In this document: one piece after another, positions 1 through 64,000 of the stretch
Numbering within the stretch: position 1 is the stretch's first letter
How the letters are laid out: the number at the start of each line of letters is the position of its first letter
Source: a virus
DNA length: 64,000 bases
Reading direction: 5' to 3' (one strand)
Virus record (IMG/VR): IMGVR_UViG_3300036792_000284
Coordinates: 32,001 to 96,000 of that record
Program-made: the position numbers and the translations under genes
The notes under the pieces: model-generated
The model's database searches: none
What the model was told of the DNA's origin: nothing
Seen by the model: the letters and a program-made list of their open reading frames with translations, nothing else

Positions 1-320
1 GCCTGGGCGTTGCGGGCGATCTCCTGGTCCGGCTTGGCGTAGGAATAGGACCCGATCGACTCGCTTTCCAGCGGGTTGGCGAGCACCTGCTGGTAGGGGA
101 AGCGCAGGTAGATGTAGTCGCCCATGGCCATGATGCCCATATTGGCCAGCAGCTGGAAGTCGGGTGCCATCCCGGCGTAGTCGTCAGCGCTCAGTTCGGC
201 CATGACGGTGAACATCAGGGCGGCCTGCAGCAGCGCGGAGTTGACGTAGCTGGTGTAGCTGGCCAGCGGCCGGCCGGAGAAGTCGGCCAGCTCCGCCGCA
301 GTCGGTACCGGCCAGGTCAC
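1..320 (-). CDS. Head-tail adaptor-like virion protein (runs off window edge)
   Basis: Manual translation from GTG 320: MTWPVPTAAELADFSGRPLASY...ESESIGSYSYAKP. SESIGxYSY resembles head-completion proteins; lies downstream of capsid genes. Confidence 0.55.
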   Translation of the reverse strand, partial: MTWPVPTAAELADFSGRPLASYTSYVNSALLQAALMFTVMAELSADDYAGMAPDFQLLANMGIMAMGDYIYLRFPYQQVLANPLESESIGSYSYAKPDQEIARNAQ

Positions 321-565
321 GACGGGCTCCGCAGCCCGGTCAGCAGCATCCGGAACTCGGGCAGGTGAGCTTTCCGGACAGCGGCGTACGCGTCTGCGCC
401 GGCCTTGTGGCTGGTCGCCCCGGCCTGGCGTGCGTCCGCGTACGCCTGACGGCGCTCGTCCGGGTACCGCTGCGCCAGCATGGTCTGCGCCTTTACGTAG
501 GCCCGCATGGCGGCCTGGCGCCGTTCCCTGTTCTCGGCGTACCACGCCATCGACCGGGCGCTCAC
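317..565 (-). CDS. Hypothetical protein
   Basis: GTGA overlaps with both neighbours; start trimmed from the track ORF 317..682. Confidence 0.55.
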   Translation of the reverse strand: MSARSMAWYAENRERRQAAMRAYVKAQTMLAQRYPDERRQAYADARQAGATSHKAGADAYAAVRKAHLPEFRMLLTGLRSPS

Positions 566-1293
566 GACTGCCCCGCGAAAGCCAGCCGGGCCAGTTCGTG
601 GCTGGCCGGCAGAATCAGTGCCTCGCCGTCTGCCCGGGCGGCCATGTGCATGGCGTGCACCGGGCTGCCCACGTTGGCCCACAGCACTTGCACCCGGCGG
701 TCGCCGGACCCGCGCGGCGCGACCGGCACCACCGCCACCTGGTGCCCCTCGCTGTCGGTGACGAACAGGTTGAAGTCAGCCTGCTTGAACGTCTCGATCT
801 CGACGATGGGCGACGGGTAGTGGTGCACCCCGGCGCCGCGCGGCAACACACCGGAGTGCACGTTGGCAGGCATCGGCACGCTGGCGTTGCAGATGCTGTC
901 GGTCCACTGCGCGACCCCGGCCGCGTCGGTGACGGGGGTGTCGAGCAGATCGCGGATGCCCAGCTCGGCCACCGCGTCGGGGAAGGCGGCGTACAGCCTG
1001 CGCGCGTTCTGGCGGAGCAGGTCGACGCGCTCCGGATCGGCGCAGAACTGAGCACTCCACTCGATCCCAGCCAGGTTGCGGACGAAGAACCAACCCTGCC
1101 CGTCCTTCAGCCACAGGCCGCCGCCGTGGTGGTCCTGGATGGGCGGGGCACCGTAGTAGGTGCCACTGCCGGCCAGCTCGTGCAACCTGGCCCGCGAGGC
1201 CTTGTACTCCTCGGAGTCCGTGCGGGGCGGGTGGTCGGGGATGTTAATGTCCCACCCGTGGTCCTCGTGCTCGGTGTGCTCGCCGCCGCTCAT
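562..1293 (-). CDS. Hypothetical protein (possibly DUF6424-like; His-rich DHH/HHYP motifs)
   Basis: ATG 1293 overlaps the upstream stop and follows the CCGATT-N8 motif; family guess is from memory. Confidence 0.6.
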   Translation of the reverse strand: MSGGEHTEHEDHGWDINIPDHPPRTDSEEYKASRARLHELAGSGTYYGAPPIQDHHGGGLWLKDGQGWFFVRNLAGIEWSAQFCADPERVDLLRQNARRLYAAFPDAVAELGIRDLLDTPVTDAAGVAQWTDSICNASVPMPANVHSGVLPRGAGVHHYPSPIVEIETFKQADFNLFVTDSEGHQVAVVPVAPRGSGDRRVQVLWANVGSPVHAMHMAARADGEALILPASHELARLAFAGQS

Positions 1294-1610
1294 GCCGGTG
1301 GAATCGGCGGCGCGGCGACCTCGAAGTAGTCCGCGCCGACCACCTGCACCTCCCCGGTGCCGAGCCACTGGACGGCATAGAGCACGGTTCCCGGGCCTGC
1401 CCACCCGCTGGTGTCGATGTCGTAGTAGTAGACGCCCGTCGACTGCCGGATCACCTGCGCGGAGGCATAGGTGACCGTGGTCACGGCCCCGGCCGCGCCC
1501 GCCTGGTATTGCAGGGTGACGGCAGCGGGGTCCGCCGCCTCGCCGTTCAGGTCGAAGAAGTTGCCGGTCTCGCGGACCAGCGTCCCGGCTATGTAGGTGT
1601 TCGTGCTCAT
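1290..1610 (-). CDS. Putative beta-rich virion structural protein
   Basis: GGAGA RBS; beta-strand pattern (TGVYYYDIDT); in the late operon. Confidence 0.55.
   Translation of the reverse strand: MSTNTYIAGTLVRETGNFFDLNGEAADPAAVTLQYQAGAAGAVTTVTYASAQVIRQSTGVYYYDIDTSGWAGPGTVLYAVQWLGTGEVQVVGADYFEVAAPPIPPA
1302..1307 (-). promoter_or_regulatory. CGAT-class late promoter candidate
   Basis: CCGATT-N8-ATG. Confidence 0.65.
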
Positions 1611-3175
1611 GTGCTGTTCTCCGGTCTCACGTGCGGGGCGGCATTGGCGGGCTGCACCTGCGGCGCGGCATTGGCGGGCTGCACCTGCGGCGCGCCATTG
1701 GCGGGCTGCACCTGCGGCGCGGCATTGGCGGGCTGCGCCCGCGGGGCGGCGTTGGCGGACTGCAGGTGCGGGGCGGCGTTAGCGGACTGCAGGTGCGGGG
1801 CGGCGTTGGCTACCCCGACAGAGCCGGACTGGCCAGGGCTGTTGCCGGTGACAGCGAGAACATCCTGCGCCAGCCCGGTATCGGTCAGGGCCAGGGCCCT
1901 GACCAGGGCAAGCTCGTCGGCGGCGGCCCCGGAGTCTGCTAGCAGCAGCTGTCCGACCGTTAGCTGCTCCGCGGCGGCTCCGCTGTCAGCCAGAGTGACC
2001 AGGACGGCCAACTGGAGAGACTCCGTGCCGGCCCCAGAGTCGGGCAGCCGGACGGTCAGTCCGGCCAGGAACTGCTCAGCCGACTGGCCGGCGTCAGTCA
2101 GGGCCACGGCCACCGTGACGGCCAGATGGTCCAGCCCGGAGCCGGCATCAGCCAGAGGCGCCGCCGAAGACACCGCCAGGGTGTCCGCCCCGGACCCTGA
2201 ATCACTCAGTTGCGGGCTGCTGGTTCCCCCGACCGACAACATGTCAGTGCCGGCGCCGCCGTCAGCCAGCCCCAGGGCCTGCGCCGGAATGGCGAGAGCG
2301 TCCGTCCCGGACCCCAGGTCGGCCAGTGACACGGCCACCTGGCCGACGGCCAGGACATCGGTACCCTGGCCCGCGTCAGCGAGGCTAGTCGCCGCGACCT
2401 GCGAGGTGACCAGGACATCGGCACCCGCGCCGCTGTCGGCCAGGCCGGGCATCACCCCGAGCGCGGCGGACCCGGCCCCGGCTTCAGTGAGGCTGACCGC
2501 CGCGGTCTGGGACGTGACGAGCGTGTCTGTGCCTGTGCCGGCTTCGGCGAGACTCGGCATCACCCCGAGCGCGGCGGCCCCGGCTCCGGCTTCGGTGAGT
2601 GAGACAGGCTGCATCAGGGTCAGCGCATCCGCGCCCAAGCCACTGTCGGCCAGCCCCGGCATCACCCCGAGTGAGGCGGTGCTGGCCCCGGCTTCGGCGA
2701 GTGACACAGCCTGCAGCAGGGTCAGCGCATCCGCGCCCAAGCCGCTGTCGGTGAGCGGTACCGGCTGGGTCGCCGTGAAGGCGTCGGCCCCAGATCCCGC
2801 CTCCGTCAGGCCGGGCAGGACCCCTAGCGCGTCCGAGCCGGTGCCTGATTCGGTCAGGGGAACGGTCGTCACGCCCGTGACCGTCAGGCTGTCAGCCCCG
2901 GCCCCGGCCTCCGCCAGGCTCGGCATCACCCCGAGCGTGTCGGAGCCGGCTCCCGAGTCAGCTAGGGGCGCTGGCTGGGTAAACGCCAGGGAATCGGTTC
3001 CGGCTCCGGTATCGGTAAGCGGGATACCGACCTGTGAAACATCCAGAACATCCGCGCCCGTGCCAGTCTCGGCGAGCGGGACTCCGACCGCGGCCGAGAC
3101 TGCGGGCGGAGTTATGACCTGCTGAGTCCTCCGGTGCCGGCGCCTCCATGCCGCGCTGCCCGGCTGTGTGGCCAC
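1607..3175 (-). CDS. Repeat-rich virion (fibre-like) protein
   Basis: About 23 imperfect L(A/T)(D/E)xGxGxDxL repeats plus a 9-aa C-terminal repeat. Confidence 0.65.
   Translation of the reverse strand: MATQPGSAAWRRRHRRTQQVITPPAVSAAVGVPLAETGTGADVLDVSQVGIPLTDTGAGTDSLAFTQPAPLADSGAGSDTLGVMPSLAEAGAGADSLTVTGVTTVPLTESGTGSDALGVLPGLTEAGSGADAFTATQPVPLTDSGLGADALTLLQAVSLAEAGASTASLGVMPGLADSGLGADALTLMQPVSLTEAGAGAAALGVMPSLAEAGTGTDTLVTSQTAAVSLTEAGAGSAALGVMPGLADSGAGADVLVTSQVAATSLADAGQGTDVLAVGQVAVSLADLGSGTDALAIPAQALGLADGGAGTDMLSVGGTSSPQLSDSGSGADTLAVSSAAPLADAGSGLDHLAVTVAVALTDAGQSAEQFLAGLTVRLPDSGAGTESLQLAVLVTLADSGAAAEQLTVGQLLLADSGAAADELALVRALALTDTGLAQDVLAVTGNSPGQSGSVGVANAAPHLQSANAAPHLQSANAAPRAQPANAAPQVQPANGAPQVQPANAAPQVQPANAAPHVRPENST
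1622..1810. repeat. 27-bp coding tandem repeat, about 7 copies
   Basis: Encodes ANAAP(H/Q/R)(L/V/A)Q(S/P) units. Confidence 0.9.
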
Positions 3176-3215
3176 AGCCGCACCCCCTCAGCTAGTTCTC
3201 ACCGCGAAGGGGCGG

Positions 3216-3794
3216 CTAGTTCTCTCCGTACACCTTGAACTGCTGAAGCGTGGTCGTGTTGCTTGAGCTAGCCACAGACCATGTGCCCCACAGCTCCAGG
3301 AACAGGCTGATCTCGTTGTTCAGCGCAGTAAGGGAGTTAGAGAGGATGGCCGCGTTGTAGGCGGTGCCGAAAGCATTCGCTGTCGTACCCGACACCCGCA
3401 CAGCCCCGTTGAACTGGATGGTCGTGCCGGCATTGCCGACCGCCTGGCAGGTGATGTCACCAGTCAGGTCCCAGTTGGAGGTACCTGTAGCGGGGGTGAT
3501 CGTACCCGTGGTGAACAGGGTTGCGCCGCCGACACCCCCGATCGTGCCCGCCGCCACGTCGAGCCCGCCTGCGAAGGCGAACGTTGCGGTGCCTGCCCCT
3601 CCCCCGACCGTGCCCGCCGCCATGATCTTCAGCGCCTTGCCGACCTGGCTGAAGTAGTTAGCCGGGATAATGCACCGGGGCACCGACGTGGAGGCAGCGG
3701 CGGAGATGACCGCCTGCGCTGTGTAGTTGTTCTTTATGACAGGTGCCGGGAGTTCGTACAGCAGCTCCGGCCACGTGTTCGTGTAACTCGACAT
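3216..3794 (-). CDS. Putative virion structural protein
   Basis: G/T/A-rich beta-type protein in the late operon. Confidence 0.55.
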   Translation of the reverse strand: MSSYTNTWPELLYELPAPVIKNNYTAQAVISAAASTSVPRCIIPANYFSQVGKALKIMAAGTVGGGAGTATFAFAGGLDVAAGTIGGVGGATLFTTGTITPATGTSNWDLTGDITCQAVGNAGTTIQFNGAVRVSGTTANAFGTAYNAAILSNSLTALNNEISLFLELWGTWSVASSSNTTTLQQFKVYGEN

Positions 3795-3806
3795 GACCGC
3801 CGCCTG

Positions 3807-3848
3807 TCAGATGAACGTGTAGGTGACGGGGGCGTTCCAGGTCATCAT
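3807..3848 (-). CDS. 13-aa mini-ORF MMTWNAPVTYTFI copying the C-terminus of the upstream gene
   Basis: GAGGA 7 nt before the first ATG; 27-nt near-duplicate of 3869-3895. Confidence 0.3.
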   Translation of the reverse strand: MMTWNAPVTYTFI

Positions 3849-3858
3849 GGTGCCATCC

Positions 3859-4539
3859 TCATGTCCAGGTGTAAGTGACGGTGGCGTTCCAGGTCTGCAC
3901 CGATGTCTTCTGCCCCGCCGCGCATGCCCCGTGAGAGAAGAACGGAGCCGTCTGGATCGTCGCCAACGGGCCTGTCGCGGTTGTCCCCAGGTCCACGCCG
4001 AACTCTGTGATGCCGCTGCCAGTGGAGTCATTAGCTTCAGTGGTGGCGAACTGCGCCCCCAAGATCAGGCCCCCTGTGTGCGTGGACGACACCGTGGGGG
4101 TCGCATTAAGCGGCTTCCAGTTGCTGCCGGTGATGTTCGTGACGGAGGTGAGCCCGGTGTCCGCGTAGTTGCCCGCCGTGTACGCCCCGGAACCCAGGCC
4201 GATGCGCCCCACGCCGCTGGCGAACTTGGTCACCGCCGAACCGGCGACGCCGTTCATGAGCATCTGCCAGCCCGCGTCTTGGATGTTGTTGCAGTCCTCA
4301 GCGAGGACACTCTCGAACGGCTTGCACTTGAGCCGGGCGAAGTCGGCAGCGATCGGCTCCACGCCGGGCCGAATCAGCCGCTGGCCGTCATAGTCCTTGC
4401 GCGTGGCCCACTTGATCTGGTCGAGATCCCACTTCTCCACCAGAAAATTGGTACGGTGCCCGCCGCTTTCCGCGTGGCCTAGGCCGACGTTCAGGCCGAA
4501 GGCTTCGCGCCCGGCCCCTCGCTCCTGCGCCACTGGCAC
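3859..4539 (-). CDS. Putative virion structural protein
   Basis: ORF track; beta-rich C-terminus ending TWNATVTYTWT. Confidence 0.6.
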   Translation of the reverse strand: MPVAQERGAGREAFGLNVGLGHAESGGHRTNFLVEKWDLDQIKWATRKDYDGQRLIRPGVEPIAADFARLKCKPFESVLAEDCNNIQDAGWQMLMNGVAGSAVTKFASGVGRIGLGSGAYTAGNYADTGLTSVTNITGSNWKPLNATPTVSSTHTGGLILGAQFATTEANDSTGSGITEFGVDLGTTATGPLATIQTAPFFSHGACAAGQKTSVQTWNATVTYTWT

Positions 4540-4599
4540 TCCTGTCGCCGGGTAGCCGGCTGCCTCTGGTTTGTCTTCGGCTACAGGCTGTGCAATCGT

Positions 4600-5322
4600 C
4601 TAGCCGAACGCCGGAGCGGGGACTGCCCGGCCGCGGCGCTGCTCGGCGAGGTCCGCCTGGCGGAGCTGCTCTTCGGACGGGCCGGCGAACGCGACCTTGT
4701 TGCCCTGCGGGTCGGTGCCCGCCAGCTGCTCGAAGCTGCCCAGTGCCTCGGTATACGAGCGGCGCCCGGGCCACGGGCCGAAGTCGAACTTCTGCACCCC
4801 CCACCGCTCGATCTGCTGCCAGCGGTTCAGGGTGATCCACGCCAGGGCCTCTGCCCAGCGCGGGTGGTTCGGCCCGATCTCCAGCTCCTGCCCCCGGTAC
4901 CACACCGCGCCGAACGCGGTCAGCCCGTCGGCCACGAAGTGGATGAGCACCGCCTCGCCCTCGGCGGGAACGTAGGACGGCGGAGCGGCCTCAAACTGCG
5001 CGGCGGCGGCCATCGCCTCGGCGTGCTGGCGGTCGCGCTCGGCCCGCTCGGCAGGGGTCAGCTCCCCGGCGGGGCGGGGACGCATCAGCTCGCCGGCCAC
5101 CGGGAGGGCGGCGCCCATCGGCAGCCCGCAGGCGGCGCAGAACCGGGAGTCGGGGTGGTTCTCGTGACCCAGTGCGCACCGGGCAATCTCCGTTGGAGCG
5201 TCAGAGGCAACTTCCAACGAACGGGCCTGTTCCGTTGGAACGTCGGCTGACCTGCTGGGGCGCAGCCGCTCGGAAGCGGCCACCACATCGACGACGACCT
5301 GCTGGCCGCTAAGTCCTGCCAT
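4600..5322 (-). CDS. Zinc-ribbon-containing hypothetical protein
   Basis: CALGH...CAAC motif; CCGATT-N8-ATG start. Confidence 0.65.
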   Translation of the reverse strand: MAGLSGQQVVVDVVAASERLRPSRSADVPTEQARSLEVASDAPTEIARCALGHENHPDSRFCAACGLPMGAALPVAGELMRPRPAGELTPAERAERDRQHAEAMAAAAQFEAAPPSYVPAEGEAVLIHFVADGLTAFGAVWYRGQELEIGPNHPRWAEALAWITLNRWQQIERWGVQKFDFGPWPGRRSYTEALGSFEQLAGTDPQGNKVAFAGPSEEQLRQADLAEQRRGRAVPAPAFG

Positions 5323-5330
5323 GCGGGAGG

Positions 5331-5336
5331 AATCGG
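5331..5336 (-). promoter_or_regulatory. CGAT-class late promoter candidate
   Basis: CCGATT-N8-ATG. Confidence 0.65.
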
Positions 5337-5347
5337 CGGCAGGGCAC

Positions 5348-5385
5348 GCAAAAGGGGCCCGGTTTGCGACCCGGGCCCCTTTTGC
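5348..5385. terminator. Bidirectional intrinsic terminator
   Basis: Perfect 15-bp inverted repeat gcaaaaggggcccgg / ccgggccccttttgc. Confidence 0.85.
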
Positions 5386-5401
5386 AGTGACTCCCCCGTG
5401 C

Positions 5402-5518
5402 TTACCTGCTCACCGGGAAGGCGCCGGCGCTGGTGATGCGCCGGTCCAGGCCGAAGCCCGCTTCGGTGTCGAGTTCGGCGGCGGGGGCGATAGCGGCACC
5501 CTGGCTGTTACTGAACAT
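5402..5518 (-). CDS. 38-aa small ORF
   Basis: AGGAG RBS; MFSNSQGAAIAPAAELDTEAGFGLDRRITSAGAFPVSR. Confidence 0.4.
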   Translation of the reverse strand: MFSNSQGAAIAPAAELDTEAGFGLDRRITSAGAFPVSR

Positions 5519-5700
5519 GACTGCTCCTATGAGTTGGGTGAGAATGACCCGAAATCGGGAGGGACGACTCGCGGCCCTGCTTCGGTCCCGCAGGCTCGTA
5601 CTGGGTCGTGGCCTGGACCCGGTCTCCCGGATGGCGGCGTCCGCCCCTCCCTCATTCCCGGTGCCGGGTCCGAGGGGAAAACCCTCGTGCCGCGGCACGC
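5519..5700 (-). ncRNA. Candidate highly structured leader or ncRNA
   Basis: At least 7 short hairpins, e.g. CGTGCC-GC-GGCACG, CCCGG-CA-CCGGG, GGCGG-ACG-CCGCC, CCCGA-TT-TCGGG. Confidence 0.35.
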
Positions 5701-5790
5701 TAACTACTACGTCCGAGGATGCAGCAACCTGCGTGCACGTGCATCCGGGTCGTGCAAACTTCAGGAACGTTTAAGGTACGTGATCATAGG

Positions 5791-5829
5791 AAAGGCCCCG
5801 ATTCTTGTCAAGAGTCAAGAATCGGGGCC
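5791..5829 (-). terminator. Terminator after the major capsid gene
   Basis: 14-bp inverted repeat ggccccgattcttg / caagaatcggggcc followed by TTT. Confidence 0.8.
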
Positions 5830-5839
5830 CGCCTAAGAG

Positions 5840-7153
5840 CTAGTCGATATTGCCGCCGCCCGCAGCGTTCCCAACCGATCCAGCCCAGTAACCGGCAGGA
5901 ACGGTCGGGCTGGCGGCGTTGGCGATGATGTTGGTGGCGACCAGCATCTGCTCCGGCCGGGTCACGATCGGCAGCATGTGCCATTCGAGCAGGTACTGCC
6001 GCGCGGACGGGTCCTTCTCTTTCCACGTCTTGGCGTACTTGCCCGTGAAGCCCTCGGGCGCCTCGTCGTCGGCGGTCGGACCAATCAGCAGCTCCACCGG
6101 CCGCTGGTCGGTGTAGTTGCCCATGTAGAGCTGGCCGTCCGGCACAAAAAACGTCAGGTTGCCGAGGTCGGACTCGAAGACCTGCTCGACGGTGTTCCAG
6201 GTGAGGCCCATGAAGCCGGTCATCAGGCCGGTCGAGTAGTACTCGTCCTTCATCCGGTCGCTCAGCATGGTCGCCGGAATCGACACGGTGGACGCCTGGG
6301 TCGCGGACACCCACGCCTCCATCAGGCCGGCCATGGTGACCGAGGTGGCGAAGACTTCCTTGGCCGGCACGCGCCCGTGCACCTGCAGCAGCCGCTTCCA
6401 GGACCGGACGTCCTCCATGATCTGGACCGGCGTGGCGTAGGTGATGGTCGGGCTGGTGCCGGCATTCAGCCGGGTGTTGGCCTGGCCGAGCGTCGCACCC
6501 GTCGGGTCGTTCGGCGTGCCAGCACCGGCACCGCCGGTGGTGTAGTACTTCAGCGCGGTGTTCGTGACCCACGGCGCGGCCGGGGTGACGAAGTGGGAGG
6601 CCGGGAACTTGTAGTCGACCGTTGCCTGGACGTCCGCGTAGTTGTACTGGATACCGCCGCCCAGAGCCTGCCAGCAGCTCCACTCCGCGAAATTGTCGAA
6701 CCTCATGTTGAGGTCGTTGATCTCCCGCAGCACCGCGCGCTCGGCGTTGATGCGGGCGATCTCGCCCGGCGTCCGCAGCCAGTGCAGGGTGGTGGGCTCG
6801 AAGACCTTCTTCTCGCGCAGGTAAATGAAGCTCGCGCTTTCCTGGCTGCGGCCGAGACGGCTGATGATGTGTGCCTCGGAGTTGGGCACGTTCGGCTTGG
6901 CGACCGCGCGCGAGCCCTTCACCACGTCCCAGGTAGCGCTCGGGAACGGCCACGGCGTCTGGTCGAGGCGGTTCAGGAGCATCAGGGTCTCGGGCGTTAC
7001 GAATTTCTCCACAACGCCGCGAAGGACCACAGGCTCAAGGAGGCTGATATCAGGAATTTGGCTCACCCCTCCGGGCGTGTCGATGACAGGTCCTCGTGTC
7101 AGCGACACCCGAACGGGTGCCCGGCCTGCGCCGCTCCTTATCACAGGAGCCAC
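5840..7153 (-). CDS. Major capsid protein (start uncertain, possibly near 7066)
   Basis: PDISLLEPVVLRGVVEKF N-terminus, lambda gpE-like character, follows the decoration and protease genes. Confidence 0.85.
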   Translation of the reverse strand: MAPVIRSGAGRAPVRVSLTRGPVIDTPGGVSQIPDISLLEPVVLRGVVEKFVTPETLMLLNRLDQTPWPFPSATWDVVKGSRAVAKPNVPNSEAHIISRLGRSQESASFIYLREKKVFEPTTLHWLRTPGEIARINAERAVLREINDLNMRFDNFAEWSCWQALGGGIQYNYADVQATVDYKFPASHFVTPAAPWVTNTALKYYTTGGAGAGTPNDPTGATLGQANTRLNAGTSPTITYATPVQIMEDVRSWKRLLQVHGRVPAKEVFATSVTMAGLMEAWVSATQASTVSIPATMLSDRMKDEYYSTGLMTGFMGLTWNTVEQVFESDLGNLTFFVPDGQLYMGNYTDQRPVELLIGPTADDEAPEGFTGKYAKTWKEKDPSARQYLLEWHMLPIVTRPEQMLVATNIIANAASPTVPAGYWAGSVGNAAGGGNID

Positions 7154-7191
7154 CTGGCTGGCCTGGCCGCCGTGAGGCGGTTACCCGGTCT

Positions 7192-7197
7192 AATCGG
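7192..7197 (-). promoter_or_regulatory. CGAT-class late promoter candidate (capsid gene, leadered)
   Basis: CCGATT just downstream of a terminator hairpin. Confidence 0.6.
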
Positions 7198-7206
7198 ATA
7201 CAAGGA

Positions 7207-7259
7207 AAGCACTGAGCCCCGGAGGGCGGGCTCCGGGGCTCAGCGGGGACGGCAGGAGG
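7207..7259. repeat. Direct repeat copy 1 (terminator hairpin)
   Basis: aagcactgagccccggaggg...tccggggctcagcgg(g)gacggcaggagg; 12-bp stem CTGAGCCCCGGA/TCCGGGGCTCAG. Confidence 0.9.
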
Positions 7260-7270
7260 ACCGCCGGCAA

Positions 7271-7615
7271 CTACGGCGCGGGCGCCGGCACGATGGCCGT
7301 AACCGAGGTGACCGCCGTGTCCAGGTTCTGCTGAGTCGCCGCGAGCGAAGCAACCGCAGCGTTGAGCGCCGTGGTGTCGACGGTCGCCGGAAGGGCCGCC
7401 AGGGCGGCCCTAATGTTCGTGACGTCAGTGCCCAACTGCGTGACCTGGGTCCCCACGTCGGTCATGGTGGCCTGGATCTGGGTGACTGCCGCGTTGATGT
7501 CGTCCTGCGCCGCCATAACAGCTCCTAGTCTGCTGTCAACTTGTGACAGCCGCCGGTTAAGCCGCTGCTCCATGTCCCGGAGCGCAGCCTGAAGAGTCCT
7601 CCACGGAACCCACAC
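7271..7615 (-). CDS. Coiled-coil protein flanked by direct repeats
   Basis: GTG 7615 follows GCCGATA-N8; heptad-like pattern. Confidence 0.7.
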   Translation of the reverse strand: MWVPWRTLQAALRDMEQRLNRRLSQVDSRLGAVMAAQDDINAAVTQIQATMTDVGTQVTQLGTDVTNIRAALAALPATVDTTALNAAVASLAATQQNLDTAVTSVTAIVPAPAP

Positions 7616-7623
7616 GCCCGGGC

Positions 7624-7629
7624 TATCGG
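7624..7629 (-). promoter_or_regulatory. CGAT-class late promoter candidate
   Basis: GCCGATA-N8-GTG. Confidence 0.65.
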
Positions 7630-7634
7630 CCCGC

Positions 7635-7685
7635 AAGCACTGAGCCCCGGAGGGGGATTCCGGGGCTCAGCGGGACGGCAGGAGG
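7635..7685. repeat. Direct repeat copy 2 (terminator hairpin)
   Basis: First 20 nt identical to 7207-7226; same 12-bp stem. Confidence 0.9.
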
Positions 7686-7690
7686 CGCCG

Positions 7691-8017
7691 TCAGATTCTC
7701 CCGATAAGCGTCAGCTTGGTGGTGGTCGCGTCGGCCGCCGCCTGCACCACGTTCACCCGGAAGTACGGGCTGATGATGCTGAACGGCGTGCCGCTGGTCA
7801 CCGTGTATGCCAGGTCCGCGTCCACAGTCACCCCGTCGAAGCTGCCCTGCACCGTGACCGTGGTCGTGCCGCCTGCCACGGCCCACCACAGCAGCGCCTG
7901 GCTGATGGCTTTCGAGTCCTCCACCTGGCTGGACAGCTCGAACCACGGCGAGTTAAGCGTGCCGACTGCCTGCGTAAGCGGCGGCCCGCTGTAAGCCCAC
8001 AGCAGCCCGTCAGGCAT
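7691..8017 (-). CDS. Putative capsid-associated protein
   Basis: Stop/start overlap with the decoration gene; beta-rich. Confidence 0.6.
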   Translation of the reverse strand: MPDGLLWAYSGPPLTQAVGTLNSPWFELSSQVEDSKAISQALLWWAVAGGTTTVTVQGSFDGVTVDADLAYTVTSGTPFSIISPYFRVNVVQAAADATTTKLTLIGRI

Positions 8018-8700
8018 CAGAAGATGAAGGCGTTCACGCCGACGCCGGTCGGCACCGTACCGTTGGCGGCCACCGGGATGCCGTCCATCGGGCCGCCGGG
8101 GAACGCCGCCGGGGTGCCAGCAACCGAGCCGCCGTAAGGCACGTACCGGGCGCCGAGCAGCTGCAGCGCCTGGCCCGCACCGGAGCCGAGGCCCTGACCG
8201 TTGATGATGTTGGTCGTGTCGGTGCCGGACACCAGGTTGCCGTTGAGCATGCCGCGAACCACCATGTTGCCCTGCGCGTCGACCGGCACCTTGCCCGCCG
8301 GGCTGGCCGGGAACACGACAGTGCCGCCGGCTAGCGTGATGCCGTCCGGGTTCACGCCGTTGACGTTGCTGTTGTAGTTGGCCAGCGAGGCGGCGCCGGG
8401 GCCGCCGGTGTCGCGGGCATCACGCAGCACGCCGACCGGCAGAGCCCGGCCGTCGGTGGCGCCGCTGTTGTAGGAGAAGTACCTGCCCGATGCGGTGTGA
8501 CGCGCGATCACGCACCCGGTCGGGAGCACGCCCTGTCCGGCCGCCAGCGTGACACCCCGCTGGGTGAAGCCGGCGTAGGACAGCAGGAGTTCCTGAACGA
8601 CTTCAGCGTGGAACTCGTCGCCGTACGGCTGGCCGTACTCGTGGGTCGGCTTGACATACCCGGGGGTGTAGTCAAACTCGGTGCTGTCGTTGGCTGGCAT
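8017..8700 (-). CDS. Head decoration protein (lambda gpD-like)
   Basis: GVTLAAGQGVLPTGCVIARHTASGRY...DGRALPVGVL; position between scaffold and major capsid genes. Confidence 0.75.
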   Translation of the reverse strand: MPANDSTEFDYTPGYVKPTHEYGQPYGDEFHAEVVQELLLSYAGFTQRGVTLAAGQGVLPTGCVIARHTASGRYFSYNSGATDGRALPVGVLRDARDTGGPGAASLANYNSNVNGVNPDGITLAGGTVVFPASPAGKVPVDAQGNMVVRGMLNGNLVSGTDTTNIINGQGLGSGAGQALQLLGARYVPYGGSVAGTPAAFPGGPMDGIPVAANGTVPTGVGVNAFIF

Positions 8701-8730
8701 CTGCCGCGCTCCTCGTCGCTAAAAGCCCGG

Positions 8731-9852
8731 TTACTTCCGGGTACCGTTCGGCGTGAAGAACTGGCTGTGCTCCGCCGTCAGCTTGGCCACTTCGGCGTCG
8801 ATGTCCTGCTCGTGCTTCTGCTCGCCGTCGGGGCCGCCGATGCCCGTCTGGACCGAGAGCTGCACGTAAGGGCGGTCGGCGGGGGCGAGGATCGCATCCA
8901 GGCCCGCACGGTTGGACAGCGCCATCTCGATGCCGACTTCGCGGGTCTTGGGCAGCAGCCGCCCGGTGCTGATGTAGCCGTCCACCTCGGTCTCGGCAGC
9001 CGCGAGCTTCAGCTCGTCCACCGTCGAGTGCAGGCTCTTGTTGTCGGCGGCCAGCTCCACCACCGCGGCGGTGACGTCGGACAGGCTCACCTGGCCCGGG
9101 TCGGCGGACAGCTGGATCGCGCCCGAGTCCTTGAGCGCCTGCGCGACGGCGGTGGTCAGCGCGGTCATGTCCGGAGCGGGGACCACGGCAGCAGCAGAAG
9201 CCTGCAGAGCCGTAACATCGATCCCGTGCTGCTCCTTCAGCTGAGCGAGCAGCTCTTCCTTGGTAAGCGGCACGGTTTCCTCCGGCGCGGCAGTCAGTAC
9301 GACAACTTCGCCGGGATTATCGGCGGAGGCCGCGAGGACCTCCTTGTAGTCGTCCAGCCCGGTGACGTAGGGCCGGTTGGTGACCGCGACGTGCAGCAGG
9401 GTGGGGCCGGCCTTCTTGCCGGTGGAGCTGTCGGTGTAGTCCGTGCTCAGGTACGCGCTCGCGCCGAGGTAGGTCTTGCCGAACTTCTCCGCGTCCTGGC
9501 GCGCGTCGATGAGCGCGTACACCTTGTTGTCGCGCGAGCGGATGCCTACGACCTCACCGAGATTGGCGGCCGGGCCCTCAACATGCTCGTTGCGGTCGTT
9601 CGCGAGCGGGACCTGCACGATGTCGCACACGCCTTTGGCGAAGTTGTCCTGCATCTGCGACACGAAGCTGCTGTCGATGCGGATCTTCTCGCCGGTCTTC
9701 GGGTGAATGAGGTCACCCATGTTCAGGATGTGCTTCTCGTACAGCTTTCCCTGCACCCGGCGCGACCGCGCGAGAGCCACCGGGACGTCAGTCACCGGCT
9801 GGTAGGTGTCACCGCCGGGGGCCGGCACGATATAACGCAGGTCATCGCCCAT
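8731..9852 (-). CDS. Prohead protease-scaffold (Mu gpI-like)
   Basis: GPTLLHVAVTNRPYV protease motif; helical acidic C-terminal half. Confidence 0.75.
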   Translation of the reverse strand: MGDDLRYIVPAPGGDTYQPVTDVPVALARSRRVQGKLYEKHILNMGDLIHPKTGEKIRIDSSFVSQMQDNFAKGVCDIVQVPLANDRNEHVEGPAANLGEVVGIRSRDNKVYALIDARQDAEKFGKTYLGASAYLSTDYTDSSTGKKAGPTLLHVAVTNRPYVTGLDDYKEVLAASADNPGEVVVLTAAPEETVPLTKEELLAQLKEQHGIDVTALQASAAAVVPAPDMTALTTAVAQALKDSGAIQLSADPGQVSLSDVTAAVVELAADNKSLHSTVDELKLAAAETEVDGYISTGRLLPKTREVGIEMALSNRAGLDAILAPADRPYVQLSVQTGIGGPDGEQKHEQDIDAEVAKLTAEHSQFFTPNGTRK

Positions 9853-9860
9853 GGCCCCCT

Positions 9861-9866
9861 AATCGG
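9861..9866 (-). promoter_or_regulatory. CGAT-class late promoter candidate
   Basis: CCGATT-N8-ATG. Confidence 0.65.
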
Positions 9867-9867
9867 A

Positions 9868-10074
9868 TTAACGGGCCTCCGGGGCGAACGCCCTCACCAA
9901 GACCGCGGCCTCCACCAGCACCCGGGAGGCCTCCTCCGGGTTCGTCTCGGCCAGAGCGCGGCCCTCCCGCACCTTCTCCTCCGCCTCGGTCAGCCCGGCG
10001 TCGTGCAGGAACTGGGCCATCCTGTCAAGCTGCGCGAGCACCTCGCCGTCGGGGCGGGGCTCCTTGCTTCTCAC
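9868..10074 (-). CDS. Hypothetical protein
   Basis: GTGA coupling to the upstream small ORF. Confidence 0.6.
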   Translation of the reverse strand: MRSKEPRPDGEVLAQLDRMAQFLHDAGLTEAEEKVREGRALAETNPEEASRVLVEAAVLVRAFAPEAR

Positions 10075-10199
10075 GGCGTGACCTCCGGCTCCGGCGCAGG
10101 CGGGGGCTCCTCAGCAGGAGGGGTCTCCGCCTCCCCCTCGCCCGGCTCGGGCACGTCGCGGAACGCCCACTCCTCGCGGGTCACCCAGTCGCTGTCCAC
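10071..10199 (-). CDS. 42-aa acidic Pro-rich ORF (not in track)
   Basis: MDSDWVTREEWAFRDVPEPGEGEAETPPAEEPPPAPEPEVTP; CCGATT-N8-GTG start. Confidence 0.55.
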   Translation of the reverse strand: MDSDWVTREEWAFRDVPEPGEGEAETPPAEEPPPAPEPEVTP

Positions 10200-10205
10200 A
10201 TGCCG

Positions 10206-10442
10206 CTAATCGGGCTGGTACTCCGCCAGGCCCGGGATGCCGGCCAGCACCCCGGCCGCGTGCGCCAGGTCCTCCTCGCTACCGGAGACGGTCAGGCCGC
10301 CGTCGGTCATCGCCTTGGTGTCCAGCGGTCCGAAGACGTAGTTGACGTGACGGTTGGCCCGCGCGTGCTCGAATAGCGCGATAGCTGCCAGTGCGTAAGA
10401 GGCGGTCGTGTCCGCGAACCACTGGCTCGTCTTGTCAGCCAC
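10206..10442 (-). CDS. Hypothetical protein
   Basis: ORF track; overlaps the upstream stop. Confidence 0.6.
   Translation of the reverse strand: MADKTSQWFADTTASYALAAIALFEHARANRHVNYVFGPLDTKAMTDGGLTVSGSEEDLAHAAGVLAGIPGLAEYQPD
10208..10213 (-). promoter_or_regulatory. CGAT-class late promoter candidate
   Basis: CCGATT-N8-GTG. Confidence 0.55.
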
Positions 10443-11445
10443 CGCCCCCTGCCAGCCTCTTCAGGACCTGGTCCAGTTCGTAGACAGCCGCCTGCAGGAA
10501 AGCGAGGTCGGCCTCGTACTCGTCGGCGGGCATGTCCCGGATGTCGTCCGCCGACAGGAATCCTGCAGGCACTCCGGGGTCATCCCCCGCAGGTACTTCG
10601 GCAACGGTCCCGACCCGCACGATTTCGAGTCGGCAGTGGCAGAACGGGTGCAGCAGCGGGCCCTGGAGCCTTCCCCGGTACGGCCGGGGCGGCTGCGTGT
10701 AGATGATCCTAGCCCCTGCGGGCAGGCCGTACTTCCGCGTTCCGGCCGGCGTCGCCACGCGCCGCTCGCGGGACTGCGGCATCGCCACCGCGCTGCCCAG
10801 GTAGGGGGCGAACGACTCGCGCAGCCCGATCGTTACCCCGTGCAGCCGCCGACACCAGAAGCAGCAGGTCGGGCTCTCGACGCGCGCCTTCCACCGCTTC
10901 ATCAGGCGCTCGCCGGCGGCCTCGCGGGCCAGCGCGCCCTCCAGCACCGCGGCGGTGCGCCCGGCCGCCTGCGCCGTATGCGCGGCCATCCGGGCGCGCA
11001 GCGCGGCCTGGCGCCCCCAGCCGAGCAGGGCGTCCCGCACCGCGTCGGCCCGCTCCTCGGCCGCCCGCTGCGACGGGTGCTCGCCCGGGCTGTGGACCCC
11101 GCGGATGAACTGACGCTGCGGGACCGAGGCATGCGCGTGCCGGACTAGCCCGTGCAGGTGGGGGAGGTTCTCGAAGATGCGCCCGATGTCGTCCAGCAGG
11201 TGGCGCAGCACCGCGTCGTCGCCAGCCGGGGCACCCTCGGCGGACCAGGCCTGGCGGACTACGTCCTCGGTCGCCGCGCGTGCCTGGTCCAGGCCCTGCC
11301 GCAGCACCGCGTCGGTGTCCGGCCGGGCCAGCAGTGCGTCCGCCGACCCGAGCGGGTTGGTGCGGGTGACCAGCGCGAGGTAGCCGGCCGCCTCAGCCAT
11401 CGCCTGGCGGACGGCGGCAGCCAGTTGCTGACCGAGGTCCGCCAC
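10435..11445 (-). CDS. Head morphogenesis protein (Mu gpF / SPP1 gp7-like)
   Basis: CCFWCRRLHG and LHPFCHCRL motifs; start reassigned to GTG 11445 after CCGATT-N8. Confidence 0.7.
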   Translation of the reverse strand: MADLGQQLAAAVRQAMAEAAGYLALVTRTNPLGSADALLARPDTDAVLRQGLDQARAATEDVVRQAWSAEGAPAGDDAVLRHLLDDIGRIFENLPHLHGLVRHAHASVPQRQFIRGVHSPGEHPSQRAAEERADAVRDALLGWGRQAALRARMAAHTAQAAGRTAAVLEGALAREAAGERLMKRWKARVESPTCCFWCRRLHGVTIGLRESFAPYLGSAVAMPQSRERRVATPAGTRKYGLPAGARIIYTQPPRPYRGRLQGPLLHPFCHCRLEIVRVGTVAEVPAGDDPGVPAGFLSADDIRDMPADEYEADLAFLQAAVYELDQVLKRLAGGGG

Positions 11446-11453
11446 TGCCCGCC

Positions 11454-11459
11454 AATCGG
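11454..11459 (-). promoter_or_regulatory. CGAT-class late promoter candidate
   Basis: CCGATT-N8-GTG. Confidence 0.65.
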
Positions 11460-11693
11460 CTACCTGCCGAAGAGAATCCGCCGGGCTAGCCGGAGCCGGA
11501 AGCGGAAAGAGGTGCCGGCCGTGCAGACCCAGGCGATGCCGGCAGCCAGCTCGGCCTGGCCGTGCTCCGGGTGCAGCCGGGCCGCGGCCTCCAGGTAATC
11601 GCGCACCTCCCGCGCCCCTGCGTTCAGCCCCTCGTTCCTGGCATCGTCCTGTGCCAGCGCCCCGGCCAGCCACTCCGGCGACGGGCTAGGCAC
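11460..11693 (-). CDS. Hypothetical protein
   Basis: GTG 11693 overlaps the upstream stop; trimmed from the track ORF. Confidence 0.5.
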   Translation of the reverse strand: MPSPSPEWLAGALAQDDARNEGLNAGAREVRDYLEAAARLHPEHGQAELAAGIAWVCTAGTSFRFRLRLARRILFGR

Positions 11694-11940
11694 CGGGTGC
11701 CTGCTGTCCCGGCGGCGGAGCGAGCTGGAGGTGGGCGTAGGCCAGTCCGGAGATAGTGTCACCCGGAAATGATGCCAGGTGCTGGCCGAGCTGCGGGTAC
11801 ACGGCGGCGGGCCCCTTCGGGGCGGGGCGGGGCGGCTGCGGGCCGGGCGTCATCCCGGCGGCCAGCTCCACGGCCATGCCGGCGGCAATCTCCTCTACCA
11901 GGTCGCGGGCGAGCGCCACCATGGCGTCATGCGCGCTCAC
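11686..11940 (-). CDS. Hypothetical protein
   Basis: GTGA coupling to the portal stop. Confidence 0.55.
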   Translation of the reverse strand: MSAHDAMVALARDLVEEIAAGMAVELAAGMTPGPQPPRPAPKGPAAVYPQLGQHLASFPGDTISGLAYAHLQLAPPPGQQAPGA

Positions 11941-13551
11941 GACCCGCCCAGCCCGTTACCCTTGGTGGTCTGCCCGACGACGCTGCCGCCCGACGCCGAG
12001 GTGCCGGTGCCGGTCGGGTGAGCGGTGGTGGGGATCTTGACGGTGATGGCGGGCGGCTGGGCGCCGCCGGAGCCCCGGCCCGCGCCCTGCACCTGGGCCG
12101 GGTTCGCCGCGGCGGCCTGCGCCTGCTTCTGGGCGGCCTGCTGCATGACCTGCGCCTGCTTCTCCCGGTCGGCCTCGACCTGGTCGTAGTCGATGTCGAA
12201 CCCGAAGTTCTGAGCCATCCGCGATTCCAGGTGCAGCATGAACTCGGGGGTGACGTTCGCCTGCGGGCCGGCGGTCGCCAGCTTGTCGAACGTGTCCTGG
12301 ATGGCGGCCTTGGCCTCCTCGGTCAGCGGGCCCCACTTGAACTGCGGGTACTTGCCGGAGCCGAAATTCCAGTCGACGAACCGCGGGAAGATGTGGTCGT
12401 TGATGACCTGCGCCATCTCCTCCAGGATGCCCTCAAGCATCAGGAAGAACGTGACGTCGTCCTGCTTGCCGAAGTCGACCAGGGTGCTGTCCCCCTGGCC
12501 GCCGCCCTGCTCGTTGTCGAACCACTGCGCAAGCACCGACTTGGACATCTGGCTGTTGTGGTGGTTGATCAGGCCGAGGAAGTCAAAGCGCGACGCGGAC
12601 TCATTCAACGTCTGCACCGTCCAGTCGGCGGTGGGCAGCGCGATGTACTGGGCGAGCCCGAGCTGGCTCAGCGCCCTGACGAAGTTGTTCTTGTCCTGCG
12701 TGGGGGCGTTCGGCACCATCGTGCCCACCCGCAGGCCGACCGCGGCCCTTTGCGCAGCCAGGTGGGCGATGTAGTAGAGCTTCTCCTTCTTGTCGTAGTG
12801 GTAGAACGCCGACTCGAACATGGACACGCCGTAGAACGGCCTTTCGGCCTCCTCGTGCGCGTAGTACAGCGCGGTTTCCTTCTCGATCTTGACGTCGATG
12901 GTGCGGCCCTGGAAGAAGGTCCTCTGCCGGAAGCCGTTGAACTCGCCCTGGCCGTCGAGCAGGAACGTGAGGGTCTCGCTCGGGCGCCAGTCGATCTTGC
13001 GCAACGTGTACTTGCCCTTGTTCGGCCCGGTCTTCGGCTGCCAGTAGACCATCTCCCAGGCGCTGAACCCGTTGAACAAGGCCAGCAGCATCTGCTTGAC
13101 GAACTTGTCGAAGCTGTGGGTCATGCCGCCCTGCGACCGCGGGGCGAACAGCAGGTCCTTGCAGAACTGCGCTTCCTTGGTGCCGCCGGCCTGGCCGTCG
13201 ATGGGCACCACGTCGGCGTTCTTCATCGCGGACAGCAGCGGCTTGGTCAGCAGCCGGTACAGCGCCCGGGCCTGGCCGTCGCGCCGTCGCATGGTGACCA
13301 GCTGGCGGATGCTGACCGGGTCGTCACGGAAGACTTCCCACGAGTCGCGGTACGGGGTCGCGAACGGCAGGAAGTACGGGACACCCGTGGCAAAGCTGAG
13401 TGCTTCCGGGGGCGGCTGCGGCAGCGCCTGCTCATCCTGGAGGACGTAGCCCTCCTGGCCGTAACCCTGCGTGGTCTAAGGTGACGCCCATTCCTCCGGG
13501 CGGCTGCACGCTAGCGGTGTACGAACCTTGTCCCGAACCTGGGGTCGTCAT
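11937..13551 (-). CDS. Portal protein (DUF935 / Mu gp29-like), interrupted by a +1 frameshift within 13435-13475
   Basis: MRRRDGQARALYRLL...YYAHEEAERPFYGVSMF...NFG portal-like sequence. The frame stays open 61 codons upstream of ATG 13292 with no start codon; the ATG with an AGGAGGTG RBS at 13551 is in another frame. Confidence 0.8.
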
Positions 13552-13586
13552 TCGGCATCACCTCCTCGCAGACAGGAGGCGGTGCC

Positions 13587-14351
13587 TCAGAGCTGCATGA
13601 CATCTCCCGTCTGATCGGAGGCAAGTTGCGCGGCTACCGCGGCAGGCAGTTCTTCCCAGGCGTGCTCTGGACGCTTAAAGTGACACGACTCGCACAACGT
13701 CACCAGCCAGCGCAGATCGTTCACCGGCCGGAACCGGAACGGGATGATGTGGTGGACGTGCAGCTTCTGCGCCGAGAAGTCAGTTAGCCCGCAGTCCTGG
13801 CAGGTATAGCCGTCGCGTTCAAGCGCCTGGCCCCGGACCTCCAGCCAGTCGCTGCCTCGGTAGGTGGGTGCGTAGTTGCCTGCGCACCAGCGCCAGTGCT
13901 GCGCTCCGCGCTGAGCCCCGCGCACAATTCCCCGCAGCGAGGCCTCGCTGTAGACGGAACCGAGCTTCTTTCCCGTGCGCCGGGCCACTTCCACCAGCGG
14001 CAGAGACGTATCCCGCAAGAGGGCAAGCTCTTCCTCAGACCAGCCAGGACGGCGCACCACACCATGCCGGGACGCCATGGCCTTGACTGCATCCGGCGTC
14101 CTGCTCGTAGTCCGAGCCACCTCGGCAATGGACAGCGATACATCGCGCAGCAGCTCCAACTCGGCATCGGTCCACGGATTGTCGTCTCCGCGCTTCAGCC
14201 CTACTCCGACCCGAAACGAGCGATCGATGCCCAACCGGATAGCCTTGTGCTCCACCGCCACCAACGAACGCCCGGTCCGCTCGGCGACCTCGGCCAGCGT
14301 CAGTGACGTGTCCCGCAGCAGGGCCAGCTCGTCTTCAGCCCAGCGCGACAC
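13587..14351 (-). CDS. HNH endonuclease with three N-terminal W-x-EEELALLRD helical repeats
   Basis: CQDCG...LHVHHIIPF...NDL...LVTLCESCH. Confidence 0.85.
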   Translation of the reverse strand: MSRWAEDELALLRDTSLTLAEVAERTGRSLVAVEHKAIRLGIDRSFRVGVGLKRGDDNPWTDAELELLRDVSLSIAEVARTTSRTPDAVKAMASRHGVVRRPGWSEEELALLRDTSLPLVEVARRTGKKLGSVYSEASLRGIVRGAQRGAQHWRWCAGNYAPTYRGSDWLEVRGQALERDGYTCQDCGLTDFSAQKLHVHHIIPFRFRPVNDLRWLVTLCESCHFKRPEHAWEELPAAVAAQLASDQTGDVMQL

Positions 14352-14568
14352 GGACCAGTTCCAGCTTGCGCTCCGCCTCGCGAGCCCGCCGCTCCCAGTC
14401 CTCGCCGCCAACGGCCAGGTCCTGCTGCGCGGCAGTACTAATCAGGCCACGGAGGAAGTCCAGCGGCGGCGTTTCCCCGCGCATCCTCTCAATGGCCGCG
14501 AGCATGTCATCGCTGACCTTGAGGCCGATGAGGTTACGGTAACTACCAGGCTCCAGGTTTCTTGTCAC
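14335..14568 (-). CDS. Small putative DNA-binding (RHH-like) protein
   Basis: LIGLKVSDDMLAAIERMR; leaderless GTG 6 nt after a TATACT -10. Confidence 0.55.
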   Translation of the reverse strand: MTRNLEPGSYRNLIGLKVSDDMLAAIERMRGETPPLDFLRGLISTAAQQDLAVGGEDWERRAREAERKLELVRVALG

Positions 14569-14574
14569 CAGTCA

Positions 14575-14603
14575 AGTATAACGGATAACCGGAAACCTGT
14601 AAA
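14575..14603 (-). promoter_or_regulatory. Sigma-A-type promoter
   Basis: TTTACA-N17-TATACT. Confidence 0.75.
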
Positions 14604-14613
14604 CCTAAAGAGG

Positions 14614-14997
14614 TTACTTCCCGGCGCGGCGCTGGGCGGCGGCCTTGTCCTGGCCCTCGCCCTTGCCGGCGTCCTCGCCCTGGCCGGGATCGAGGTCCTC
14701 GCCGGCGTCGCCCTTGCCCTGCCCGGCCCTGCCGCGGCGGGCCGACTCCACAGGCGCGTCGATCATGCCGGCCAGGTTGCCTGCGGCGACGAACAGGTGC
14801 CGCCCGTCGGGGAGCAGCAACTGCACCCCGATCAGGTTGCCAGCCTCGGCCGCGATGGTCACGTCATTGCTCGGCACGGTGACCTCGCCGACGCCGCCGA
14901 CCGGCTGCACGAGGGTGACGACGACGTCGCCCTGCTGTGCGCCGGGCGCGTTGCCAGCCGCGGCCATGAACTGGTGCCACATCCCCTGAAGGTGCAT
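14614..14997 (-). CDS. Hypothetical protein
   Basis: ATG 14997 follows CCGATT-N8. Confidence 0.6.
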   Translation of the reverse strand: MHLQGMWHQFMAAAGNAPGAQQGDVVVTLVQPVGGVGEVTVPSNDVTIAAEAGNLIGVQLLLPDGRHLFVAAGNLAGMIDAPVESARRGRAGQGKGDAGEDLDPGQGEDAGKGEGQDKAAAQRRAGK

Positions 14998-15005
14998 GCC
15001 GGGGC

Positions 15006-15011
15006 AATCGG
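15006..15011 (-). promoter_or_regulatory. CGAT-class late promoter candidate
   Basis: CCGATT-N8-ATG. Confidence 0.65.
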
Positions 15012-15051
15012 AAAAGCGCGCAGCCCCCGGCGTCACTGCCGGGGGCTGCGC
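15012..15051 (-). terminator. Intrinsic terminator
   Basis: 14-bp perfect inverted repeat gcgcagcccccggc / gccgggggctgcgc followed by TTTT. Confidence 0.85.
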
Positions 15052-15082
15052 AGGTGGAGCTATTCAGTTGTCACCAGGCTGG

Positions 15083-16027
15083 CTACGGGGTGGGCTGGTT
15101 GCTCACGAAGAAGACGTAGCCGGTGTGCGTGCCGATGATCTGGCGGTTGCTGCCCTGGCCGGTGACCGGCGTGTAGAGCACGGTGTAGCCGTGGTTCGGC
15201 AGCAGGCCGGAGTAGACGCCCGTGTTCTCCACGCCGCCACCCTGGCCGTGCACCCACCCCTGGTGGCCATTGATGGCACCAGGACCGACGATGACGAACT
15301 TGTCCCAAGCGGTGAGGGTCTGCTTGTAGCTGACGTTCTCGCGCGTCGCCGCGACGAAGACGGCGTGACCACCGTAGAGGACCGGCACCGGGCAGATGCG
15401 CCCGGTGATGTTCCCGTCAGCAGCCAGGTTGCCGTCGCCGTTGATGGCGCTGTCAGTCCAGCTTTCGCACGCGGTCGCGTACGTCCAGCTCCAGACCTGG
15501 TTCTCCGTCACCACGGCGAGCGCCGGGTTGGCGAAGACCTGAGCGGGCCACTGGGCCGTCGTGTTGTTGCCAGCCGGGGCAGCGAAGTTGTCGTTCTCGA
15601 CCACGGGCCCGGCCGGCGCGACCAGGTTGTCAGTGCTCGGCGCGACCACGGTGTAGGAGATGCCGCCACTCATGGTGCCCTTGACCGCGTGGGCGACCAG
15701 CGCCCCGGCCGTGACCTGGTTCGGGGTCTTGGTGCCCTGGACAGAGCTGAACCCGCCGTTGTCAACCACGGTGGCGACGTAGTCCGTCTTCCCGGCAGCA
15801 GCGTCGGCCGGATTCTGGGTGGCCGCCACAGCGACGGTCAGCGTGCGCGTGAAGCTGTCGTACGCCCACGTGCCGCCGTTCCCGCCGTCGGGGCGGTTCA
15901 CGATGTGCGTGACCTGGGTGACCGTGGTCGGGGTCGCGGCGCTGGCAGCGCTCATGGCAGCCACACCGCCGCCCAGAGCCACTGCGGATACAGCCGCGGC
16001 GGTAATAAGCCGCCTGCCAAACCTCAT
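15083..16027 (-). CDS. Secreted protein with a signal peptide
   Basis: AGGAGGA RBS; MRFGRRLITAAAVSAVALGGGVAAMSAASA/ATP has n-, h- and AxA c-regions. Confidence 0.75.
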   Translation of the reverse strand: MRFGRRLITAAAVSAVALGGGVAAMSAASAATPTTVTQVTHIVNRPDGGNGGTWAYDSFTRTLTVAVAATQNPADAAAGKTDYVATVVDNGGFSSVQGTKTPNQVTAGALVAHAVKGTMSGGISYTVVAPSTDNLVAPAGPVVENDNFAAPAGNNTTAQWPAQVFANPALAVVTENQVWSWTYATACESWTDSAINGDGNLAADGNITGRICPVPVLYGGHAVFVAATRENVSYKQTLTAWDKFVIVGPGAINGHQGWVHGQGGGVENTGVYSGLLPNHGYTVLYTPVTGQGSNRQIIGTHTGYVFFVSNQPTP

Positions 16028-16136
16028 ATGCAATCCTCCTGTTACGAGCCCCTGTGCTTGTCACGAGGCAACTGACAACTATTACGTACCAGGAAGATCA
16101 GCAGGGCGGTTTTCCCCTAAAACGTGGCCGGAACGC

Positions 16137-16170
16137 AAAAGCCCCGCCAGTCCCGGAGGGACGGCGGGGG
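16137..16170 (-). terminator. Terminator closing the tRNA array
   Basis: CCCCGCC-GTCCC/GGGAC-T-GGCGGGG hairpin followed by CTTTT. Confidence 0.75.
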
Positions 16171-16211
16171 GTAGTAGGTCCAGCTTAGTACGAAGTTGTG
16201 CAGATATGCTG

Positions 16212-16227
16212 CCACAGCGTGAGCATC
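16212..16227. repeat. Long-range inverted repeat, arm near the 3' end of the tRNA array
   Basis: ccacagcgtgagcatc, exact reverse complement of 21277-21292. Confidence 0.9.
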
Positions 16228-16233
16228 TTCGAG

Positions 16234-16306
16234 TGGCCTCGGCTGGACTCGAACCAGCGACCCACGCCTTAGGAGGACGCGGCTCTATCCACTGAGCTAC
16301 GGGGCC
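16234..16306 (-). tRNA. tRNA-Arg(CCT)
   Basis: Cloverleaf; GCGTC-CT CCT AA-GGCGT. Confidence 0.93.
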
Positions 16307-16307
16307 C

Positions 16308-16383
16308 TGGAGGCGGAAACCGGAATCGAACCGGTGTGCGTCGCTTTGCAGGCGACTGCATATCCAGACTCTGCCATACCGCC
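16308..16383 (-). tRNA. tRNA-Cys(GCA)
   Basis: GTCGC-CT GCA AA-GCGAC; CCA encoded. Confidence 0.95.
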
Positions 16384-16384
16384 G

Positions 16385-16461
16385 TGGTGCGCTCGGAGGG
16401 ACTCGAACCCCCGACCCCTGGTTCCGGAAACCAGTGCTCTATTCCACTGAGCTACGGGCGC
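16385..16461 (-). tRNA. tRNA-Arg(CCG)
   Basis: CTGGT-TT CCG GA-ACCAG; CCA encoded. Confidence 0.95.
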
Positions 16462-16462
16462 T

Positions 16463-16546
16463 TGGTGACGGACGCAGGAATCGAACCTGCCGTGCCGAAG
16501 CAGCCGGGTTACAGCCGGCCCCCATGCCATCTCGGGTCACTCCGCC
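16463..16546 (-). tRNA. tRNA-Tyr(GTA)
   Basis: GCCGG-CT GTA AC-CCGGC; long variable arm. Confidence 0.93.
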
Positions 16547-16547
16547 T

Positions 16548-16622
16548 TGGGGTTGGTAACGAGAATCGAACTCGTATATCTGGAGCCACAGTCCAGCGCT
16601 CTGCCGTTGAGCTATACCGACC
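16548..16622 (-). tRNA. tRNA-His(GTG)
   Basis: CTGGA-CT GTG GC-TCCAG; G-1:C73. Confidence 0.93.
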
Positions 16623-16623
16623 G

Positions 16624-16695
16624 TGGGCGATGCTGGGATCGAACCAGCGACAACTGGTGTGTGAGACCAGCGCTCTTCCGCTGAGCTAAACGCCC
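16624..16695 (-). tRNA. tRNA-Val(CAC)
   Basis: CTGGT-CT CAC AC-ACCAG. Confidence 0.93.
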
Positions 16696-16706
16696 TCGTA
16701 CTTGCG

Positions 16707-16779
16707 TGCCCCCCGGGAGACTCGAACTCCCACCCTCCTGATCCGTAGTCAGACGCGCTATCCGTTGCGCTAGAGGGGC
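16707..16779 (-). tRNA. tRNA-Arg(ACG)
   Basis: TCTGA-CT ACG GA-TCAGG. Confidence 0.93.
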
Positions 16780-16783
16780 AAAG

Positions 16784-16855
16784 TGGGCGTACCTGGGGTT
16801 GAACCAGGGTCCTCTTCCGTGTCGGGGAAGCGCGCTTCCGCTGCGCTACACGCCC
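16784..16855 (-). tRNA. tRNA-Val(GAC), C33
   Basis: CTTCC-CC GAC AC-GGAAG. Confidence 0.9.
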
Positions 16856-16860
16856 ATCGC

Positions 16861-16888
16861 TAGACAGTGGTCAAGAAACAGGTACCGT
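16861..16888 (+). promoter_or_regulatory. Sigma-A-type promoter antisense to the tRNA array
   Basis: TAGACA-N16-TACCGT, 8 nt before GTG 16897. Confidence 0.55.
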
Positions 16889-16896
16889 TTAATCAC

Positions 16897-21421: not shown

Positions 21422-21812
21422 AAGTTGACTTACTTGTGAGTCTGTGGTTCCGGTTGTACTCGGACTTCCTGGCTCTGCATGGACCACACGGGCAGTTCCT
21501 CTTGCCAGAGACTCCGCCTCCGTGGTCTACGCCTACCTCGCTCCGAGTCTTCTCCAGGTGATGCTCCCGGCAGAGAAGCTGGCACTTCGCTAGTTCTGCC
21601 TGTAGCTCAGCCGGGCTCCGGTTCCACCTGTCCGTGATGGCGAACTCTTTCAGCTCACGCTCAACATGATCGAACTGCAGGTCTTCCGAAGAACCGCACC
21701 GAACACATTTCCCGCCCAGCAACTCGATGAGCTTTGCCTTCGCGGCTTGGTAGCGGGCCTGGTCGTAATCCGACCGATCCCACTCTGCAGCCCACCACTC
21801 TCTGTCTGGCAT
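21420..21812 (-). CDS. HNH endonuclease
   Basis: CVRCGSSEDLQFDHV...KCQLLCREHH; same subfamily pattern as 17215..17973. Confidence 0.85.
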   Translation of the reverse strand: MPDREWWAAEWDRSDYDQARYQAAKAKLIELLGGKCVRCGSSEDLQFDHVERELKEFAITDRWNRSPAELQAELAKCQLLCREHHLEKTRSEVGVDHGGGVSGKRNCPCGPCRARKSEYNRNHRLTSKST

Positions 21813-21856
21813 ACCTGGTACTACGTGCGAGTTTGTCTCTGTTGAGTTGTCCCACT

Positions 21857-21891
21857 AAAAAACCGCCTCGCCGGATTCTCTCCGGGGGCGG
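21857..21891 (-). terminator. Intrinsic terminator or attenuator
   Basis: CCGCC-CCCGG AGAGAAT CCGG-CGA-GGCGG followed by TTTTTT. Confidence 0.75.
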
Positions 21892-21914
21892 CTCCTGCAG
21901 GTCAGGATTTGGCC

Positions 21915-22022
21915 TTAGCCAGGAACCACCTCGCCGGGGATGTAATTGTCTTCGGGCAGCATGCAGGCTGCGAAGGGCTCGTGCCCTCGCTGCCACTGCT
22001 TGCTCGATGACCTGCTCACCAT
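21915..22022 (-). CDS. 35-aa small ORF (possible leader peptide)
   Basis: AGGAG upstream; MVSRSSSKQWQRGHEPFAACMLPEDNYIPGEVVPG. Confidence 0.4.
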   Translation of the reverse strand: MVSRSSSKQWQRGHEPFAACMLPEDNYIPGEVVPG

Positions 22023-22064
22023 GACTCCTAGCCTAGCCAGACGCTCGTTCAGCGCCACCCGTTT

Positions 22065-22107
22065 TATCGGATGCTTCTACCGTACTACCCTGCTTGACTC
22101 GTGTCAA
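22065..22107 (-). promoter_or_regulatory. Tandem promoters upstream of the tRNA array
   Basis: TTGACA-N17-TACGGT (22079-22107) followed by CCGATA (22065-22070). Confidence 0.7.
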
Positions 22108-22108
22108 C

Positions 22109-22384
22109 CTACATTTCGGAGAACAAGTTGGCGGCCAGACCGCTGGCCACCCCCGCCTGGTCGTCCAGCAGGACCTGCCGGACTAGCGGGTCCCCAGCGG
22201 CGCGGATGTCGGCCGGGCCGATGTAGGTGCGCTCGCCCCGCATCACCCGGACCGCGGTGATGGCGTCCATCAGGCGCTCGGGCTTCTCCCCCAGCGGCCC
22301 GGCCAGCTCGCCCATGGTCTTCTCGCGGTCCGCCTCGCCGAGCCCGGCCGCGTACTCCATCAGCTTCTCGAACGGCATCTGCAT
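22109..22384 (-). CDS. Hypothetical protein
   Basis: GGAGA RBS; ORF track. Confidence 0.65.
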   Translation of the reverse strand: MQMPFEKLMEYAAGLGEADREKTMGELAGPLGEKPERLMDAITAVRVMRGERTYIGPADIRAAGDPLVRQVLLDDQAGVASGLAANLFSEM

Positions 22385-22416
22385 GCGTTTCTCCGTCTAG
22401 CCCTCTATAGCCCTGT

Positions 22417-24381
22417 CTACTGCAGGTAGTCTCCGCTAACCGAGCCCCAGTCGTCCAGGTAACTGCTGCCGTACTCCATGCCGGGCCGGTCGCTCGGCAT
22501 GAACTCATCCGGCCCCAGCACCGTCAGCGACATCGGCATTCCCGCCGGCGAGGGGATCTCCGCCGTCGGGCCGTAGAACTCGACCTGGCCGAGGTAGGCG
22601 CGCTTGCCCGCCGGGTCCTCCTGGCCGCCGACCTCCAGCGCGCCGGACACCGCGCCGGCCAGGGAGTCGGCCTCGTCCTTGGAGCTGTCGCCCAGGTGGT
22701 CGATCCGGCCGTTCGGCAGCCGGGACAGGCCGAGCAGCTCGATGATGGTCAGCTCGCGGGCCGGGGCCTCCATCCGGCCCTCGTACATGACGTCGCGCAG
22801 CGTCCGCCAGCCCTCTTCGGACACGTCGGTGGAGAAGCGGTCGGTCTCGATGCCGTGGCTTTCGAGGATCTGCATCGAATCCTTGGACTGCCACTGGTCG
22901 AAGGTGAAGCGGACGATCGGGAAGCCCATCCGGCGCAACTCCAGGCACAGCATGCGCGCCCACCGAATCTGGATCTCCATCGGCGGGACCGCGCCGGCGT
23001 CGGACTCGTAGCTGATGGTGAAGTCGACCTTCACCACCGGCCGCCGCTCGGCCACCTGGATCTCGATGCCGTCCTCGTCGTGGCCGACCAGCGCGTGGTC
23101 CTGCCAGCGCTTGACGTGCGCCATGGACACGCCGGCCCGGTCGCCGGTGGCCGCCAGGTCGGCGTGCATCGCGTACAGGGCGCCCTTGACCGGGAAGAAG
23201 TCCGGGCTGAAGGTGTAGAGCGGCTTCCAGGTGGCGCCCTCGCGCACGTACGCCACGCTCACCGGCGGCTGGGTGACCTCGGTGAAGCACTCCCGGACCG
23301 CCTGCTCGTTGGCGAAGTACGGGTTGATCGCGCGCCGCGGCTTGCACTCGTATTTCGCCTCGGCCAGCGCCGGGTCCTTCTCGTAGTCCTCCGCGAACGC
23401 CTCTTTCCCGCTGATGCGGGGATTGGCCTCCCACGTCGCCAAAGGACCGCTGACGTAGTACCGGCTGTTCTCGCCCTTGGCCGCGTTGTCCGCCTTGCCC
23501 TTGGCCACCAGCTGCTGGATGGTGCTGCCCAGGTAGCGCGGGTAGGAGATGTGCACGTTCTTGAACGTGCCGGGGAACCGGGTGGTCGCCGAGGTGCGGA
23601 GCATGTCGAGGATCGCCTCGGCCGAAGACGACGACTCGCGCTGCCGGGCGCCGGCGTTGCGGGCCAGCTCGGCCGCCGAGCGGAACGCGTCGATCTCGTC
23701 GGCGATGCCGAGCACCAGGTTGAGGCCCTCCTGGCTGTCGGCATCAGAGTGACCGCTGACGGCCTCGATGTTGTGCTCGAAACGGATCGTGTCCAGCAGC
23801 GCGGTGGTGCGCTCGCCGCTGCTGCGCCGCTGCCGCTCAGCCGCGTCGAGGATGTCGATCCCGCCGACCCGCTGGAACCAGCAGCCCGGCCGCTGCACCG
23901 CGCGGCGCATCGGGGCGAAGAACGCGCGCTGGGCCTGCTTGGACGACGACGCCACGTTCAGCACGTGGATCGAGTCCTGCTCGGGCATCTGGAAGTAGAC
24001 CTGCGGGGACTTCAGGCACAGCAGCAGGTAGCAGACCCGCATGGCGATCATCCGGCAGGTGTGGTCCTTGCCGCCGCCTTTGCCCCACTCCAGTTCCAGG
24101 AAGTTGACCATCCGGCACGGCTGGCTCCAGTAGTCGCGGACCCGCTTGTCCGCGCTGCCGGCCAGCAGCTCGTAGGTCTCCGGGTAGTAGACGCGCTCGG
24201 CGTGCCGGACCGCCTCGTACTGGACCTCGCTCAGCGGCGGGTTGGCCAGGTACCCGCGGTCCTGCACGAACACGCTGAGCGGGACCGGCTCCTCCTCGAA
24301 GATGCCCAGCCCGCGCGCTGACGTGCCCGTGCCGCCCGCCCGACCGAGCAGGGCCGCGGCGGCTGCCCCCGCGGAAGCCAC
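22417..24381 (-). CDS. Terminase large subunit
   Basis: Walker A WGKGGGKD, Walker B IADEID, C-terminal RNase H-like nuclease (HADLA, FTFDQW, KDEAD). Confidence 0.9.
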   Translation of the reverse strand: MASAGAAAAALLGRAGGTGTSARGLGIFEEEPVPLSVFVQDRGYLANPPLSEVQYEAVRHAERVYYPETYELLAGSADKRVRDYWSQPCRMVNFLELEWGKGGGKDHTCRMIAMRVCYLLLCLKSPQVYFQMPEQDSIHVLNVASSSKQAQRAFFAPMRRAVQRPGCWFQRVGGIDILDAAERQRRSSGERTTALLDTIRFEHNIEAVSGHSDADSQEGLNLVLGIADEIDAFRSAAELARNAGARQRESSSSAEAILDMLRTSATTRFPGTFKNVHISYPRYLGSTIQQLVAKGKADNAAKGENSRYYVSGPLATWEANPRISGKEAFAEDYEKDPALAEAKYECKPRRAINPYFANEQAVRECFTEVTQPPVSVAYVREGATWKPLYTFSPDFFPVKGALYAMHADLAATGDRAGVSMAHVKRWQDHALVGHDEDGIEIQVAERRPVVKVDFTISYESDAGAVPPMEIQIRWARMLCLELRRMGFPIVRFTFDQWQSKDSMQILESHGIETDRFSTDVSEEGWRTLRDVMYEGRMEAPARELTIIELLGLSRLPNGRIDHLGDSSKDEADSLAGAVSGALEVGGQEDPAGKRAYLGQVEFYGPTAEIPSPAGMPMSLTVLGPDEFMPSDRPGMEYGSSYLDDWGSVSGDYLQ

Positions 24382-24546
24382 CTACGGATGCCGCCAGGGG
24401 TACCACGCCCAGGCGGCGTGCAGCGCCAGGCACACCAGGGCGAGGATCACGAAGCCCGTCGGCGTCCAGGGCACGTTGGTGCTGGCCTTGGCCGCGAACA
24501 GGATGAACGCGATAGCGGAGAACAGCGCCGAGAGCCAGGCGAACAC
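24382..24546 (-). CDS. 54-aa two-TM membrane protein
   Basis: MFAWLSALFSAIAFILFAAK...GFVILALVCLALHAAW; C-terminal end of track ORF 24382..25098. Confidence 0.65.
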   Translation of the reverse strand: MFAWLSALFSAIAFILFAAKASTNVPWTPTGFVILALVCLALHAAWAWYPWRHP

Positions 24547-24548
24547 GG

Positions 24549-25355
24549 CTACCAGCCCCGCTTCGGCGTCGACCCGGGCCGGTGCAGCGGGCCGCCATCG
24601 TGGCTGCTGTCGTTGACGTGCTGGTGCGGGTGGTTGTGCGCCGCGGACATGAAGTGGTTGTGCGAGTGCACCCCGTTGTGCGGCGCGTGGTTCATCGCCA
24701 CCCCGCCGTCCCCGACCACCTTGGCGGCCAGCGCGACCATCGACGCGGCGGCCTTCTCCCCGTCCTCGTCCTTCTGCCCGAAGCCCGGCAGGGTGCTGAC
24801 GTCCACGCCCAGCTCGCGGGCCCGCTTGCGGATCAGGGCCTTGGCCGCGGCGGCGTCGCCGTGGCCGGAGGCGGCCAGCACTGCGGCCGAGTGCAGGTGC
24901 TTCTTGTCCTCGATCGGGTAACTGCCGCCGGGAAGCGCGTGGCCGGCGGCAGCGGCCTTCTTGCGCCCCTCCGCGGTCTCGCTCGCCGGCGCGGCCAGCG
25001 TCACCAGGCTGATGTCGATGCCGGGGCGGCCGGACAGCAGGACCGCCAGCGACTGCGCCAGCTGGGTCGCCTTCACGTTCTTGTCCGACTTGGCACACAT
25101 CGACGCGGCCCGCTTGGCCGGGATGTTCCGCTTCACCAGCGCCTTGAAGGTGGCGTGGCCGGAGTGCTCGCCGCCGCCCTCGTCGCTGTCGTCGTCCTTG
25201 CCGCCCTTGCCCTTGTCGTCGTCCTCGTCATCGTCGGCGGCCAGCAGCAGGGCCAGCTCGCCGCTGGCAATCTGGGCGGCGAGCAGCATCTCGGCGTCCA
25301 GGTCCGGAGCCTCGGGTACGGCACCAGCCAGGGCAAGCAGCTTATCCAGTGACAT
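24549..25355 (-). CDS. Hypothetical late protein with an Asp-rich linker and His-rich tail
   Basis: GGGAGG RBS; GGSYPIEDKKHL motif; upstream CCGATT. Confidence 0.7.
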   Translation of the reverse strand: MSLDKLLALAGAVPEAPDLDAEMLLAAQIASGELALLLAADDDEDDDKGKGGKDDDSDEGGGEHSGHATFKALVKRNIPAKRAASMCAKSDKNVKATQLAQSLAVLLSGRPGIDISLVTLAAPASETAEGRKKAAAAGHALPGGSYPIEDKKHLHSAAVLAASGHGDAAAAKALIRKRARELGVDVSTLPGFGQKDEDGEKAAASMVALAAKVVGDGGVAMNHAPHNGVHSHNHFMSAAHNHPHQHVNDSSHDGGPLHRPGSTPKRGW

Positions 25356-25389
25356 CGGGCCTCCCGGGCACGAACGGCAGTGCCCAGGT

Positions 25390-25395
25390 AATCGG
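25390..25395 (-). promoter_or_regulatory. CGAT-class late promoter candidate (leadered)
   Basis: CCGATT 34 nt upstream of ATG 25355. Confidence 0.5.
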
Positions 25396-25397
25396 AA

Positions 25398-27281
25398 CTA
25401 CGCGGGCTTCCGGGCGGGCGCGCTCGCGGGGTGCGGGCCGGGCGCCGTGCTGCTCTTCGGCTTGGGGGTCGTAGAGTGCGAGGCCGGGTGGGTAGCCACG
25501 TGCGCCATGTGCTCGACATGCAGATGGTGCAGGTGCTCCAGGTGGGCGACATGCTCGGTGTGGAGCTTGTGCAGGTGCGCCAGGTGCTCGACGTGGAGCT
25601 GGTGCGCGTCCGGGTGGCCCGCGGGGGCGGCCGGGGCCGCGCTGCGCGGAGCCCGGCCGGCGCTTGAGCCTGCCGTCTTCCCGGCGCTCGACCCGGCCCC
25701 GGCTGCGGCCAGCAGGACGTCCACCGCTGTCAGCCGCGCGGGCCCGTTCGGGTTGTCAGTGCCGGCCTGCAGGCGGTTCTGCGGGCTGACGGTCTTGCCA
25801 CCGGCCTGCATCTGGGCTGCCACTTCGGCCTGGTGCGTCATGTTGCCCATGTCGGCCAGCGCCTGCACGTGGTGCTTGATGTGCCGGGCCAGGTCGTGAG
25901 CGCCGGACTCGCGCGCGATCATGCCGGCGCGCAGCGCGGACTGGGCGGCGCCGGCCGGGTTGGTGGCCAGCATGCCCCGCGCCCGGTCCAGGTAGGCGTT
26001 CACCCGGGCCTTGTCCACCGCGGGCAGCGCGGCCAGCTGCCGCGCAGCGTCCGCATCGGTGATGTTCAGCAGGTCCTCGGGCGGCTGGATGAGCGGCGCC
26101 GCGCCGGACGTGTCCGACTGCGACGGCTCCGAGACGTCCTTGCCGGTGACGACAGCCAGCGCGAGCCGGTCCAGAGCGGTCATGTCACTGTCCTCCGTAA
26201 GCCGTGCCTGCTGGCTGGGCCCGTTGAAAACACCATGGAAGTACCTCTTGCGGATGCGGTCGCTCAGCGCGCCCAGCGCCTGCTCCGCCTTGCGCCAGGC
26301 CAGCACCCTGTCGTGGCTCTGCTTCATCGCCGCGGTGGCCGACGACTGCCCGGCCGGCGGGATGCGGGTGAACACGTTGGCGGTGTAGGCGCTCGGCAGC
26401 AGGCTGCCCATGTCGGCCTTGTGCGCGGCGTACAGCGCCGTCTGCGCGCTGCGCATCACCGCCAGGGCCTCCAGCGGGTTGTCCTTGCTCAGCTTGTAGG
26501 CGGCCTGCTCCAGGAACTTGCGGGCGGTCGCTGACAGGCTGGCGTCGCTGCAGTCGGGCACCAGCGGGATAACGGCGCGGACCTCGGCCGCGGTCGGCAG
26601 CGCGACCAGCGGCGGCAACGGCGGGCTCGGCGAGATCGACTGCACCGGGTTCTGGTACAGCCCGTACTGGCTGTAGTGCCCGCCGTTGGGCGGGTCGACG
26701 AACGGGCGGGCACCCGGCGCGGTGGACACCGCAGGCTTGGCCAGTTCCAGCCCTTCAACTTCACCCGCCGACGCCTTCGCGTGCTCGTGCGCCTCCGCCT
26801 TTTCCTGCTCCCACTGAGCCACGTTCCTGGCCGCGGCGGCCCGCACGTCCGGGTGGGTGCGCTTGCCCTTGCCGGACTTGGTGTCCCAGCCGCCCGGGTT
26901 GACGCCGGCCGCCCATTTCTTGACGATGCCGACGGCAACCCCGTACGCGGCGTGCTTGCCGTACCGGGCCACCAGGTGCGGGTACAGGTGCTCGATGTAC
27001 GGCGGCAGGTGGTGGCCTTTCATGTGGAACAGGCCGGGCCCGCCGGGCGGCACCGTCGGCTTGACGACGGTCGACGCCTCGGGCGTGTGCGGGGTGAACT
27101 TAACCAGCGCACCGCCGCCGTGCAGCCCGGTGCTCTCGCCTGCTGCGGGCCTGCAGTGCAGGTCAGGGTGATCCCGGCCGCCTTTGCCGACATGCTGGTA
27201 CCACGGGCACTCGCGCATGAGGTGCGCGTGCGCCTCGCGCTCTTCGTGCGCCGCTTCCAGCAGCTCCAGGGCACCGGCCAT
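25398..27281 (-). CDS. Large hypothetical late protein with a His-heptad tail
   Basis: ATG 27281 next to the upstream stop; LPPYIEHL...KKWAAG domain; HLAHLHKLHTEHVAHLEHL. Confidence 0.7.
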   Translation of the reverse strand: MAGALELLEAAHEEREAHAHLMRECPWYQHVGKGGRDHPDLHCRPAAGESTGLHGGGALVKFTPHTPEASTVVKPTVPPGGPGLFHMKGHHLPPYIEHLYPHLVARYGKHAAYGVAVGIVKKWAAGVNPGGWDTKSGKGKRTHPDVRAAAARNVAQWEQEKAEAHEHAKASAGEVEGLELAKPAVSTAPGARPFVDPPNGGHYSQYGLYQNPVQSISPSPPLPPLVALPTAAEVRAVIPLVPDCSDASLSATARKFLEQAAYKLSKDNPLEALAVMRSAQTALYAAHKADMGSLLPSAYTANVFTRIPPAGQSSATAAMKQSHDRVLAWRKAEQALGALSDRIRKRYFHGVFNGPSQQARLTEDSDMTALDRLALAVVTGKDVSEPSQSDTSGAAPLIQPPEDLLNITDADAARQLAALPAVDKARVNAYLDRARGMLATNPAGAAQSALRAGMIARESGAHDLARHIKHHVQALADMGNMTHQAEVAAQMQAGGKTVSPQNRLQAGTDNPNGPARLTAVDVLLAAAGAGSSAGKTAGSSAGRAPRSAAPAAPAGHPDAHQLHVEHLAHLHKLHTEHVAHLEHLHHLHVEHMAHVATHPASHSTTPKPKSSTAPGPHPASAPARKPA

Positions 27282-27282
27282 G

Positions 27283-27726
27283 TCAGGCCGTCGCCAGGAC
27301 CTCGACGAGCTTGTCCTGCAGCAGGGCGCGCAGGCCCCCGTCCGGCACCTCGCCGAGCACCGCCAGGAACACGTCGCGGACCTTCTCCGGGGAGAGGCCG
27401 CCGGCATCGCGGGCCTTGCTCTTGAGCCGCACGTCATCCCAGGTCTTGGCGATCTGCTCCCAGGCCAGCAGCGCGTCCTTCTCCTGGCCGGGGTGCTGGT
27501 AGCCGTCGTCGGTGCCGTAGCCCCGGCGGCTGGTCTGCTGGTGCTTGAAGAACCAGTTCAGCATCGCGGACGTCCGCATGATCTGCGCGGCGGACATGTC
27601 CAGACCGTCGCACTCGCGGCGCACCGTGGCGTAGAACTCCTCGTACCCGCGACGCAGGTCCTGGTCCTCTACGCTCGTGGGGCAGGAGAACAGGCCGTCG
27701 AACTTGTCCCAGTTAGCACTCGCCAT
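27283..27726 (-). CDS. Hypothetical protein, terminase small subunit candidate
   Basis: First gene of the late block; helical; CCGATT-N8-ATG start. TerS call is positional only. Confidence 0.45.
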   Translation of the reverse strand: MASANWDKFDGLFSCPTSVEDQDLRRGYEEFYATVRRECDGLDMSAAQIMRTSAMLNWFFKHQQTSRRGYGTDDGYQHPGQEKDALLAWEQIAKTWDDVRLKSKARDAGGLSPEKVRDVFLAVLGEVPDGGLRALLQDKLVEVLATA

Positions 27727-27734
27727 GACCTGCT

Positions 27735-27740
27735 AATCGG
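27735..27740 (-). promoter_or_regulatory. CGAT-class late promoter candidate
   Basis: CCGATT-N8-ATG. Confidence 0.65.
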
Positions 27741-27781
27741 GCGGTCGCTCCCAGCGGTCCGCCGGGTTATCCCAGCCCACG

Positions 27782-27964
27782 CTAGAGCCCCGTCACGGTG
27801 CACAGCGGCAGCGGCTTCTCCAGGCTCTGCTGAAGCATGTCCCGCGAGTACCGCGCGAACAGCATCGCCGTGCCGGGGCTGTGCCCGTAATCCGCCTGCA
27901 GGCGGGCAGCTTCCTCCAGCATCCGGTTGTCCAGGCTCCGGCGCTCTTCCTCACTCAGGTCCAT
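27782..27964 (-). CDS. Hypothetical protein
   Basis: ORF track; overlaps the upstream stop. Confidence 0.55.
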   Translation of the reverse strand: MDLSEEERRSLDNRMLEEAARLQADYGHSPGTAMLFARYSRDMLQQSLEKPLPLCTVTGL

Positions 27965-28742
27965 CAGTCACCAGCCTGTACCTCACCGGGCGCTCGCGGT
28001 ACTCGCGGAACGACTGCGCCTGCTGCAGCGGGAAGATGCCCGGCGTCGAGTACACCCCGGCCAGTTCGCCGATCGTCTGGCTGCGCGCGGCGTCCGGCAC
28101 CAGGTTCCGCCACGGCCCGACCGCCGACAGCCGCTGCATCTGCCAGTCGTACCCGGAGTCGTTCGGGCCACCCCCGTTGCAGTCCCAGTCCCAGACCGGG
28201 CGCACCACTGTCCTCCACTTTTCCCCACTGACGCACCATACCCACGGGTTGAAGTACGCCAGCCGCTGCACAGCCTGCTGGTCAGCGTCCTGGTCGGTCC
28301 GCGGGGCGCTCAGGCCGTCCCAGCCGGCCCCGCCGCGGTTGTGCGCGCAGATGCACAGCGTGTTCTCGTCGTACCGCTCCTGGGCCCACGCCGTGTAGGC
28401 CAGGACGTCGTCGGAGACGATGACGTCCTCCTCGCCGCACAGCACGAACCCGGGGCGGAAGTTGTCGAACAGCGTGTCGATCCCCTCGCCGAGCGCGCGG
28501 TGCATGCCGGGGCTGCCGTGGGCGGCGTCGCTGTCGAGGATGACGACGATGTTCCGCTCCAGCTTCTCCTCCGCCTCCCGGATGACGTCCATCTGGTCGT
28601 CGTACCGGTGCGACCGGCCGAGCGCGACGGCGATCATCCGCAGGTCCCCGATCTCGGGCACGGCGGCCCAGGAGGACAGCACCCGGCTCAGGTACTCAGG
28701 ACGGCGGCACGCGGTGATGAGCAGGGCCGTGTCGGTCAGCAT
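27951..28742 (-). CDS. GT-A fold glycosyltransferase
   Basis: LLITACRRPEYL N-terminus; GEEDVIVSDD DxD-type motif; YFNPWVW. Confidence 0.8.
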   Translation of the reverse strand: MLTDTALLITACRRPEYLSRVLSSWAAVPEIGDLRMIAVALGRSHRYDDQMDVIREAEEKLERNIVVILDSDAAHGSPGMHRALGEGIDTLFDNFRPGFVLCGEEDVIVSDDVLAYTAWAQERYDENTLCICAHNRGGAGWDGLSAPRTDQDADQQAVQRLAYFNPWVWCVSGEKWRTVVRPVWDWDCNGGGPNDSGYDWQMQRLSAVGPWRNLVPDAARSQTIGELAGVYSTPGIFPLQQAQSFREYRERPVRYRLVTDGPE

Positions 28743-29551
28743 GCGTTCTCCCTCGGACGGAACCAGATGGCGGGCGCCGGGCCTTCCGGGCGCCGGCAGC
28801 GGTTAACCGGGTCCCAGGACTCCCAGATCCACTTCGGCCAGGTCTCGTCCGGGTCCACGTCGGTGGTGCCCGGGTACACCTCGCCGCCGGGGTTCACCCA
28901 GCCGTGCGCCCACATCTCGTACGCAATGCCCGGCTGAGTGCCGTCGCCGCAAATCTTCGGCACAGCCTCGGTATGGCTGAACGACCGGACCTTGCGCCTA
29001 ATCACGTCCGGGCCGCCGAGCCAACTGAGATGCCACCCGGCATGCTCGATCCGGGGGTAGCGCTCCCGAAGCTCGCGCACCGCGTTGAGGGAATGGACGG
29101 CGCCGCGGCGGGCCAGGGACGCCATCACCTGCCGGTTGCCGAGCCGGTCGACCGCGCCGTACAGCAGCTGCAGGTTGCACCCGAGAAACGGCTCCGGCTG
29201 GGCTTTCAGGGTCTCGTGGAAGAGCAGCTCGTCCACGTCGGCGACGATGACGACGTCATCCGGCGCCGAGCCCTCAAGCGCGCGCATGGCGAAGTCCCGC
29301 TGGTGGCGCTCCCGCACCCAGGGGTCGTTCGTCTCCGGCGGCTCGTTGTCCACCAGGTGGACGATGCGGTCGGCCCACGGCGCGAACCGCTCCTTGTTCT
29401 CCGCGTAGTACAGGGGCTTCGGCTGGCCGGTGAACGTCAGCGGGGCCTCCACCAGGATGTGCCGGTAGATGTCCGTGTCCTCGTACTCCCGCAGGTGGCA
29501 CTCAAGGATGTCCAGCTCGTCGCGGATCATGAAGGTGTCCCACAGCTTCAC
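28736..29551 (-). CDS. Glycosyltransferase family 17 (MGAT3-like)
   Basis: ELDILE, VEAPLTFTGQPKP, WVRERHQRD, DDVVIVADVDE, GWHLSWLGG, KVRSFSH; GTG start at 29551. Confidence 0.85.
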   Translation of the reverse strand: MKLWDTFMIRDELDILECHLREYEDTDIYRHILVEAPLTFTGQPKPLYYAENKERFAPWADRIVHLVDNEPPETNDPWVRERHQRDFAMRALEGSAPDDVVIVADVDELLFHETLKAQPEPFLGCNLQLLYGAVDRLGNRQVMASLARRGAVHSLNAVRELRERYPRIEHAGWHLSWLGGPDVIRRKVRSFSHTEAVPKICGDGTQPGIAYEMWAHGWVNPGGEVYPGTTDVDPDETWPKWIWESWDPVNRCRRPEGPAPAIWFRPRENAC

Positions 29552-30096
29552 AGGACGACCCACCACAGCTTGTTGAACTGGACGTTGATCCGGTCGTCGG
29601 TGAACTGCTCTCGGACCCCGGCCGCCACCGTCGGGAAGTCCCAGTCGTCGCCGGCGAAGATGGCGCCGGGCACCGCGCGCGGCAGCAGCGCGGCGAGGTT
29701 GTCCGACACCTCCTGCGTGGTGTGCGCGGCGTCCAGGTGCAGGAACCGGATCGGCTTGTCCCACAGCTCGGCGAACTTCCGCCAGCCCATCTTCCAGGTG
29801 ATGACGTTGCCGGCAGTGCCCTCGGCGATGTTGGCCTGGAAGATCCCGTAGTTGTCCCGCTTGACCAGCTCGGGGTTGATGCCGATACCGGCCGCGGCCG
29901 ACTCCGGGCCGTCGCCCTCCCAGTGGTCGACCACGTGCAGGAACGCCGGCACGATGGCGTTGGCGAGGGGGACGGCCGACCAGCCCTGCCAGGTGCCGAC
30001 CTCCACGACCTCGCCGGGCAGGTGGCTGGTGGACTGAGCCAGCCCGGCCAGAACAGCGATCTGGGCCGGGCTCATCCACTGCTCGTCGAAATGCAC
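29548..30096 (-). CDS. Class I SAM-dependent methyltransferase (Methyltransf_24-like)
   Basis: VEVGTWQGWS, FLHLDAAH, GDDW. Confidence 0.85.
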   Translation of the reverse strand: MHFDEQWMSPAQIAVLAGLAQSTSHLPGEVVEVGTWQGWSAVPLANAIVPAFLHVVDHWEGDGPESAAAGIGINPELVKRDNYGIFQANIAEGTAGNVITWKMGWRKFAELWDKPIRFLHLDAAHTTQEVSDNLAALLPRAVPGAIFAGDDWDFPTVAAGVREQFTDDRINVQFNKLWWVVL

Positions 30097-30098
30097 GA

Positions 30099-30332
30099 CT
30101 ACCCGGCGTCCGCGAGGGCCTGGCGGACCAGGGCGTCCTTGGCGTCGACCAGCCGCTGCAGCCCGATGGTCAGCTGCGGCCCGTCGCCGAGGATTTCGAG
30201 CAGCTCGTCCCGCAGGTCGCGGAACATGTAGGCCACCGCAGCGGGCGCACCGGCCGGAAGGTTGGGGTTCGGCTCAAGCCACAGGGCCTTCTCCTGCGTG
30301 GCCCCGTGACGGCCGGTCAGGTCGGTACTCAT
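30099..30332 (-). CDS. Acb2/Tad1-like helical-hairpin anti-defence candidate
   Basis: PNLP...GPQLTIGLQRLVDAKDALVRQAL resembles the LRKLLEAKDxxVRA signature recalled for this family. Confidence 0.6.
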   Translation of the reverse strand: MSTDLTGRHGATQEKALWLEPNPNLPAGAPAAVAYMFRDLRDELLEILGDGPQLTIGLQRLVDAKDALVRQALADAG

Positions 30333-31480
30333 GCGTGCTCCATGATGCTTTTCATCTCGGCGAGGGAGGCCGGGCCGGCCTGCTCCGGAGCGATCGGTGC
30401 CGGAGGTGGGCACAGACGGCGGCCGACCTCGGATATGGCCAGCGACAGGGCCGTCTCGCGGTCGTCCACCCGCACCTTGGTCTGCAGGTCCCACAGCACG
30501 TGCATCGCCGCCGACACCCGCCCCGCCCCGAGACGGCCGATAAGCTCCTGGCGGGCGGCGAGCGCCTGCCCCTGCGCGGCGACGTCTCCCCCGCAGGCCA
30601 GCACCAGCAGGTCCCGCAGGCACCGGACCAGCTCGCGGGTGACGTGCCCGGGGTCGCCGTGGGCCGACAGCGCCTCGTCCACCGCGGCGTACATGGCAGT
30701 GGCGTTGCCGTCGGCGGCGGCGGTCAGCAGCGCGGGTGCGAAGTCGGTCTCCCCGGTCAGCTCGCGCCACATCTCCAGGGAGCCGATGCCGACGCTGGCC
30801 ACCTGGTCGAGCCGCACCACGGCGTCGCGCATCGCCCCGCCGCTCGCCTCGGCGATGGCGGTCAGCAGCGCGGGCTCGGTCGAGAATCCCTCGGCCTGGC
30901 AGATGTGCGCCAGCCGGTCGCGGATGACGGGCACCGTCAACGGGTCGAACCGGAACGGGCTGCAGCGGCTGCGCACCGGCCTCGGCACCTTCTCGAACTG
31001 CGTGGTGACCAGGATGAACACCACGCCCGGCGGCGGCTCCTCAAGGACCTTCAGGATGGACTCGAACGCGGCGTCGGACAGGCCGTGCGCCTCATCGATG
31101 ATGTAGACCTTGTACTTCCCGCCAACCGAGCCGTAGTAGGCCCGCTCGCGGATAGCGCGGATCTCCGCCACCGTGCCGTTGCTGGCCGCGTCCAGCTCCT
31201 CCACGTCCAGGCTGGTGCCGTCGTCCACCGCCCGGCAGCTCGTGCACGCGCAGCACGGCCACTCGGCCGCCTTGCCCGGCGGGGTCTCGCAGTTGAGTGC
31301 CTTGGCCACGATGCGAGCCATGGTCGTCTTGCCCGACCCCCACTTGCCGTAGAACAGCATCCCGCCGGGCACGGTCTGACGCTTGCACATCAGGTACAGC
31401 AGCGCCACCGCCGGCCGCTGCCCGGCGACGTCGCCGAACATGGCCGGGCGGTACTTCTGGGCCAGTGCGCCCTCGCTCAT
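30329..31480 (-). CDS. dnaX: Clamp loader ATPase, DNA Pol III gamma/tau-like
   Basis: LAQKYRP, GKWGSGKTT, C4 zinc motif, ELDAASN, YIIDEAH, RSRC. Confidence 0.92.
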   Translation of the reverse strand: MSEGALAQKYRPAMFGDVAGQRPAVALLYLMCKRQTVPGGMLFYGKWGSGKTTMARIVAKALNCETPPGKAAEWPCCACTSCRAVDDGTSLDVEELDAASNGTVAEIRAIRERAYYGSVGGKYKVYIIDEAHGLSDAAFESILKVLEEPPPGVVFILVTTQFEKVPRPVRSRCSPFRFDPLTVPVIRDRLAHICQAEGFSTEPALLTAIAEASGGAMRDAVVRLDQVASVGIGSLEMWRELTGETDFAPALLTAAADGNATAMYAAVDEALSAHGDPGHVTRELVRCLRDLLVLACGGDVAAQGQALAARQELIGRLGAGRVSAAMHVLWDLQTKVRVDDRETALSLAISEVGRRLCPPPAPIAPEQAGPASLAEMKSIMEHA

Positions 31481-31734
31481 TCAGGCCTCCTCGTGATGGT
31501 GGTGCCGAGAAACACCGGGGCCGCGGCGGCAGGCTCCCGGACTTCGACAGGCAGACCGGCCGCGCAGACCGGACCCGGCTGCACCGCGCGGCGGTGCCCG
31601 AACTCGGCGCCGCAGTCCTCATCGCTACAGGCGAAATAGACGACGTCGCCGTCCTGCTCGGGCTCTGCCACCCCGCCGCACTGCGGGCAGCTGGCGCTCT
31701 TCTCGAAAAACGCGGGCTCAGGCGGCCTGGTCAA
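31477..31734 (-). CDS. Small zinc-finger protein
   Basis: CPQCGG...CSDEDCG. Confidence 0.6.
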   Translation of the reverse strand: MTRPPEPAFFEKSASCPQCGGVAEPEQDGDVVYFACSDEDCGAEFGHRRAVQPGPVCAAGLPVEVREPAAAAPVFLGTTITRRPE

Positions 31735-31849
31735 CGGCCTGCTCTGGCTCCAGCTCGGCGGGCGCGGGGACCCGGGTGAATCCAGGTCCCGCCCAGTTGT
31801 CGGTGTCGTCTGGCGCAGTCCCGAAAGGCTGGCCGTACTGGTGGGTCAT
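31718..31849 (-). CDS. 43-aa small ORF
   Basis: ATGA overlap with the radical SAM stop; MTHQYGQPFGTAPDDTDNW. Confidence 0.4.
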   Translation of the reverse strand: MTHQYGQPFGTAPDDTDNWAGPGFTRVPAPAELEPEQAVDQAA

Positions 31850-34791
31850 TGTGCAGCCTGGGATATCCACAGGTCCCTCCACAGGGTGTGAAGATCGGGT
31901 ACCTGTAATACGCCGACCCCCGCGAGCGCCGCGATTACCTTCCCTTCGGCTTCGTCAGCGCACCGCGGGCAGAACTGCCCGGGCCAGGGGACGTCCAGCA
32001 GGTTGGAGGGCACCGGGAGCCCGCACCCCTCGCAGGCCTGCGCGCCGCCGGAGAAGAACTCGCGCCGCCAGGCGGTGTACCGGGCCGCCTCGATCGCGCT
32101 GGCCTTGCCCGTCAGCGCGGCGTAGGCCTGGTACGGCCCGAGGCTGCCGTGCAGCATCATGCGCAGCACCGTCCGCTGGCCGTCGCGGACCACCCAGAAG
32201 TCGGACACGTGCTCCTTGGCGTCGCCGGGCTTGGCGGTCGCTCCGGTGTAGAAGCTGTCCGCGCGAATCAGGACCGGCACCTGCTCCGCCGCGTCCCACC
32301 ACCGCAGCCGCCGGGCGAGCACCGCGGCGTCGTCGGCCACCTCCAGGTCCCACAGGCTCTGCGGGCGGGCCGGCAGCTTCGCCGCGGCCGGGAGCACCTG
32401 GTAGTTTCCGCCCCAGCGCAGCCACGGGTGCAGGTGGACGGCAGCTTTAATCAGGAACTCGCCGATGTCGCACTGGTCCGCCACGCGGGTCAGCCCGAAC
32501 TCCACGTAGTCCGTCCCGGCGCTGCGCTCGCGGTACCCGGTGCCGCCGGAGGCCAGCCGCACCGACTGACTGGCGATGGCCGGGAACGGCTCCGCCTCCT
32601 GCCGCCGCGCGCGCTCGGCCATGGCCGGGGCTGCCCGGAAGGCGGCACGCCGGAAGGTGAACTCCAGCGACTCGTTGGTGACGAACCGGAACTTCTCCGG
32701 CCGCTCCACCCGCATCCGGACCACCTGCGCGACCGTGGAGTGGTCGAGCGGCTGCACCGGCTCGGCCGCCAGGTCGCGGTCCACGGCTTGGACGTAGGCT
32801 CGGCGCAGCTCCAGGTCCTTGCGGTCGCATGCCCCGCAGGCGGTGCCGCTGCACTGCTGGTCGCACCGCGGCACCCATTCGTTGCCGTGATACCCGCCGG
32901 TTATATCACTGTCATATGTCTCGGCGTCGGTGCCTTCCAGCAGCTCCACCATGTCGCGGTAAACCCGCCACATGAGGGACTTCTTCACGCCGGTGTCGAT
33001 CATCTCCCAACCGAGCAGGTCCTCGTAGAACCGCTCGCCGAAGATGTCGTCCAGCCCGTTGCGGAACCCGTGGCTGACCATGGCGGCGTCCAGCCGCTCG
33101 CGCATGTCCTTCGGGAACCCGCCCCACGACGCGGTGCCGTAGCCCTCGATAACGTCCACGATGGCCTCGCCCGCGTCCCGGCTGGCCCGCTGGCACGCCT
33201 GGAAGAACGCCATCTTGGACGGCGACGCCTTGCTCCCGATCTTCACCCAGACCCGATGATGGACCATCAGCTCCTTGAACGCCTCGGCCAGCATGTAGTC
33301 GGGCGGGGTGACGGCGAACCACTGCATCGGCGTCTGGGACTCGATCAGCAGCGGGGTCCAGGAGAAGATGATCTGCACGCCCTTGGCGGCCTCGCCGAAC
33401 GAGTCGCGGATGTCGGCCAGCCGCTTGCCCAGGTCCACGACCCGCATCACGTCGGCGCGCTCCTCGCCCGGCCAGTTGCTGATGAAATACAGCTTGATCT
33501 TGCGGATGCCGGCCCGGATCGCCTGCGTGACCGCCTTGGCCACGTCGTCGTCAGAAGTGCCCTTGCCGGCCAGGTCGCGCATCAGCTGCGACCCGCCCTC
33601 TAGGCCGAAGGTGACGGACCTGGTGCCGGATACCTGCAGCAGCAGGGAGAAGTCGCCGTCGCTGGTGTAGTCGTCGATCCGCATGGACGACGCGTCCACC
33701 TTGTCGGTGACCTGTTCCAGCAGCGCCGCAATCAGTGCCTTCTTCCGGGTGTGCATCGGCGGGTCGGGGGCGACCAGGCTGATATCGACCGAACCCATGT
33801 TCCGGCGCCACTCCCGGGCGCGCGCCAGTGTGCGCTCTTCGCCCTCCTGGACATAGGGCTTGTTCACCCAGGAGATTTTGCAGAATGAGCACCAGGCCGG
33901 GCAGCCGCGGCCGATCTCGACATCCCCTGAGCCCATGCCCGGGTCGGAGAACAGCACCGGCGCCGACGTCATCAGGTTCGCCTGGCTGAGGTCGCGGACG
34001 CGCCGGGACCGGAAGCTCGTGCCGAGGCCGGGCAGCAGCGAACGGTAGCCCGCCACCATCTTGGTCGGCTCAGGCAGCCCGCGGTCCTCGTAGCGGTAGT
34101 CCACCGCGGTGAACCGCGGGAAGTACAGGTAATTAAACTCGCGGGCCAGTTTGGTATAACAAGACTCCCGCGCAGCGGTCCATGTTCCGTCCTGCTTAAA
34201 CTGGGCGATCCGCTCGCACACCGCGGCAATGCCGGGGTTGCCCGGTTCGTCTTCGGCCTCGCCCAGCCACACGCAGTCGACCACCGGAGCCATAAACTCC
34301 GGGGCGCACCAGGCCTGACCGCCGACCACGACCATCGGGTAATCCTCGGCGTGTCGCGTCCGGTCCTCCCAGCGCAGCGGGACGCCGCTCATGGTCAGGA
34401 ACTTGCAGAAGTTCATGAACAGCACCGTGTAGCTGATGCTGGTGCCCACCACGTCGAAGTCGGCCATCTGGTGCCGCGACTCGATGCCGAACACCGGCAC
34501 CTGGGCCTTTTCCAGCAGATCCATGTCCCGCTGGGTGGCGGGCAGGTACCAGCGGTCGGCCAGGCAGTACGTCTCCGCCTTGTGGATCGCGTCGTACAGC
34601 GCCGGGACGGCCATGTTGCCGGCCGCCTGGCTGTAATCCCAGGACGCGGCCAGCAGCCAGCGCACCCGCGCCTCGTCCCACGGGCGGCGGGCGGCGTTCG
34701 GCTCGGTGCCCAGCATCTGGGCCGGCCCGTCGAGCCGGTAGCTGTTCTCGTCCAGCCACCGGGCGATCGACTCAGGGCTCCGGCCGGGCAT
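31846..34791 (-). CDS. Radical SAM protein (TIGR03960-like) fused to a TIGR03936/DUF2344-like domain
   Basis: EIGRGCPAWCSFC (CxxxCxxC), DFDVVGTSISY, GEAED; C-terminal EKFRFVTNESLEFTFRRAAFRA...DYVEFGL. Confidence 0.85.
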   Translation of the reverse strand: MPGRSPESIARWLDENSYRLDGPAQMLGTEPNAARRPWDEARVRWLLAASWDYSQAAGNMAVPALYDAIHKAETYCLADRWYLPATQRDMDLLEKAQVPVFGIESRHQMADFDVVGTSISYTVLFMNFCKFLTMSGVPLRWEDRTRHAEDYPMVVVGGQAWCAPEFMAPVVDCVWLGEAEDEPGNPGIAAVCERIAQFKQDGTWTAARESCYTKLAREFNYLYFPRFTAVDYRYEDRGLPEPTKMVAGYRSLLPGLGTSFRSRRVRDLSQANLMTSAPVLFSDPGMGSGDVEIGRGCPAWCSFCKISWVNKPYVQEGEERTLARAREWRRNMGSVDISLVAPDPPMHTRKKALIAALLEQVTDKVDASSMRIDDYTSDGDFSLLLQVSGTRSVTFGLEGGSQLMRDLAGKGTSDDDVAKAVTQAIRAGIRKIKLYFISNWPGEERADVMRVVDLGKRLADIRDSFGEAAKGVQIIFSWTPLLIESQTPMQWFAVTPPDYMLAEAFKELMVHHRVWVKIGSKASPSKMAFFQACQRASRDAGEAIVDVIEGYGTASWGGFPKDMRERLDAAMVSHGFRNGLDDIFGERFYEDLLGWEMIDTGVKKSLMWRVYRDMVELLEGTDAETYDSDITGGYHGNEWVPRCDQQCSGTACGACDRKDLELRRAYVQAVDRDLAAEPVQPLDHSTVAQVVRMRVERPEKFRFVTNESLEFTFRRAAFRAAPAMAERARRQEAEPFPAIASQSVRLASGGTGYRERSAGTDYVEFGLTRVADQCDIGEFLIKAAVHLHPWLRWGGNYQVLPAAAKLPARPQSLWDLEVADDAAVLARRLRWWDAAEQVPVLIRADSFYTGATAKPGDAKEHVSDFWVVRDGQRTVLRMMLHGSLGPYQAYAALTGKASAIEAARYTAWRREFFSGGAQACEGCGLPVPSNLLDVPWPGQFCPRCADEAEGKVIAALAGVGVLQVPDLHTLWRDLWISQAAQ

Positions 34792-35261
34792 CAGCCAGTC
34801 CCGCCGGATTTCCGGAAAAGAGCTGCTACGACGGCAGGGTAGCTGTCGCCGGTCGCCTGGACCCAGGTTCGCATCTGGCAGTTCAGCGTGATGACCCAGC
34901 GCGGCACCTTGGCGACCGGCCCCCCGTCGGCGCGAACGGGAATCCTGTCGAACCCGTCCATGCGACGGCTCAGGCTAGCCCCCGGGATATCCGCGCTCCC
35001 GAACACCGTCAGCCCCGCCGGGCCGCGAAAACCGATGGTGACCCACTCCGGGGAGTCGATCCCGGCGGTGAACCGGGCCTCGTTGTGAGCACGCTGGTAA
35101 TCCGTGTCCCCGTAATACCACAGCGGGCACCCGCTGCCACTCTCGTTGAAGACGACCCCGAGGCCTTCCTCAAAGGTGAATGACCACGACGTGCGCTTCG
35201 GAGCCCCGGCGTGGTCGATGCGGTCCGCGACCCGGCGCAGCAGTGCGGCGACCCGTCTCAT
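34791..35261 (-). CDS. Hypothetical protein
   Basis: Coupled starts and stops. Confidence 0.6.
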   Translation of the reverse strand: MRRVAALLRRVADRIDHAGAPKRTSWSFTFEEGLGVVFNESGSGCPLWYYGDTDYQRAHNEARFTAGIDSPEWVTIGFRGPAGLTVFGSADIPGASLSRRMDGFDRIPVRADGGPVAKVPRWVITLNCQMRTWVQATGDSYPAVVAALFRKSGGTG

Positions 35262-35929
35262 TCAGCTTCTCCCTCGAACGCCTGCGTTACCCCGCCCGGG
35301 CCGAGCGCGAAGCGGACCTGCATGTCGGCGTACTCGGCATAAACCGGATCGTGGGTAATCATAACGACCTGCATGTCGGCCCGGTCGGCGATCTCGCGCA
35401 GGAACCGGGCCAGCGGCTGGCGGTAGACCGCCGACACGTGCGCGAACGACTCGTCCAGGAAGATGATCTTCCGCGCGGTCGGCGTGAGCAGGATCATGAC
35501 CAGCCGGAGGATGGCGCCGACCACCACGACCATGCCGCCGCCGCGGGCGTCCATCACCGGCGTCTCGGTCACCGTGCCGTTGTAGTCGGACCGGATGACC
35601 GGCTCCAGCGTCGCCTGCCCGCCACTCTCGCCGGGTACCAGGCGGAAGGACAGGCTCTCGCCGAAGATGGACTGCAGGGCCTGCGTCGCCAGCTCCTCGA
35701 ACTGGGCCCGCGCGCTCTCCTGCGCCTCCTCGCCGATCGAGGTCAGCAGCGCGGCCACCTTGGCGTGAAGGTCTACCTGCGCCGCGAGGCGCTCGATCTC
35801 GGCCTCGGCGGCCTGACCTGCGGTGGCTACCTGCTGTGCGCGCCCGGCCTGGCGGTCCAGGTCCCGGCGGCGCTGGCGGACCTCGGCGGCGAGCGCGGCG
35901 ACGTCAGTCAAGGACGGACCCACTGCCAC
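35258..35929 (-). CDS. Rad50/SbcC C-terminal half
   Basis: GGG signature region, Walker B IIFLDESFAHV, H-loop MITHD. Confidence 0.85.
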   Translation of the reverse strand: MAVGPSLTDVAALAAEVRQRRRDLDRQAGRAQQVATAGQAAEAEIERLAAQVDLHAKVAALLTSIGEEAQESARAQFEELATQALQSIFGESLSFRLVPGESGGQATLEPVIRSDYNGTVTETPVMDARGGGMVVVVGAILRLVMILLTPTARKIIFLDESFAHVSAVYRQPLARFLREIADRADMQVVMITHDPVYAEYADMQVRFALGPGGVTQAFEGEAE

Positions 35930-36060
35930 TCGGCCAGGTCCCCGGAGCGGCGGGACAGCCAGTCAGCGAAGTCTGACGGCGTGTCGAACGTGACCTTCCG
36001 CTCCCCGTCGGTGACGGCAGCTCTCTCGCCGGTCCGGAACGCCTCGTTGGTGATACTCAT
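35908..36060 (-). CDS. 50-aa small ORF
   Basis: MSITNEAFRTGERAAVTDGERKVTFDTPSDFADWL; start overlaps the upstream stop. Confidence 0.5.
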   Translation of the reverse strand: MSITNEAFRTGERAAVTDGERKVTFDTPSDFADWLSRRSGDLAEWQWVRP

Positions 36061-36506
36061 CAGGAAACCGCCGGCTCCTTGAGCAGGTGCATCTCCGTGG
36101 CGCGGTCACGTGCCAGCTCCTCGGCGAACAAGACCGGCTTCCCGTGCAGCACCGCGTAGACGATCTCTCCGGCCGTGGAGTCGCCGAAATAGCCGTCAGC
36201 GCTAGACACGACGTACACGTAGTCGGCGAGGTCAATCTTGCGCTTGTGCAGCTCGTCGAGCGTGATCTTCTCCTGCGAGTCGTGGCCCACGCCCTCCCCG
36301 TGACCGTGCTCGGCCTTGGCGTGAGGGTAGAACCCGACAGACAGGACGATCTGGCCCTGCATGGTCAGCTCGTAGTTCGCCCGCTGGAATTCGTCGTAGA
36401 AGCGCGTGGAGCCGCACAGGCACACTATGCGCGGGCGCTCGCCGCCGAAGTCGCGGACTAGGGCGTGGTGCTCTTCGCAGTCACCTGAGTAGTGCGGGTA
36501 GCTCAT
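36060..36506 (-). CDS. Nucleoside deoxyribosyltransferase / DUF4406-like protein
   Basis: IVCLCGSTRF, KIDLADYVYV, GDSTAGEI, GKPVLF. Confidence 0.7.
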   Translation of the reverse strand: MSYPHYSGDCEEHHALVRDFGGERPRIVCLCGSTRFYDEFQRANYELTMQGQIVLSVGFYPHAKAEHGHGEGVGHDSQEKITLDELHKRKIDLADYVYVVSSADGYFGDSTAGEIVYAVLHGKPVLFAEELARDRATEMHLLKEPAVS

Positions 36507-37685
36507 TTACTTTCCTTCCTTGTAACCGACCAGGCGTGACACCATCTGCGTGCAGATGCCCGTCACCCCGGCCGCCTTGTCTTCCAGCAGCAGGTGCGGC
36601 AGCGCCTTGCCGCGAGGCTTCCCGAGCCTGAACTCGCAGAACGGGCCCGGGTGGGCCGACAGCATGGCGCCCAGGAACGCAGCGTTGACCACCAGCCCGT
36701 GGTGGCCGCCGTCCCACGTCGCGGCGATGACCTCCTCGGCCCCGTTGTTGGCGGCGTCGCGGGACATGACGGTCAGCACCGGCTTCGCCCCGGTGCTGTC
36801 GGCGATGAGCGCCACGGCGGACGTGCTCGCGTCGGAGTTGATCCGCACCCGGCGCAGCGCCCCGGCCAGCTCCGCCTTGTCGACGCCCAGCAGCATGTCG
36901 TTGCCTGCTGCGAGCCGCAGGAACGTGCTGTCGACGTCCGGGAACGCGTGGTTCATCTTGAGCATGGCCAGCGTGACCACGCCGACCCGGAACACCACGT
37001 ACGACCCGGAGTCGGCCACCGCCACGTCGTCCACCGGGTTTTTCAGCAGCTTCAGCAGGTCGTCGAGCACGCCGCCGGGGATGCACAGCGGCACCGGAAA
37101 CCCGGGAACCGGGCACTGGGCGAACTGGCTGCTGTCGGCCGCGCGGGCATACATGACGCCGCCCGCCTCGGCGATGCTCACCTGCCGGGACGACGGGCGC
37201 CCGTCGTCCTTGCCGACCGCGTGCTTGACCGTGTTCAGCGCCGCGAGCAGCTTCTCACGGCTGACAGGGGCGAACTGCGCGCCGGACAGGTCGGGCAGTT
37301 CGGTGTACCCGTTCGGGCTGAACAACTTCAGCGACCAGGTAGCCGACCCCGCGGTCACCAGGGCAGTCATGCCTTTCACCGACACGGTAACGTCGCCGTC
37401 CGGCGCCTCGCCCAGCATCGCCTCCAGCTTCCTGGCCGGCAGGAGGACCTCGCCCTCGCTCTGGGCGGTCACCGCCGGGGTCTCGGCGAAGACAGCCTGC
37501 CGCTGGTCGCTGGCGGCCAGCATCAGCCGGCCGGGGCCCACGGTGACCTTGAAGCACCCGTTCGCCGGCAGCGTCGGCGACGACGGGACGGCGGGCAGCG
37601 CCCACTTGGCCAACTGGGCCAGGTGCCCCGTGCGGACCGTGAACTCAAAGGCGCCGTAGTCGGTGCCGCCCTGCACTTCGCTCAC
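36507..37685 (-). CDS. dnaN: Sliding clamp, DNA Pol III beta-like
   Basis: 392 aa with three-domain pattern; VLLPARKL, FPD, LVVNAAFL. Confidence 0.85.
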   Translation of the reverse strand: MSEVQGGTDYGAFEFTVRTGHLAQLAKWALPAVPSSPTLPANGCFKVTVGPGRLMLAASDQRQAVFAETPAVTAQSEGEVLLPARKLEAMLGEAPDGDVTVSVKGMTALVTAGSATWSLKLFSPNGYTELPDLSGAQFAPVSREKLLAALNTVKHAVGKDDGRPSSRQVSIAEAGGVMYARAADSSQFAQCPVPGFPVPLCIPGGVLDDLLKLLKNPVDDVAVADSGSYVVFRVGVVTLAMLKMNHAFPDVDSTFLRLAAGNDMLLGVDKAELAGALRRVRINSDASTSAVALIADSTGAKPVLTVMSRDAANNGAEEVIAATWDGGHHGLVVNAAFLGAMLSAHPGPFCEFRLGKPRGKALPHLLLEDKAAGVTGICTQMVSRLVGYKEGK

Positions 37686-37933
37686 TGCGTGCCTCCTGCT
37701 ATTGCGAGCAGCCGCCGAACCTCGGCCGCCTCGGCTTCCATTTGCTGCCTCAGGTCCGCGAGCATCGTGCGCGCGGCCTGCACGGTGGTTACGCCGAACT
37801 CGGCCTGCAGGTCACCGCGGGCCGCCTCGGCCCTTGCCTGTGCCTGCACCAGCCCGGCCTCCGCGAGCGCGTGCCGCTGCGCCGCGGCGGTTACCTCGCC
37901 GCGCAGCTTCGCTACCGTCTCCTCGATGCCCAT
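37682..37933 (-). CDS. Short coiled-coil protein (possible middle piece of the split Rad50)
   Basis: ATG 37933; continuous heptads broken by EFGVTTV. Confidence 0.6.
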   Translation of the reverse strand: MGIEETVAKLRGEVTAAAQRHALAEAGLVQAQARAEAARGDLQAEFGVTTVQAARTMLADLRQQMEAEAAEVRRLLAIAGGTQ

Positions 37934-37941
37934 GACCGCTA

Positions 37942-38775
37942 CTACGCCGAGATCGCGGCGAGGGAGACCCGGCCGGGCCTGCGCTTGAACTTGGGGCAGA
38001 CGCGCTGGACGTCGCACCAGGAGCAGCCCGCGTCATCCGCTTTTGGGGCGAGGCGGCCCGCCCAGATGTCGTGCGCCGTCTTGGTGATGCGGCTGGCCAT
38101 CTGCCGCACCGCGGCGGCGTCCACCGTCACCGGGAGCACCGGCTGGGTGCACATCGGCTGGATGAGCCCGGTGATGACCGGGAGCTGCCCGTGCTCGGCC
38201 CGCACCGCCAGGGCGTAGAACGCCAGCTGGCCGAGCACCTTCTTGTAGTACTGGTCATCGCGGGTGGCCTTCAGGTCCCACACCGCGTACCGGCCCTCCC
38301 CGTCGCGCACCTTCAGGTCCATCTCGCCGATGAGGGCAATCTCGCGCATCGACCCGTCGAAGTAGGGGACCGAGACGGGCACCTCGAACCGCACCGCGGG
38401 GTGGTAGTCAAACGGCAGCGCGTACTTGACCAGGATGGGCTCCAGGCGCACCACCAGGTCACGGCAGAACTGCAGGGTCTCCGCCTTGTCGTTGAGGCCC
38501 TTCCACCGGACGATGCCGTCCCCGGTGTCTTTGGCGATCTGCTCCGCCTCCTCGAACAGCAGATCAACCTGAGTGGCCATCCACCCCGGCTCGGGGTTGT
38601 CCTGGTCCAGCCAGCGCCGCATGAGCAGGTCGACCACGTTGCCATGGAAGAAGTTGCGGATGTCCTGGTAAGGCGACCTGGCCTTACGCATCAGCGGATA
38701 CTTGGCCGGGCACTCGTCGTGCGACCGCAGGTGCGACCAGGACAGACGCAACGGCGCGGCGCCAGAATCACTCAC
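37942..38775 (-). CDS. PD-(D/E)XK / RecB-Cas4-like exonuclease
   Basis: LSWS...CP, GEMD, WDLK, QLAFY, CSWC...CP. Confidence 0.85.
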   Translation of the reverse strand: MSDSGAAPLRLSWSHLRSHDECPAKYPLMRKARSPYQDIRNFFHGNVVDLLMRRWLDQDNPEPGWMATQVDLLFEEAEQIAKDTGDGIVRWKGLNDKAETLQFCRDLVVRLEPILVKYALPFDYHPAVRFEVPVSVPYFDGSMREIALIGEMDLKVRDGEGRYAVWDLKATRDDQYYKKVLGQLAFYALAVRAEHGQLPVITGLIQPMCTQPVLPVTVDAAAVRQMASRITKTAHDIWAGRLAPKADDAGCSWCDVQRVCPKFKRRPGRVSLAAISA

Positions 38776-39284
38776 AGGCCGCCGCCCCGGTTGTCGAACG
38801 GCGCCTGCTGGAACTTGTGCGCGTCCTCCGGGTAGAACGGGTTGACCCCGAGCGCGGGCACGCCGGTGCGCTCGTAGATTTCCGTGGCGACAGCCGGGTG
38901 GTCCTCGTAGAACAGCACCGGCTCGATGCCGACCGACCTCAGGAACTCAATGTAGCTGACCTTGATGTCCGCGTTCGTGGCGAGCGGGTCAGTCCGCAGC
39001 ACCAGCGCGTCGAACGGAATCCGGTGCCGGTCCAGCCAGGCCCGCGTGACCTGCTCAGCCGACACCTCGCTGCCCGAGCAGATGTTCACCTGATGGTGCG
39101 GGTAGTGCAGCCGGGCCGCCGCCACGGCGCCGGGGATGGGCGTGTCGCCCATCCGGGCCGCGCAGTACTTGGCCCAGCTAGACGACGGGTCGGCTTTCGG
39201 CGACAGGTGCCAGCGGTGCCTCGTGTCCGCCAGGGTGGAATCCAGGTCGAACAGTACGGCGGTCTTGTGGTTCTCGCGGCTCAA
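38772..39284 (-). CDS. HAD phosphatase resembling the polynucleotide kinase 3'-phosphatase domain
   Basis: TTG 39284 coupled to the upstream stop; LFDLDSTL, CSG, FYED. Confidence 0.75.
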   Translation of the reverse strand: MSRENHKTAVLFDLDSTLADTRHRWHLSPKADPSSSWAKYCAARMGDTPIPGAVAAARLHYPHHQVNICSGSEVSAEQVTRAWLDRHRIPFDALVLRTDPLATNADIKVSYIEFLRSVGIEPVLFYEDHPAVATEIYERTGVPALGVNPFYPEDAHKFQQAPFDNRGGGL

Positions 39285-40264
39285 CTCGCGCTCCCTTGCT
39301 GCATTAGCAGTTTCTCGGCCAGGTCGGCCACGCCAGGGTCCAGCCTGCGCGCGTGAATGTGCTCGACCACGGCCTCCACGTTCAGTACCGCCAGCGTCGC
39401 GGCGCCGATCCCGGCCACGAAGCCGTCCAGGCTCTGCCGCGCGGCGGCCTTCTCCTCGTGCTCGCGGAGCCGGAACACCTCGGCGGCCGGCTTCGCCTTC
39501 AGCGGCACGAACTCGAACGCGCGCTCCGGCGGGGCGTCGGTGTCCCAGATGGCGACCCCGACCTGACGGTTGAGGTTGTGCTCGTCCAGGCTGCCGCGGC
39601 TGAGCGCGCCGAAGTTGCAGAACGTCACCCCGCCGTGCCGCCAGACGCCGTGCGGCTCGTGGATGTGGCCGTACAGCAGGTAGCCGGTGCCGCCCATCGC
39701 GTCGGCCCACCAGGACGCCGGAGTGAACTCGGCGCCCTCGTAGCCCGGCTCTTTGCCGGGCGGGTAGATGGGCGCGTGGGTGACCAGCAGCGAGCAGCCG
39801 TAGGTCTCCATCCGCCAGTCTTCGCACACAGCGCGGACACGCTCGGCGGTCCACTCCTGCTGCCAGGGGACCCCGTACAGGTCCAGCCGGCTGTCCTCGT
39901 CCGGGCCGCCCCAGCCTTCCAGGCGCTGCGCGCCGGCCAGGTACAGCACCCCCAGCGGCTGGGTGGCCTCGATCGAATCGAGCCGGTCGTGCTGGATGTC
40001 GTGGTTGCCGGGCACGATGAACAGCGGGCACGGGTAGGCCTGGATGACCCGGATCAGGTCCTGCACCACACCGTGGTCGGTGCGCCCCGGCGCCTTATGG
40101 TGCAAGACGTCTCCGGCCCAGACAACGGCGGTGACCTCGCGCGCGCGGGCCACCTCCACCGTCTGCCAGAGCAGGTCCCGCAGGTCGGGCCAGTAGCTGG
40201 CGGTGCAGCTAGACGGCGGGCGGCTGGAAGCGTGAATGTCGTTAACGGCGAGGATTAGTCCCAC
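39281..40264 (-). CDS. Mre11/SbcD metallophosphoesterase
   Basis: NDIH, GD, GNHD, THA, GHIH. Confidence 0.9.
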   Translation of the reverse strand: MGLILAVNDIHASSRPPSSCTASYWPDLRDLLWQTVEVARAREVTAVVWAGDVLHHKAPGRTDHGVVQDLIRVIQAYPCPLFIVPGNHDIQHDRLDSIEATQPLGVLYLAGAQRLEGWGGPDEDSRLDLYGVPWQQEWTAERVRAVCEDWRMETYGCSLLVTHAPIYPPGKEPGYEGAEFTPASWWADAMGGTGYLLYGHIHEPHGVWRHGGVTFCNFGALSRGSLDEHNLNRQVGVAIWDTDAPPERAFEFVPLKAKPAAEVFRLREHEEKAAARQSLDGFVAGIGAATLAVLNVEAVVEHIHARRLDPGVADLAEKLLMQQGSAS

Positions 40265-40279
40265 GCCAGTTACTACGAC

Positions 40280-41221
40280 CTAGGCGATGAGGGCAGTCCA
40301 GGTAGCTCTCCCGACCACGCCGTCCTGCGCGAGCCCGGCGTGCCGCTGCACAGCCACCACCGCGGCCCTGGTGGCCGGCCCGAAGTTGCCGTCGGCGGCA
40401 ATAGCCGTAACCGCGCCAAGGCCGTTCCACCGGCCGTAGCCGGCTACCTCGTTCTGCAGGCGGTGCACGTACCAGGCCGCCGGCGCGCCGCTGTCCTTCG
40501 AGCCGCTCTGCAGGGTAGGCAGGTTGTTCACGAGGGTCTCCGTCCAGTTGTCGACAGGTACCGGGGGAGCATCGCCGGCCCACGCCTGTAGCGCGGCCAG
40601 GTCCCCGTTGAAGTAGTCAGCGTCGCCGCCGCCGACCCCCGTGGCCCCGTTCTGCCAGAACGTCCAGGTCTTCCACGGCGCCGGGACGATAGGGGCCTGC
40701 TCGTAGTAGGCCAGGAACAGCGGGTAGCCCGCGCACGCCCCGAGCAGGTTCTGCGCCATGGAGACGTCGGTGTAGAGCATCACCCGGTGCTGGGCGCCGA
40801 CCAGGGCCTGCACCTCGTTCAGGAACGCCAGGGCGGCCGGGCCCACCGGGGCCGCCAGCGGGTCACCCCAGATCCCGCAGTGCGTGCGGTCCGGAGCGCG
40901 CTCGGTGCCGTAGACCTCCCGCCCGTCGTCCCCGGCCGTGATCTCCACGTCCGCGATGAAGACGTCCCCGGCGACGATGCCGCCGTTCTCTTTCACCGTG
41001 GCGATGAAGAACTGCGCCTGCGCCACCGGGTCGTCGGCCGGGTGGAAGAAGTGGTAGGCGCCGCGGACCTTGCCCTCGGCCCGGAGGTTGAACCAGTTCG
41101 CCTTGAACGTCGAGTCCGACCAGTCGGTGCCCTCGGTGACCTTGGCGAACCCGAAAGAGTCGCCTGCCCACCCGGATACCCGCTGGAAACTGCTCCGGTC
41201 CTCGCCAATGACGTTGGTCAC
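40280..41221 (-). CDS. Endolysin: GH25 muramidase plus peptidoglycan-binding domain
   Basis: FAKVTEG, GAYHFF, ADVE, WTFWQ; DGNFGPATRAAV...DGVVGRATW. Confidence 0.9.
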   Translation of the reverse strand: MTNVIGEDRSSFQRVSGWAGDSFGFAKVTEGTDWSDSTFKANWFNLRAEGKVRGAYHFFHPADDPVAQAQFFIATVKENGGIVAGDVFIADVEITAGDDGREVYGTERAPDRTHCGIWGDPLAAPVGPAALAFLNEVQALVGAQHRVMLYTDVSMAQNLLGACAGYPLFLAYYEQAPIVPAPWKTWTFWQNGATGVGGGDADYFNGDLAALQAWAGDAPPVPVDNWTETLVNNLPTLQSGSKDSGAPAAWYVHRLQNEVAGYGRWNGLGAVTAIAADGNFGPATRAAVVAVQRHAGLAQDGVVGRATWTALIA

Positions 41222-41257
41222 GCCGCTCTCCCGCCTGTCGCCTTGCAGCGCAGGGGG

Positions 41258-41263
41258 AATCGG
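41258..41263 (-). promoter_or_regulatory. CGAT-class late promoter candidate (endolysin, leadered)
   Basis: GCCGATT 36 nt upstream of GTG 41221. Confidence 0.55.
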
Positions 41264-41266
41264 CGG

Positions 41267-42247
41267 TTAGGCGACCTTCTGCCCGCAGGTGAAGCACTGG
41301 CCGGCGGCAGCCAGCGCGGCGTGGACGGCGGCCTCGGCCGCGTTCCCGTCCTGCACGGCACCGTCGGCCCGGGCGGCCTGCTCGGCCTGGTCGCGCTCGG
41401 CGCCCTGCAGCTGCGTGCCCAATTCTCGCAGCCGGGCTATCCGCGCTGCCAGGGCGTCCAGCCGCGCCAGCGACGGCGGGGCCTGGCGGGCGGCCTCGGC
41501 CCGGTTGTGCCCGGCCCGGGTCTCCAGCAGCTCCAGGCGGTCCGCCAGGGCCTCCAGCCGCTCCGCCTGCGCGGCCATCGCCTGCACCCGCCCCAGCGCC
41601 TCCTCGGCCGCGGCGGCGGCCTTGCGGCGGGCGCCCAGGCCGACGAACTGCTGTGCCTCGGCCAGCAGCGCGTCACGCCGGGTCCGGGCCCCGTCCAGGT
41701 CCCGGTCCAGTTGCTTGCGGCGGCGGTTCGCCTCGGCCGCCGCGCCGAAAACCAACGAAACGTTCGTCAAATCACCGAGGCGCCGCGCAATCTCTGTCCC
41801 GGGGGCGCTCAGCAGGTAGGGCGGGTCGAACTGCCGGGCGAAATTCAGCTTGTCCAGCCCGAGCAGCTCGGCCGCCTGCGGCGGCACCTGCCCGCCCAGC
41901 TTGGTGAACGTGCCGCCCGTCCAGCCGTAGCCGCCCGGCTGCGGAGTGGGCACTTCCTGCTGCACCTGGTACTCGTTCTTGCCGCGCGGCGAGTTCGACC
42001 GGGTGATACCGACGGCCCAGCCGCGCCCCCAGGTCGCCCCCAGGTCGCCTCCGGTCGCCACCGTGCACGAGTTCTCTCCGGCGGTGATGTAGGACGTCCC
42101 CTTGGCGTTGCGGGCCAGCAGCAGCGCGGCGCGGAACAGCGCGCTCTTGCCCGACCCGGTCGCCCCGGTGACGACGGTGACCTTGCCCAGCGGGATGCGC
42201 AGCTTGCGCAGGCTCTGGAAGTTACTGACTTCGATGTGGCTCAGCAC
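41267..42247 (-). CDS. Rad50/SbcC N-terminal half ending in a zinc hook
   Basis: IEVSNFQS, GATGSGKS, NFARQ, C-terminal CFTCGQ; GTG start at 42247. Confidence 0.85.
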   Translation of the reverse strand: MLSHIEVSNFQSLRKLRIPLGKVTVVTGATGSGKSALFRAALLLARNAKGTSYITAGENSCTVATGGDLGATWGRGWAVGITRSNSPRGKNEYQVQQEVPTPQPGGYGWTGGTFTKLGGQVPPQAAELLGLDKLNFARQFDPPYLLSAPGTEIARRLGDLTNVSLVFGAAAEANRRRKQLDRDLDGARTRRDALLAEAQQFVGLGARRKAAAAAEEALGRVQAMAAQAERLEALADRLELLETRAGHNRAEAARQAPPSLARLDALAARIARLRELGTQLQGAERDQAEQAARADGAVQDGNAAEAAVHAALAAAGQCFTCGQKVA

Positions 42248-42426
42248 TAGATTTCCGTTCTGAACGAGAAGCCGGGGTAGGGCGCCGCCCATATGTGGGC
42301 GCACGACCCGCAGGTCTGCAGGGCCGGCTCCGGGGCGTCGTCCTCGGGGTCCTCCGGCTCCAGCCAGGTGCCTTCCTGCTCGGTCCCGCACGGGGGGCAG
42401 GCGATGACGGCCACCAGCACGTTCAC
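42247..42426 (-). CDS. 59-aa zinc-finger protein
   Basis: CPPCG...CGSC. Confidence 0.6.
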   Translation of the reverse strand: MNVLVAVIACPPCGTEQEGTWLEPEDPEDDAPEPALQTCGSCAHIWAAPYPGFSFRTEI

Positions 42427-42450
42427 TGTGCCCCTCTCTCGAAATGGTGC

Positions 42451-42487
42451 GGCGGGGCCCAGGGCGCTAAGCACCTGGCGCCCCGCC
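42451..42487. terminator. Hairpin, possible terminator
   Basis: ggcgggg-c-ccagg / cctgg-c-gccccgcc. Confidence 0.55.
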
Positions 42488-42494
42488 GGATCTG

Positions 42495-43664
42495 TCAGGA
42501 GGCCTCCGGGGCCTCCCAGTCCTTGTCGAGCAGCCGGCGGCAGCCGTTCGGCAGCTGGCCGCGGCACATGCCGCCGCCCTGGTGCACGATGTGGCCCGCC
42601 AGGTCGTGCAGGCTGCGCACCTCGCGCCAGGTCGCCCCGTCCAGGTTGGCCGCCTCGGCCGCCGCGTGGGCGAGGTCGTGCATCGTCGGCTCCCGCGGCT
42701 GGCCCTCCACCGCCGAGATGATCCGCAGCTTGAGGTCCTTGGCCACCGGGCGCTCGCGCCAGAGCTGGTCCAGCACCCGGCTGTAGTCGCCGTCCACCTC
42801 GGTCTCGGTGAGCACCTGCAGGCCCCGGAACGCGTCGTCCGGGCCGTCGAGGATCTCCTGTGCCGACTCGGCCGCCCAGCCGTACACGTCGTCGGGATTG
42901 CTGCCCCGGCGGTTGAACCCGCCGGCCGCGTGCTCCACGTCGGTGACCCCCGCCGTGGTGGCAAGCCGGAGCATGTAGCCGGACAGGATCGTCTGCTTGA
43001 GCCCGACCTGGCTGTTGGACACCTCGATGCCGTAGCACCAGGCGTCATCGTCGGTTCCCGTCCCGGTGACGACCTGCTGCACGGCCGGGACCACGACGCG
43101 GAAGCTGGTGTGCTCCCGGTCATGGAAGAACTTGTAGTCCACCAGCGCGCCGTCCGCGGCGGCATGGCCGAACTTCGCCCGGATCGAGAGCAGGACGATG
43201 TCCAGCAGCCGCACGTTGGAGAACGGGACGATCGTGGCCCGGCACTGGCCGACCGCCAGCGGAACCGGGGCGCCCGTTACGCTCTCACCCTCGCCCGCGG
43301 TGAGCAGCTTCAGCTCGCTCTCGGCCAGCCCCTCGCGCAGCGCCCAGGTCACCAGGTCCGACAGCCGCTCGGGCGGGATGAACTCCTGGTACCTCTGGTT
43401 GACCTTGGCGGTAGAGCCCAGTTGCCGGGCCGCCTGCCGGGTCATCTGGAACACCTGCCCGTCCGGCAGGGTCACCCACACCGGGGCAGCCTCGGTCATC
43501 TCGACCTCAGTCCAGCCCTTGCCGTAGACGACCTCGATGCCCTCGGTCCGCGTCCAGAACGTGGTGCCGTCGATGGGCTCGGTCTCTGCCAGCCGCCCCC
43601 TGGCCTCGCTCACGGTGAGCATGCCGACGGCTCCACCGTCGAACGGCACTGCGGTGTAATCCAC
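42495..43664 (-). CDS. DUF932-like protein
   Basis: GIEVSNS...LRLATTAG resembles the DUF932 NS..RLVCxNG motif. Confidence 0.55.
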   Translation of the reverse strand: MDYTAVPFDGGAVGMLTVSEARGRLAETEPIDGTTFWTRTEGIEVVYGKGWTEVEMTEAAPVWVTLPDGQVFQMTRQAARQLGSTAKVNQRYQEFIPPERLSDLVTWALREGLAESELKLLTAGEGESVTGAPVPLAVGQCRATIVPFSNVRLLDIVLLSIRAKFGHAAADGALVDYKFFHDREHTSFRVVVPAVQQVVTGTGTDDDAWCYGIEVSNSQVGLKQTILSGYMLRLATTAGVTDVEHAAGGFNRRGSNPDDVYGWAAESAQEILDGPDDAFRGLQVLTETEVDGDYSRVLDQLWRERPVAKDLKLRIISAVEGQPREPTMHDLAHAAAEAANLDGATWREVRSLHDLAGHIVHQGGGMCRGQLPNGCRRLLDKDWEAPEAS

Positions 43665-43695
43665 GCCAGCCTCCTCGCGTAGTCCTGCCTACCTA

Positions 43696-44757
43696 CTACG
43701 TCCCGGCGAAAAGGTCGTCGTCGGCCGGGAGCTGCGTCAGCGCCGAAGCGGCCGGCTTGTCGGCCACGGGGATGTTGAGCTTGGACTCGATCTCCTTGGC
43801 CACGTCCGGGTTGGCCACCAGGTGCAGGCGGGTCTTCTCCTTGCCCTGGCCGAGTTGCTCGCCGCCGTAGGTGTACCAGGACCCGGCCTTGCGGACGACG
43901 CCCTGCTCCACGCCGAGGTCGATGATCTCTGCCGCCCGGGAAATGCCCTGGCCGTAGATGATGTCGAACTCGGCGGTCTTGAAGGGCGGCGACATCTTGT
44001 TCTTCACGACCTTGACCCGCGTGCGGTTGCCGTAGGGGTCGCCGCCGTCCTTCAGCGTCTCGATCCGCCGCACGTCCAGCCGCACCGACGCGTAGAACTT
44101 CAGCGCCTTGCCGCCGGTGGTGGTCTCGGGAGAGCCGAACATGATGCCGACCTTCTCCCGCAGCTGGTTGATGAAGATCATGGTCGTCTTGGTGGTATTC
44201 AACGTGCCGGTGAGCTTGCGCAGCGCCTGGGACATCAGCCGGGCCTGCAGGCCGACGTGGCTGTCCCCCATCTCGCCCTCGATCTCAGCCCGCGGCACCA
44301 GGGCGGCCACCGAGTCGATGACCACGATGGCGATATCCCCGGAGCGGACCAGCATGTCCGCGATCTCCAGGGCCTGCTCGCCGGTGTCCGGCTGGGAAAC
44401 CAGCAGGGCGTCGGTATCCACGCCGAGAATGGCCGCATACTCCGGGTCCAGCGCGTGCTCCGCGTCGATGAACGCGGCGATGCCGCCGGCCTTCTGGGCT
44501 TCCGCCACCCCGTGCAGGGCGAGGGTTGTCTTGCCGCTGGACTCCGGGCCGTAGATTTCGACCACCCGGCCGCGGGGGTAGCCGCCGATGCCGAGGGCCG
44601 CGTTCAGGGTGATCGAGCCCGTGTCGAACACCTCGGTCGGGACGCGCGTCTCGTCGCCCAGGCGCATGAGAGCGCCCTTGCCGAACTGCCGCTCGATCTG
44701 CAGGAGTGTTGCCGCCAGCCCCGCGGGGCTGGGTGACTTGCTGGACACCTTAGGCAC
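43696..44757 (-). CDS. recA: RecA recombinase
   Basis: [48 protein letters not shown]. Confidence 0.98.
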
Positions 44758-45337
44758 TGAGTGCCTCCTTCTTGAGCGCCGGCCAGGCGATAGCCGGGTG
44801 CGCCGGCTTGCCCTTCTTGGCCGGCACGATGTCGGTCAGCACGGCACGCTGGTCTGCCGGCATCTTCACCAGCGGGAACCCAGCCCAGTCCGCGCCCATG
44901 GCGGCCAGGGTCAGCGCGTCAGCGGTGTCGTTGCCGGTGATCCCGGCGTCAGGGAACCTCTTGAGGGCGGCGATCAGGCAGTCCTCTTTGCTCGCGTTAG
45001 CCCGGCCGGTGATGAACTTGGCCCGCTGGAACGGGCTAATGACGACATACGGCACCTTGAGCTGCCACAGCCGGTGCGTGAGCACGCCGAACAGCCCGGC
45101 CAGGTCCAGCAGCGACCGGCCTTTAGCGCCCATGGCCAGCCCTTCCACAACCGCGAAGTCGCAGCTGGCAGCGGTGACTTCCACGTTGTCGAGCAGCCAC
45201 TGCATGCGCTCGTGCCCGAGCCCGAGCCGTGCCCCCGGGCGCCACCTGTGCAGCTCCACCGCGGAGCCCGGATCGGAACTAACCCGGGCTCCGCCGAAAG
45301 AGGTCAGCGACTGATCGAGACCTAGGACGGTGGTCAC
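44750..45337 (-). CDS. RuvC-like Holliday junction resolvase
   Basis: [19 protein letters not shown]. Confidence 0.85.
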
Positions 45338-46551
45338 TGCAAGTCGTCGAGCCCGTTGAGGATGTCCTTGAACGACTGGGCACCGGGCGTGGCGCCGTTC
45401 GCGCCCACTGCGGCCGGGACCGGAGCCGCCGGGGTGTCGTCGCTGCCGAAGAGGTCGTCATTGGCGACAGGGGCCGGCGCCGGAGTTGCGACCGCCGCAG
45501 CCGGAGTGTCGTCGCTGCCGAAGAGGTCGTCATCGGCGACAGGGGCCGGCGCCGGGGCGGCTGTCCGCTCAGGCGAGGCGAACTCGTCCAGGTCGTCCAG
45601 CGGCCCAGGTCGGTCCGGGTCACCCAGCAGGTCGTCCAGGCCGCCGTCCAGGCTCAGGGCCTGCTCGCCGGTGGACAGGTAGCCGTTTCCGGTCTTGCTC
45701 GGCGCTGGGCTCTTGCCCCAGTTCACAGCCTGGTGCCAGCGCGCCTCCGCGTCGCGGATGTCCCGGTCTATCCAGTCCCGGGTCGACGTCCGGCCGCAGG
45801 CGGCCTGCAGCTGCTCCTCGGTCGGCCGGTTCTCCACGACGCCCCACAGGCCCTGGATGACCGCCTTGACCGCGCGGCCGGCGTCCGAGTCGTGGCGCCA
45901 GGCACTTGGCATCGGCCAAATCTTGTCGATCTTCTGGTAGCCGTTCTCATTGGAGACGCAGATGTCGCACATTTGCAGCTTGACCGCGGCAGCGTCCTCC
46001 AGGTTCAAGAGCGCCGCCATCTGGCGCCGGATGCCGTCCACCTGCTCCCAGGACCACTGGGAGAGAGCCCAGACGAAAATCTCGGCGTTGGGCGGGTTCC
46101 GCAGCTTCCCGTCAGGCTCGCCCTTCTTCTGGGTCGCGTACCGGATGACCGGGACGGCGTACCGCTGCTGCGGCCTCAGGTCCCGGGCGTCCGCAATGCC
46201 GGCGTCGAGCATCCGCTTGACGCCCGCGCACGCCGGGCAGCCGTCGGCGTCCAGCTCCTGCGTCGCGATGACGTCCGGGTCCCCGAGGCAGATCGGGGCG
46301 CCGATAAAGCCGCCCTCTTCCATGTCAAAGACGAGCCTGACCGCGCCCCTGACCTTCTTCTCCACCTGCAGCGGCTTCCCGTCATCCGCGAAGACGGGCG
46401 CCTTGATGTTGTGCCTGAACTCCATCCAGGCATAGTCCTGGTTCGGAATCCAGAGCCGGTGGCCTTCGTGCCGCTCCAGCTTCAGTTGCTCGAACCTGTC
46501 GACCTGGTTGCCCTCGCGGAACGCGCCGGCAGCGAGCGATACTCTCGGCAT
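45334..46551 (-). CDS. Putative gp32-like single-stranded DNA-binding protein
   Basis: Cys motif C...CPAC, RYAVPV, acidic DDDLF tail; sits beside recA. Confidence 0.6.
   Translation of the reverse strand: MPRVSLAAGAFREGNQVDRFEQLKLERHEGHRLWIPNQDYAWMEFRHNIKAPVFADDGKPLQVEKKVRGAVRLVFDMEEGGFIGAPICLGDPDVIATQELDADGCPACAGVKRMLDAGIADARDLRPQQRYAVPVIRYATQKKGEPDGKLRNPPNAEIFVWALSQWSWEQVDGIRRQMAALLNLEDAAAVKLQMCDICVSNENGYQKIDKIWPMPSAWRHDSDAGRAVKAVIQGLWGVVENRPTEEQLQAACGRTSTRDWIDRDIRDAEARWHQAVNWGKSPAPSKTGNGYLSTGEQALSLDGGLDDLLGDPDRPGPLDDLDEFASPERTAAPAPAPVADDDLFGSDDTPAAAVATPAPAPVANDDLFGSDDTPAAPVPAAVGANGATPGAQSFKDILNGLDDLQ
45428..45555. repeat. 56-bp direct repeat x2 (72-nt period) in the SSB tail
   Basis: Encodes PAPVA(D/N)DDLFGSDDTPA twice. 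Confidence 0.9.
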
Positions 46552-46606
46552 TTGCTGTCTCCTGACTTGTAGCCCTGCCCACTAATACGCCCGGCCGCCG
46601 ACATTC

Positions 46607-46831
46607 CTAGTGATCAGACACGAGCCTGATTGCCTGCGTCTCGGGGTTGAACTCGATGCGGTCGACCTTGTACCACCAGCGCTCCACCGGGTCGGGGATC
46701 TGCAGTTCGCACGCCCCGAACTCGTTCTGGATGCGCTCGATCTCCTCGATGGCTTCCGTTGAATTCACGACCGTCCTTCCAACCAGCGAATTTGGCGGAG
46801 GGATCGTCACGTCTCCAGGGACGACTTCCAC
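46607..46831 (-). CDS. Hypothetical protein
   Basis: ORF track. Confidence 0.55.
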   Translation of the reverse strand: MEVVPGDVTIPPPNSLVGRTVVNSTEAIEEIERIQNEFGACELQIPDPVERWWYKVDRIEFNPETQAIRLVSDH

Positions 46832-47316
46832 GGGAAGTAGTGCTCCAGCGCGGTCAGCAGCTCGCGCCGGATGTCACGCAGGCCGAAGAACATGCCGTCC
46901 ATGGCGTCCTCGGCCTCCTCCACCAGGTCCAGCACCCGCTCGGCGGCAAGCTGGGCACGGCGCTTCGGGGAGGCCTTCACCCGGGCCAGCACCTCGCGGT
47001 CCCGGACGCTCTCGTACTCCCGGGTGACCGCACGGCCCGACAGCCGGGCCAGCTCCGTGTCGTACACCTCGTCAGCCTCGGCACGCAGCCGCCGGGCCGT
47101 GCGTTGCGCCTTGCGCTTGTACCCGGCCATCTCCCGCTTGAGTTCCTCGGCCCGGTCCAGCCGCGCGCGCAGGTCGTCGCGAAGGGCCTCGTGCACCTCC
47201 GACGGGTCCGCGTCCGCCGCGGGGACGTCGAAATCGCGCAGCCCGGCCATCTCCCGCAGTAGCACGGCGCACGCGTCCTCGATCGACTGCTCGCGGTCGT
47301 CGAGAACCTCGTTCAT
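46807..47316 (-). CDS. Coiled-coil hypothetical protein
   Basis: ORF track; ATGA coupling. Confidence 0.65.
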   Translation of the reverse strand: MNEVLDDREQSIEDACAVLLREMAGLRDFDVPAADADPSEVHEALRDDLRARLDRAEELKREMAGYKRKAQRTARRLRAEADEVYDTELARLSGRAVTREYESVRDREVLARVKASPKRRAQLAAERVLDLVEEAEDAMDGMFFGLRDIRRELLTALEHYFPWKSSLET

Positions 47317-47642
47317 TCGGCCGGTGCCGCTGCGGCCTCCGGCGGCACCGGCCGCGGGGCGTACTTGTCCAGCAGGTTTTCACGCGCGGCACGCGCCGCG
47401 CTCGCGGCAGCGGCGTGCTGCCCCCGCTGCTCGGGCTCTGCTTTAGCCAGCGAGAAGTGGACGAACCACTTCCCCTCGGCGTCCATGATCCGGCCCACGT
47501 CGGTGGTGGTCATACGCAGACGGACCTGCTCGGGGTCGGCCACGCCGCGCTCGAAGAGCATCCGGAGGATGTCCGTCTCCTGCACCGCGATGTCCCACTT
47601 GTTCTTGCCGTAGTCGGTAGCCCAGCCAATTCGGATTTCCAT
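47313..47642 (-). CDS. Hypothetical protein
   Basis: ORF track. Confidence 0.65.
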   Translation of the reverse strand: MEIRIGWATDYGKNKWDIAVQETDILRMLFERGVADPEQVRLRMTTTDVGRIMDAEGKWFVHFSLAKAEPEQRGQHAAAASAARAARENLLDKYAPRPVPPEAAAAPAE

Positions 47643-47650
47643 GCCTGTTA

Positions 47651-50116
47651 CTACAGCTCAGCGGCGGCGGTCAGCGCAGCGGCGTCAGCCACGTCGTAGT
47701 GCACCGCCGCGCCGCCGAGGATGACCGCGACGCGGGCCTCGTGGGCCGGCGTCAGCCCGCAGGTGAAGCCGACCGTGAGCGAGCCCTCCGGCAGCTGCAG
47801 CTCCACCGAATTCCCTCCGGGGAGGGACTTCATGAACCGGGCCAGTTCGGCCACCTGCTCGCGTGACGGGGCCTGCCGGAGCACGACGACCACCGCCCGG
47901 GGCGCCTCGGCCCCCGGCTCCGCAGGCGGCACGACCTTGCAGCGCGGGCACTTGTCCTTCTTGCCGAGCACGACCTGGCCGTCTTCGGTGTGGATGTCCT
48001 TCACCGAGCCCCAGGACCTGCCCAGGTGCCATTCGGCGACCATCTCCGGCCACGCCGCACCCGGCCCGGTGACCGGGTAGACGACCGCGGGCTGCAGCAC
48101 GGCTATGACCGTCGCCGGCGGCACGTCCTCGCGCGCCTCGAACTCAAGCGCGTCGTGGACGTTCATGAACATGCGCACCCGGTCGTCCAGCCCGGCCGCC
48201 TGCAGGGCCTTCACCGCGCGGATCATGGAAATTTTGACGTACTCGCCGGTCGCCGGGCCCTGGATGACCGCGTTGCCCGCGGTGCGCTCCTCCGCGGCCC
48301 GTACTTTCGGGTTGTCGCTGCGAATGTCGTGCAAGGTGACGCGGCGCCCGAACTTGGTGATGACGTACCCGTCGCGCTTCGCCTTCGCGATGACCCGGCG
48401 CCGGAACGGCTGCATGTGCGGGTAGGCGGCCTGGTACTGCCGGTCCAGCTCCTGGGCCTCCTCCTCGCTGATGCCGAGCTGCTCGGCGAGCGCCCTGATG
48501 CCCTGGCCGTAGATGGCCGCGAAGTTCCTGGTCTTTCCCCGCTTGCGCGCCTCCTCGGTCACCTGCTCAACCGCGATCTGCAGCATCAGCGCGGCGGTGC
48601 GGCTGTGCACGTCCTCGCCCCGGGCGAACGATTCCAGCAGCGCCGTCTCGCCGGCCTCGGCTGCCATCACCCGCAGCTCGATCTGGCTGTAGTCGAACCC
48701 GATGACGTACCAGCCCAGCTCTGTCGGCTCGGGCAGGTCGGTGCAGCCTGCCTCCTCCAGCACGTGGTCCCACCACGGGCGGTAACCCGGCTCCGCCGCC
48801 ACGATGGCGTCGCGGAAGTTGAAATCGAACGTCGTGCCGTCGCGCAGCTCGAAGTGGTACTTGCCCGGGCTCTGCTGGTAGTTGGGCGTCTCGCAGGAGA
48901 ACCGGCCGGCGATGGTGCCGTGCTGCATCAGGGTCGGATGCGCCCGGCCGTCGGCGGCCCAGGAGTACTTGTCCTCGTAGATGCTCAGGAAGTTGGTGTG
49001 CAGCGTAGTCAGCCGGGCCCAGCCCATGTACTTCCGGACCACGGGGTAGTCCTTGGCCAGGCCGGGCAGCGCGTTCTTGGCGTCTACGCTGGGCTTCCCG
49101 CCGGGCGTCCGGTGCAGCACCGGCATGCCGCACTTGTTGTAGAGCAGGTCGGCGAACTGGGCACTGGAGTTGAAGTTGAAGTCCGGCGGCAGCATCTCGC
49201 CGGTAATCTCCCCGAAGTCCTCGACAATCTCCGCCAGCAGCCGGCCGGAGAACTCCTGCACCTCCGCCGCCTTGGCGCGCAGCAGGTTCCAGTCGTACCG
49301 GACCCCGTTGTCGGACATCGAGCAGACGATGGGCAGCGTGGCCATCTCTACCTTGTAGATGAACGCCTGCGGGCCGGCCACCACCTTCGGCCAGCGGTCC
49401 AGGTGGTGGCGCAGCGCCCATACCGCGTCCTCGCACGCGTAGGCGATGACCTCCGGGTCAGTCGGGTCGAAGACGCCGAACCGGACCGTCTTGCCCTCCT
49501 GCCGGGTCGGCACCCGGCCGAGCAGGCGGCCGAGCAGGCTGTCCGATCCGTTGATCAGCTCGCGCATCTTGTGGCCGTAGTTGTCGAACGTGGCCGCCTT
49601 GAGGCCGTGGCTCTTGTTCTTGCCCTCGGCGAAGCTCTCCAGCAGGCCGTCCGACCGGATCGGGTAGTACCCGTGCGCCTCGCGGACCTGCTTGCCGAAC
49701 AGCGGGTGGTCCCACAGCAGCCGCAGGAACCACCGCGACAGCCAGCGCAGTTCAGCAGGCGCGCCCCACGGCACCCCGAGCGGCAGGCCCTGGTCGTCGG
49801 TCACGTGGAGCAGGGCCCACATCCAGGCCGCGACCGGCTTGTTATCGACGTTGGGGCCGGAGTCAAACGCCAGGGGGATCATCCGGCCCCAGGCCAGGGA
49901 GTTGGTGAACTGGACGGAGACGACGTAGTTCTCCTCCGGATGCAGCGCGGCGCCCTCCCGGCTCTCCCCGTAGTAGCCGGTCTCGACGTCGAACCCGAAC
50001 GGCAGCTTCGCGTCGGCGACCGCCTGCAGCCGGTCCCGGATCTCGTCCAGGTCAGTCAACAGGTCGTAGCTGGGCGCCGTCTCAGGGGCTTCAAGTACCG
50101 CAGCCGTCACAGCCAT
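47651..50116 (-). CDS. polA: Family A DNA polymerase with 3'-5' exonuclease
   Basis: FDVET, YACEDA; motif A DYSQIELR, motif B KTRNFAAIYG, motif C VHDAL. Confidence 0.95.
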   Translation of the reverse strand: MAVTAAVLEAPETAPSYDLLTDLDEIRDRLQAVADAKLPFGFDVETGYYGESREGAALHPEENYVVSVQFTNSLAWGRMIPLAFDSGPNVDNKPVAAWMWALLHVTDDQGLPLGVPWGAPAELRWLSRWFLRLLWDHPLFGKQVREAHGYYPIRSDGLLESFAEGKNKSHGLKAATFDNYGHKMRELINGSDSLLGRLLGRVPTRQEGKTVRFGVFDPTDPEVIAYACEDAVWALRHHLDRWPKVVAGPQAFIYKVEMATLPIVCSMSDNGVRYDWNLLRAKAAEVQEFSGRLLAEIVEDFGEITGEMLPPDFNFNSSAQFADLLYNKCGMPVLHRTPGGKPSVDAKNALPGLAKDYPVVRKYMGWARLTTLHTNFLSIYEDKYSWAADGRAHPTLMQHGTIAGRFSCETPNYQQSPGKYHFELRDGTTFDFNFRDAIVAAEPGYRPWWDHVLEEAGCTDLPEPTELGWYVIGFDYSQIELRVMAAEAGETALLESFARGEDVHSRTAALMLQIAVEQVTEEARKRGKTRNFAAIYGQGIRALAEQLGISEEEAQELDRQYQAAYPHMQPFRRRVIAKAKRDGYVITKFGRRVTLHDIRSDNPKVRAAEERTAGNAVIQGPATGEYVKISMIRAVKALQAAGLDDRVRMFMNVHDALEFEAREDVPPATVIAVLQPAVVYPVTGPGAAWPEMVAEWHLGRSWGSVKDIHTEDGQVVLGKKDKCPRCKVVPPAEPGAEAPRAVVVVLRQAPSREQVAELARFMKSLPGGNSVELQLPEGSLTVGFTCGLTPAHEARVAVILGGAAVHYDVADAAALTAAAEL

Positions 50117-50165
50117 CTCCTCCTCGGGGGAACAAGCACCGCATAGCCGTATACGGCAGTCCCGC

Positions 50166-51104
50166 TCACCAGCCCGCGACCAGGGACTCCGCCACGCCGT
50201 CGCGGGCGCCGGACCGCCAGGCAGAATCTGCCTGCGCCAGCCGCTGGCGGCAGCGGCGCACGCGGTCGGCGTCGTAGCTCCGGGCGTACCGGGCCACCTG
50301 GCTGGCCACGAACCGGCTGACGTCCTGGCCGGCTACCGCCTCGTGCAGCGAGAGCCCGGCCCGCAGTCCCGCGCCGACCTGCTCGACGGCGGCCAGCCGC
50401 ACGGTCAGCAGGCCGATGACCGCGCCCAGCTCGCCGGGCCCGACCCGGCCGGCCGCCGCCATCGCCGCCCGCCTGCTCCCGGCCATCAGGTGGTCAGCCA
50501 GCTCGCCGCCGGGCTCGGCCGGGCAGGTCACCGCGGCCGAGGGAGCCACCGGCTTCAGCCCGGCCAGCCGGGCCTGCTCGCACGCCTGCCAGGCCCGCTC
50601 CAGGCTCCCGCAGCGGGCCAGCACGTCATGCGCGAAGCCGGCCGACGCGCCCGGCCACCAGGAGGCGACCAGGGCCACCCGGTCCTCCAGTTTCGACGGC
50701 TCGCAGCACCGGATCATCTGGCCCGACTTCGCGGACTTCAGCGTGACCAGGTGCGGGGCGAGCGCCCCGTCCTCCTGCGCGAAGTCACCGTCGCCGGAGA
50801 CGAACACCACGTAGGCGGTCGCCAGGGCCTCCTCCCCGGTAAGCAGGTCCATGTCGGAGGTGTTCTTCAGCTTCTCCGCGCCGTAGACCACGGCCCTCCG
50901 GCCGCCGCCCGGCGGGACCGACAGCAGGTGGTTCCAGATGTCCTGCTCGGGGACGTCCCCGGCGAACAGCGCCACGCACTGGTCCGCCGCCGCGCCCTCA
51001 CGGTGCGCGGCCACCACGTCCCGCACGAGCACCGGCTCGGGGCCGCACACCCACGTGACCCGGCGGACAGGCCTGCTCCGGCTCCACTGCAAATACGTAG
51101 CCAT
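50166..51104 (-). CDS. HolA (delta)-like clamp loader subunit
   Basis: WVCGPEPVLVR...RRAVVYGAEKL inactive AAA+ pattern; ATG at 51104. Confidence 0.6.
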   Translation of the reverse strand: MATYLQWSRSRPVRRVTWVCGPEPVLVRDVVAAHREGAAADQCVALFAGDVPEQDIWNHLLSVPPGGGRRAVVYGAEKLKNTSDMDLLTGEEALATAYVVFVSGDGDFAQEDGALAPHLVTLKSAKSGQMIRCCEPSKLEDRVALVASWWPGASAGFAHDVLARCGSLERAWQACEQARLAGLKPVAPSAAVTCPAEPGGELADHLMAGSRRAAMAAAGRVGPGELGAVIGLLTVRLAAVEQVGAGLRAGLSLHEAVAGQDVSRFVASQVARYARSYDADRVRRCRQRLAQADSAWRSGARDGVAESLVAGW

Positions 51105-51109
51105 GCCTT

Positions 51110-51595
51110 CTAATGCGTGCGAGGGCGCAGCATCCCCGTCTGAGCGGCCAGCTGGCGGATCATCTCGGGCGAGTAGCGGCCTCCTTCGGCCAGCTGCATG
51201 CGCTGGGTCGCCTGGCCGGCCCCGGCCAGCTCCTCCGCAATCTGCATCTCGAACCGCAGGCGTGCCAGCATCGCCCACCGCGGCCCCTCCGGGCCGGCGA
51301 ACGACGAGATCGAGTCGATGAGACTGTTGATCCGGGCATGCACCAGGTAGAGCGGGTCCGGGGAGGTGCCCTGCCGGGCCAGCTCCTCGAACCTCGCCTG
51401 GTTGGCGGCTACCGCCTGCTCGAACTGCGCCTGCAGCACGTCCAGGGAGGGCATCACCGCGGGCTGGGCCACCTGACCCTGCTGGACGTTAGGGCCCGGC
51501 TGGAAACTGCCCGCCGGGTGCTGCGGCGGGGGCGTGCTGTCGCCGGGCTGCACGCGGCGGGTCTTGCGGGGCTGGCCGTTGGGCTGCGAGGTCAC
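51110..51595 (-). CDS. Hypothetical protein
   Basis: AAGGAG RBS. Confidence 0.6.
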   Translation of the reverse strand: MTSQPNGQPRKTRRVQPGDSTPPPQHPAGSFQPGPNVQQGQVAQPAVMPSLDVLQAQFEQAVAANQARFEELARQGTSPDPLYLVHARINSLIDSISSFAGPEGPRWAMLARLRFEMQIAEELAGAGQATQRMQLAEGGRYSPEMIRQLAAQTGMLRPRTH

Positions 51596-51644
51596 GGGGG
51601 CTCCTTACGACGGGGGCGCAGTAACGCCTCAATCGCCCCGCCAA

Positions 51645-52304
51645 TCACTCCTGGCAGAAAACCCGGTCCAGCGCTACCACCGCGCCGAGGCGGGCGCCGG
51701 GGTAGCGGGCCAGCTCGGCCAGCAACCGCAGCGCCTGGTCCCGGCTGACACCCGGCGCGAAGTCCGGGTCGAACACCTGCCACCGGCCGGTGGCGGCCTC
51801 AGCCGCCCACGCCGACAGGAGCCGGGCGTGGGCGGGCAGCCAGGTCCGGGCGGTCTGAGCAAGCAGGCCCGGCCGCCTCGCGCGTGCTGCCTTGATGGCC
51901 GCGCCGACGGCGGTCACGTCCTTCGGGTCCGGCTGCTCGACCTCCTGCGCCTGCCCGAGCACTAGCGTGCGGCATCGGGACAGCACGGTCGGCAGCGGGC
52001 GCCGCTCCGCGGCGAGGATGAACCGGGTGTCCGCCGACGGCTTTTCCAGGACCTTCAGGAGCATGTTCTGCACCTGGGCACTCGCGTTCGCCAGGTTCAG
52101 CGCGATGATCCGGAGCCCCCGCAGCGGGGCCATCCCCGCCTCGGCCCAGACCTCCCGGGCAGCGGCGGCGTCCAGCTCCCACCGGAACGCCCAGCCGTGG
52201 TCGGTGCACGCCTGGAACACCAGGGCCGCGGCGCCGGGGCCGACCACCAGGGTGGCCGGAGGCAGCTCGCCCGCCAACGCGGCGCGTACCTGCTCAGGAG
52301 TCAC
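51645..52304 (-). CDS. HolB (delta-prime)-like clamp loader subunit
   Basis: QNMLLKVLEKP...FILAA...LPTVLSRC. Confidence 0.8.
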   Translation of the reverse strand: MTPEQVRAALAGELPPATLVVGPGAAALVFQACTDHGWAFRWELDAAAAREVWAEAGMAPLRGLRIIALNLANASAQVQNMLLKVLEKPSADTRFILAAERRPLPTVLSRCRTLVLGQAQEVEQPDPKDVTAVGAAIKAARARRPGLLAQTARTWLPAHARLLSAWAAEAATGRWQVFDPDFAPGVSRDQALRLLAELARYPGARLGAVVALDRVFCQE

Positions 52305-52737
52305 GCTTCCCCACCTCGATCCAGACGTCATACTCGGTCCCGATCCAGTCCATGCTGGTGTACTTCTCTACGTGCAGGTCCACCGTGACCGGGCCCCGCC
52401 AGCCGTAGGTAAACCAGCCACCGCGGTCAGTGCCGTTGACCTCGACGCTCCCGTAGCGGAGGCCGAGCACGTAGCCGGGGTAGACCTCGAACTCGCCGGT
52501 CAGCAGGTCCTGGCCGTCCGGGCACAGGTCATCGACACCGGCCGGGCACTTGCGGCAGTGCAACCACGTCCCGTCGTCCGGGTCGATGTGCAGGTACCAG
52601 TCGTGGCCGGGGCACCGGTTGACGAACAGCGCCCGCCAGGCCTCGCCCTCCAGGTCGGGCCCGTACCGCCAGAGGCGGTCGTGCTCGGCGACTTCCTCGT
52701 CCGACAGGATGCGCCACTCCAGCTTCGCGGCCTTCAT
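52294..52737 (-). CDS. Hypothetical protein with Cys motifs
   Basis: CPGH...CRKC. Confidence 0.6.
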   Translation of the reverse strand: MKAAKLEWRILSDEEVAEHDRLWRYGPDLEGEAWRALFVNRCPGHDWYLHIDPDDGTWLHCRKCPAGVDDLCPDGQDLLTGEFEVYPGYVLGLRYGSVEVNGTDRGGWFTYGWRGPVTVDLHVEKYTSMDWIGTEYDVWIEVGKRDS

Positions 52738-53930
52738 GCCGCCGCCAGCAGCCGGACCGCCTCCAGGGCAGCCTCCACCTTGTCCCCGTCAAACCCGGAC
52801 AGCCGGGTGATGACCGACTCCAGCTCCGCCCACAGGGCTGCGCTGGGGGTCTCGGTCACAGCCTCAACCACAGGCTCGGCCACAGGAGCGTCCGCAGGGA
52901 CGTCTTCGACCAGGCGCTCCAGGCCGTAGATCAGGGCCTGCTTGACCCGGCCGAAGTGCCCCTCGGCGTGCCGGCGGGGCGGCACGCGCAGGTGCGGGTA
53001 CTGCTGCATGACCGCCTCGGCGAACCCGAGGTACCAGGTCTTGCCCGCCCCGGCCAGCCGGTGCCCGGCGTCCTTGAACGCCGGCAGCACCCGGTTGCCG
53101 CGCGAGTTCTTCAGCGCGGTCGCCGCCGCGCGGACCTCGTCCAGCGACAGCAGCAGCCCGCCCAGCTCGACGCCGCCGGAGGCCATGGCGCGCAGCTCCT
53201 CGAACCAGGCCGCCGTCTCCGGCTCGCACGCGGTCATCGGCACGAAGTCGGGCACGACAGGCGCGGGCGCCGGGGCCTCGACGGGCCGGTGGCTGGTGAC
53301 CTCGCGCAGCGTGTCTTTCAGCTCGGCGAACCACGCCTCGGCCTCCTCCGCGCTCATGCCGAACTGGCGGCGCACCGCGGCAGCCGAAACGCTCTTGCCG
53401 TCGGCGGACCGCTCCGCCAGCGCGTCGAACAGGGGAAGGACGGGCAGGCCGCTGGGGCCCGGGTCGCGGGCCGCCAGCTCCTCACGCAGCCAGTCCATCG
53501 CGTCGCTGCCGGCCAGTGACGGGTACTCGTCACTGGTGCCCAGGTAGTCGACTACGCGGGTGCTCTGCGCGCCGCCCTCCTCGTGCGCGCCGGCCGCGTT
53601 GTCCAGCACCAGCAGCTCGCGCCCGTTGCGGCGGGTGAGCGTCTCGCGCAGGCCGCGGCAGTACAGCGGCACCTTGGCCATGATGAACGCCTTGAACCGC
53701 ACCGGCTGGCCGGTGTAGTCGCTGATGCGGCCTGACTCGTACTGAGCCATCGCATCGTTTTTCACGAACTGCTGAAAGATGTACTGCAGCCCGTCGTCTA
53801 CGTCCTCGCGGCGCGCGGCGGGACCCAGGTGCCGCCACACGATCCGCCTGATTTCGTCGCCGTACTCCAGGAACAAGTCCCCGTAATCTGTCGGCGCGGT
53901 GAATGCAGCAGCCGAACACGAAGAAGCCAC
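52734..53930 (-). CDS. ECF-like sigma factor region-2 protein with C-terminal extension
   Basis: LFLEYGDEIRRIVWRHLG...EDVDDGLQYIF...FKAFI...CRGLR. Confidence 0.55.
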   Translation of the reverse strand: MASSCSAAAFTAPTDYGDLFLEYGDEIRRIVWRHLGPAARREDVDDGLQYIFQQFVKNDAMAQYESGRISDYTGQPVRFKAFIMAKVPLYCRGLRETLTRRNGRELLVLDNAAGAHEEGGAQSTRVVDYLGTSDEYPSLAGSDAMDWLREELAARDPGPSGLPVLPLFDALAERSADGKSVSAAAVRRQFGMSAEEAEAWFAELKDTLREVTSHRPVEAPAPAPVVPDFVPMTACEPETAAWFEELRAMASGGVELGGLLLSLDEVRAAATALKNSRGNRVLPAFKDAGHRLAGAGKTWYLGFAEAVMQQYPHLRVPPRRHAEGHFGRVKQALIYGLERLVEDVPADAPVAEPVVEAVTETPSAALWAELESVITRLSGFDGDKVEAALEAVRLLAAA

Positions 53931-53969
53931 AAAGAACTCCCCACGAAACCTAACCTCACCAGTAGGTCG

Positions 53970-53998
53970 AGAGTAGTCCTCTGCTTAACTCCCGTCAA
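53970..53998 (-). promoter_or_regulatory. Sigma-A-type promoter
   Basis: TTGACG-N17-TACTCT. Confidence 0.75.
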
Positions 53999-54027
53999 GT
54001 TGATCTACGGATAATCCGGCAGAAGGG

Positions 54028-54342
54028 CTACCACACCGCGGCATACTGCTCGCGGGCCTTCTGCAGGGAGCCGGTGCCGACCGTGATCCGCGAGCCAGGG
54101 ACATCCGATGAGCCCGTCTCGTCGGTCTCCTGCAGCAGCACGCCGCGCCGGCCGAGGTTGGTGCTCAGCAGCGAACGGAACGCCGCACCGTCTGGATTAT
54201 CAGGAAGCTGGACCGGCAGCTCGAACCGGCCGCGGTCGAACGTCACGGTCACGCCGTCCTGCTGCACGGTGCCGGACACCTCCTCGGCCACGCGCCACTT
54301 CCGGCCGCTGAACAGCTCGTCCCACATGCCGGTCGTGCTCAC
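54028..54342 (-). CDS. Hypothetical protein
   Basis: ORF track. Confidence 0.65.
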   Translation of the reverse strand: MSTTGMWDELFSGRKWRVAEEVSGTVQQDGVTVTFDRGRFELPVQLPDNPDGAAFRSLLSTNLGRRGVLLQETDETGSSDVPGSRITVGTGSLQKAREQYAAVW

Positions 54343-54612
54343 CTAGTCCTCCAGCGGGTCCTTTACCTGGAACCGGGCGACAGACGCCGCCCTGCGGCCC
54401 TGGGTATCGGCGATCCGGAGTTTGAGGTCGGCCTCGTGCTCAGCCGGGCGGTCATCGCGGCGCCAGCGCTGGTACTCCTCAGCGGCGCCGAGCGCGGCGG
54501 CGGGGTCCTTCTGGTACAGCGCCGCCCAGTCCGCGCACATAATCACATGCAGGACGATCGGCTTCAGTTCGCCGGTCTTCCGGCAGCCCGCACAGCGCCC
54601 CTGCTCCCTCAT
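54343..54612 (-). CDS. Hypothetical protein (CAGC...H...C)
   Basis: ORF track. Confidence 0.6.
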   Translation of the reverse strand: MREQGRCAGCRKTGELKPIVLHVIMCADWAALYQKDPAAALGAAEEYQRWRRDDRPAEHEADLKLRIADTQGRRAASVARFQVKDPLED

Positions 54613-54627
54613 GCCTGCTGCTACGCC

Positions 54628-54864
54628 TTACCCGAGAAGGAAGGCGAGCGTCCCGGCCCGCGCGCGCCGTTCCTGCTCTCCGTCGATGTGCCTGCACAGG
54701 CCGTCGGAGCGCGCCTGGTAGCGGAAACCGCGGCAGCTGCACATCCAGGTGCCGTCGGCGAGCCGGCTGACCCGGTAGATGAGTTCCGGGTCGCGGGCGG
54801 AGGGCACCTCGGCCTCGAACGCCGTCTCCGGTGCCCCCGGGTCCGCGGAGACGGAAACCCTCAT
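54628..54864 (-). CDS. SWIM zinc-finger protein
   Basis: YRV...WMCSCRGF...LCRHI. Confidence 0.75.
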   Translation of the reverse strand: MRVSVSADPGAPETAFEAEVPSARDPELIYRVSRLADGTWMCSCRGFRYQARSDGLCRHIDGEQERRARAGTLAFLLG

Positions 54865-55151
54865 GTGAGGGCTTCTGCCACGACAGTGAACGAGCCGGTC
54901 AGCTCCGGCGCCGGGCCGGGCACGTACGCCACCTGCCCGCTGCCTGCTTCTCCCGTGAAGTGGCCGAGCAGCCCGGGCACGGTGACGTTGACGACCGGCG
55001 GCACCGCCGCGCGCTCGATGTCCGCGCGGTGCACCACATTCAGGCAGTGCCTCGCGGTCACCCGGTCCGGCCAGTTGTCCTGCACGTGGTCGAACGCCGG
55101 GGCCGCGTCGTCAGGCGGCCACGGCACGCTCGTGTCCAGAGGATGGGACAT
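54861..55151 (-). CDS. Hypothetical protein
   Basis: ORF track. Confidence 0.55.
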   Translation of the reverse strand: MSHPLDTSVPWPPDDAAPAFDHVQDNWPDRVTARHCLNVVHRADIERAAVPPVVNVTVPGLLGHFTGEAGSGQVAYVPGPAPELTGSFTVVAEALT

Positions 55152-55160
55152 GCCCGCACC

Positions 55161-55448
55161 TTACCTGGCAGCAACCTCGGCGTCCGGCTGCTCGTCATAC
55201 CCGGCCGCCGCGCGCTGGGTCTTGACCAGTTCCGCCACTTCCTTGGTGCTCACCACGTAGAGCGCCGGACGCCCACCCGCCCCGCGGATTTTGTGGATCG
55301 TCTTCCACTTGCCTTCCTTCTTCATCTGGAAGAGCCTCTGCCTCGTCGCGGACAGGTCCTCCCCGGCCGCGGGCAGGGACACCCAGCCTTCCAGCTCCGG
55401 AACGTCGTCATCGAAGTCGTCCGGCACCCGCACATTACTTGAAGCCAT
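55161..55448 (-). CDS. Small HTH DNA-binding protein
   Basis: WVSLPAAGEDLSATRQRLFQM; GGAGG RBS. Confidence 0.65.
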   Translation of the reverse strand: MASSNVRVPDDFDDDVPELEGWVSLPAAGEDLSATRQRLFQMKKEGKWKTIHKIRGAGGRPALYVVSTKEVAELVKTQRAAAGYDEQPDAEVAAR

Positions 55449-55500
55449 CAGTCGCCCTCCGTCTGCCCGTCAGGGCATAAGTTTCCTGTCTCCAAGACAC

Positions 55501-55530
55501 AGCTTAACCTGAGTTAAGTCACTTTGCCAA
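55501..55530 (-). promoter_or_regulatory. Possible sigma-A-type promoter
   Basis: TTGGCA-N18-TAAGCT. Confidence 0.45.
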
Positions 55531-56058
55531 GTGCGGGTTCAGGACGCGCCTCATAGCCACCTTGCACCCCGTCAGCCACTTGTCGCAGTCCTCCTCCGTC
55601 TGCACCCTGGGCAGCAGGCCGAGGCACTGCGACAGCTTCCCCGCCACGGCAGCGTCGTACTGCCGGGTCCGCCAGTCCGGGCAGTACGTCTCGCACCAGG
55701 TGCGCAGGGCTGTGGCCAGGTCGTCCCGGGCCGGCTCCGGGCGCCGCGAGGCATCCACCCACAGGCGCCCGTAGTCGTCGACCTCGTAGCCGATCCGCTT
55801 CAGCGCCGCACGGGCGGCGTCCTCCGGCTCCATCTGCCATTTCTCGGCCAGCAGGGTCACGGTGGTGAAGTAGCGCTGCTCGCCGAAGCACCACCCGTGG
55901 TCGGAGTACACGCGCAGCGCGTCCCGCTCTTCGCACGCCGGGCAGGTCGCCTTCATGCCGCGCTCGCGCGCCGCGTCGGGCAGCTTCACCCACTGCAGCG
56001 CCAGGGTGAACGCAACCTGCTCGTTGGCGGTGGCAACGGCCGACTTCGGGCGCTGCAT
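55519..56058 (-). CDS. Primase-type zinc-binding domain protein
   Basis: CPACEE...HGWCFG; coupled to dnaB; ATG at 56058. Confidence 0.6.
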   Translation of the reverse strand: MQRPKSAVATANEQVAFTLALQWVKLPDAARERGMKATCPACEERDALRVYSDHGWCFGEQRYFTTVTLLAEKWQMEPEDAARAALKRIGYEVDDYGRLWVDASRRPEPARDDLATALRTWCETYCPDWRTRQYDAAVAGKLSQCLGLLPRVQTEEDCDKWLTGCKVAMRRVLNPHLAK

Positions 56059-57518
56059 CAGAGGTCCAGGTCGGGATAGTCCTCCGCCGCCACGTCGTCC
56101 CGGTCGGAAAAGTGGCTGTTGGCGAAGTCGGCGGTCAGCGGGAACTTCGCGCCCCGGGGCCCGTCGCGGTACTTCAGCACCTTCGCCGTCAGCGCGACGG
56201 CCCGGCCGTGGGATTCGTCTTCCCCGGCGGCCATGAGGCCCAGCACCATGCCCGGGGTCCGGCCGGCCTCGATCGTCTCCGACAGGTCTTCCAGCCGGTA
56301 CTCGCCGCTGCTGCGCATCGAGCCGATGCCCTCTTTGTTGACCTGCCACGGCGAGATGACCGGCACGCCCCGGCCGTGCAGGAACGACTGAGCCCAGCGC
56401 TGCGTCCCCTTGAGGATGCCGCCCTGGCTCTCGTTCAGCCGGGAGTCCCGCGTCCGCCTCTCCGGGTCAAGCAGTTGCAGGTAGTCGATGATGACCAGGT
56501 CCGGAGCTACCTGGCGCGAGATCGCGGCGGCGCGCGCGGTCAGCACCGACAGCGTGCACGTCTCGGGCATCTGCACGACGTGCAGCATCCCGTAGCCGCC
56601 GTTTTTCAGGTCGTCGACCACGGCGGCCAGCGCGCGCTCCCCCTCCTCGCCCAGGCGGCCCGACCGGATGAGGCGGGTGTCGAGGCCGCGCGGCAGGCCG
56701 AACTTCGGGTGCCGCGAGTGCCGGGCCACCAGCTTGATCCGCACCGCGTTGCGGTGCTGCTCGGTGGTGAAGATGACAACGTTCTTGCCCTGGTTCACCG
56801 CGTTGTGCCAGGCACACTGCACGCACAGGCTCGACTTGCCGGCGGTCATGGCCGCGGCGACGAGCCCCAGCTCCCCGTTGCCGATGCCGCCGTCCAGGTG
56901 GTCGTCCAGCGTAGGGATGCCGAACTCGATGCCGGGCACCCGCCCGGACTTCCGCTGCTCTTTCACCGCCGCGTAGACGGCCAGGATGTCGTCGCCCTCG
57001 GCCCGGACGTCGCCCTCCGGGCTGTCCTGGGCGCCGCCGGCGCGCTCGGCGACGGCGAACGCGGCCACCACGTACGCACGTGCCTCGGCGTGCCCGACAA
57101 GGGGTTCTCCGGTGTGCTCGTCGCGCACCTCCTCGCCCGGCCGCGGGTTCATGATCCGCATGGCGACCGCCATCGCGTCGCCGGTGGCACGCTCGGCCGC
57201 CAAGTCGCGCAGCTGGGCGACCGAGTGAAGGAACTCGTGCCGCTCGGGGGCCGCCGCGGCCAGCGCATCGTAGGCCTCGCCGAACATCTGCACGGTGCCC
57301 GGCTTCTTGCCGCGCAGCAGGTCCCCGAGCGCGGCCCGGGTCATGATGCCCTCGTTGGCGTCGGCGTAGCGGATCAGCAGGAGGAAGAGCCGCTGCTGCA
57401 CCGTGTCGGTGAAGTGCTCCGGGCCCAGCCGGGACGCCGCGTAGTCCAGCGCCCGCGTGGACCCGCCGGCGGCCACGACCGCCGACAGCACGGTCTTGCC
57501 GTGAGCTACCGCGTCCAT
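56058..57518 (-). CDS. dnaB: Replicative helicase
   Basis: AAMTAGKS, IFTTE, IIDYLQL, SPWQ, KYRDG. Confidence 0.9.
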   Translation of the reverse strand: MDAVAHGKTVLSAVVAAGGSTRALDYAASRLGPEHFTDTVQQRLFLLLIRYADANEGIMTRAALGDLLRGKKPGTVQMFGEAYDALAAAAPERHEFLHSVAQLRDLAAERATGDAMAVAMRIMNPRPGEEVRDEHTGEPLVGHAEARAYVVAAFAVAERAGGAQDSPEGDVRAEGDDILAVYAAVKEQRKSGRVPGIEFGIPTLDDHLDGGIGNGELGLVAAAMTAGKSSLCVQCAWHNAVNQGKNVVIFTTEQHRNAVRIKLVARHSRHPKFGLPRGLDTRLIRSGRLGEEGERALAAVVDDLKNGGYGMLHVVQMPETCTLSVLTARAAAISRQVAPDLVIIDYLQLLDPERRTRDSRLNESQGGILKGTQRWAQSFLHGRGVPVISPWQVNKEGIGSMRSSGEYRLEDLSETIEAGRTPGMVLGLMAAGEDESHGRAVALTAKVLKYRDGPRGAKFPLTADFANSHFSDRDDVAAEDYPDLDL

Positions 57519-58187
57519 CTACGCCGCCTCCGCGCTCAGGTAGGCCGCCGCGTGCGCGGCCACGTAGGCGGTCATGTAACCGGGCGCGGCCTCCATCAGC
57601 ATCTCGCGCGGTACGTACCGGGCCACGTCCATCAGCTCACGGGCCCGCCCGATGGGGGCGACATGCCCGGCCAGCGACATCACCGTGCCGGGCACCCAGT
57701 GCCCGGCCTTGCTGGCCCGCATGGTGTGGTCCCGGTGCCGCATCGGCGGGATGGCCAGCCCGTTGCCGGCCTCGAACCCGCGGTGGCGGTACAGCTCGTA
57801 GCCGAAAGTCCACGCGCACAGCCAGGTGGGGTCCAGCAGCGGCGAGCCCTCCACGTTCTCGATGACGTAGGGCACGCCCGCCTCGATGAGCCGGGGCCGC
57901 ATCGGGGTGATGAGGTCCGGGTACTCCAGGTTGAGTCCCGGGCGGCAGCGGAGCATCTTGCTCCACCGCTGGCACGGGGCGCCGAGGTGCACGAAGTCGT
58001 ACGCGCGCAGCTCCTCGATGCTCACCGTCAGCATGTCCCGGCACTGGAACTCGCCCGGGTAGTACTCGCCGACGTCCGGGTTGTTGTCGACGCCGGTCAT
58101 CTTGAATCCGGCCTTGATGTAGCCGTCTGTGGAAATGCCTACCCCGGAGCCGAGGTCCAGGCCCCGCCAGCCCGCCCAGACGGCCAT
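57519..58187 (-). CDS. C5-cytosine DNA methyltransferase-like protein
   Basis: LDLGSGVG, APCQ, IENV, RHR. Confidence 0.8.
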   Translation of the reverse strand: MAVWAGWRGLDLGSGVGISTDGYIKAGFKMTGVDNNPDVGEYYPGEFQCRDMLTVSIEELRAYDFVHLGAPCQRWSKMLRCRPGLNLEYPDLITPMRPRLIEAGVPYVIENVEGSPLLDPTWLCAWTFGYELYRHRGFEAGNGLAIPPMRHRDHTMRASKAGHWVPGTVMSLAGHVAPIGRARELMDVARYVPREMLMEAAPGYMTAYVAAHAAAYLSAEAA

Positions 58188-58729
58188 AACTCCGCCTGGC
58201 GGAAGGCCCTGACGTCCTGGCCAGGCTCGAACGCAACCTGGTTACCGGCGATTCCGGTTAGAAGGATCTTCATGCCTACTGCTACGTCCGGGATGCCGGC
58301 CACCGTCTCGTACCTGATGACGGTCTCGGTGCTCGCGACGCGGAACGCCTGACCGCCGACGGCCACCATGTCGTCTTTCTCCACCATGTCGGCCCGGCAG
58401 TTAGTCCACTGCCGGCCGTGCCGGTCCAGGTCGAACCGCGGGCGCCGAAACGGCGGGGGGATGACCCGGCGGGTGGCGGGCATCTTCGGCAGGTGCTCGC
58501 CGTCGAACGTGGTGCGCCGGGCCGCCTCGGCCGGGCTAATGGCCACCAGGTCCTCGGCGTGCACCGGAGACGTGGCAGCGGCAGTCTGGGCGGCGACCTG
58601 CTCCAGGGCGGCGCCGCTCATGAACGCCTCCATGGGCGGCGCCGGGCGCTTGCCTGCGTAGAAGGCGTCTACGTCACGCCCGAGAGACTCGGGGATCTCC
58701 AGAATGTGGCCCGGCTTGTCGTCGCTCAC
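58139..58729 (-). CDS. Hypothetical protein
   Basis: GTG 58729 preferred; trimmed from the track ORF. Confidence 0.55.
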   Translation of the reverse strand: MSDDKPGHILEIPESLGRDVDAFYAGKRPAPPMEAFMSGAALEQVAAQTAAATSPVHAEDLVAISPAEAARRTTFDGEHLPKMPATRRVIPPPFRRPRFDLDRHGRQWTNCRADMVEKDDMVAVGGQAFRVASTETVIRYETVAGIPDVAVGMKILLTGIAGNQVAFEPGQDVRAFRQAELWPSGRAGGAWTSAPG

Positions 58730-59144
58730 TGCTCGCCCTCCCGTGGTCGGCTGCACGATCGGCGGCGAGGACGACGCGGCCCTTCCGGGTGCGGACGACC
58801 AGCCCGCACCCGGAGCACTTCCCCTTTTTCCAGATCCATGCGAACCGGCCGGCCGCAGACAGCACCTTATTGCCGTCGCAGTCCCAATGCGGGAAATACG
58901 GGCCAAAAGGACCTATCCGCCCGCAGTAACACACCCGGTACTCCGGGCTCAGCTCGTAACACCCGTGCAGCGTGATGCCGATGCTGGCGCCGTGCTCGGC
59001 CGGGCACTCGTGCCGCACCACCCGCCAGAACGGCAGCACGTACTCGTCAGGCGGGCTGGCCTCGTTCAGGAGATCGAGCGCCGCCTGCCGGGCCTCGCGG
59101 AACGCGCGCCCGGCCTGCTTCTCAGCCGACGTGAGCGCCGTCAA
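58674..59144 (-). CDS. Cys-containing hypothetical protein
   Basis: CYCG, CSGCG. Confidence 0.55.
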   Translation of the reverse strand: MTALTSAEKQAGRAFREARQAALDLLNEASPPDEYVLPFWRVVRHECPAEHGASIGITLHGCYELSPEYRVCYCGRIGPFGPYFPHWDCDGNKVLSAAGRFAWIWKKGKCSGCGLVVRTRKGRVVLAADRAADHGRASSERRQAGPHSGDPRVSRA

Positions 59145-59452
59145 AGGGGACGCTGCATCTCTGCCAGCAGCTCAGCGTCAACCGGCCCCTCCAGAACCTC
59201 GCCACCGTAGTGCCGGCTGCGCGCATTGGCCTCGGCGAACGTCATAGCGAACTGGTAGTACGCCTCGCGCGGCTGGTCCGCCATAACGTGCTCTACAGTC
59301 TCACGCGCGCTCTTGCGGGCATCATTCGCAGCCTTTTCGGCGAAGTACTCAACCACCTCGTCCGGGGTCCCGTCCCAGCACACCCACGTGTCGGAGTAAC
59401 TGCTGAAAACTGCCAGCTTGCCATCCGGCTGCTTAATCACCTGGTAGGCCAT
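59141..59452 (-). CDS. Hypothetical protein
   Basis: ORF track. Confidence 0.65.
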   Translation of the reverse strand: MAYQVIKQPDGKLAVFSSYSDTWVCWDGTPDEVVEYFAEKAANDARKSARETVEHVMADQPREAYYQFAMTFAEANARSRHYGGEVLEGPVDAELLAEMQRPL

Positions 59453-60144
59453 AAGGCCACCACCTTCACCATCGCCTCGTGTATCTCCAAGACCGCCCCC
59501 TGGTGGAGCCGGGCGGCCTCGTCAGTTGATACGCCGGCGTAGCTGGCCAGCTCGGCCAAGGGCATCCCGTGGTAGAAGTGCAGCGCCAGCACGACCCGGG
59601 CCGCCTCCCCGAGACGTCGCACGACGCCGGACACCGCGGCCAGCACCTCCGACACCACCGCCTGGCCCTCCACGTCGTCCTCGCCGGCGACGTCGTGCGG
59701 CTCGGCGTCGATGCTCACCGGGCGGGCGGCCACCGCGGCCAGGGTGTCGCGCACCTCGGCGAGGCTCAGCCCGCTCGCCTTCGCCAGCTGGGCCTCGGTC
59801 AGCCCCCGGTCCTGCCCGGCCTCCCGCAGCGCCTTCACCTTGCCCCGGGCGCTGCGCGTCACCCAGTCCTGGGACCGCAGGTGGTCCAGGATCGAGCCGC
59901 GCATGCGCCGGGTGCAGTAGACGCGGAAGTACTCGAACCGCTCCGGGTCGTAGCCGTGCTCGGCGCAGAACACCGGCCAGCGGTGCGCGGCGGCGGCCAG
60001 CCCGGACAGCGCCAGCGCCTCCAGCTCGTCCATCTCCAGCGCGTGCGGGGCCCGCTGCCACACCCGGTAGGCCTCGGCGCGAGCGGACGGCACAATCTCC
60101 GTCGTCATCTCGGCAATCTTCGCCTTGAAAGCAGCGTCATCCAT
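59437..60144 (-). CDS. FliA/WhiG (sigma28)-family sigma factor
   Basis: RRMRGSILDHLRSQDWVTRSAR, VSID, VLALHFYHGMPLAELA. Confidence 0.88.
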   Translation of the reverse strand: MDDAAFKAKIAEMTTEIVPSARAEAYRVWQRAPHALEMDELEALALSGLAAAAHRWPVFCAEHGYDPERFEYFRVYCTRRMRGSILDHLRSQDWVTRSARGKVKALREAGQDRGLTEAQLAKASGLSLAEVRDTLAAVAARPVSIDAEPHDVAGEDDVEGQAVVSEVLAAVSGVVRRLGEAARVVLALHFYHGMPLAELASYAGVSTDEAARLHQGAVLEIHEAMVKVVALWPTR

Positions 60145-60298
60145 CCTGCTCGACCTCCTGGCGGGCCGGGCGGATAACCTCGTCCGCCATCACCAGGGGG
60201 ATGCCGCAGTAGTTCGCGACCTGTTCGTCTGTCCAGTCACCGTGCACTCGCAGCACTTTTTTGGCAGCGAGGAACCACTCAACTCTTGAGGAGGCCAT
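60137..60298 (-). CDS. 53-aa HTH-like protein
   Basis: MASSRVEWFLAAKKVLRVHGDWTDEQVANYCGIPL; ACGATC-N8-ATG start. Confidence 0.6.
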   Translation of the reverse strand: MASSRVEWFLAAKKVLRVHGDWTDEQVANYCGIPLVMADEVIRPARQEVEQDG

Positions 60299-60306
60299 GC
60301 CCGCGT

Positions 60307-60312
60307 GATCGT
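60307..60312 (-). promoter_or_regulatory. CGAT-class promoter candidate (sigma operon)
   Basis: ACGATC-N8-ATG. Confidence 0.5.
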
Positions 60313-60365
60313 CACGCATCACCAGACTGCGCGAGGCCGCGGTGATGACGGCGCAATCAGGCCTA

Positions 60366-60398
60366 GGGCCCCGGGAAAGGAGGCATAACCCGGGGCCC
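60366..60398. terminator. Hairpin, possible terminator
   Basis: 10-bp perfect inverted repeat gggccccggg / cccggggccc. Confidence 0.6.
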
Positions 60399-60453
60399 GC
60401 CAGACCATGGCAAGAACCACGGTACCCGCGCAAACGGCGGGAAACTATCTCAG

Positions 60454-62166
60454 CTAGGACGGCTCGGCGTCGAGCTTGCCGGTGGCGACCAGGCGCATCA
60501 GCTGCCACGGGCTCAGCGAGGTGAACATGCCCTCCTCCTCGTCCCACACCACCTCGGCCATCGCCGCCTCGCGCCGCAGCATCGGCAGGAACGCCTCCTC
60601 CACCGTGTTGCGGGCCAGCAGGTGGTGGAAGTACACGCTCGGGTACGGGCTGCCCTGGCGGGCCACCCGGCCCGCCAGCTGCGTCATCCGGGCCGGGTTG
60701 GGGATGGTGTCGGCGGCGATGAGGTGCCGGGCCACCTGCAGGTTGAGGCTGGCCTCGATGGTGGTGGTGCCGACCAGCACCCGGCAGGCCGGGTCCTCGC
60801 GGAACCGCTCCAGCCGGCGGCGGCGCTCCCGCTTGTCGGTCTCCCCCGACCACATCAGCACGTGGTCGATGCCCGCGTCCTGCAGCCGGGCCGACATGGC
60901 CGCTACGTTCTGCTTGAAGTAGATGAAGCAGACCGCCTTCTCCTCCGACAGGTCGCCGGTGATCCGGTCCATCGCCCAGTCCAGCTTCACCGAGTCGTCG
61001 GCGTCCGCGCCGGAGTCGAGGGCGGCGAGGCCGCTGCAAATCTGCCGGGCACGGGTGAACGCCGCGCCGGCCTCGGCCGTGGAGACCCGCGCGCCGGCGT
61101 CGCTCAGCCGCCGCAGGATGCCCCTGCTCAGCTCCGCGTAGCGGGCCCGCTGCTTCGGGCTCAGGTCCAGGAACACCGGGTCGTAGACGACCTGGGGCAT
61201 CTCCACGTCGTCCACGTCGGCTGCGCCGCGGCGCAGCACCAGCGGCCAGATCGCCTCGCGGAACTCCCTGACCAGCCGGGGGTTGGCGACGATGCCGGCG
61301 TCCACCGCGACGCGCTTGCGCATCCGGGTGCGGCCCGTCTTGTCCTGCGGGTCCTTGACGACGATCCACTTCATCGCCTGGGCGACGTACCGCGACTTCA
61401 CCCGCTCGATCGTGCCGAGCCGGTACCGGCCGCCGACCGGCTCCAGGAACGACCACAGCTCTTCCAGCCGCTTCTGCAGCGGGGTGGCGTGCAGCCCGTG
61501 CACCCGGGAGCACTTGGCGGCCAGCCGGTTGACGGCCCGGGCCGTCTCGGTGGTGTGGTTGCGCATCGGGTCGATGTCGTCGTAGATCAAGATGCCGACC
61601 GGGAAGCGGTCGAGCAGGTCCACGTCGCCCTCGCGCTGCATCTTCTTGCCGTGCGCGCCGCCCAGCGTGCGGTCGCCGACGACCGCGATCTCCCAGTTGC
61701 CCATGTAGCCGCGGGTGCGCTGGTTCCTGTCGCCGTCGGCCACGTAGAACGAGATGCCGGGCAGCACGCGCTTCAGCTCGTTGCCCCACGGGTCCCAGGT
61801 GGCGGCCGACTTGCAGACGATGACCGCCCGGTTGTGCAGGCCCAGCTCCCCGGTCTCCTTGCACATCGCGAGCAGGAGCAGGGCCGTGGCCGTCTTGCCC
61901 AGCCCGACGGCGTCGGTCAGCAGGCCCGGCAGCCCCAGGTACATCCAGGCCGCCCCCACCCGCTGGTGCTTGCGCGGCTTGATGCCGCACCGGCGGCAGA
62001 AGATGAGCAGGTCGGGCGCGTGCTCCGCGCACGGCTCGCTGTTGAACCATTTCAGGTCCGGCCAGTCGTCGATGTCCGGCAGCCCCCTGATCCGGGCGGC
62101 GGCAGCGGCGCGGACGGCGCGGGACAGCCGGGCGGCGTCGGGCAGGTCAGTATCGAGCAGGGCCAC
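60454..62166 (-). CDS. SNF2-like SF2 helicase
   Basis: DAVGLGKT, LIYDD, HATP, TIEASLNL, QLAGRVARQG. Confidence 0.88.
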   Translation of the reverse strand: MALLDTDLPDAARLSRAVRAAAAARIRGLPDIDDWPDLKWFNSEPCAEHAPDLLIFCRRCGIKPRKHQRVGAAWMYLGLPGLLTDAVGLGKTATALLLLAMCKETGELGLHNRAVIVCKSAATWDPWGNELKRVLPGISFYVADGDRNQRTRGYMGNWEIAVVGDRTLGGAHGKKMQREGDVDLLDRFPVGILIYDDIDPMRNHTTETARAVNRLAAKCSRVHGLHATPLQKRLEELWSFLEPVGGRYRLGTIERVKSRYVAQAMKWIVVKDPQDKTGRTRMRKRVAVDAGIVANPRLVREFREAIWPLVLRRGAADVDDVEMPQVVYDPVFLDLSPKQRARYAELSRGILRRLSDAGARVSTAEAGAAFTRARQICSGLAALDSGADADDSVKLDWAMDRITGDLSEEKAVCFIYFKQNVAAMSARLQDAGIDHVLMWSGETDKRERRRRLERFREDPACRVLVGTTTIEASLNLQVARHLIAADTIPNPARMTQLAGRVARQGSPYPSVYFHHLLARNTVEEAFLPMLRREAAMAEVVWDEEEGMFTSLSPWQLMRLVATGKLDAEPS

Positions 62167-62173
62167 GCCTCTA

Positions 62174-62413
62174 CTACGCCCGGCGGCGCCACCAGCGCCG
62201 CGCGACCAGGAGCCTGGTCTGGTCGTCGGTCAGGTCCCGGATGGCGCCGGTCTGCCGCCGGGTGAGGCCCACGATCTGGGTGGTCTGCTCGGCAGTCTGC
62301 CGGTCCACGTGCCGCTTCACGTGGCGGACGCCCAGCCAGACCGACACCGCGATGCCCGGCCAGGACACGATGATGCCCGAGAGGGTCAGCTCCCAGAAGG
62401 TAAAACCGTCCAC
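62174..62413 (-). CDS. Single-TM membrane protein (holin-like)
   Basis: Hydrophobic N-terminus, basic C-terminus. Confidence 0.55.
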   Translation of the reverse strand: MDGFTFWELTLSGIIVSWPGIAVSVWLGVRHVKRHVDRQTAEQTTQIVGLTRRQTGAIRDLTDDQTRLLVARRWWRRRA

Positions 62414-62417
62414 GTAG

Positions 62418-62774
62418 CTAGCTCACCCGCGGAGGCGCAGCGGCGTGCTCGTGCCCCGTCGCATGCTTGTAGAGGTCGGCCATAATCTGGTGGGCGGCCT
62501 CGACGGCCCTCCTGCGCTTGCGGTCCTGCCGGACCAGGTGCAGCGTCCCGCCCGCGGCGATGCACGCCCCGATGTCACTGGTCACGTTCGTGTAGTTGCC
62601 GCCGATAAGCTCGGCCGACTGCGGCACGTGCACCCCGGCCAGCGGCAGGACGATGAGGTAGGCGCCCAGGGCCAGCAGCCACAGCACGTGCACGCGGCTG
62701 GACAGCGCGCGCGGGATGTAGGACAGGGCCTTGTCGAGCCGGCTTTCCGGCTCGGCCAGTTCAGGGGCGCTCAC
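62418..62774 (-). CDS. Membrane protein
   Basis: 1-2 TM segments; ACGATT-N8-GTG start. Confidence 0.65.
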   Translation of the reverse strand: MSAPELAEPESRLDKALSYIPRALSSRVHVLWLLALGAYLIVLPLAGVHVPQSAELIGGNYTNVTSDIGACIAAGGTLHLVRQDRKRRRAVEAAHQIMADLYKHATGHEHAAAPPRVS

Positions 62775-62782
62775 GGCGGGGC

Positions 62783-62788
62783 AATCGT
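62783..62788 (-). promoter_or_regulatory. CGAT-class late promoter candidate
   Basis: ACGATT-N8-GTG. Confidence 0.6.
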
Positions 62789-62790
62789 CA

Positions 62791-63105
62791 CTAGCACCCG
62801 GGCCCGGCCATGTACTCGCGGTGCAGCCGCCCGATAAGTTCGCGGTGCGGCCTCCTCCCGCACAGGTCCGGGTGGTGGTGCCGGCAGAGCCGGAACGTGC
62901 CCCCCGCGGCCGGGAAGCGGCCGATCCGCAGGCACTTCCACGAGTCGTGGCAGGTGTGCCGGAGGTACCAGGTCACCGTGAACACGGTGAGCCCGACGAA
63001 GAACGACCCGGACACCCCCGACCAGAAGTCGTAGGGCACCCAGACGCCGTACGGGGCTCCGTAGTCGCACCCGAAAAAGTGGACGAGCCAGTGGACGAGG
63101 GCCAC
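62791..63105 (-). CDS. Membrane protein with Cys/His C-terminus
   Basis: TM segment plus CH...C...CRHHH; ACGATT-N8-GTG start. Confidence 0.65.
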   Translation of the reverse strand: MALVHWLVHFFGCDYGAPYGVWVPYDFWSGVSGSFFVGLTVFTVTWYLRHTCHDSWKCLRIGRFPAAGGTFRLCRHHHPDLCGRRPHRELIGRLHREYMAGPGC

Positions 63106-63113
63106 GGCGTGGC

Positions 63114-63119
63114 AATCGT
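63114..63119 (-). promoter_or_regulatory. CGAT-class late promoter candidate
   Basis: ACGATT-N8-GTG. Confidence 0.6.
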
Positions 63120-63547
63120 CACCCGGTGACGATGCCGGCGGCCACGCACAGGCCCGCTGCCGCCGCGGTGATGCCGTACGACAGTGCCCACGCCCGCCAG
63201 CCGCTGTCCGCCCTTATCACAGCGACGACAGCGCACAGAGCGGCTGCGGCGAGGCCACTCGCAAGAAGAGCCGTGCGTCCCGCTGCAACAGCGAACGGAA
63301 GCGCAACAAGGACGGACCCGACAGTGGTGGCGAGTCCGCAAACTGCAGCCCCGCCGAGACCGTCACCGGGATCGGACTGGTAGCGGCCGGACGCCATGCC
63401 GGGGAACGCCGCCAGGCCGCCGGACAGCCCGGCCAGCCACACGGCCAGGTGGGGCTGGTGCGCGATGTAAAGGGCGAGAGACAGCCCGATGCCGGTCGTC
63501 GTCCCGTCGGCCAGCCCCATGATCGCAGCGGCACGGGGGACCTTCAC
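63119..63547 (-). CDS. VIT1/CCC1-like membrane protein
   Basis: IMGLADG and GMASGRYQS match the VIT1 TM1/TM2 pattern. Confidence 0.65.
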   Translation of the reverse strand: MKVPRAAAIMGLADGTTTGIGLSLALYIAHQPHLAVWLAGLSGGLAAFPGMASGRYQSDPGDGLGGAAVCGLATTVGSVLVALPFAVAAGRTALLASGLAAAALCAVVAVIRADSGWRAWALSYGITAAAAGLCVAAGIVTG

Positions 63548-63825
63548 TCGCCGGCGACGCCGAACACGCCCCGGATGCTGGCCAGCAGCTTGCTCAGCTC
63601 GGCCTCCAGCGCGGCGACCGCCTCGGGCCCGTACTTCGCCACGAGGGCGAGGATGTCGGCCTTGGAGGTGCCGAGAACGCTGAGGACCTTGTCTTCGGCG
63701 GCCTTGGCCTCGGCGAGCAGCGTCCTGGCCTCGGTCAGCGCCGCTCCGTCGATCTTCGCGACCTCGGCTTCCACGTCGTGGAGAACCTTCTCGACAGCGC
63801 CTTCAAGGTTAGTGAACAGGGACAT
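63544..63825 (-). CDS. Amphipathic helical hypothetical protein
   Basis: AGGAGG RBS; upstream CCGATT. Confidence 0.7.
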   Translation of the reverse strand: MSLFTNLEGAVEKVLHDVEAEVAKIDGAALTEARTLLAEAKAAEDKVLSVLGTSKADILALVAKYGPEAVAALEAELSKLLASIRGVFGVAGE

Positions 63826-63851
63826 GGGGGCCTCCTTTGCTCCGGCGGGAG

Positions 63852-63857
63852 AATCGG
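63852..63857 (-). promoter_or_regulatory. CGAT-class late promoter candidate (leadered)
   Basis: GCCGATT 26 nt upstream of ATG 63825. Confidence 0.55.
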
Positions 63858-63860
63858 CCC

Positions 63861-64000
63861 TCAGGCCGCCTGGCCGCCAGCCGCCAGCACGTCGGCGTCC
63901 CAGACCTGCACGCCCGCCCGGTAACTGCCCGCGGCGGTCAGCTCGGCGACCGCCCCGTTCTCGGTGAACGCCTGCCCGGCGTCCACGTGGTTGGCCGGGC
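63861..64000 (-). CDS. 3' end of a gene entering from the window edge
   Basis: Open frame ...PANHVDAGQAFTENGAVAELTAAGSYRAGVQVWDADVLAAGGQAA*. Confidence 0.55.
   Translation of the reverse strand, partial: PANHVDAGQAFTENGAVAELTAAGSYRAGVQVWDADVLAAGGQAA

Follow-up and report, generated by a model that had tools for sequence, protein, structure and literature searches.

Late transcription in bacteriophage T4 uses the sigma factor gp55, the co-activator gp33 and the sliding clamp gp45 at promoters with a -10 element of the form TATAAATA. Bacterial sigma-28 (FliA/SigD/WhiG) promoters comprise TAAA or T(A/C)AA, a 15-16 nt spacer and GCCGATAA. In the P. aeruginosa fliC promoter, this last element has the register (-15)GCCGATAA(-8) (PMC12784957), and C-13 and G-12 are conserved in E. 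coli sigma28 promoters (bioRxiv 10.1101/2020.01.02.893370). The sigma28 extended -10 element carries a published either/or requirement for two bases read by R91/R97. The -35 element of cellular sigma-28/WhiG promoters, T(A/C)AA or CTCA, is highly conserved (PMC12871210), and the Pseudomonas structural work argues that it fixes the register (PMC12784957); E. coli sigma-28 leans mainly on the -10 element, with a weak -35 (bioRxiv 10.1101/2020.01.02.893370). Other phage sigma cascades include those of SPO1 (gp28 with gp33/34) and of phiEco32 and 7-11 (gp36), with some promoters predicted bioinformatically (PMC4331800, PMC8948821). In mycobacteria, leaderless translation is supported only by a 5' ATG or GTG (PMC4633059).

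Here we analyzed a window of 64,000 nucleotides from an uncultured soil phage of high-GC bacteria (about 125-150 kb), represented by a 124-kb contig (G000), together with three related phages of 146-151 kb (G001-G003). The first-pass annotation of the window had reported a (C/A)CGAT(T/A/C) box exactly 8 nt before the start codon of 11 minus-strand genes, and further upstream of four others. All 11 minus-strand sites are present, the hexamer being separated from ATG or GTG by exactly 8 nt (N8), and the four sites with leaders are found before the capsid gene, ATG 25355, the endolysin gene and ATG 63825. The sites, in window coordinates and with position weight matrix (PWM) scores where available, are as follows.

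1302..1307 (-), CCGATT box, N8, ATG 1293 (243 aa; Pfam DUF6424, E = 2e-58), inside the upstream gene's 3' end; PWM 17.3 bits
5331..5336 (-), CCGATT box, N8, ATG 5322 (240 aa), behind a terminator (hairpin 5348-5385, dG = -34.6); box, spacing and start codon kept in 4/4 genomes, 5% invariant columns upstream
7192..7197 (-), CCGATT(AG) box with leader, between terminator 7210-7245 and the major head protein gene (ORF 5840-7153, start 7153 or 7066; PHROG major head protein, E = 7e-24)
7624..7629 (-), CCGATA box, N8, GTG 7615 (114 aa, coiled coil), behind hairpin 7638-7672 (dG = -34.8); orthologous site in G002
9318..9323 (-), CCGATA(A) box within the protease gene, candidate internal promoter; PWM 16.1 bits
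9861..9866 (-), CCGATT(AG) box, N8, ATG 9852 (373 aa, head maturation protease/scaffold; PHROG head maturation protease, E = 2.5e-10); orthologous sites in G001 and G002
10208..10213 (-), CCGATT(AG) box, N8, GTG 10199 (42-aa ORF), its TAG being the upstream gene's stop codon; orthologous sites in G002 and G003
11454..11459 (-), CCGATT box, N8, GTG 11445 (336 aa, weak likeness to Mu F head-morphogenesis protein)
15006..15011 (-), CCGATT box, N8, ATG 14997 (127 aa), starting 4 nt past a terminator hairpin (15017-15052, dG = -36.8); orthologous sites in G001 and G002; PWM 19.6 bits
22065..22070 (-), CCGATA(A) box upstream of a 33-tRNA array, just downstream of a sigmaA-type TTGACA-N17-TACGGT promoter; PWM 11.1 bits
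25390..25395 (-), CCGATT(A) box with leader, before ATG 25355 (268 aa, Shine-Dalgarno (SD) sequence present); PWM 18.7 bits
27735..27740 (-), CCGATT(A) box, N8, ATG 27726 (147 aa), in-frame stop 9 nt upstream; ortholog kept in G001-G003 with divergent flanks; PWM 15.9 bits
41258..41263 (-), CCGATT box with leader, before the endolysin gene 40280-41221 (PHROG endolysin, E = 8e-27); PWM 16.4 bits
60307..60312 (-), ACGATC box, N8, ATG 60298, putative autoregulatory promoter of the operon of a 53-aa ORF and the sigma gene; PWM 11.4 bits
62783..62788 (-), ACGATT box, N8, GTG 62774 (118 aa), no in-frame start codon found upstream; PWM 14.9 bits
63114..63119 (-), ACGATT box, N8, GTG 63105 (104 aa), no in-frame start codon found upstream; PWM 11.6 bits
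63852..63857 (-), CCGATT box with leader, before ATG 63825 (SD AAGGAGG), predicted transcription start site (TSS) about 18 nt ahead of the ATG; PWM 13.8 bits

The CGAT box is real and lies far beyond chance. The 124-kb contig has 20 gene-strand copies of CCGATT versus four on the opposite strand, and eight of the 20 are followed by N8 and ATG or GTG (background RTG frequency 0.027; binomial p = 3e-8). Offset 8 was the sole peak when offsets 0-29 were scanned, unique in the four genomes. In the three relatives CCGATT-N8-RTG accounts for 9/21, 11/28 and 6/16 copies (p = 1e-9, 6e-11 and 2e-6), with no matches on the opposite strand and 0-1 for a reversed control pattern. By itself, the loose pattern MCGATH shows no excess in the window (93 copies versus 113 expected). 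Alignment of sites from the four genomes yields the footprint (C/A)CGATT(A)-N6-C followed by RTG, and a PWM trained on the relatives only gives 21 gene-strand matches of at least 11 bits in this contig versus one on the opposite strand. At orthologous sites, 53-76% of columns are invariant from box to start codon versus 3-19% upstream, box and spacing being kept across the four genomes while the flanks diverge. For 8/13 strict N8 sites of this contig, the ORF offers no possible start codon earlier than the RTG.

Many N8 sites lie at gene junctions, 3-11 nt past the upstream stop codon or overlapping it, so that termination-reinitiation coupling could explain the absence of an SD sequence. This placement could suit a reading in which the box is not a -10 element at all, being instead an operator bound by a phage regulatory protein, or else an RNA signal, either a processing site for leaderless mRNA or a non-SD translation signal on polycistronic RNA. 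We regard such a role as very unlikely. The upstream stop-to-start distance varies at these junctions whereas the box-to-start distance is fixed, and a role as translation signal is ruled out by the occurrence of the same box 26-120 nt upstream of SD-bearing genes. Four boxes are placed 4-12 nt past strong terminators, as had been noticed previously; the hairpins fold with dG = -32 to -37 kcal/mol (z-scores -5 to -7). Processing at these boxes would have little upstream RNA to act on. A new promoter is needed at those places, and no other promoter-like element is conserved near them.

The base composition of the sites argues in the same direction. With the start codon as +1, the box spans -14 to -8 (C-14 C-13 G-12 A-11 T-10 T-9 A-8), in register with the published sigma-28 -10 element GCCGATAA at -15 to -8. 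G is found at -15 in 18/20 sites without C-14 versus 11/39 sites with it (Fisher p = 6e-6), a compensation that mirrors the redundancy of the sigma-28 extended -10 element. The putative -1 position is C in 44/53 sites and the putative +1 a purine in 53/53. Such initiation-site bases, together with A-11 in register and the compensation between -15 and -14, are hallmarks of promoters read by sigma-28, at odds with an operator or RNA signal. ATG or GTG serves as the start codon in 52/53 sites and TTG essentially never, and this restriction to RTG matches the mycobacterial leaderless rule.

Upstream of the box, information content is approximately zero across 53 aligned sites, and a WhiG-type -35 tetramer occurs in 2/52 sites versus about one expected by chance, in line with the earlier remark that no -35 element is visible. 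The putative reader of the box is encoded within the window, in the following operon.

59437..60144 (-), phage sigma factor, 235 aa, divergent FliA/WhiG-like group-3 sigma
60137..60298 (-), conserved ORF of 53 aa, predicted to be leaderless, that overlaps the start codon of the sigma gene

The best family match of the sigma is TIGR02479 FliA_WhiG (E = 3.6e-23), at 82.5 bits under a cut-off of 189.6. Residues 16-227 align with E. coli FliA (6pmi), FliA/WhiG structures being aligned full-length, and an AF2 model (pLDDT 78.7) has B. subtilis SigD, Aquifex sigma28/FlgM and S. venezuelae WhiG as its top fold matches. The E. coli sigma28 -10-contact residues R34, R58, R74, R84, R91 and R94 are all kept, while other -10-contact residues are changed (H26 to A, Q63 to R, T69 to V, Q73 to R, R95 to G). 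In sigma4, the -35-contact residues are replaced: K208 by A, R220 by E, and P. aeruginosa S224/Q228 by D/R. The arginine that reads the extended -10 element (sigma28 R91/R97) is invariant across 16 phage sigmas, and in the phage sigma alignment invariant columns cluster in residues 22-168, with region 4.2 variable. Family match, structure alignment and the 16-sigma comparison thus agree with the first-pass description of a FliA/WhiG-like sigma with an altered region 4.2 helix. Retention of most -10-reading arginines without the -35-contact residues would fit a -10-only promoter architecture. The 53-aa peptide has no Pfam or PHROG match; it is kept in G001-G003, in each case preceded by ACGAT(T/C) at N8 (N9 in G002).

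It is likely, judging from these sequence features, that (C/A)CGATT(A) represents the -10 element, and the only specific element, of promoters read by the phage FliA/WhiG-type sigma and leaderless in about half of cases. The core of the earlier reading, a -10-only class served by a sigma-28/WhiG-like phage sigma and giving leaderless mRNAs, is well supported at this level by the register, the -15/-14 compensation, the -1/+1 bases, conservation in four genomes and the residue pattern of the sigma, as well as by the lack of the box in the early region and a variant box in a distant cultured relative (both below). Initiation at the box sites, reading by the phage sigma and not by one from the host, and the loss of any -35 contact by sigma4 are what we infer from them.

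A cultured relative, Microbacterium phage Magritte (OR553905), offers a further comparison. Its sigma homologue, gp47 (E = 4e-16, 24% identical), is annotated as 'DNA binding protein' and is located after the helicase, the same position as the sigma of this phage, so that the helicase-sigma gene order is shared. A variant box, CGATATCCCTG, occurs in 10 forward-strand copies and none on the reverse strand, and lies 8 nt ahead of two start codons that had been annotated independently, in gene 19 (scaffolding) and gene 98; we found no earlier description of these boxes in the literature. In both phages a CGAT(A/T) box is confined to the gene strand, without a visible -35 element, and is located 8 nt ahead of SD-less starts or further upstream of virion genes. 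In contrast to the present phage, the Magritte box continues TCCCTG and is preceded by GG(C/T), and the sigmas share only 24% identity.

The host could carry a FliA/WhiG of its own, and the boxes might be promoters read by that factor or another alternative host sigma, with the phage sigma acting on other targets or as a decoy. Cellular sigma-28/WhiG promoters have the same CGA core in the same register, and with boxes upstream of the phage sigma gene itself, something must fire them first. However, cellular WhiG/FliA promoters need a conserved -35 element, which is present in only 2/52 of these sites versus about one by chance, and the phage sigmas have specifically lost the -35 contacts while keeping the -10 and extended -10 arginines, which fits the promoter architecture. 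In addition, sigma and box occur together in 5/5 phages examined, including the distant Magritte, the other four being closely related. We therefore consider reading by a host sigma unlikely.

Reading by the phage sigma leaves the question of a helper. Given the conserved cellular -35 element and its argued role in fixing the register, a sigma-28-type promoter without one is unprecedented and may need assistance. Clamp-activated late transcription is documented for T4 (PMC2988020) and Mu (PMC12867686). By analogy, weak -10-only promoters could be activated by a replication-loaded beta-clamp via sigma4 or a small co-activator, an addition that would couple late transcription to replication. The promoters are -10-only like those of T4 late genes, a phage beta-clamp homologue is encoded at window positions 36507-37685 (PF00712, E = 2e-13), sigma4 is retained despite the loss of its DNA contacts, and the conserved 53-aa protein is putatively co-transcribed with the sigma. 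However, neither the sigma nor the 53-aa protein sequence contains a QL(S/D)LF-like clamp-binding peptide, and the phage sigma has all three domains of a group-3 sigma, in which it differs from T4 gp55. Because E. coli sigma-28 relies mainly on the -10 element, no helper is strictly required, and because a clamp homologue is present in every relative, sigma-clamp co-occurrence is uninformative. The DnaN coupling suggested as possible in the first-pass annotation is unsupported and purely speculative, and we judge clamp activation improbable.

The distribution of boxes bears on the timing of the class. The early region of G000, G001 and G002 contains no N8 sites; the early genes of this phage have about 24 sigmaA-type promoters, TTGACN-N17-TAnnCT. 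Many boxes precede virion or lysis genes, as first proposed, but four sites are found ahead of the sigma gene and the replication module. The term 'late' is accordingly too narrow: a box also precedes the sigma gene (via the 53-aa ORF), the replication-module head genes and the tRNA array, indicating a post-early (middle and late) class. Positive autoregulation of the sigma from its own CGAT box is probable from this arrangement, and the four boxes upstream of the sigma gene mean that the circuit needs a separate trigger.

In the mechanism we propose, early genes would be transcribed from the host-sigmaA-type promoters, and the sigma operon would be expressed first by read-through and then boosted from its own box. 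Host core RNA polymerase carrying the phage sigma would read the box (-14 to -8) as a -10 element and initiate 7 nt past it, at a purine with C on its 5' side. At about half of these promoters the +1 purine would be the A or G of the ATG or GTG start codon, and the mRNA would then lack leader and SD sequence and undergo leaderless translation, as common in Actinobacteria; the remainder would have a 17-120-nt leader with a normal SD. The sigma would thereby turn on the replication-module head, tRNA array, endolysin and virion genes, many of the target boxes being directly behind intrinsic terminators or in gene junctions with the upstream stop codon inside the box. If this is true, about half of these promoters would give post-early messages whose first base is that of the start codon.

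Like sigma-28 promoters, the phage class has a CGA(T) core, A at -11, a -10 octamer register of -15 to -8 and a G-15/C-14 either/or read by a conserved arginine, and its sigma shares the three-domain fold and the RSxDWVxRSxR segment. Unlike them, it lacks any -35 element, with the sigma4.2 -35-contact residues replaced (including R220 to E), and at about half of the promoters its predicted TSS falls on the start codon; the sigma is phage-encoded, has phage targets and scores far under the family's curated cut-off.

T4 late transcription likewise combines a phage-encoded sigma with a single -10-region element and no -35 to switch on virion genes. Its box, however, is unrelated in sequence, gp55 is a minimal region-2 sigma whereas the phage sigma has sigma2, sigma3 and sigma4, T4 late mRNAs have leaders, and the sigma of this phage has no clamp-dependence motif. 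As in SPO1, phiEco32 and 7-11, early promoters use the host sigma, middle/late genes use a phage sigma, and the promoter motif is well conserved, low in copy number and findable by intergenic comparison; the FliA/WhiG-like lineage, presumed high-GC actinobacterial host, leaderless geometry and promoters within gene junctions set this system apart. As in actinobacterial leaderless mRNAs (Shell et al. 2015, PMC4633059), ATG or GTG stands at the predicted +1, never TTG, and the SD sequence is absent. In contrast to cellular leaderless genes, which mostly have sigmaA-type TANNNT promoters, a whole phage regulon here appears to use a sigma-28-type box at a rigid distance.

The box (C/A)CGATT(A) on the gene (minus) strand of this contig is predicted to be a promoter in which a sigma-28-type -10 box is the sole specific element and from which many mRNAs would be leaderless, a case that is strong for a purely computational one. 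The first-pass annotation had placed the hexamer exactly 8 nt before the ATG or GTG of a set of genes (N8 sites), and every one of these sites is present. Two more lie outside the window on the same contig, at -3005 and -6669, together with three further boxes that are followed by leaders and precede the tail assembly chaperone and other virion genes. In the window, the loose pattern MCGATH shows no enrichment (93 copies versus 113 expected); enrichment is limited to CCGATT and ACGATT, on the gene strand and at a fixed offset. Across the whole contig, CCGATT occurs in 20 copies on the gene strand versus 4 on the opposite strand, and eight of the 20 are followed by RTG at offset 8 (background frequency 0.027; p = 3e-8), the sole peak when offsets 0-29 are scanned. 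The four hairpins previously noted upstream of boxes as terminators are indeed strong (dG -32 to -37 kcal/mol, z-scores -5 to -7), and a terminator scan picks up two of them as well.

The arrangement is conserved in three IMG/VR relatives (contigs of 146-151 kb) retrieved by the sigma protein, with sigma identities of 74, 71 and 58%. Their gene strands carry 9, 11 and 6 copies of CCGATT-N8-RTG (binomial p = 1e-9, 6e-11 and 2e-6) and their opposite strands none; a reversed control pattern occurs 0-1 times. Across six orthologous site sets, 53-76% of columns are invariant from the box to the start codon, compared with 3-19% in the 58 nt upstream; at the gene at 5322, the terminator hairpin is kept in structure and diverged in sequence. 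Applied to this contig, a PWM trained on the three relatives alone returns 21 hits scoring 11 bits or more for the gene strand and 1 for the opposite one.

Alignment of 53 N8 sites reveals the anatomy of the element. The box consensus is (C/A)CGATT, mostly with A next, followed by an 8-nt spacer of consensus (A)NCCNGGC that ends in GGC and contains no SD. C occupies position -1 in 44 of the 53 sites, and the base after the spacer is a purine in all of them (ATG 28, GTG 24, TTG 1); the single TTG sits in a hairpin rather than a gene, leaving ATG or GTG at 52 of 53. A pyrimidine at -1 with a purine at +1 is the usual transcription-start signature. At leader-type sites, C and then a purine stand equally far from the box, and the leader that follows, 17-120 nt long, carries an SD. 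In mycobacteria, leaderless translation requires RTG (PMC4633059). Many N8 boxes are placed in gene junctions, and the ORF often has no possible start earlier than the RTG. At 10 or more sites, the stop codon of the upstream gene is the TAG or TAA of CCGATTAG or CCGATTAA; since this embedded triplet lies in frame, 9 nt before the RTG, no earlier start is possible for the downstream ORF. At 10206-10213 and 9861-9868, and also at -3005 and -6669, putative promoter, stop and start codon are packed into ~17 nt.

A rival reading takes the boxes as an operator or an RNA signal. One form of it, the box as a translation signal, was rejected because the same box also stands at variable distance before genes with a leader and an SD. 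A -35 element was sought with an anchored information profile, a search for WhiG-type tetramers at N15-18, and 4-/5-mer enrichment from -45 to -3. Information upstream of the box is ~0 at every position of the 53 sites. Tetramers of the TAAA, T(A/C)AA or CTCA type occur at 2 of 52 sites versus 0.97 expected at random, with none conserved, and the only enriched upstream k-mers are GC-rich and hairpin-derived. With upstream information near zero and tetramers at chance level, the earlier claim that these boxes lack a -35 element is borne out.

The genomic setting of the boxes suggests a temporal programme. The window (~69% G+C; bases 32001-96000 of a 124,279-bp IMG/VR viral contig that is ~82% complete) carries nearly all genes on the minus strand. 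In that direction along the contig, an early region of small genes (~92275 to 64500, mostly past the window end) is followed by the SNF2 helicase, the 53-aa ORF and the sigma gene (62166-59437), then by a replication module with the endolysin, the terminase and an array of 33 tRNA genes (16233-21421), and last by head, tail and other virion genes running on beyond the window start. Features along this stretch include the following.

63852, 63114 and 62783, minus strand: boxes ahead of the helicase-sigma block
60454-62166, minus strand: SNF2-family ATPase/helicase (SNF2-rel_dom E = 5e-19, Helicase_C E = 8e-15), lying immediately before the sigma operon
60307, minus strand: weaker box ACGATC ahead of the 53-aa ORF, an arrangement kept in all four genomes
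60137-60298, minus strand: 53-aa ORF, MASSRVEWFLAAKK...PARQEVEQDG, putatively leaderless, overlapping the start codon of sigma and found in each of the four related phages
22065, minus strand: CCGATAA box before the tRNA array, by a sigmaA-type promoter that is one further cTTGACnnnAGTCAAGcc copy (region 22070-22110)

The early region contains ~24 gene-strand copies of cTTGACnnnAGTCAAGcc-N-TAnnCT, a sigmaA-like TTGACN-N17-TAnnCT, spanning 68269-90732, each followed by a conserved leader GAAGGGCAGGCACCC ahead of the start codon. No CGAT box of at least 11 bits was found there, and N8 sites start only past the end of the early promoters in this contig and in two relatives (G001 and G002). The boxes had been proposed as a late class. 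They do stand before the genes for endolysin, protease/scaffold, major head protein and tail chaperone and before unnamed virion genes, but with others ahead of the helicase-sigma block the class is not purely late.

The conserved box and 53-aa ORF before the sigma gene suggest positive autoregulation after read-through from the early promoters: these would provide initial read-through into the sigma operon, and the sigma would then boost its own expression from the ACGATC box. The 53-aa ORF and the flanking small proteins gave no informative PHROG or Pfam match; the 53-aa protein could act together with the sigma or regulate it. As the tRNA array is preceded by both promoter types, its tRNAs may be expressed early and late.

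Several further observations concern the virion genes. A 16.1-bit box, CCGATAAtcccggcG, lies inside the head protease/scaffold gene (9318-9323, minus strand), 592 nt before its stop; it may serve as an internal promoter from which a C-terminal product is made. The major head gene has two candidate starts (7066-7153, minus strand): its ORF opens at GTG 7153, with homology beginning near GTG 7066, which has GGAGG 1 nt upstream; from the predicted TSS (~7183), the leader of this gene would be 30-117 nt. Just past it, at 5783-5830 (minus strand), lies a perfect palindrome, CCCCGATTCTTGAC...GTCAAGAATCGGGG, containing a near-consensus sigma70-type TTGACA-N17-TATGAT (11/12 matches). Here, a terminator and a host-type promoter may overlap amid virion genes.

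The phage sigma (59437-60144) has FliA_WhiG (TIGR02479) as its best family, with E = 3.6e-23 and 82.5 bits, under the curated cut-off of 189.6, and passes the sigma superfamily model TIGR02937 (51.2 versus 42.9 bits), a model that finds no second sigma-like gene in the contig. It has group-3 architecture (sigma2, sigma3 and sigma4; no region 1.1): residues 16-227 align with E. coli FliA 19-238, and S. venezuelae WhiG also aligns full-length. An AF2 model (pLDDT 78.7) has as top Foldseek matches SigD, Aquifex sigma28/FlgM (1rp3), WhiG (6pfj) and P. aeruginosa sigma28 (~225-245 columns). At least 180 homologues occur in metagenomes, on contigs of up to 155 kb.

[quoted passage not shown] The arginines of -10 and extended -10 recognition are kept (E. 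coli R34, R58, R74, R84, R91 and R94 correspond to phage R31, R55, R80, R90, R97 and R100), while other E. coli -10-contact residues are changed (H26, Q63, T69, Q73 and R95; R98 to K). The E. coli segment RSRDWVPRSVR has a phage counterpart, QDWVTRS, that is invariant in 16 phage sigmas. Conversely, -35-contact residues of sigma4.2 are replaced (E. coli K208 to A197 and R220 to E209; P. aeruginosa S224 to D208 and Q228 to R212). Among the 16 clade members, invariant columns are concentrated in residues 22-168, including QDWVTRS and R97, and the 4.2 helix is variable. These replacements and this variability confirm the alteration of region 4.2 noted in the first pass. The sigma appears to have retained its box-reading part and shed its -35-reading part, which matches the predicted promoter architecture.

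Disorder is predicted (pLDDT below 50) for the acidic sigma3.2 linker (residues 142-164, PVSIDAEPHDVAGExDVEGQAVV), yet this linker is near-invariant in the 16 clade members and may have a role in initiation at the fixed +1.

A less probable rival is that a host sigma reads the boxes. Family match, residue pattern and co-occurrence together argue for the phage sigma as the reader.

A cultured phage offers an independent view of the system. Megablast with an 8 kb query found no close relative among GenBank phages, and the sole blastn match to these is the terminase segment of Microbacterium phage Magritte (OR553905, 133 kb), the sole related cultured phage. Its gp47, annotated as 'DNA binding protein', aligns full-length with the sigma (E = 4e-16), keeps RAQDHVPRRQR, and has a likewise non-canonical 4.2 helix. 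The gp47 gene follows a helicase gene, as in the window, so that the helicase-sigma order is shared (gp46-gp47). The 11-mer CGATATCCCTG occurs 10 times forward and 0 times in reverse; three of the 10 copies are followed by AC and then ATG, two of these ATGs being independently annotated starts (gene 19, scaffolding, at 18374, and gene 98 at 70419). Further copies stand ahead of virion genes, among them that of the major tail protein, and no -35 is visible at the Magritte boxes. In the region 5332-5355, gene 9 has an annotated start at 5332, and an CGATATCCCTGAC-ATG box gives an in-frame, putatively leaderless start at 5353; gene 9 may thus begin 21 nt downstream of its annotated start.

Coupling of the sigma to the phage clamp had also been suggested. 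A beta-clamp homologue is present at 36507-37685 (N-domain model PF00712; the C-domain model PF02768 gave no match in the clamp search). The suggestion is not supported: neither the sigma nor the 53-aa protein contains a clamp-binding peptide, and a clamp occurs in every relative, which makes its co-occurrence uninformative. Binding by E. coli sigma-28 is already strong at the -10 and weak at the -35 (bioRxiv 10.1101/2020.01.02.893370). A further rival is that activation of the boxes is helper-dependent. It seems rather improbable that sigma4, freed from -35 reading, docks a phage partner that gates post-early -10-only transcription, for example in a replication-coupled manner as in T4 or Mu. 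Candidate partners could be the co-transcribed 53-aa protein, the adjacent SNF2 ATPase, which might be linked to RNA polymerase in the manner of RapA, or the phage beta-clamp. If true, late transcription that depends on a clamp or co-activator would have arisen independently in actinophages, on a sigma-28 scaffold.

Phage sigma cascades, T4 -10-only late promoters and actinobacterial leaderless mRNAs are each already well known separately. The literature searched yielded no account of such promoters paired with a phage sigma of the FliA/WhiG type. The proposed programme, in which host sigmaA would transcribe the early genes and a phage sigma-28-like factor would then read a single 7-8-bp box, is concrete and testable for a large uncultured clade of ~150-kb soil actinophages, with Magritte as a cultured system in which to test it. 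Function without a -35 would thereby be shown for the first time in a sigma-28-family factor, which bears on how much the -35 contributes to sigma-28 register and to melting of the promoter. From the fixed distance between box and start follows a rule by which SD-less start codons of these genomes can be called, and such short promoters (~20 bp) could serve as orthogonal parts for high-GC hosts.

Compared with cellular sigma-28 promoters, the phage sites would match in the -10 and differ in the -35. With +1 at the start codon, the phage box reads C-14 C-13 G-12 A-11 T-10 T-9 A-8. For the P. aeruginosa fliC promoter the numbering is (-15)GCCGATAA(-8) (PMC12784957), and C-13 and G-12 are conserved in E. 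coli sigma-28 promoters (bioRxiv 10.1101/2020.01.02.893370); given this placement of +1, the invariant CGA and the -15 to -8 register would be identical. In sigma-28, one arginine (E. coli R91, P. aeruginosa R97) reads both G-15 and C-14 (PMC12784957), where, as that paper cites Koo et al. 2009, single mutations are tolerated and the double mutation is not. The phage sites follow this composite extended -10: G is found at -15 in 18 of 20 sites without C-14 versus 11 of 39 sites with it (Fisher p = 6e-6). In contrast, the -35 is highly conserved in cellular WhiG/FliA promoters (PMC12871210), and the phage sites have no conserved -35 15-17 bp upstream.

The T4 late system differs in its machinery, with a gp55-like minimal sigma, the gp33 co-activator and clamp-binding tails, whereas the sigma described here has three full domains. 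What the two systems appear to share, at the level of sequence, is a promoter that consists of a -10 alone and is recognised by a phage-encoded sigma.
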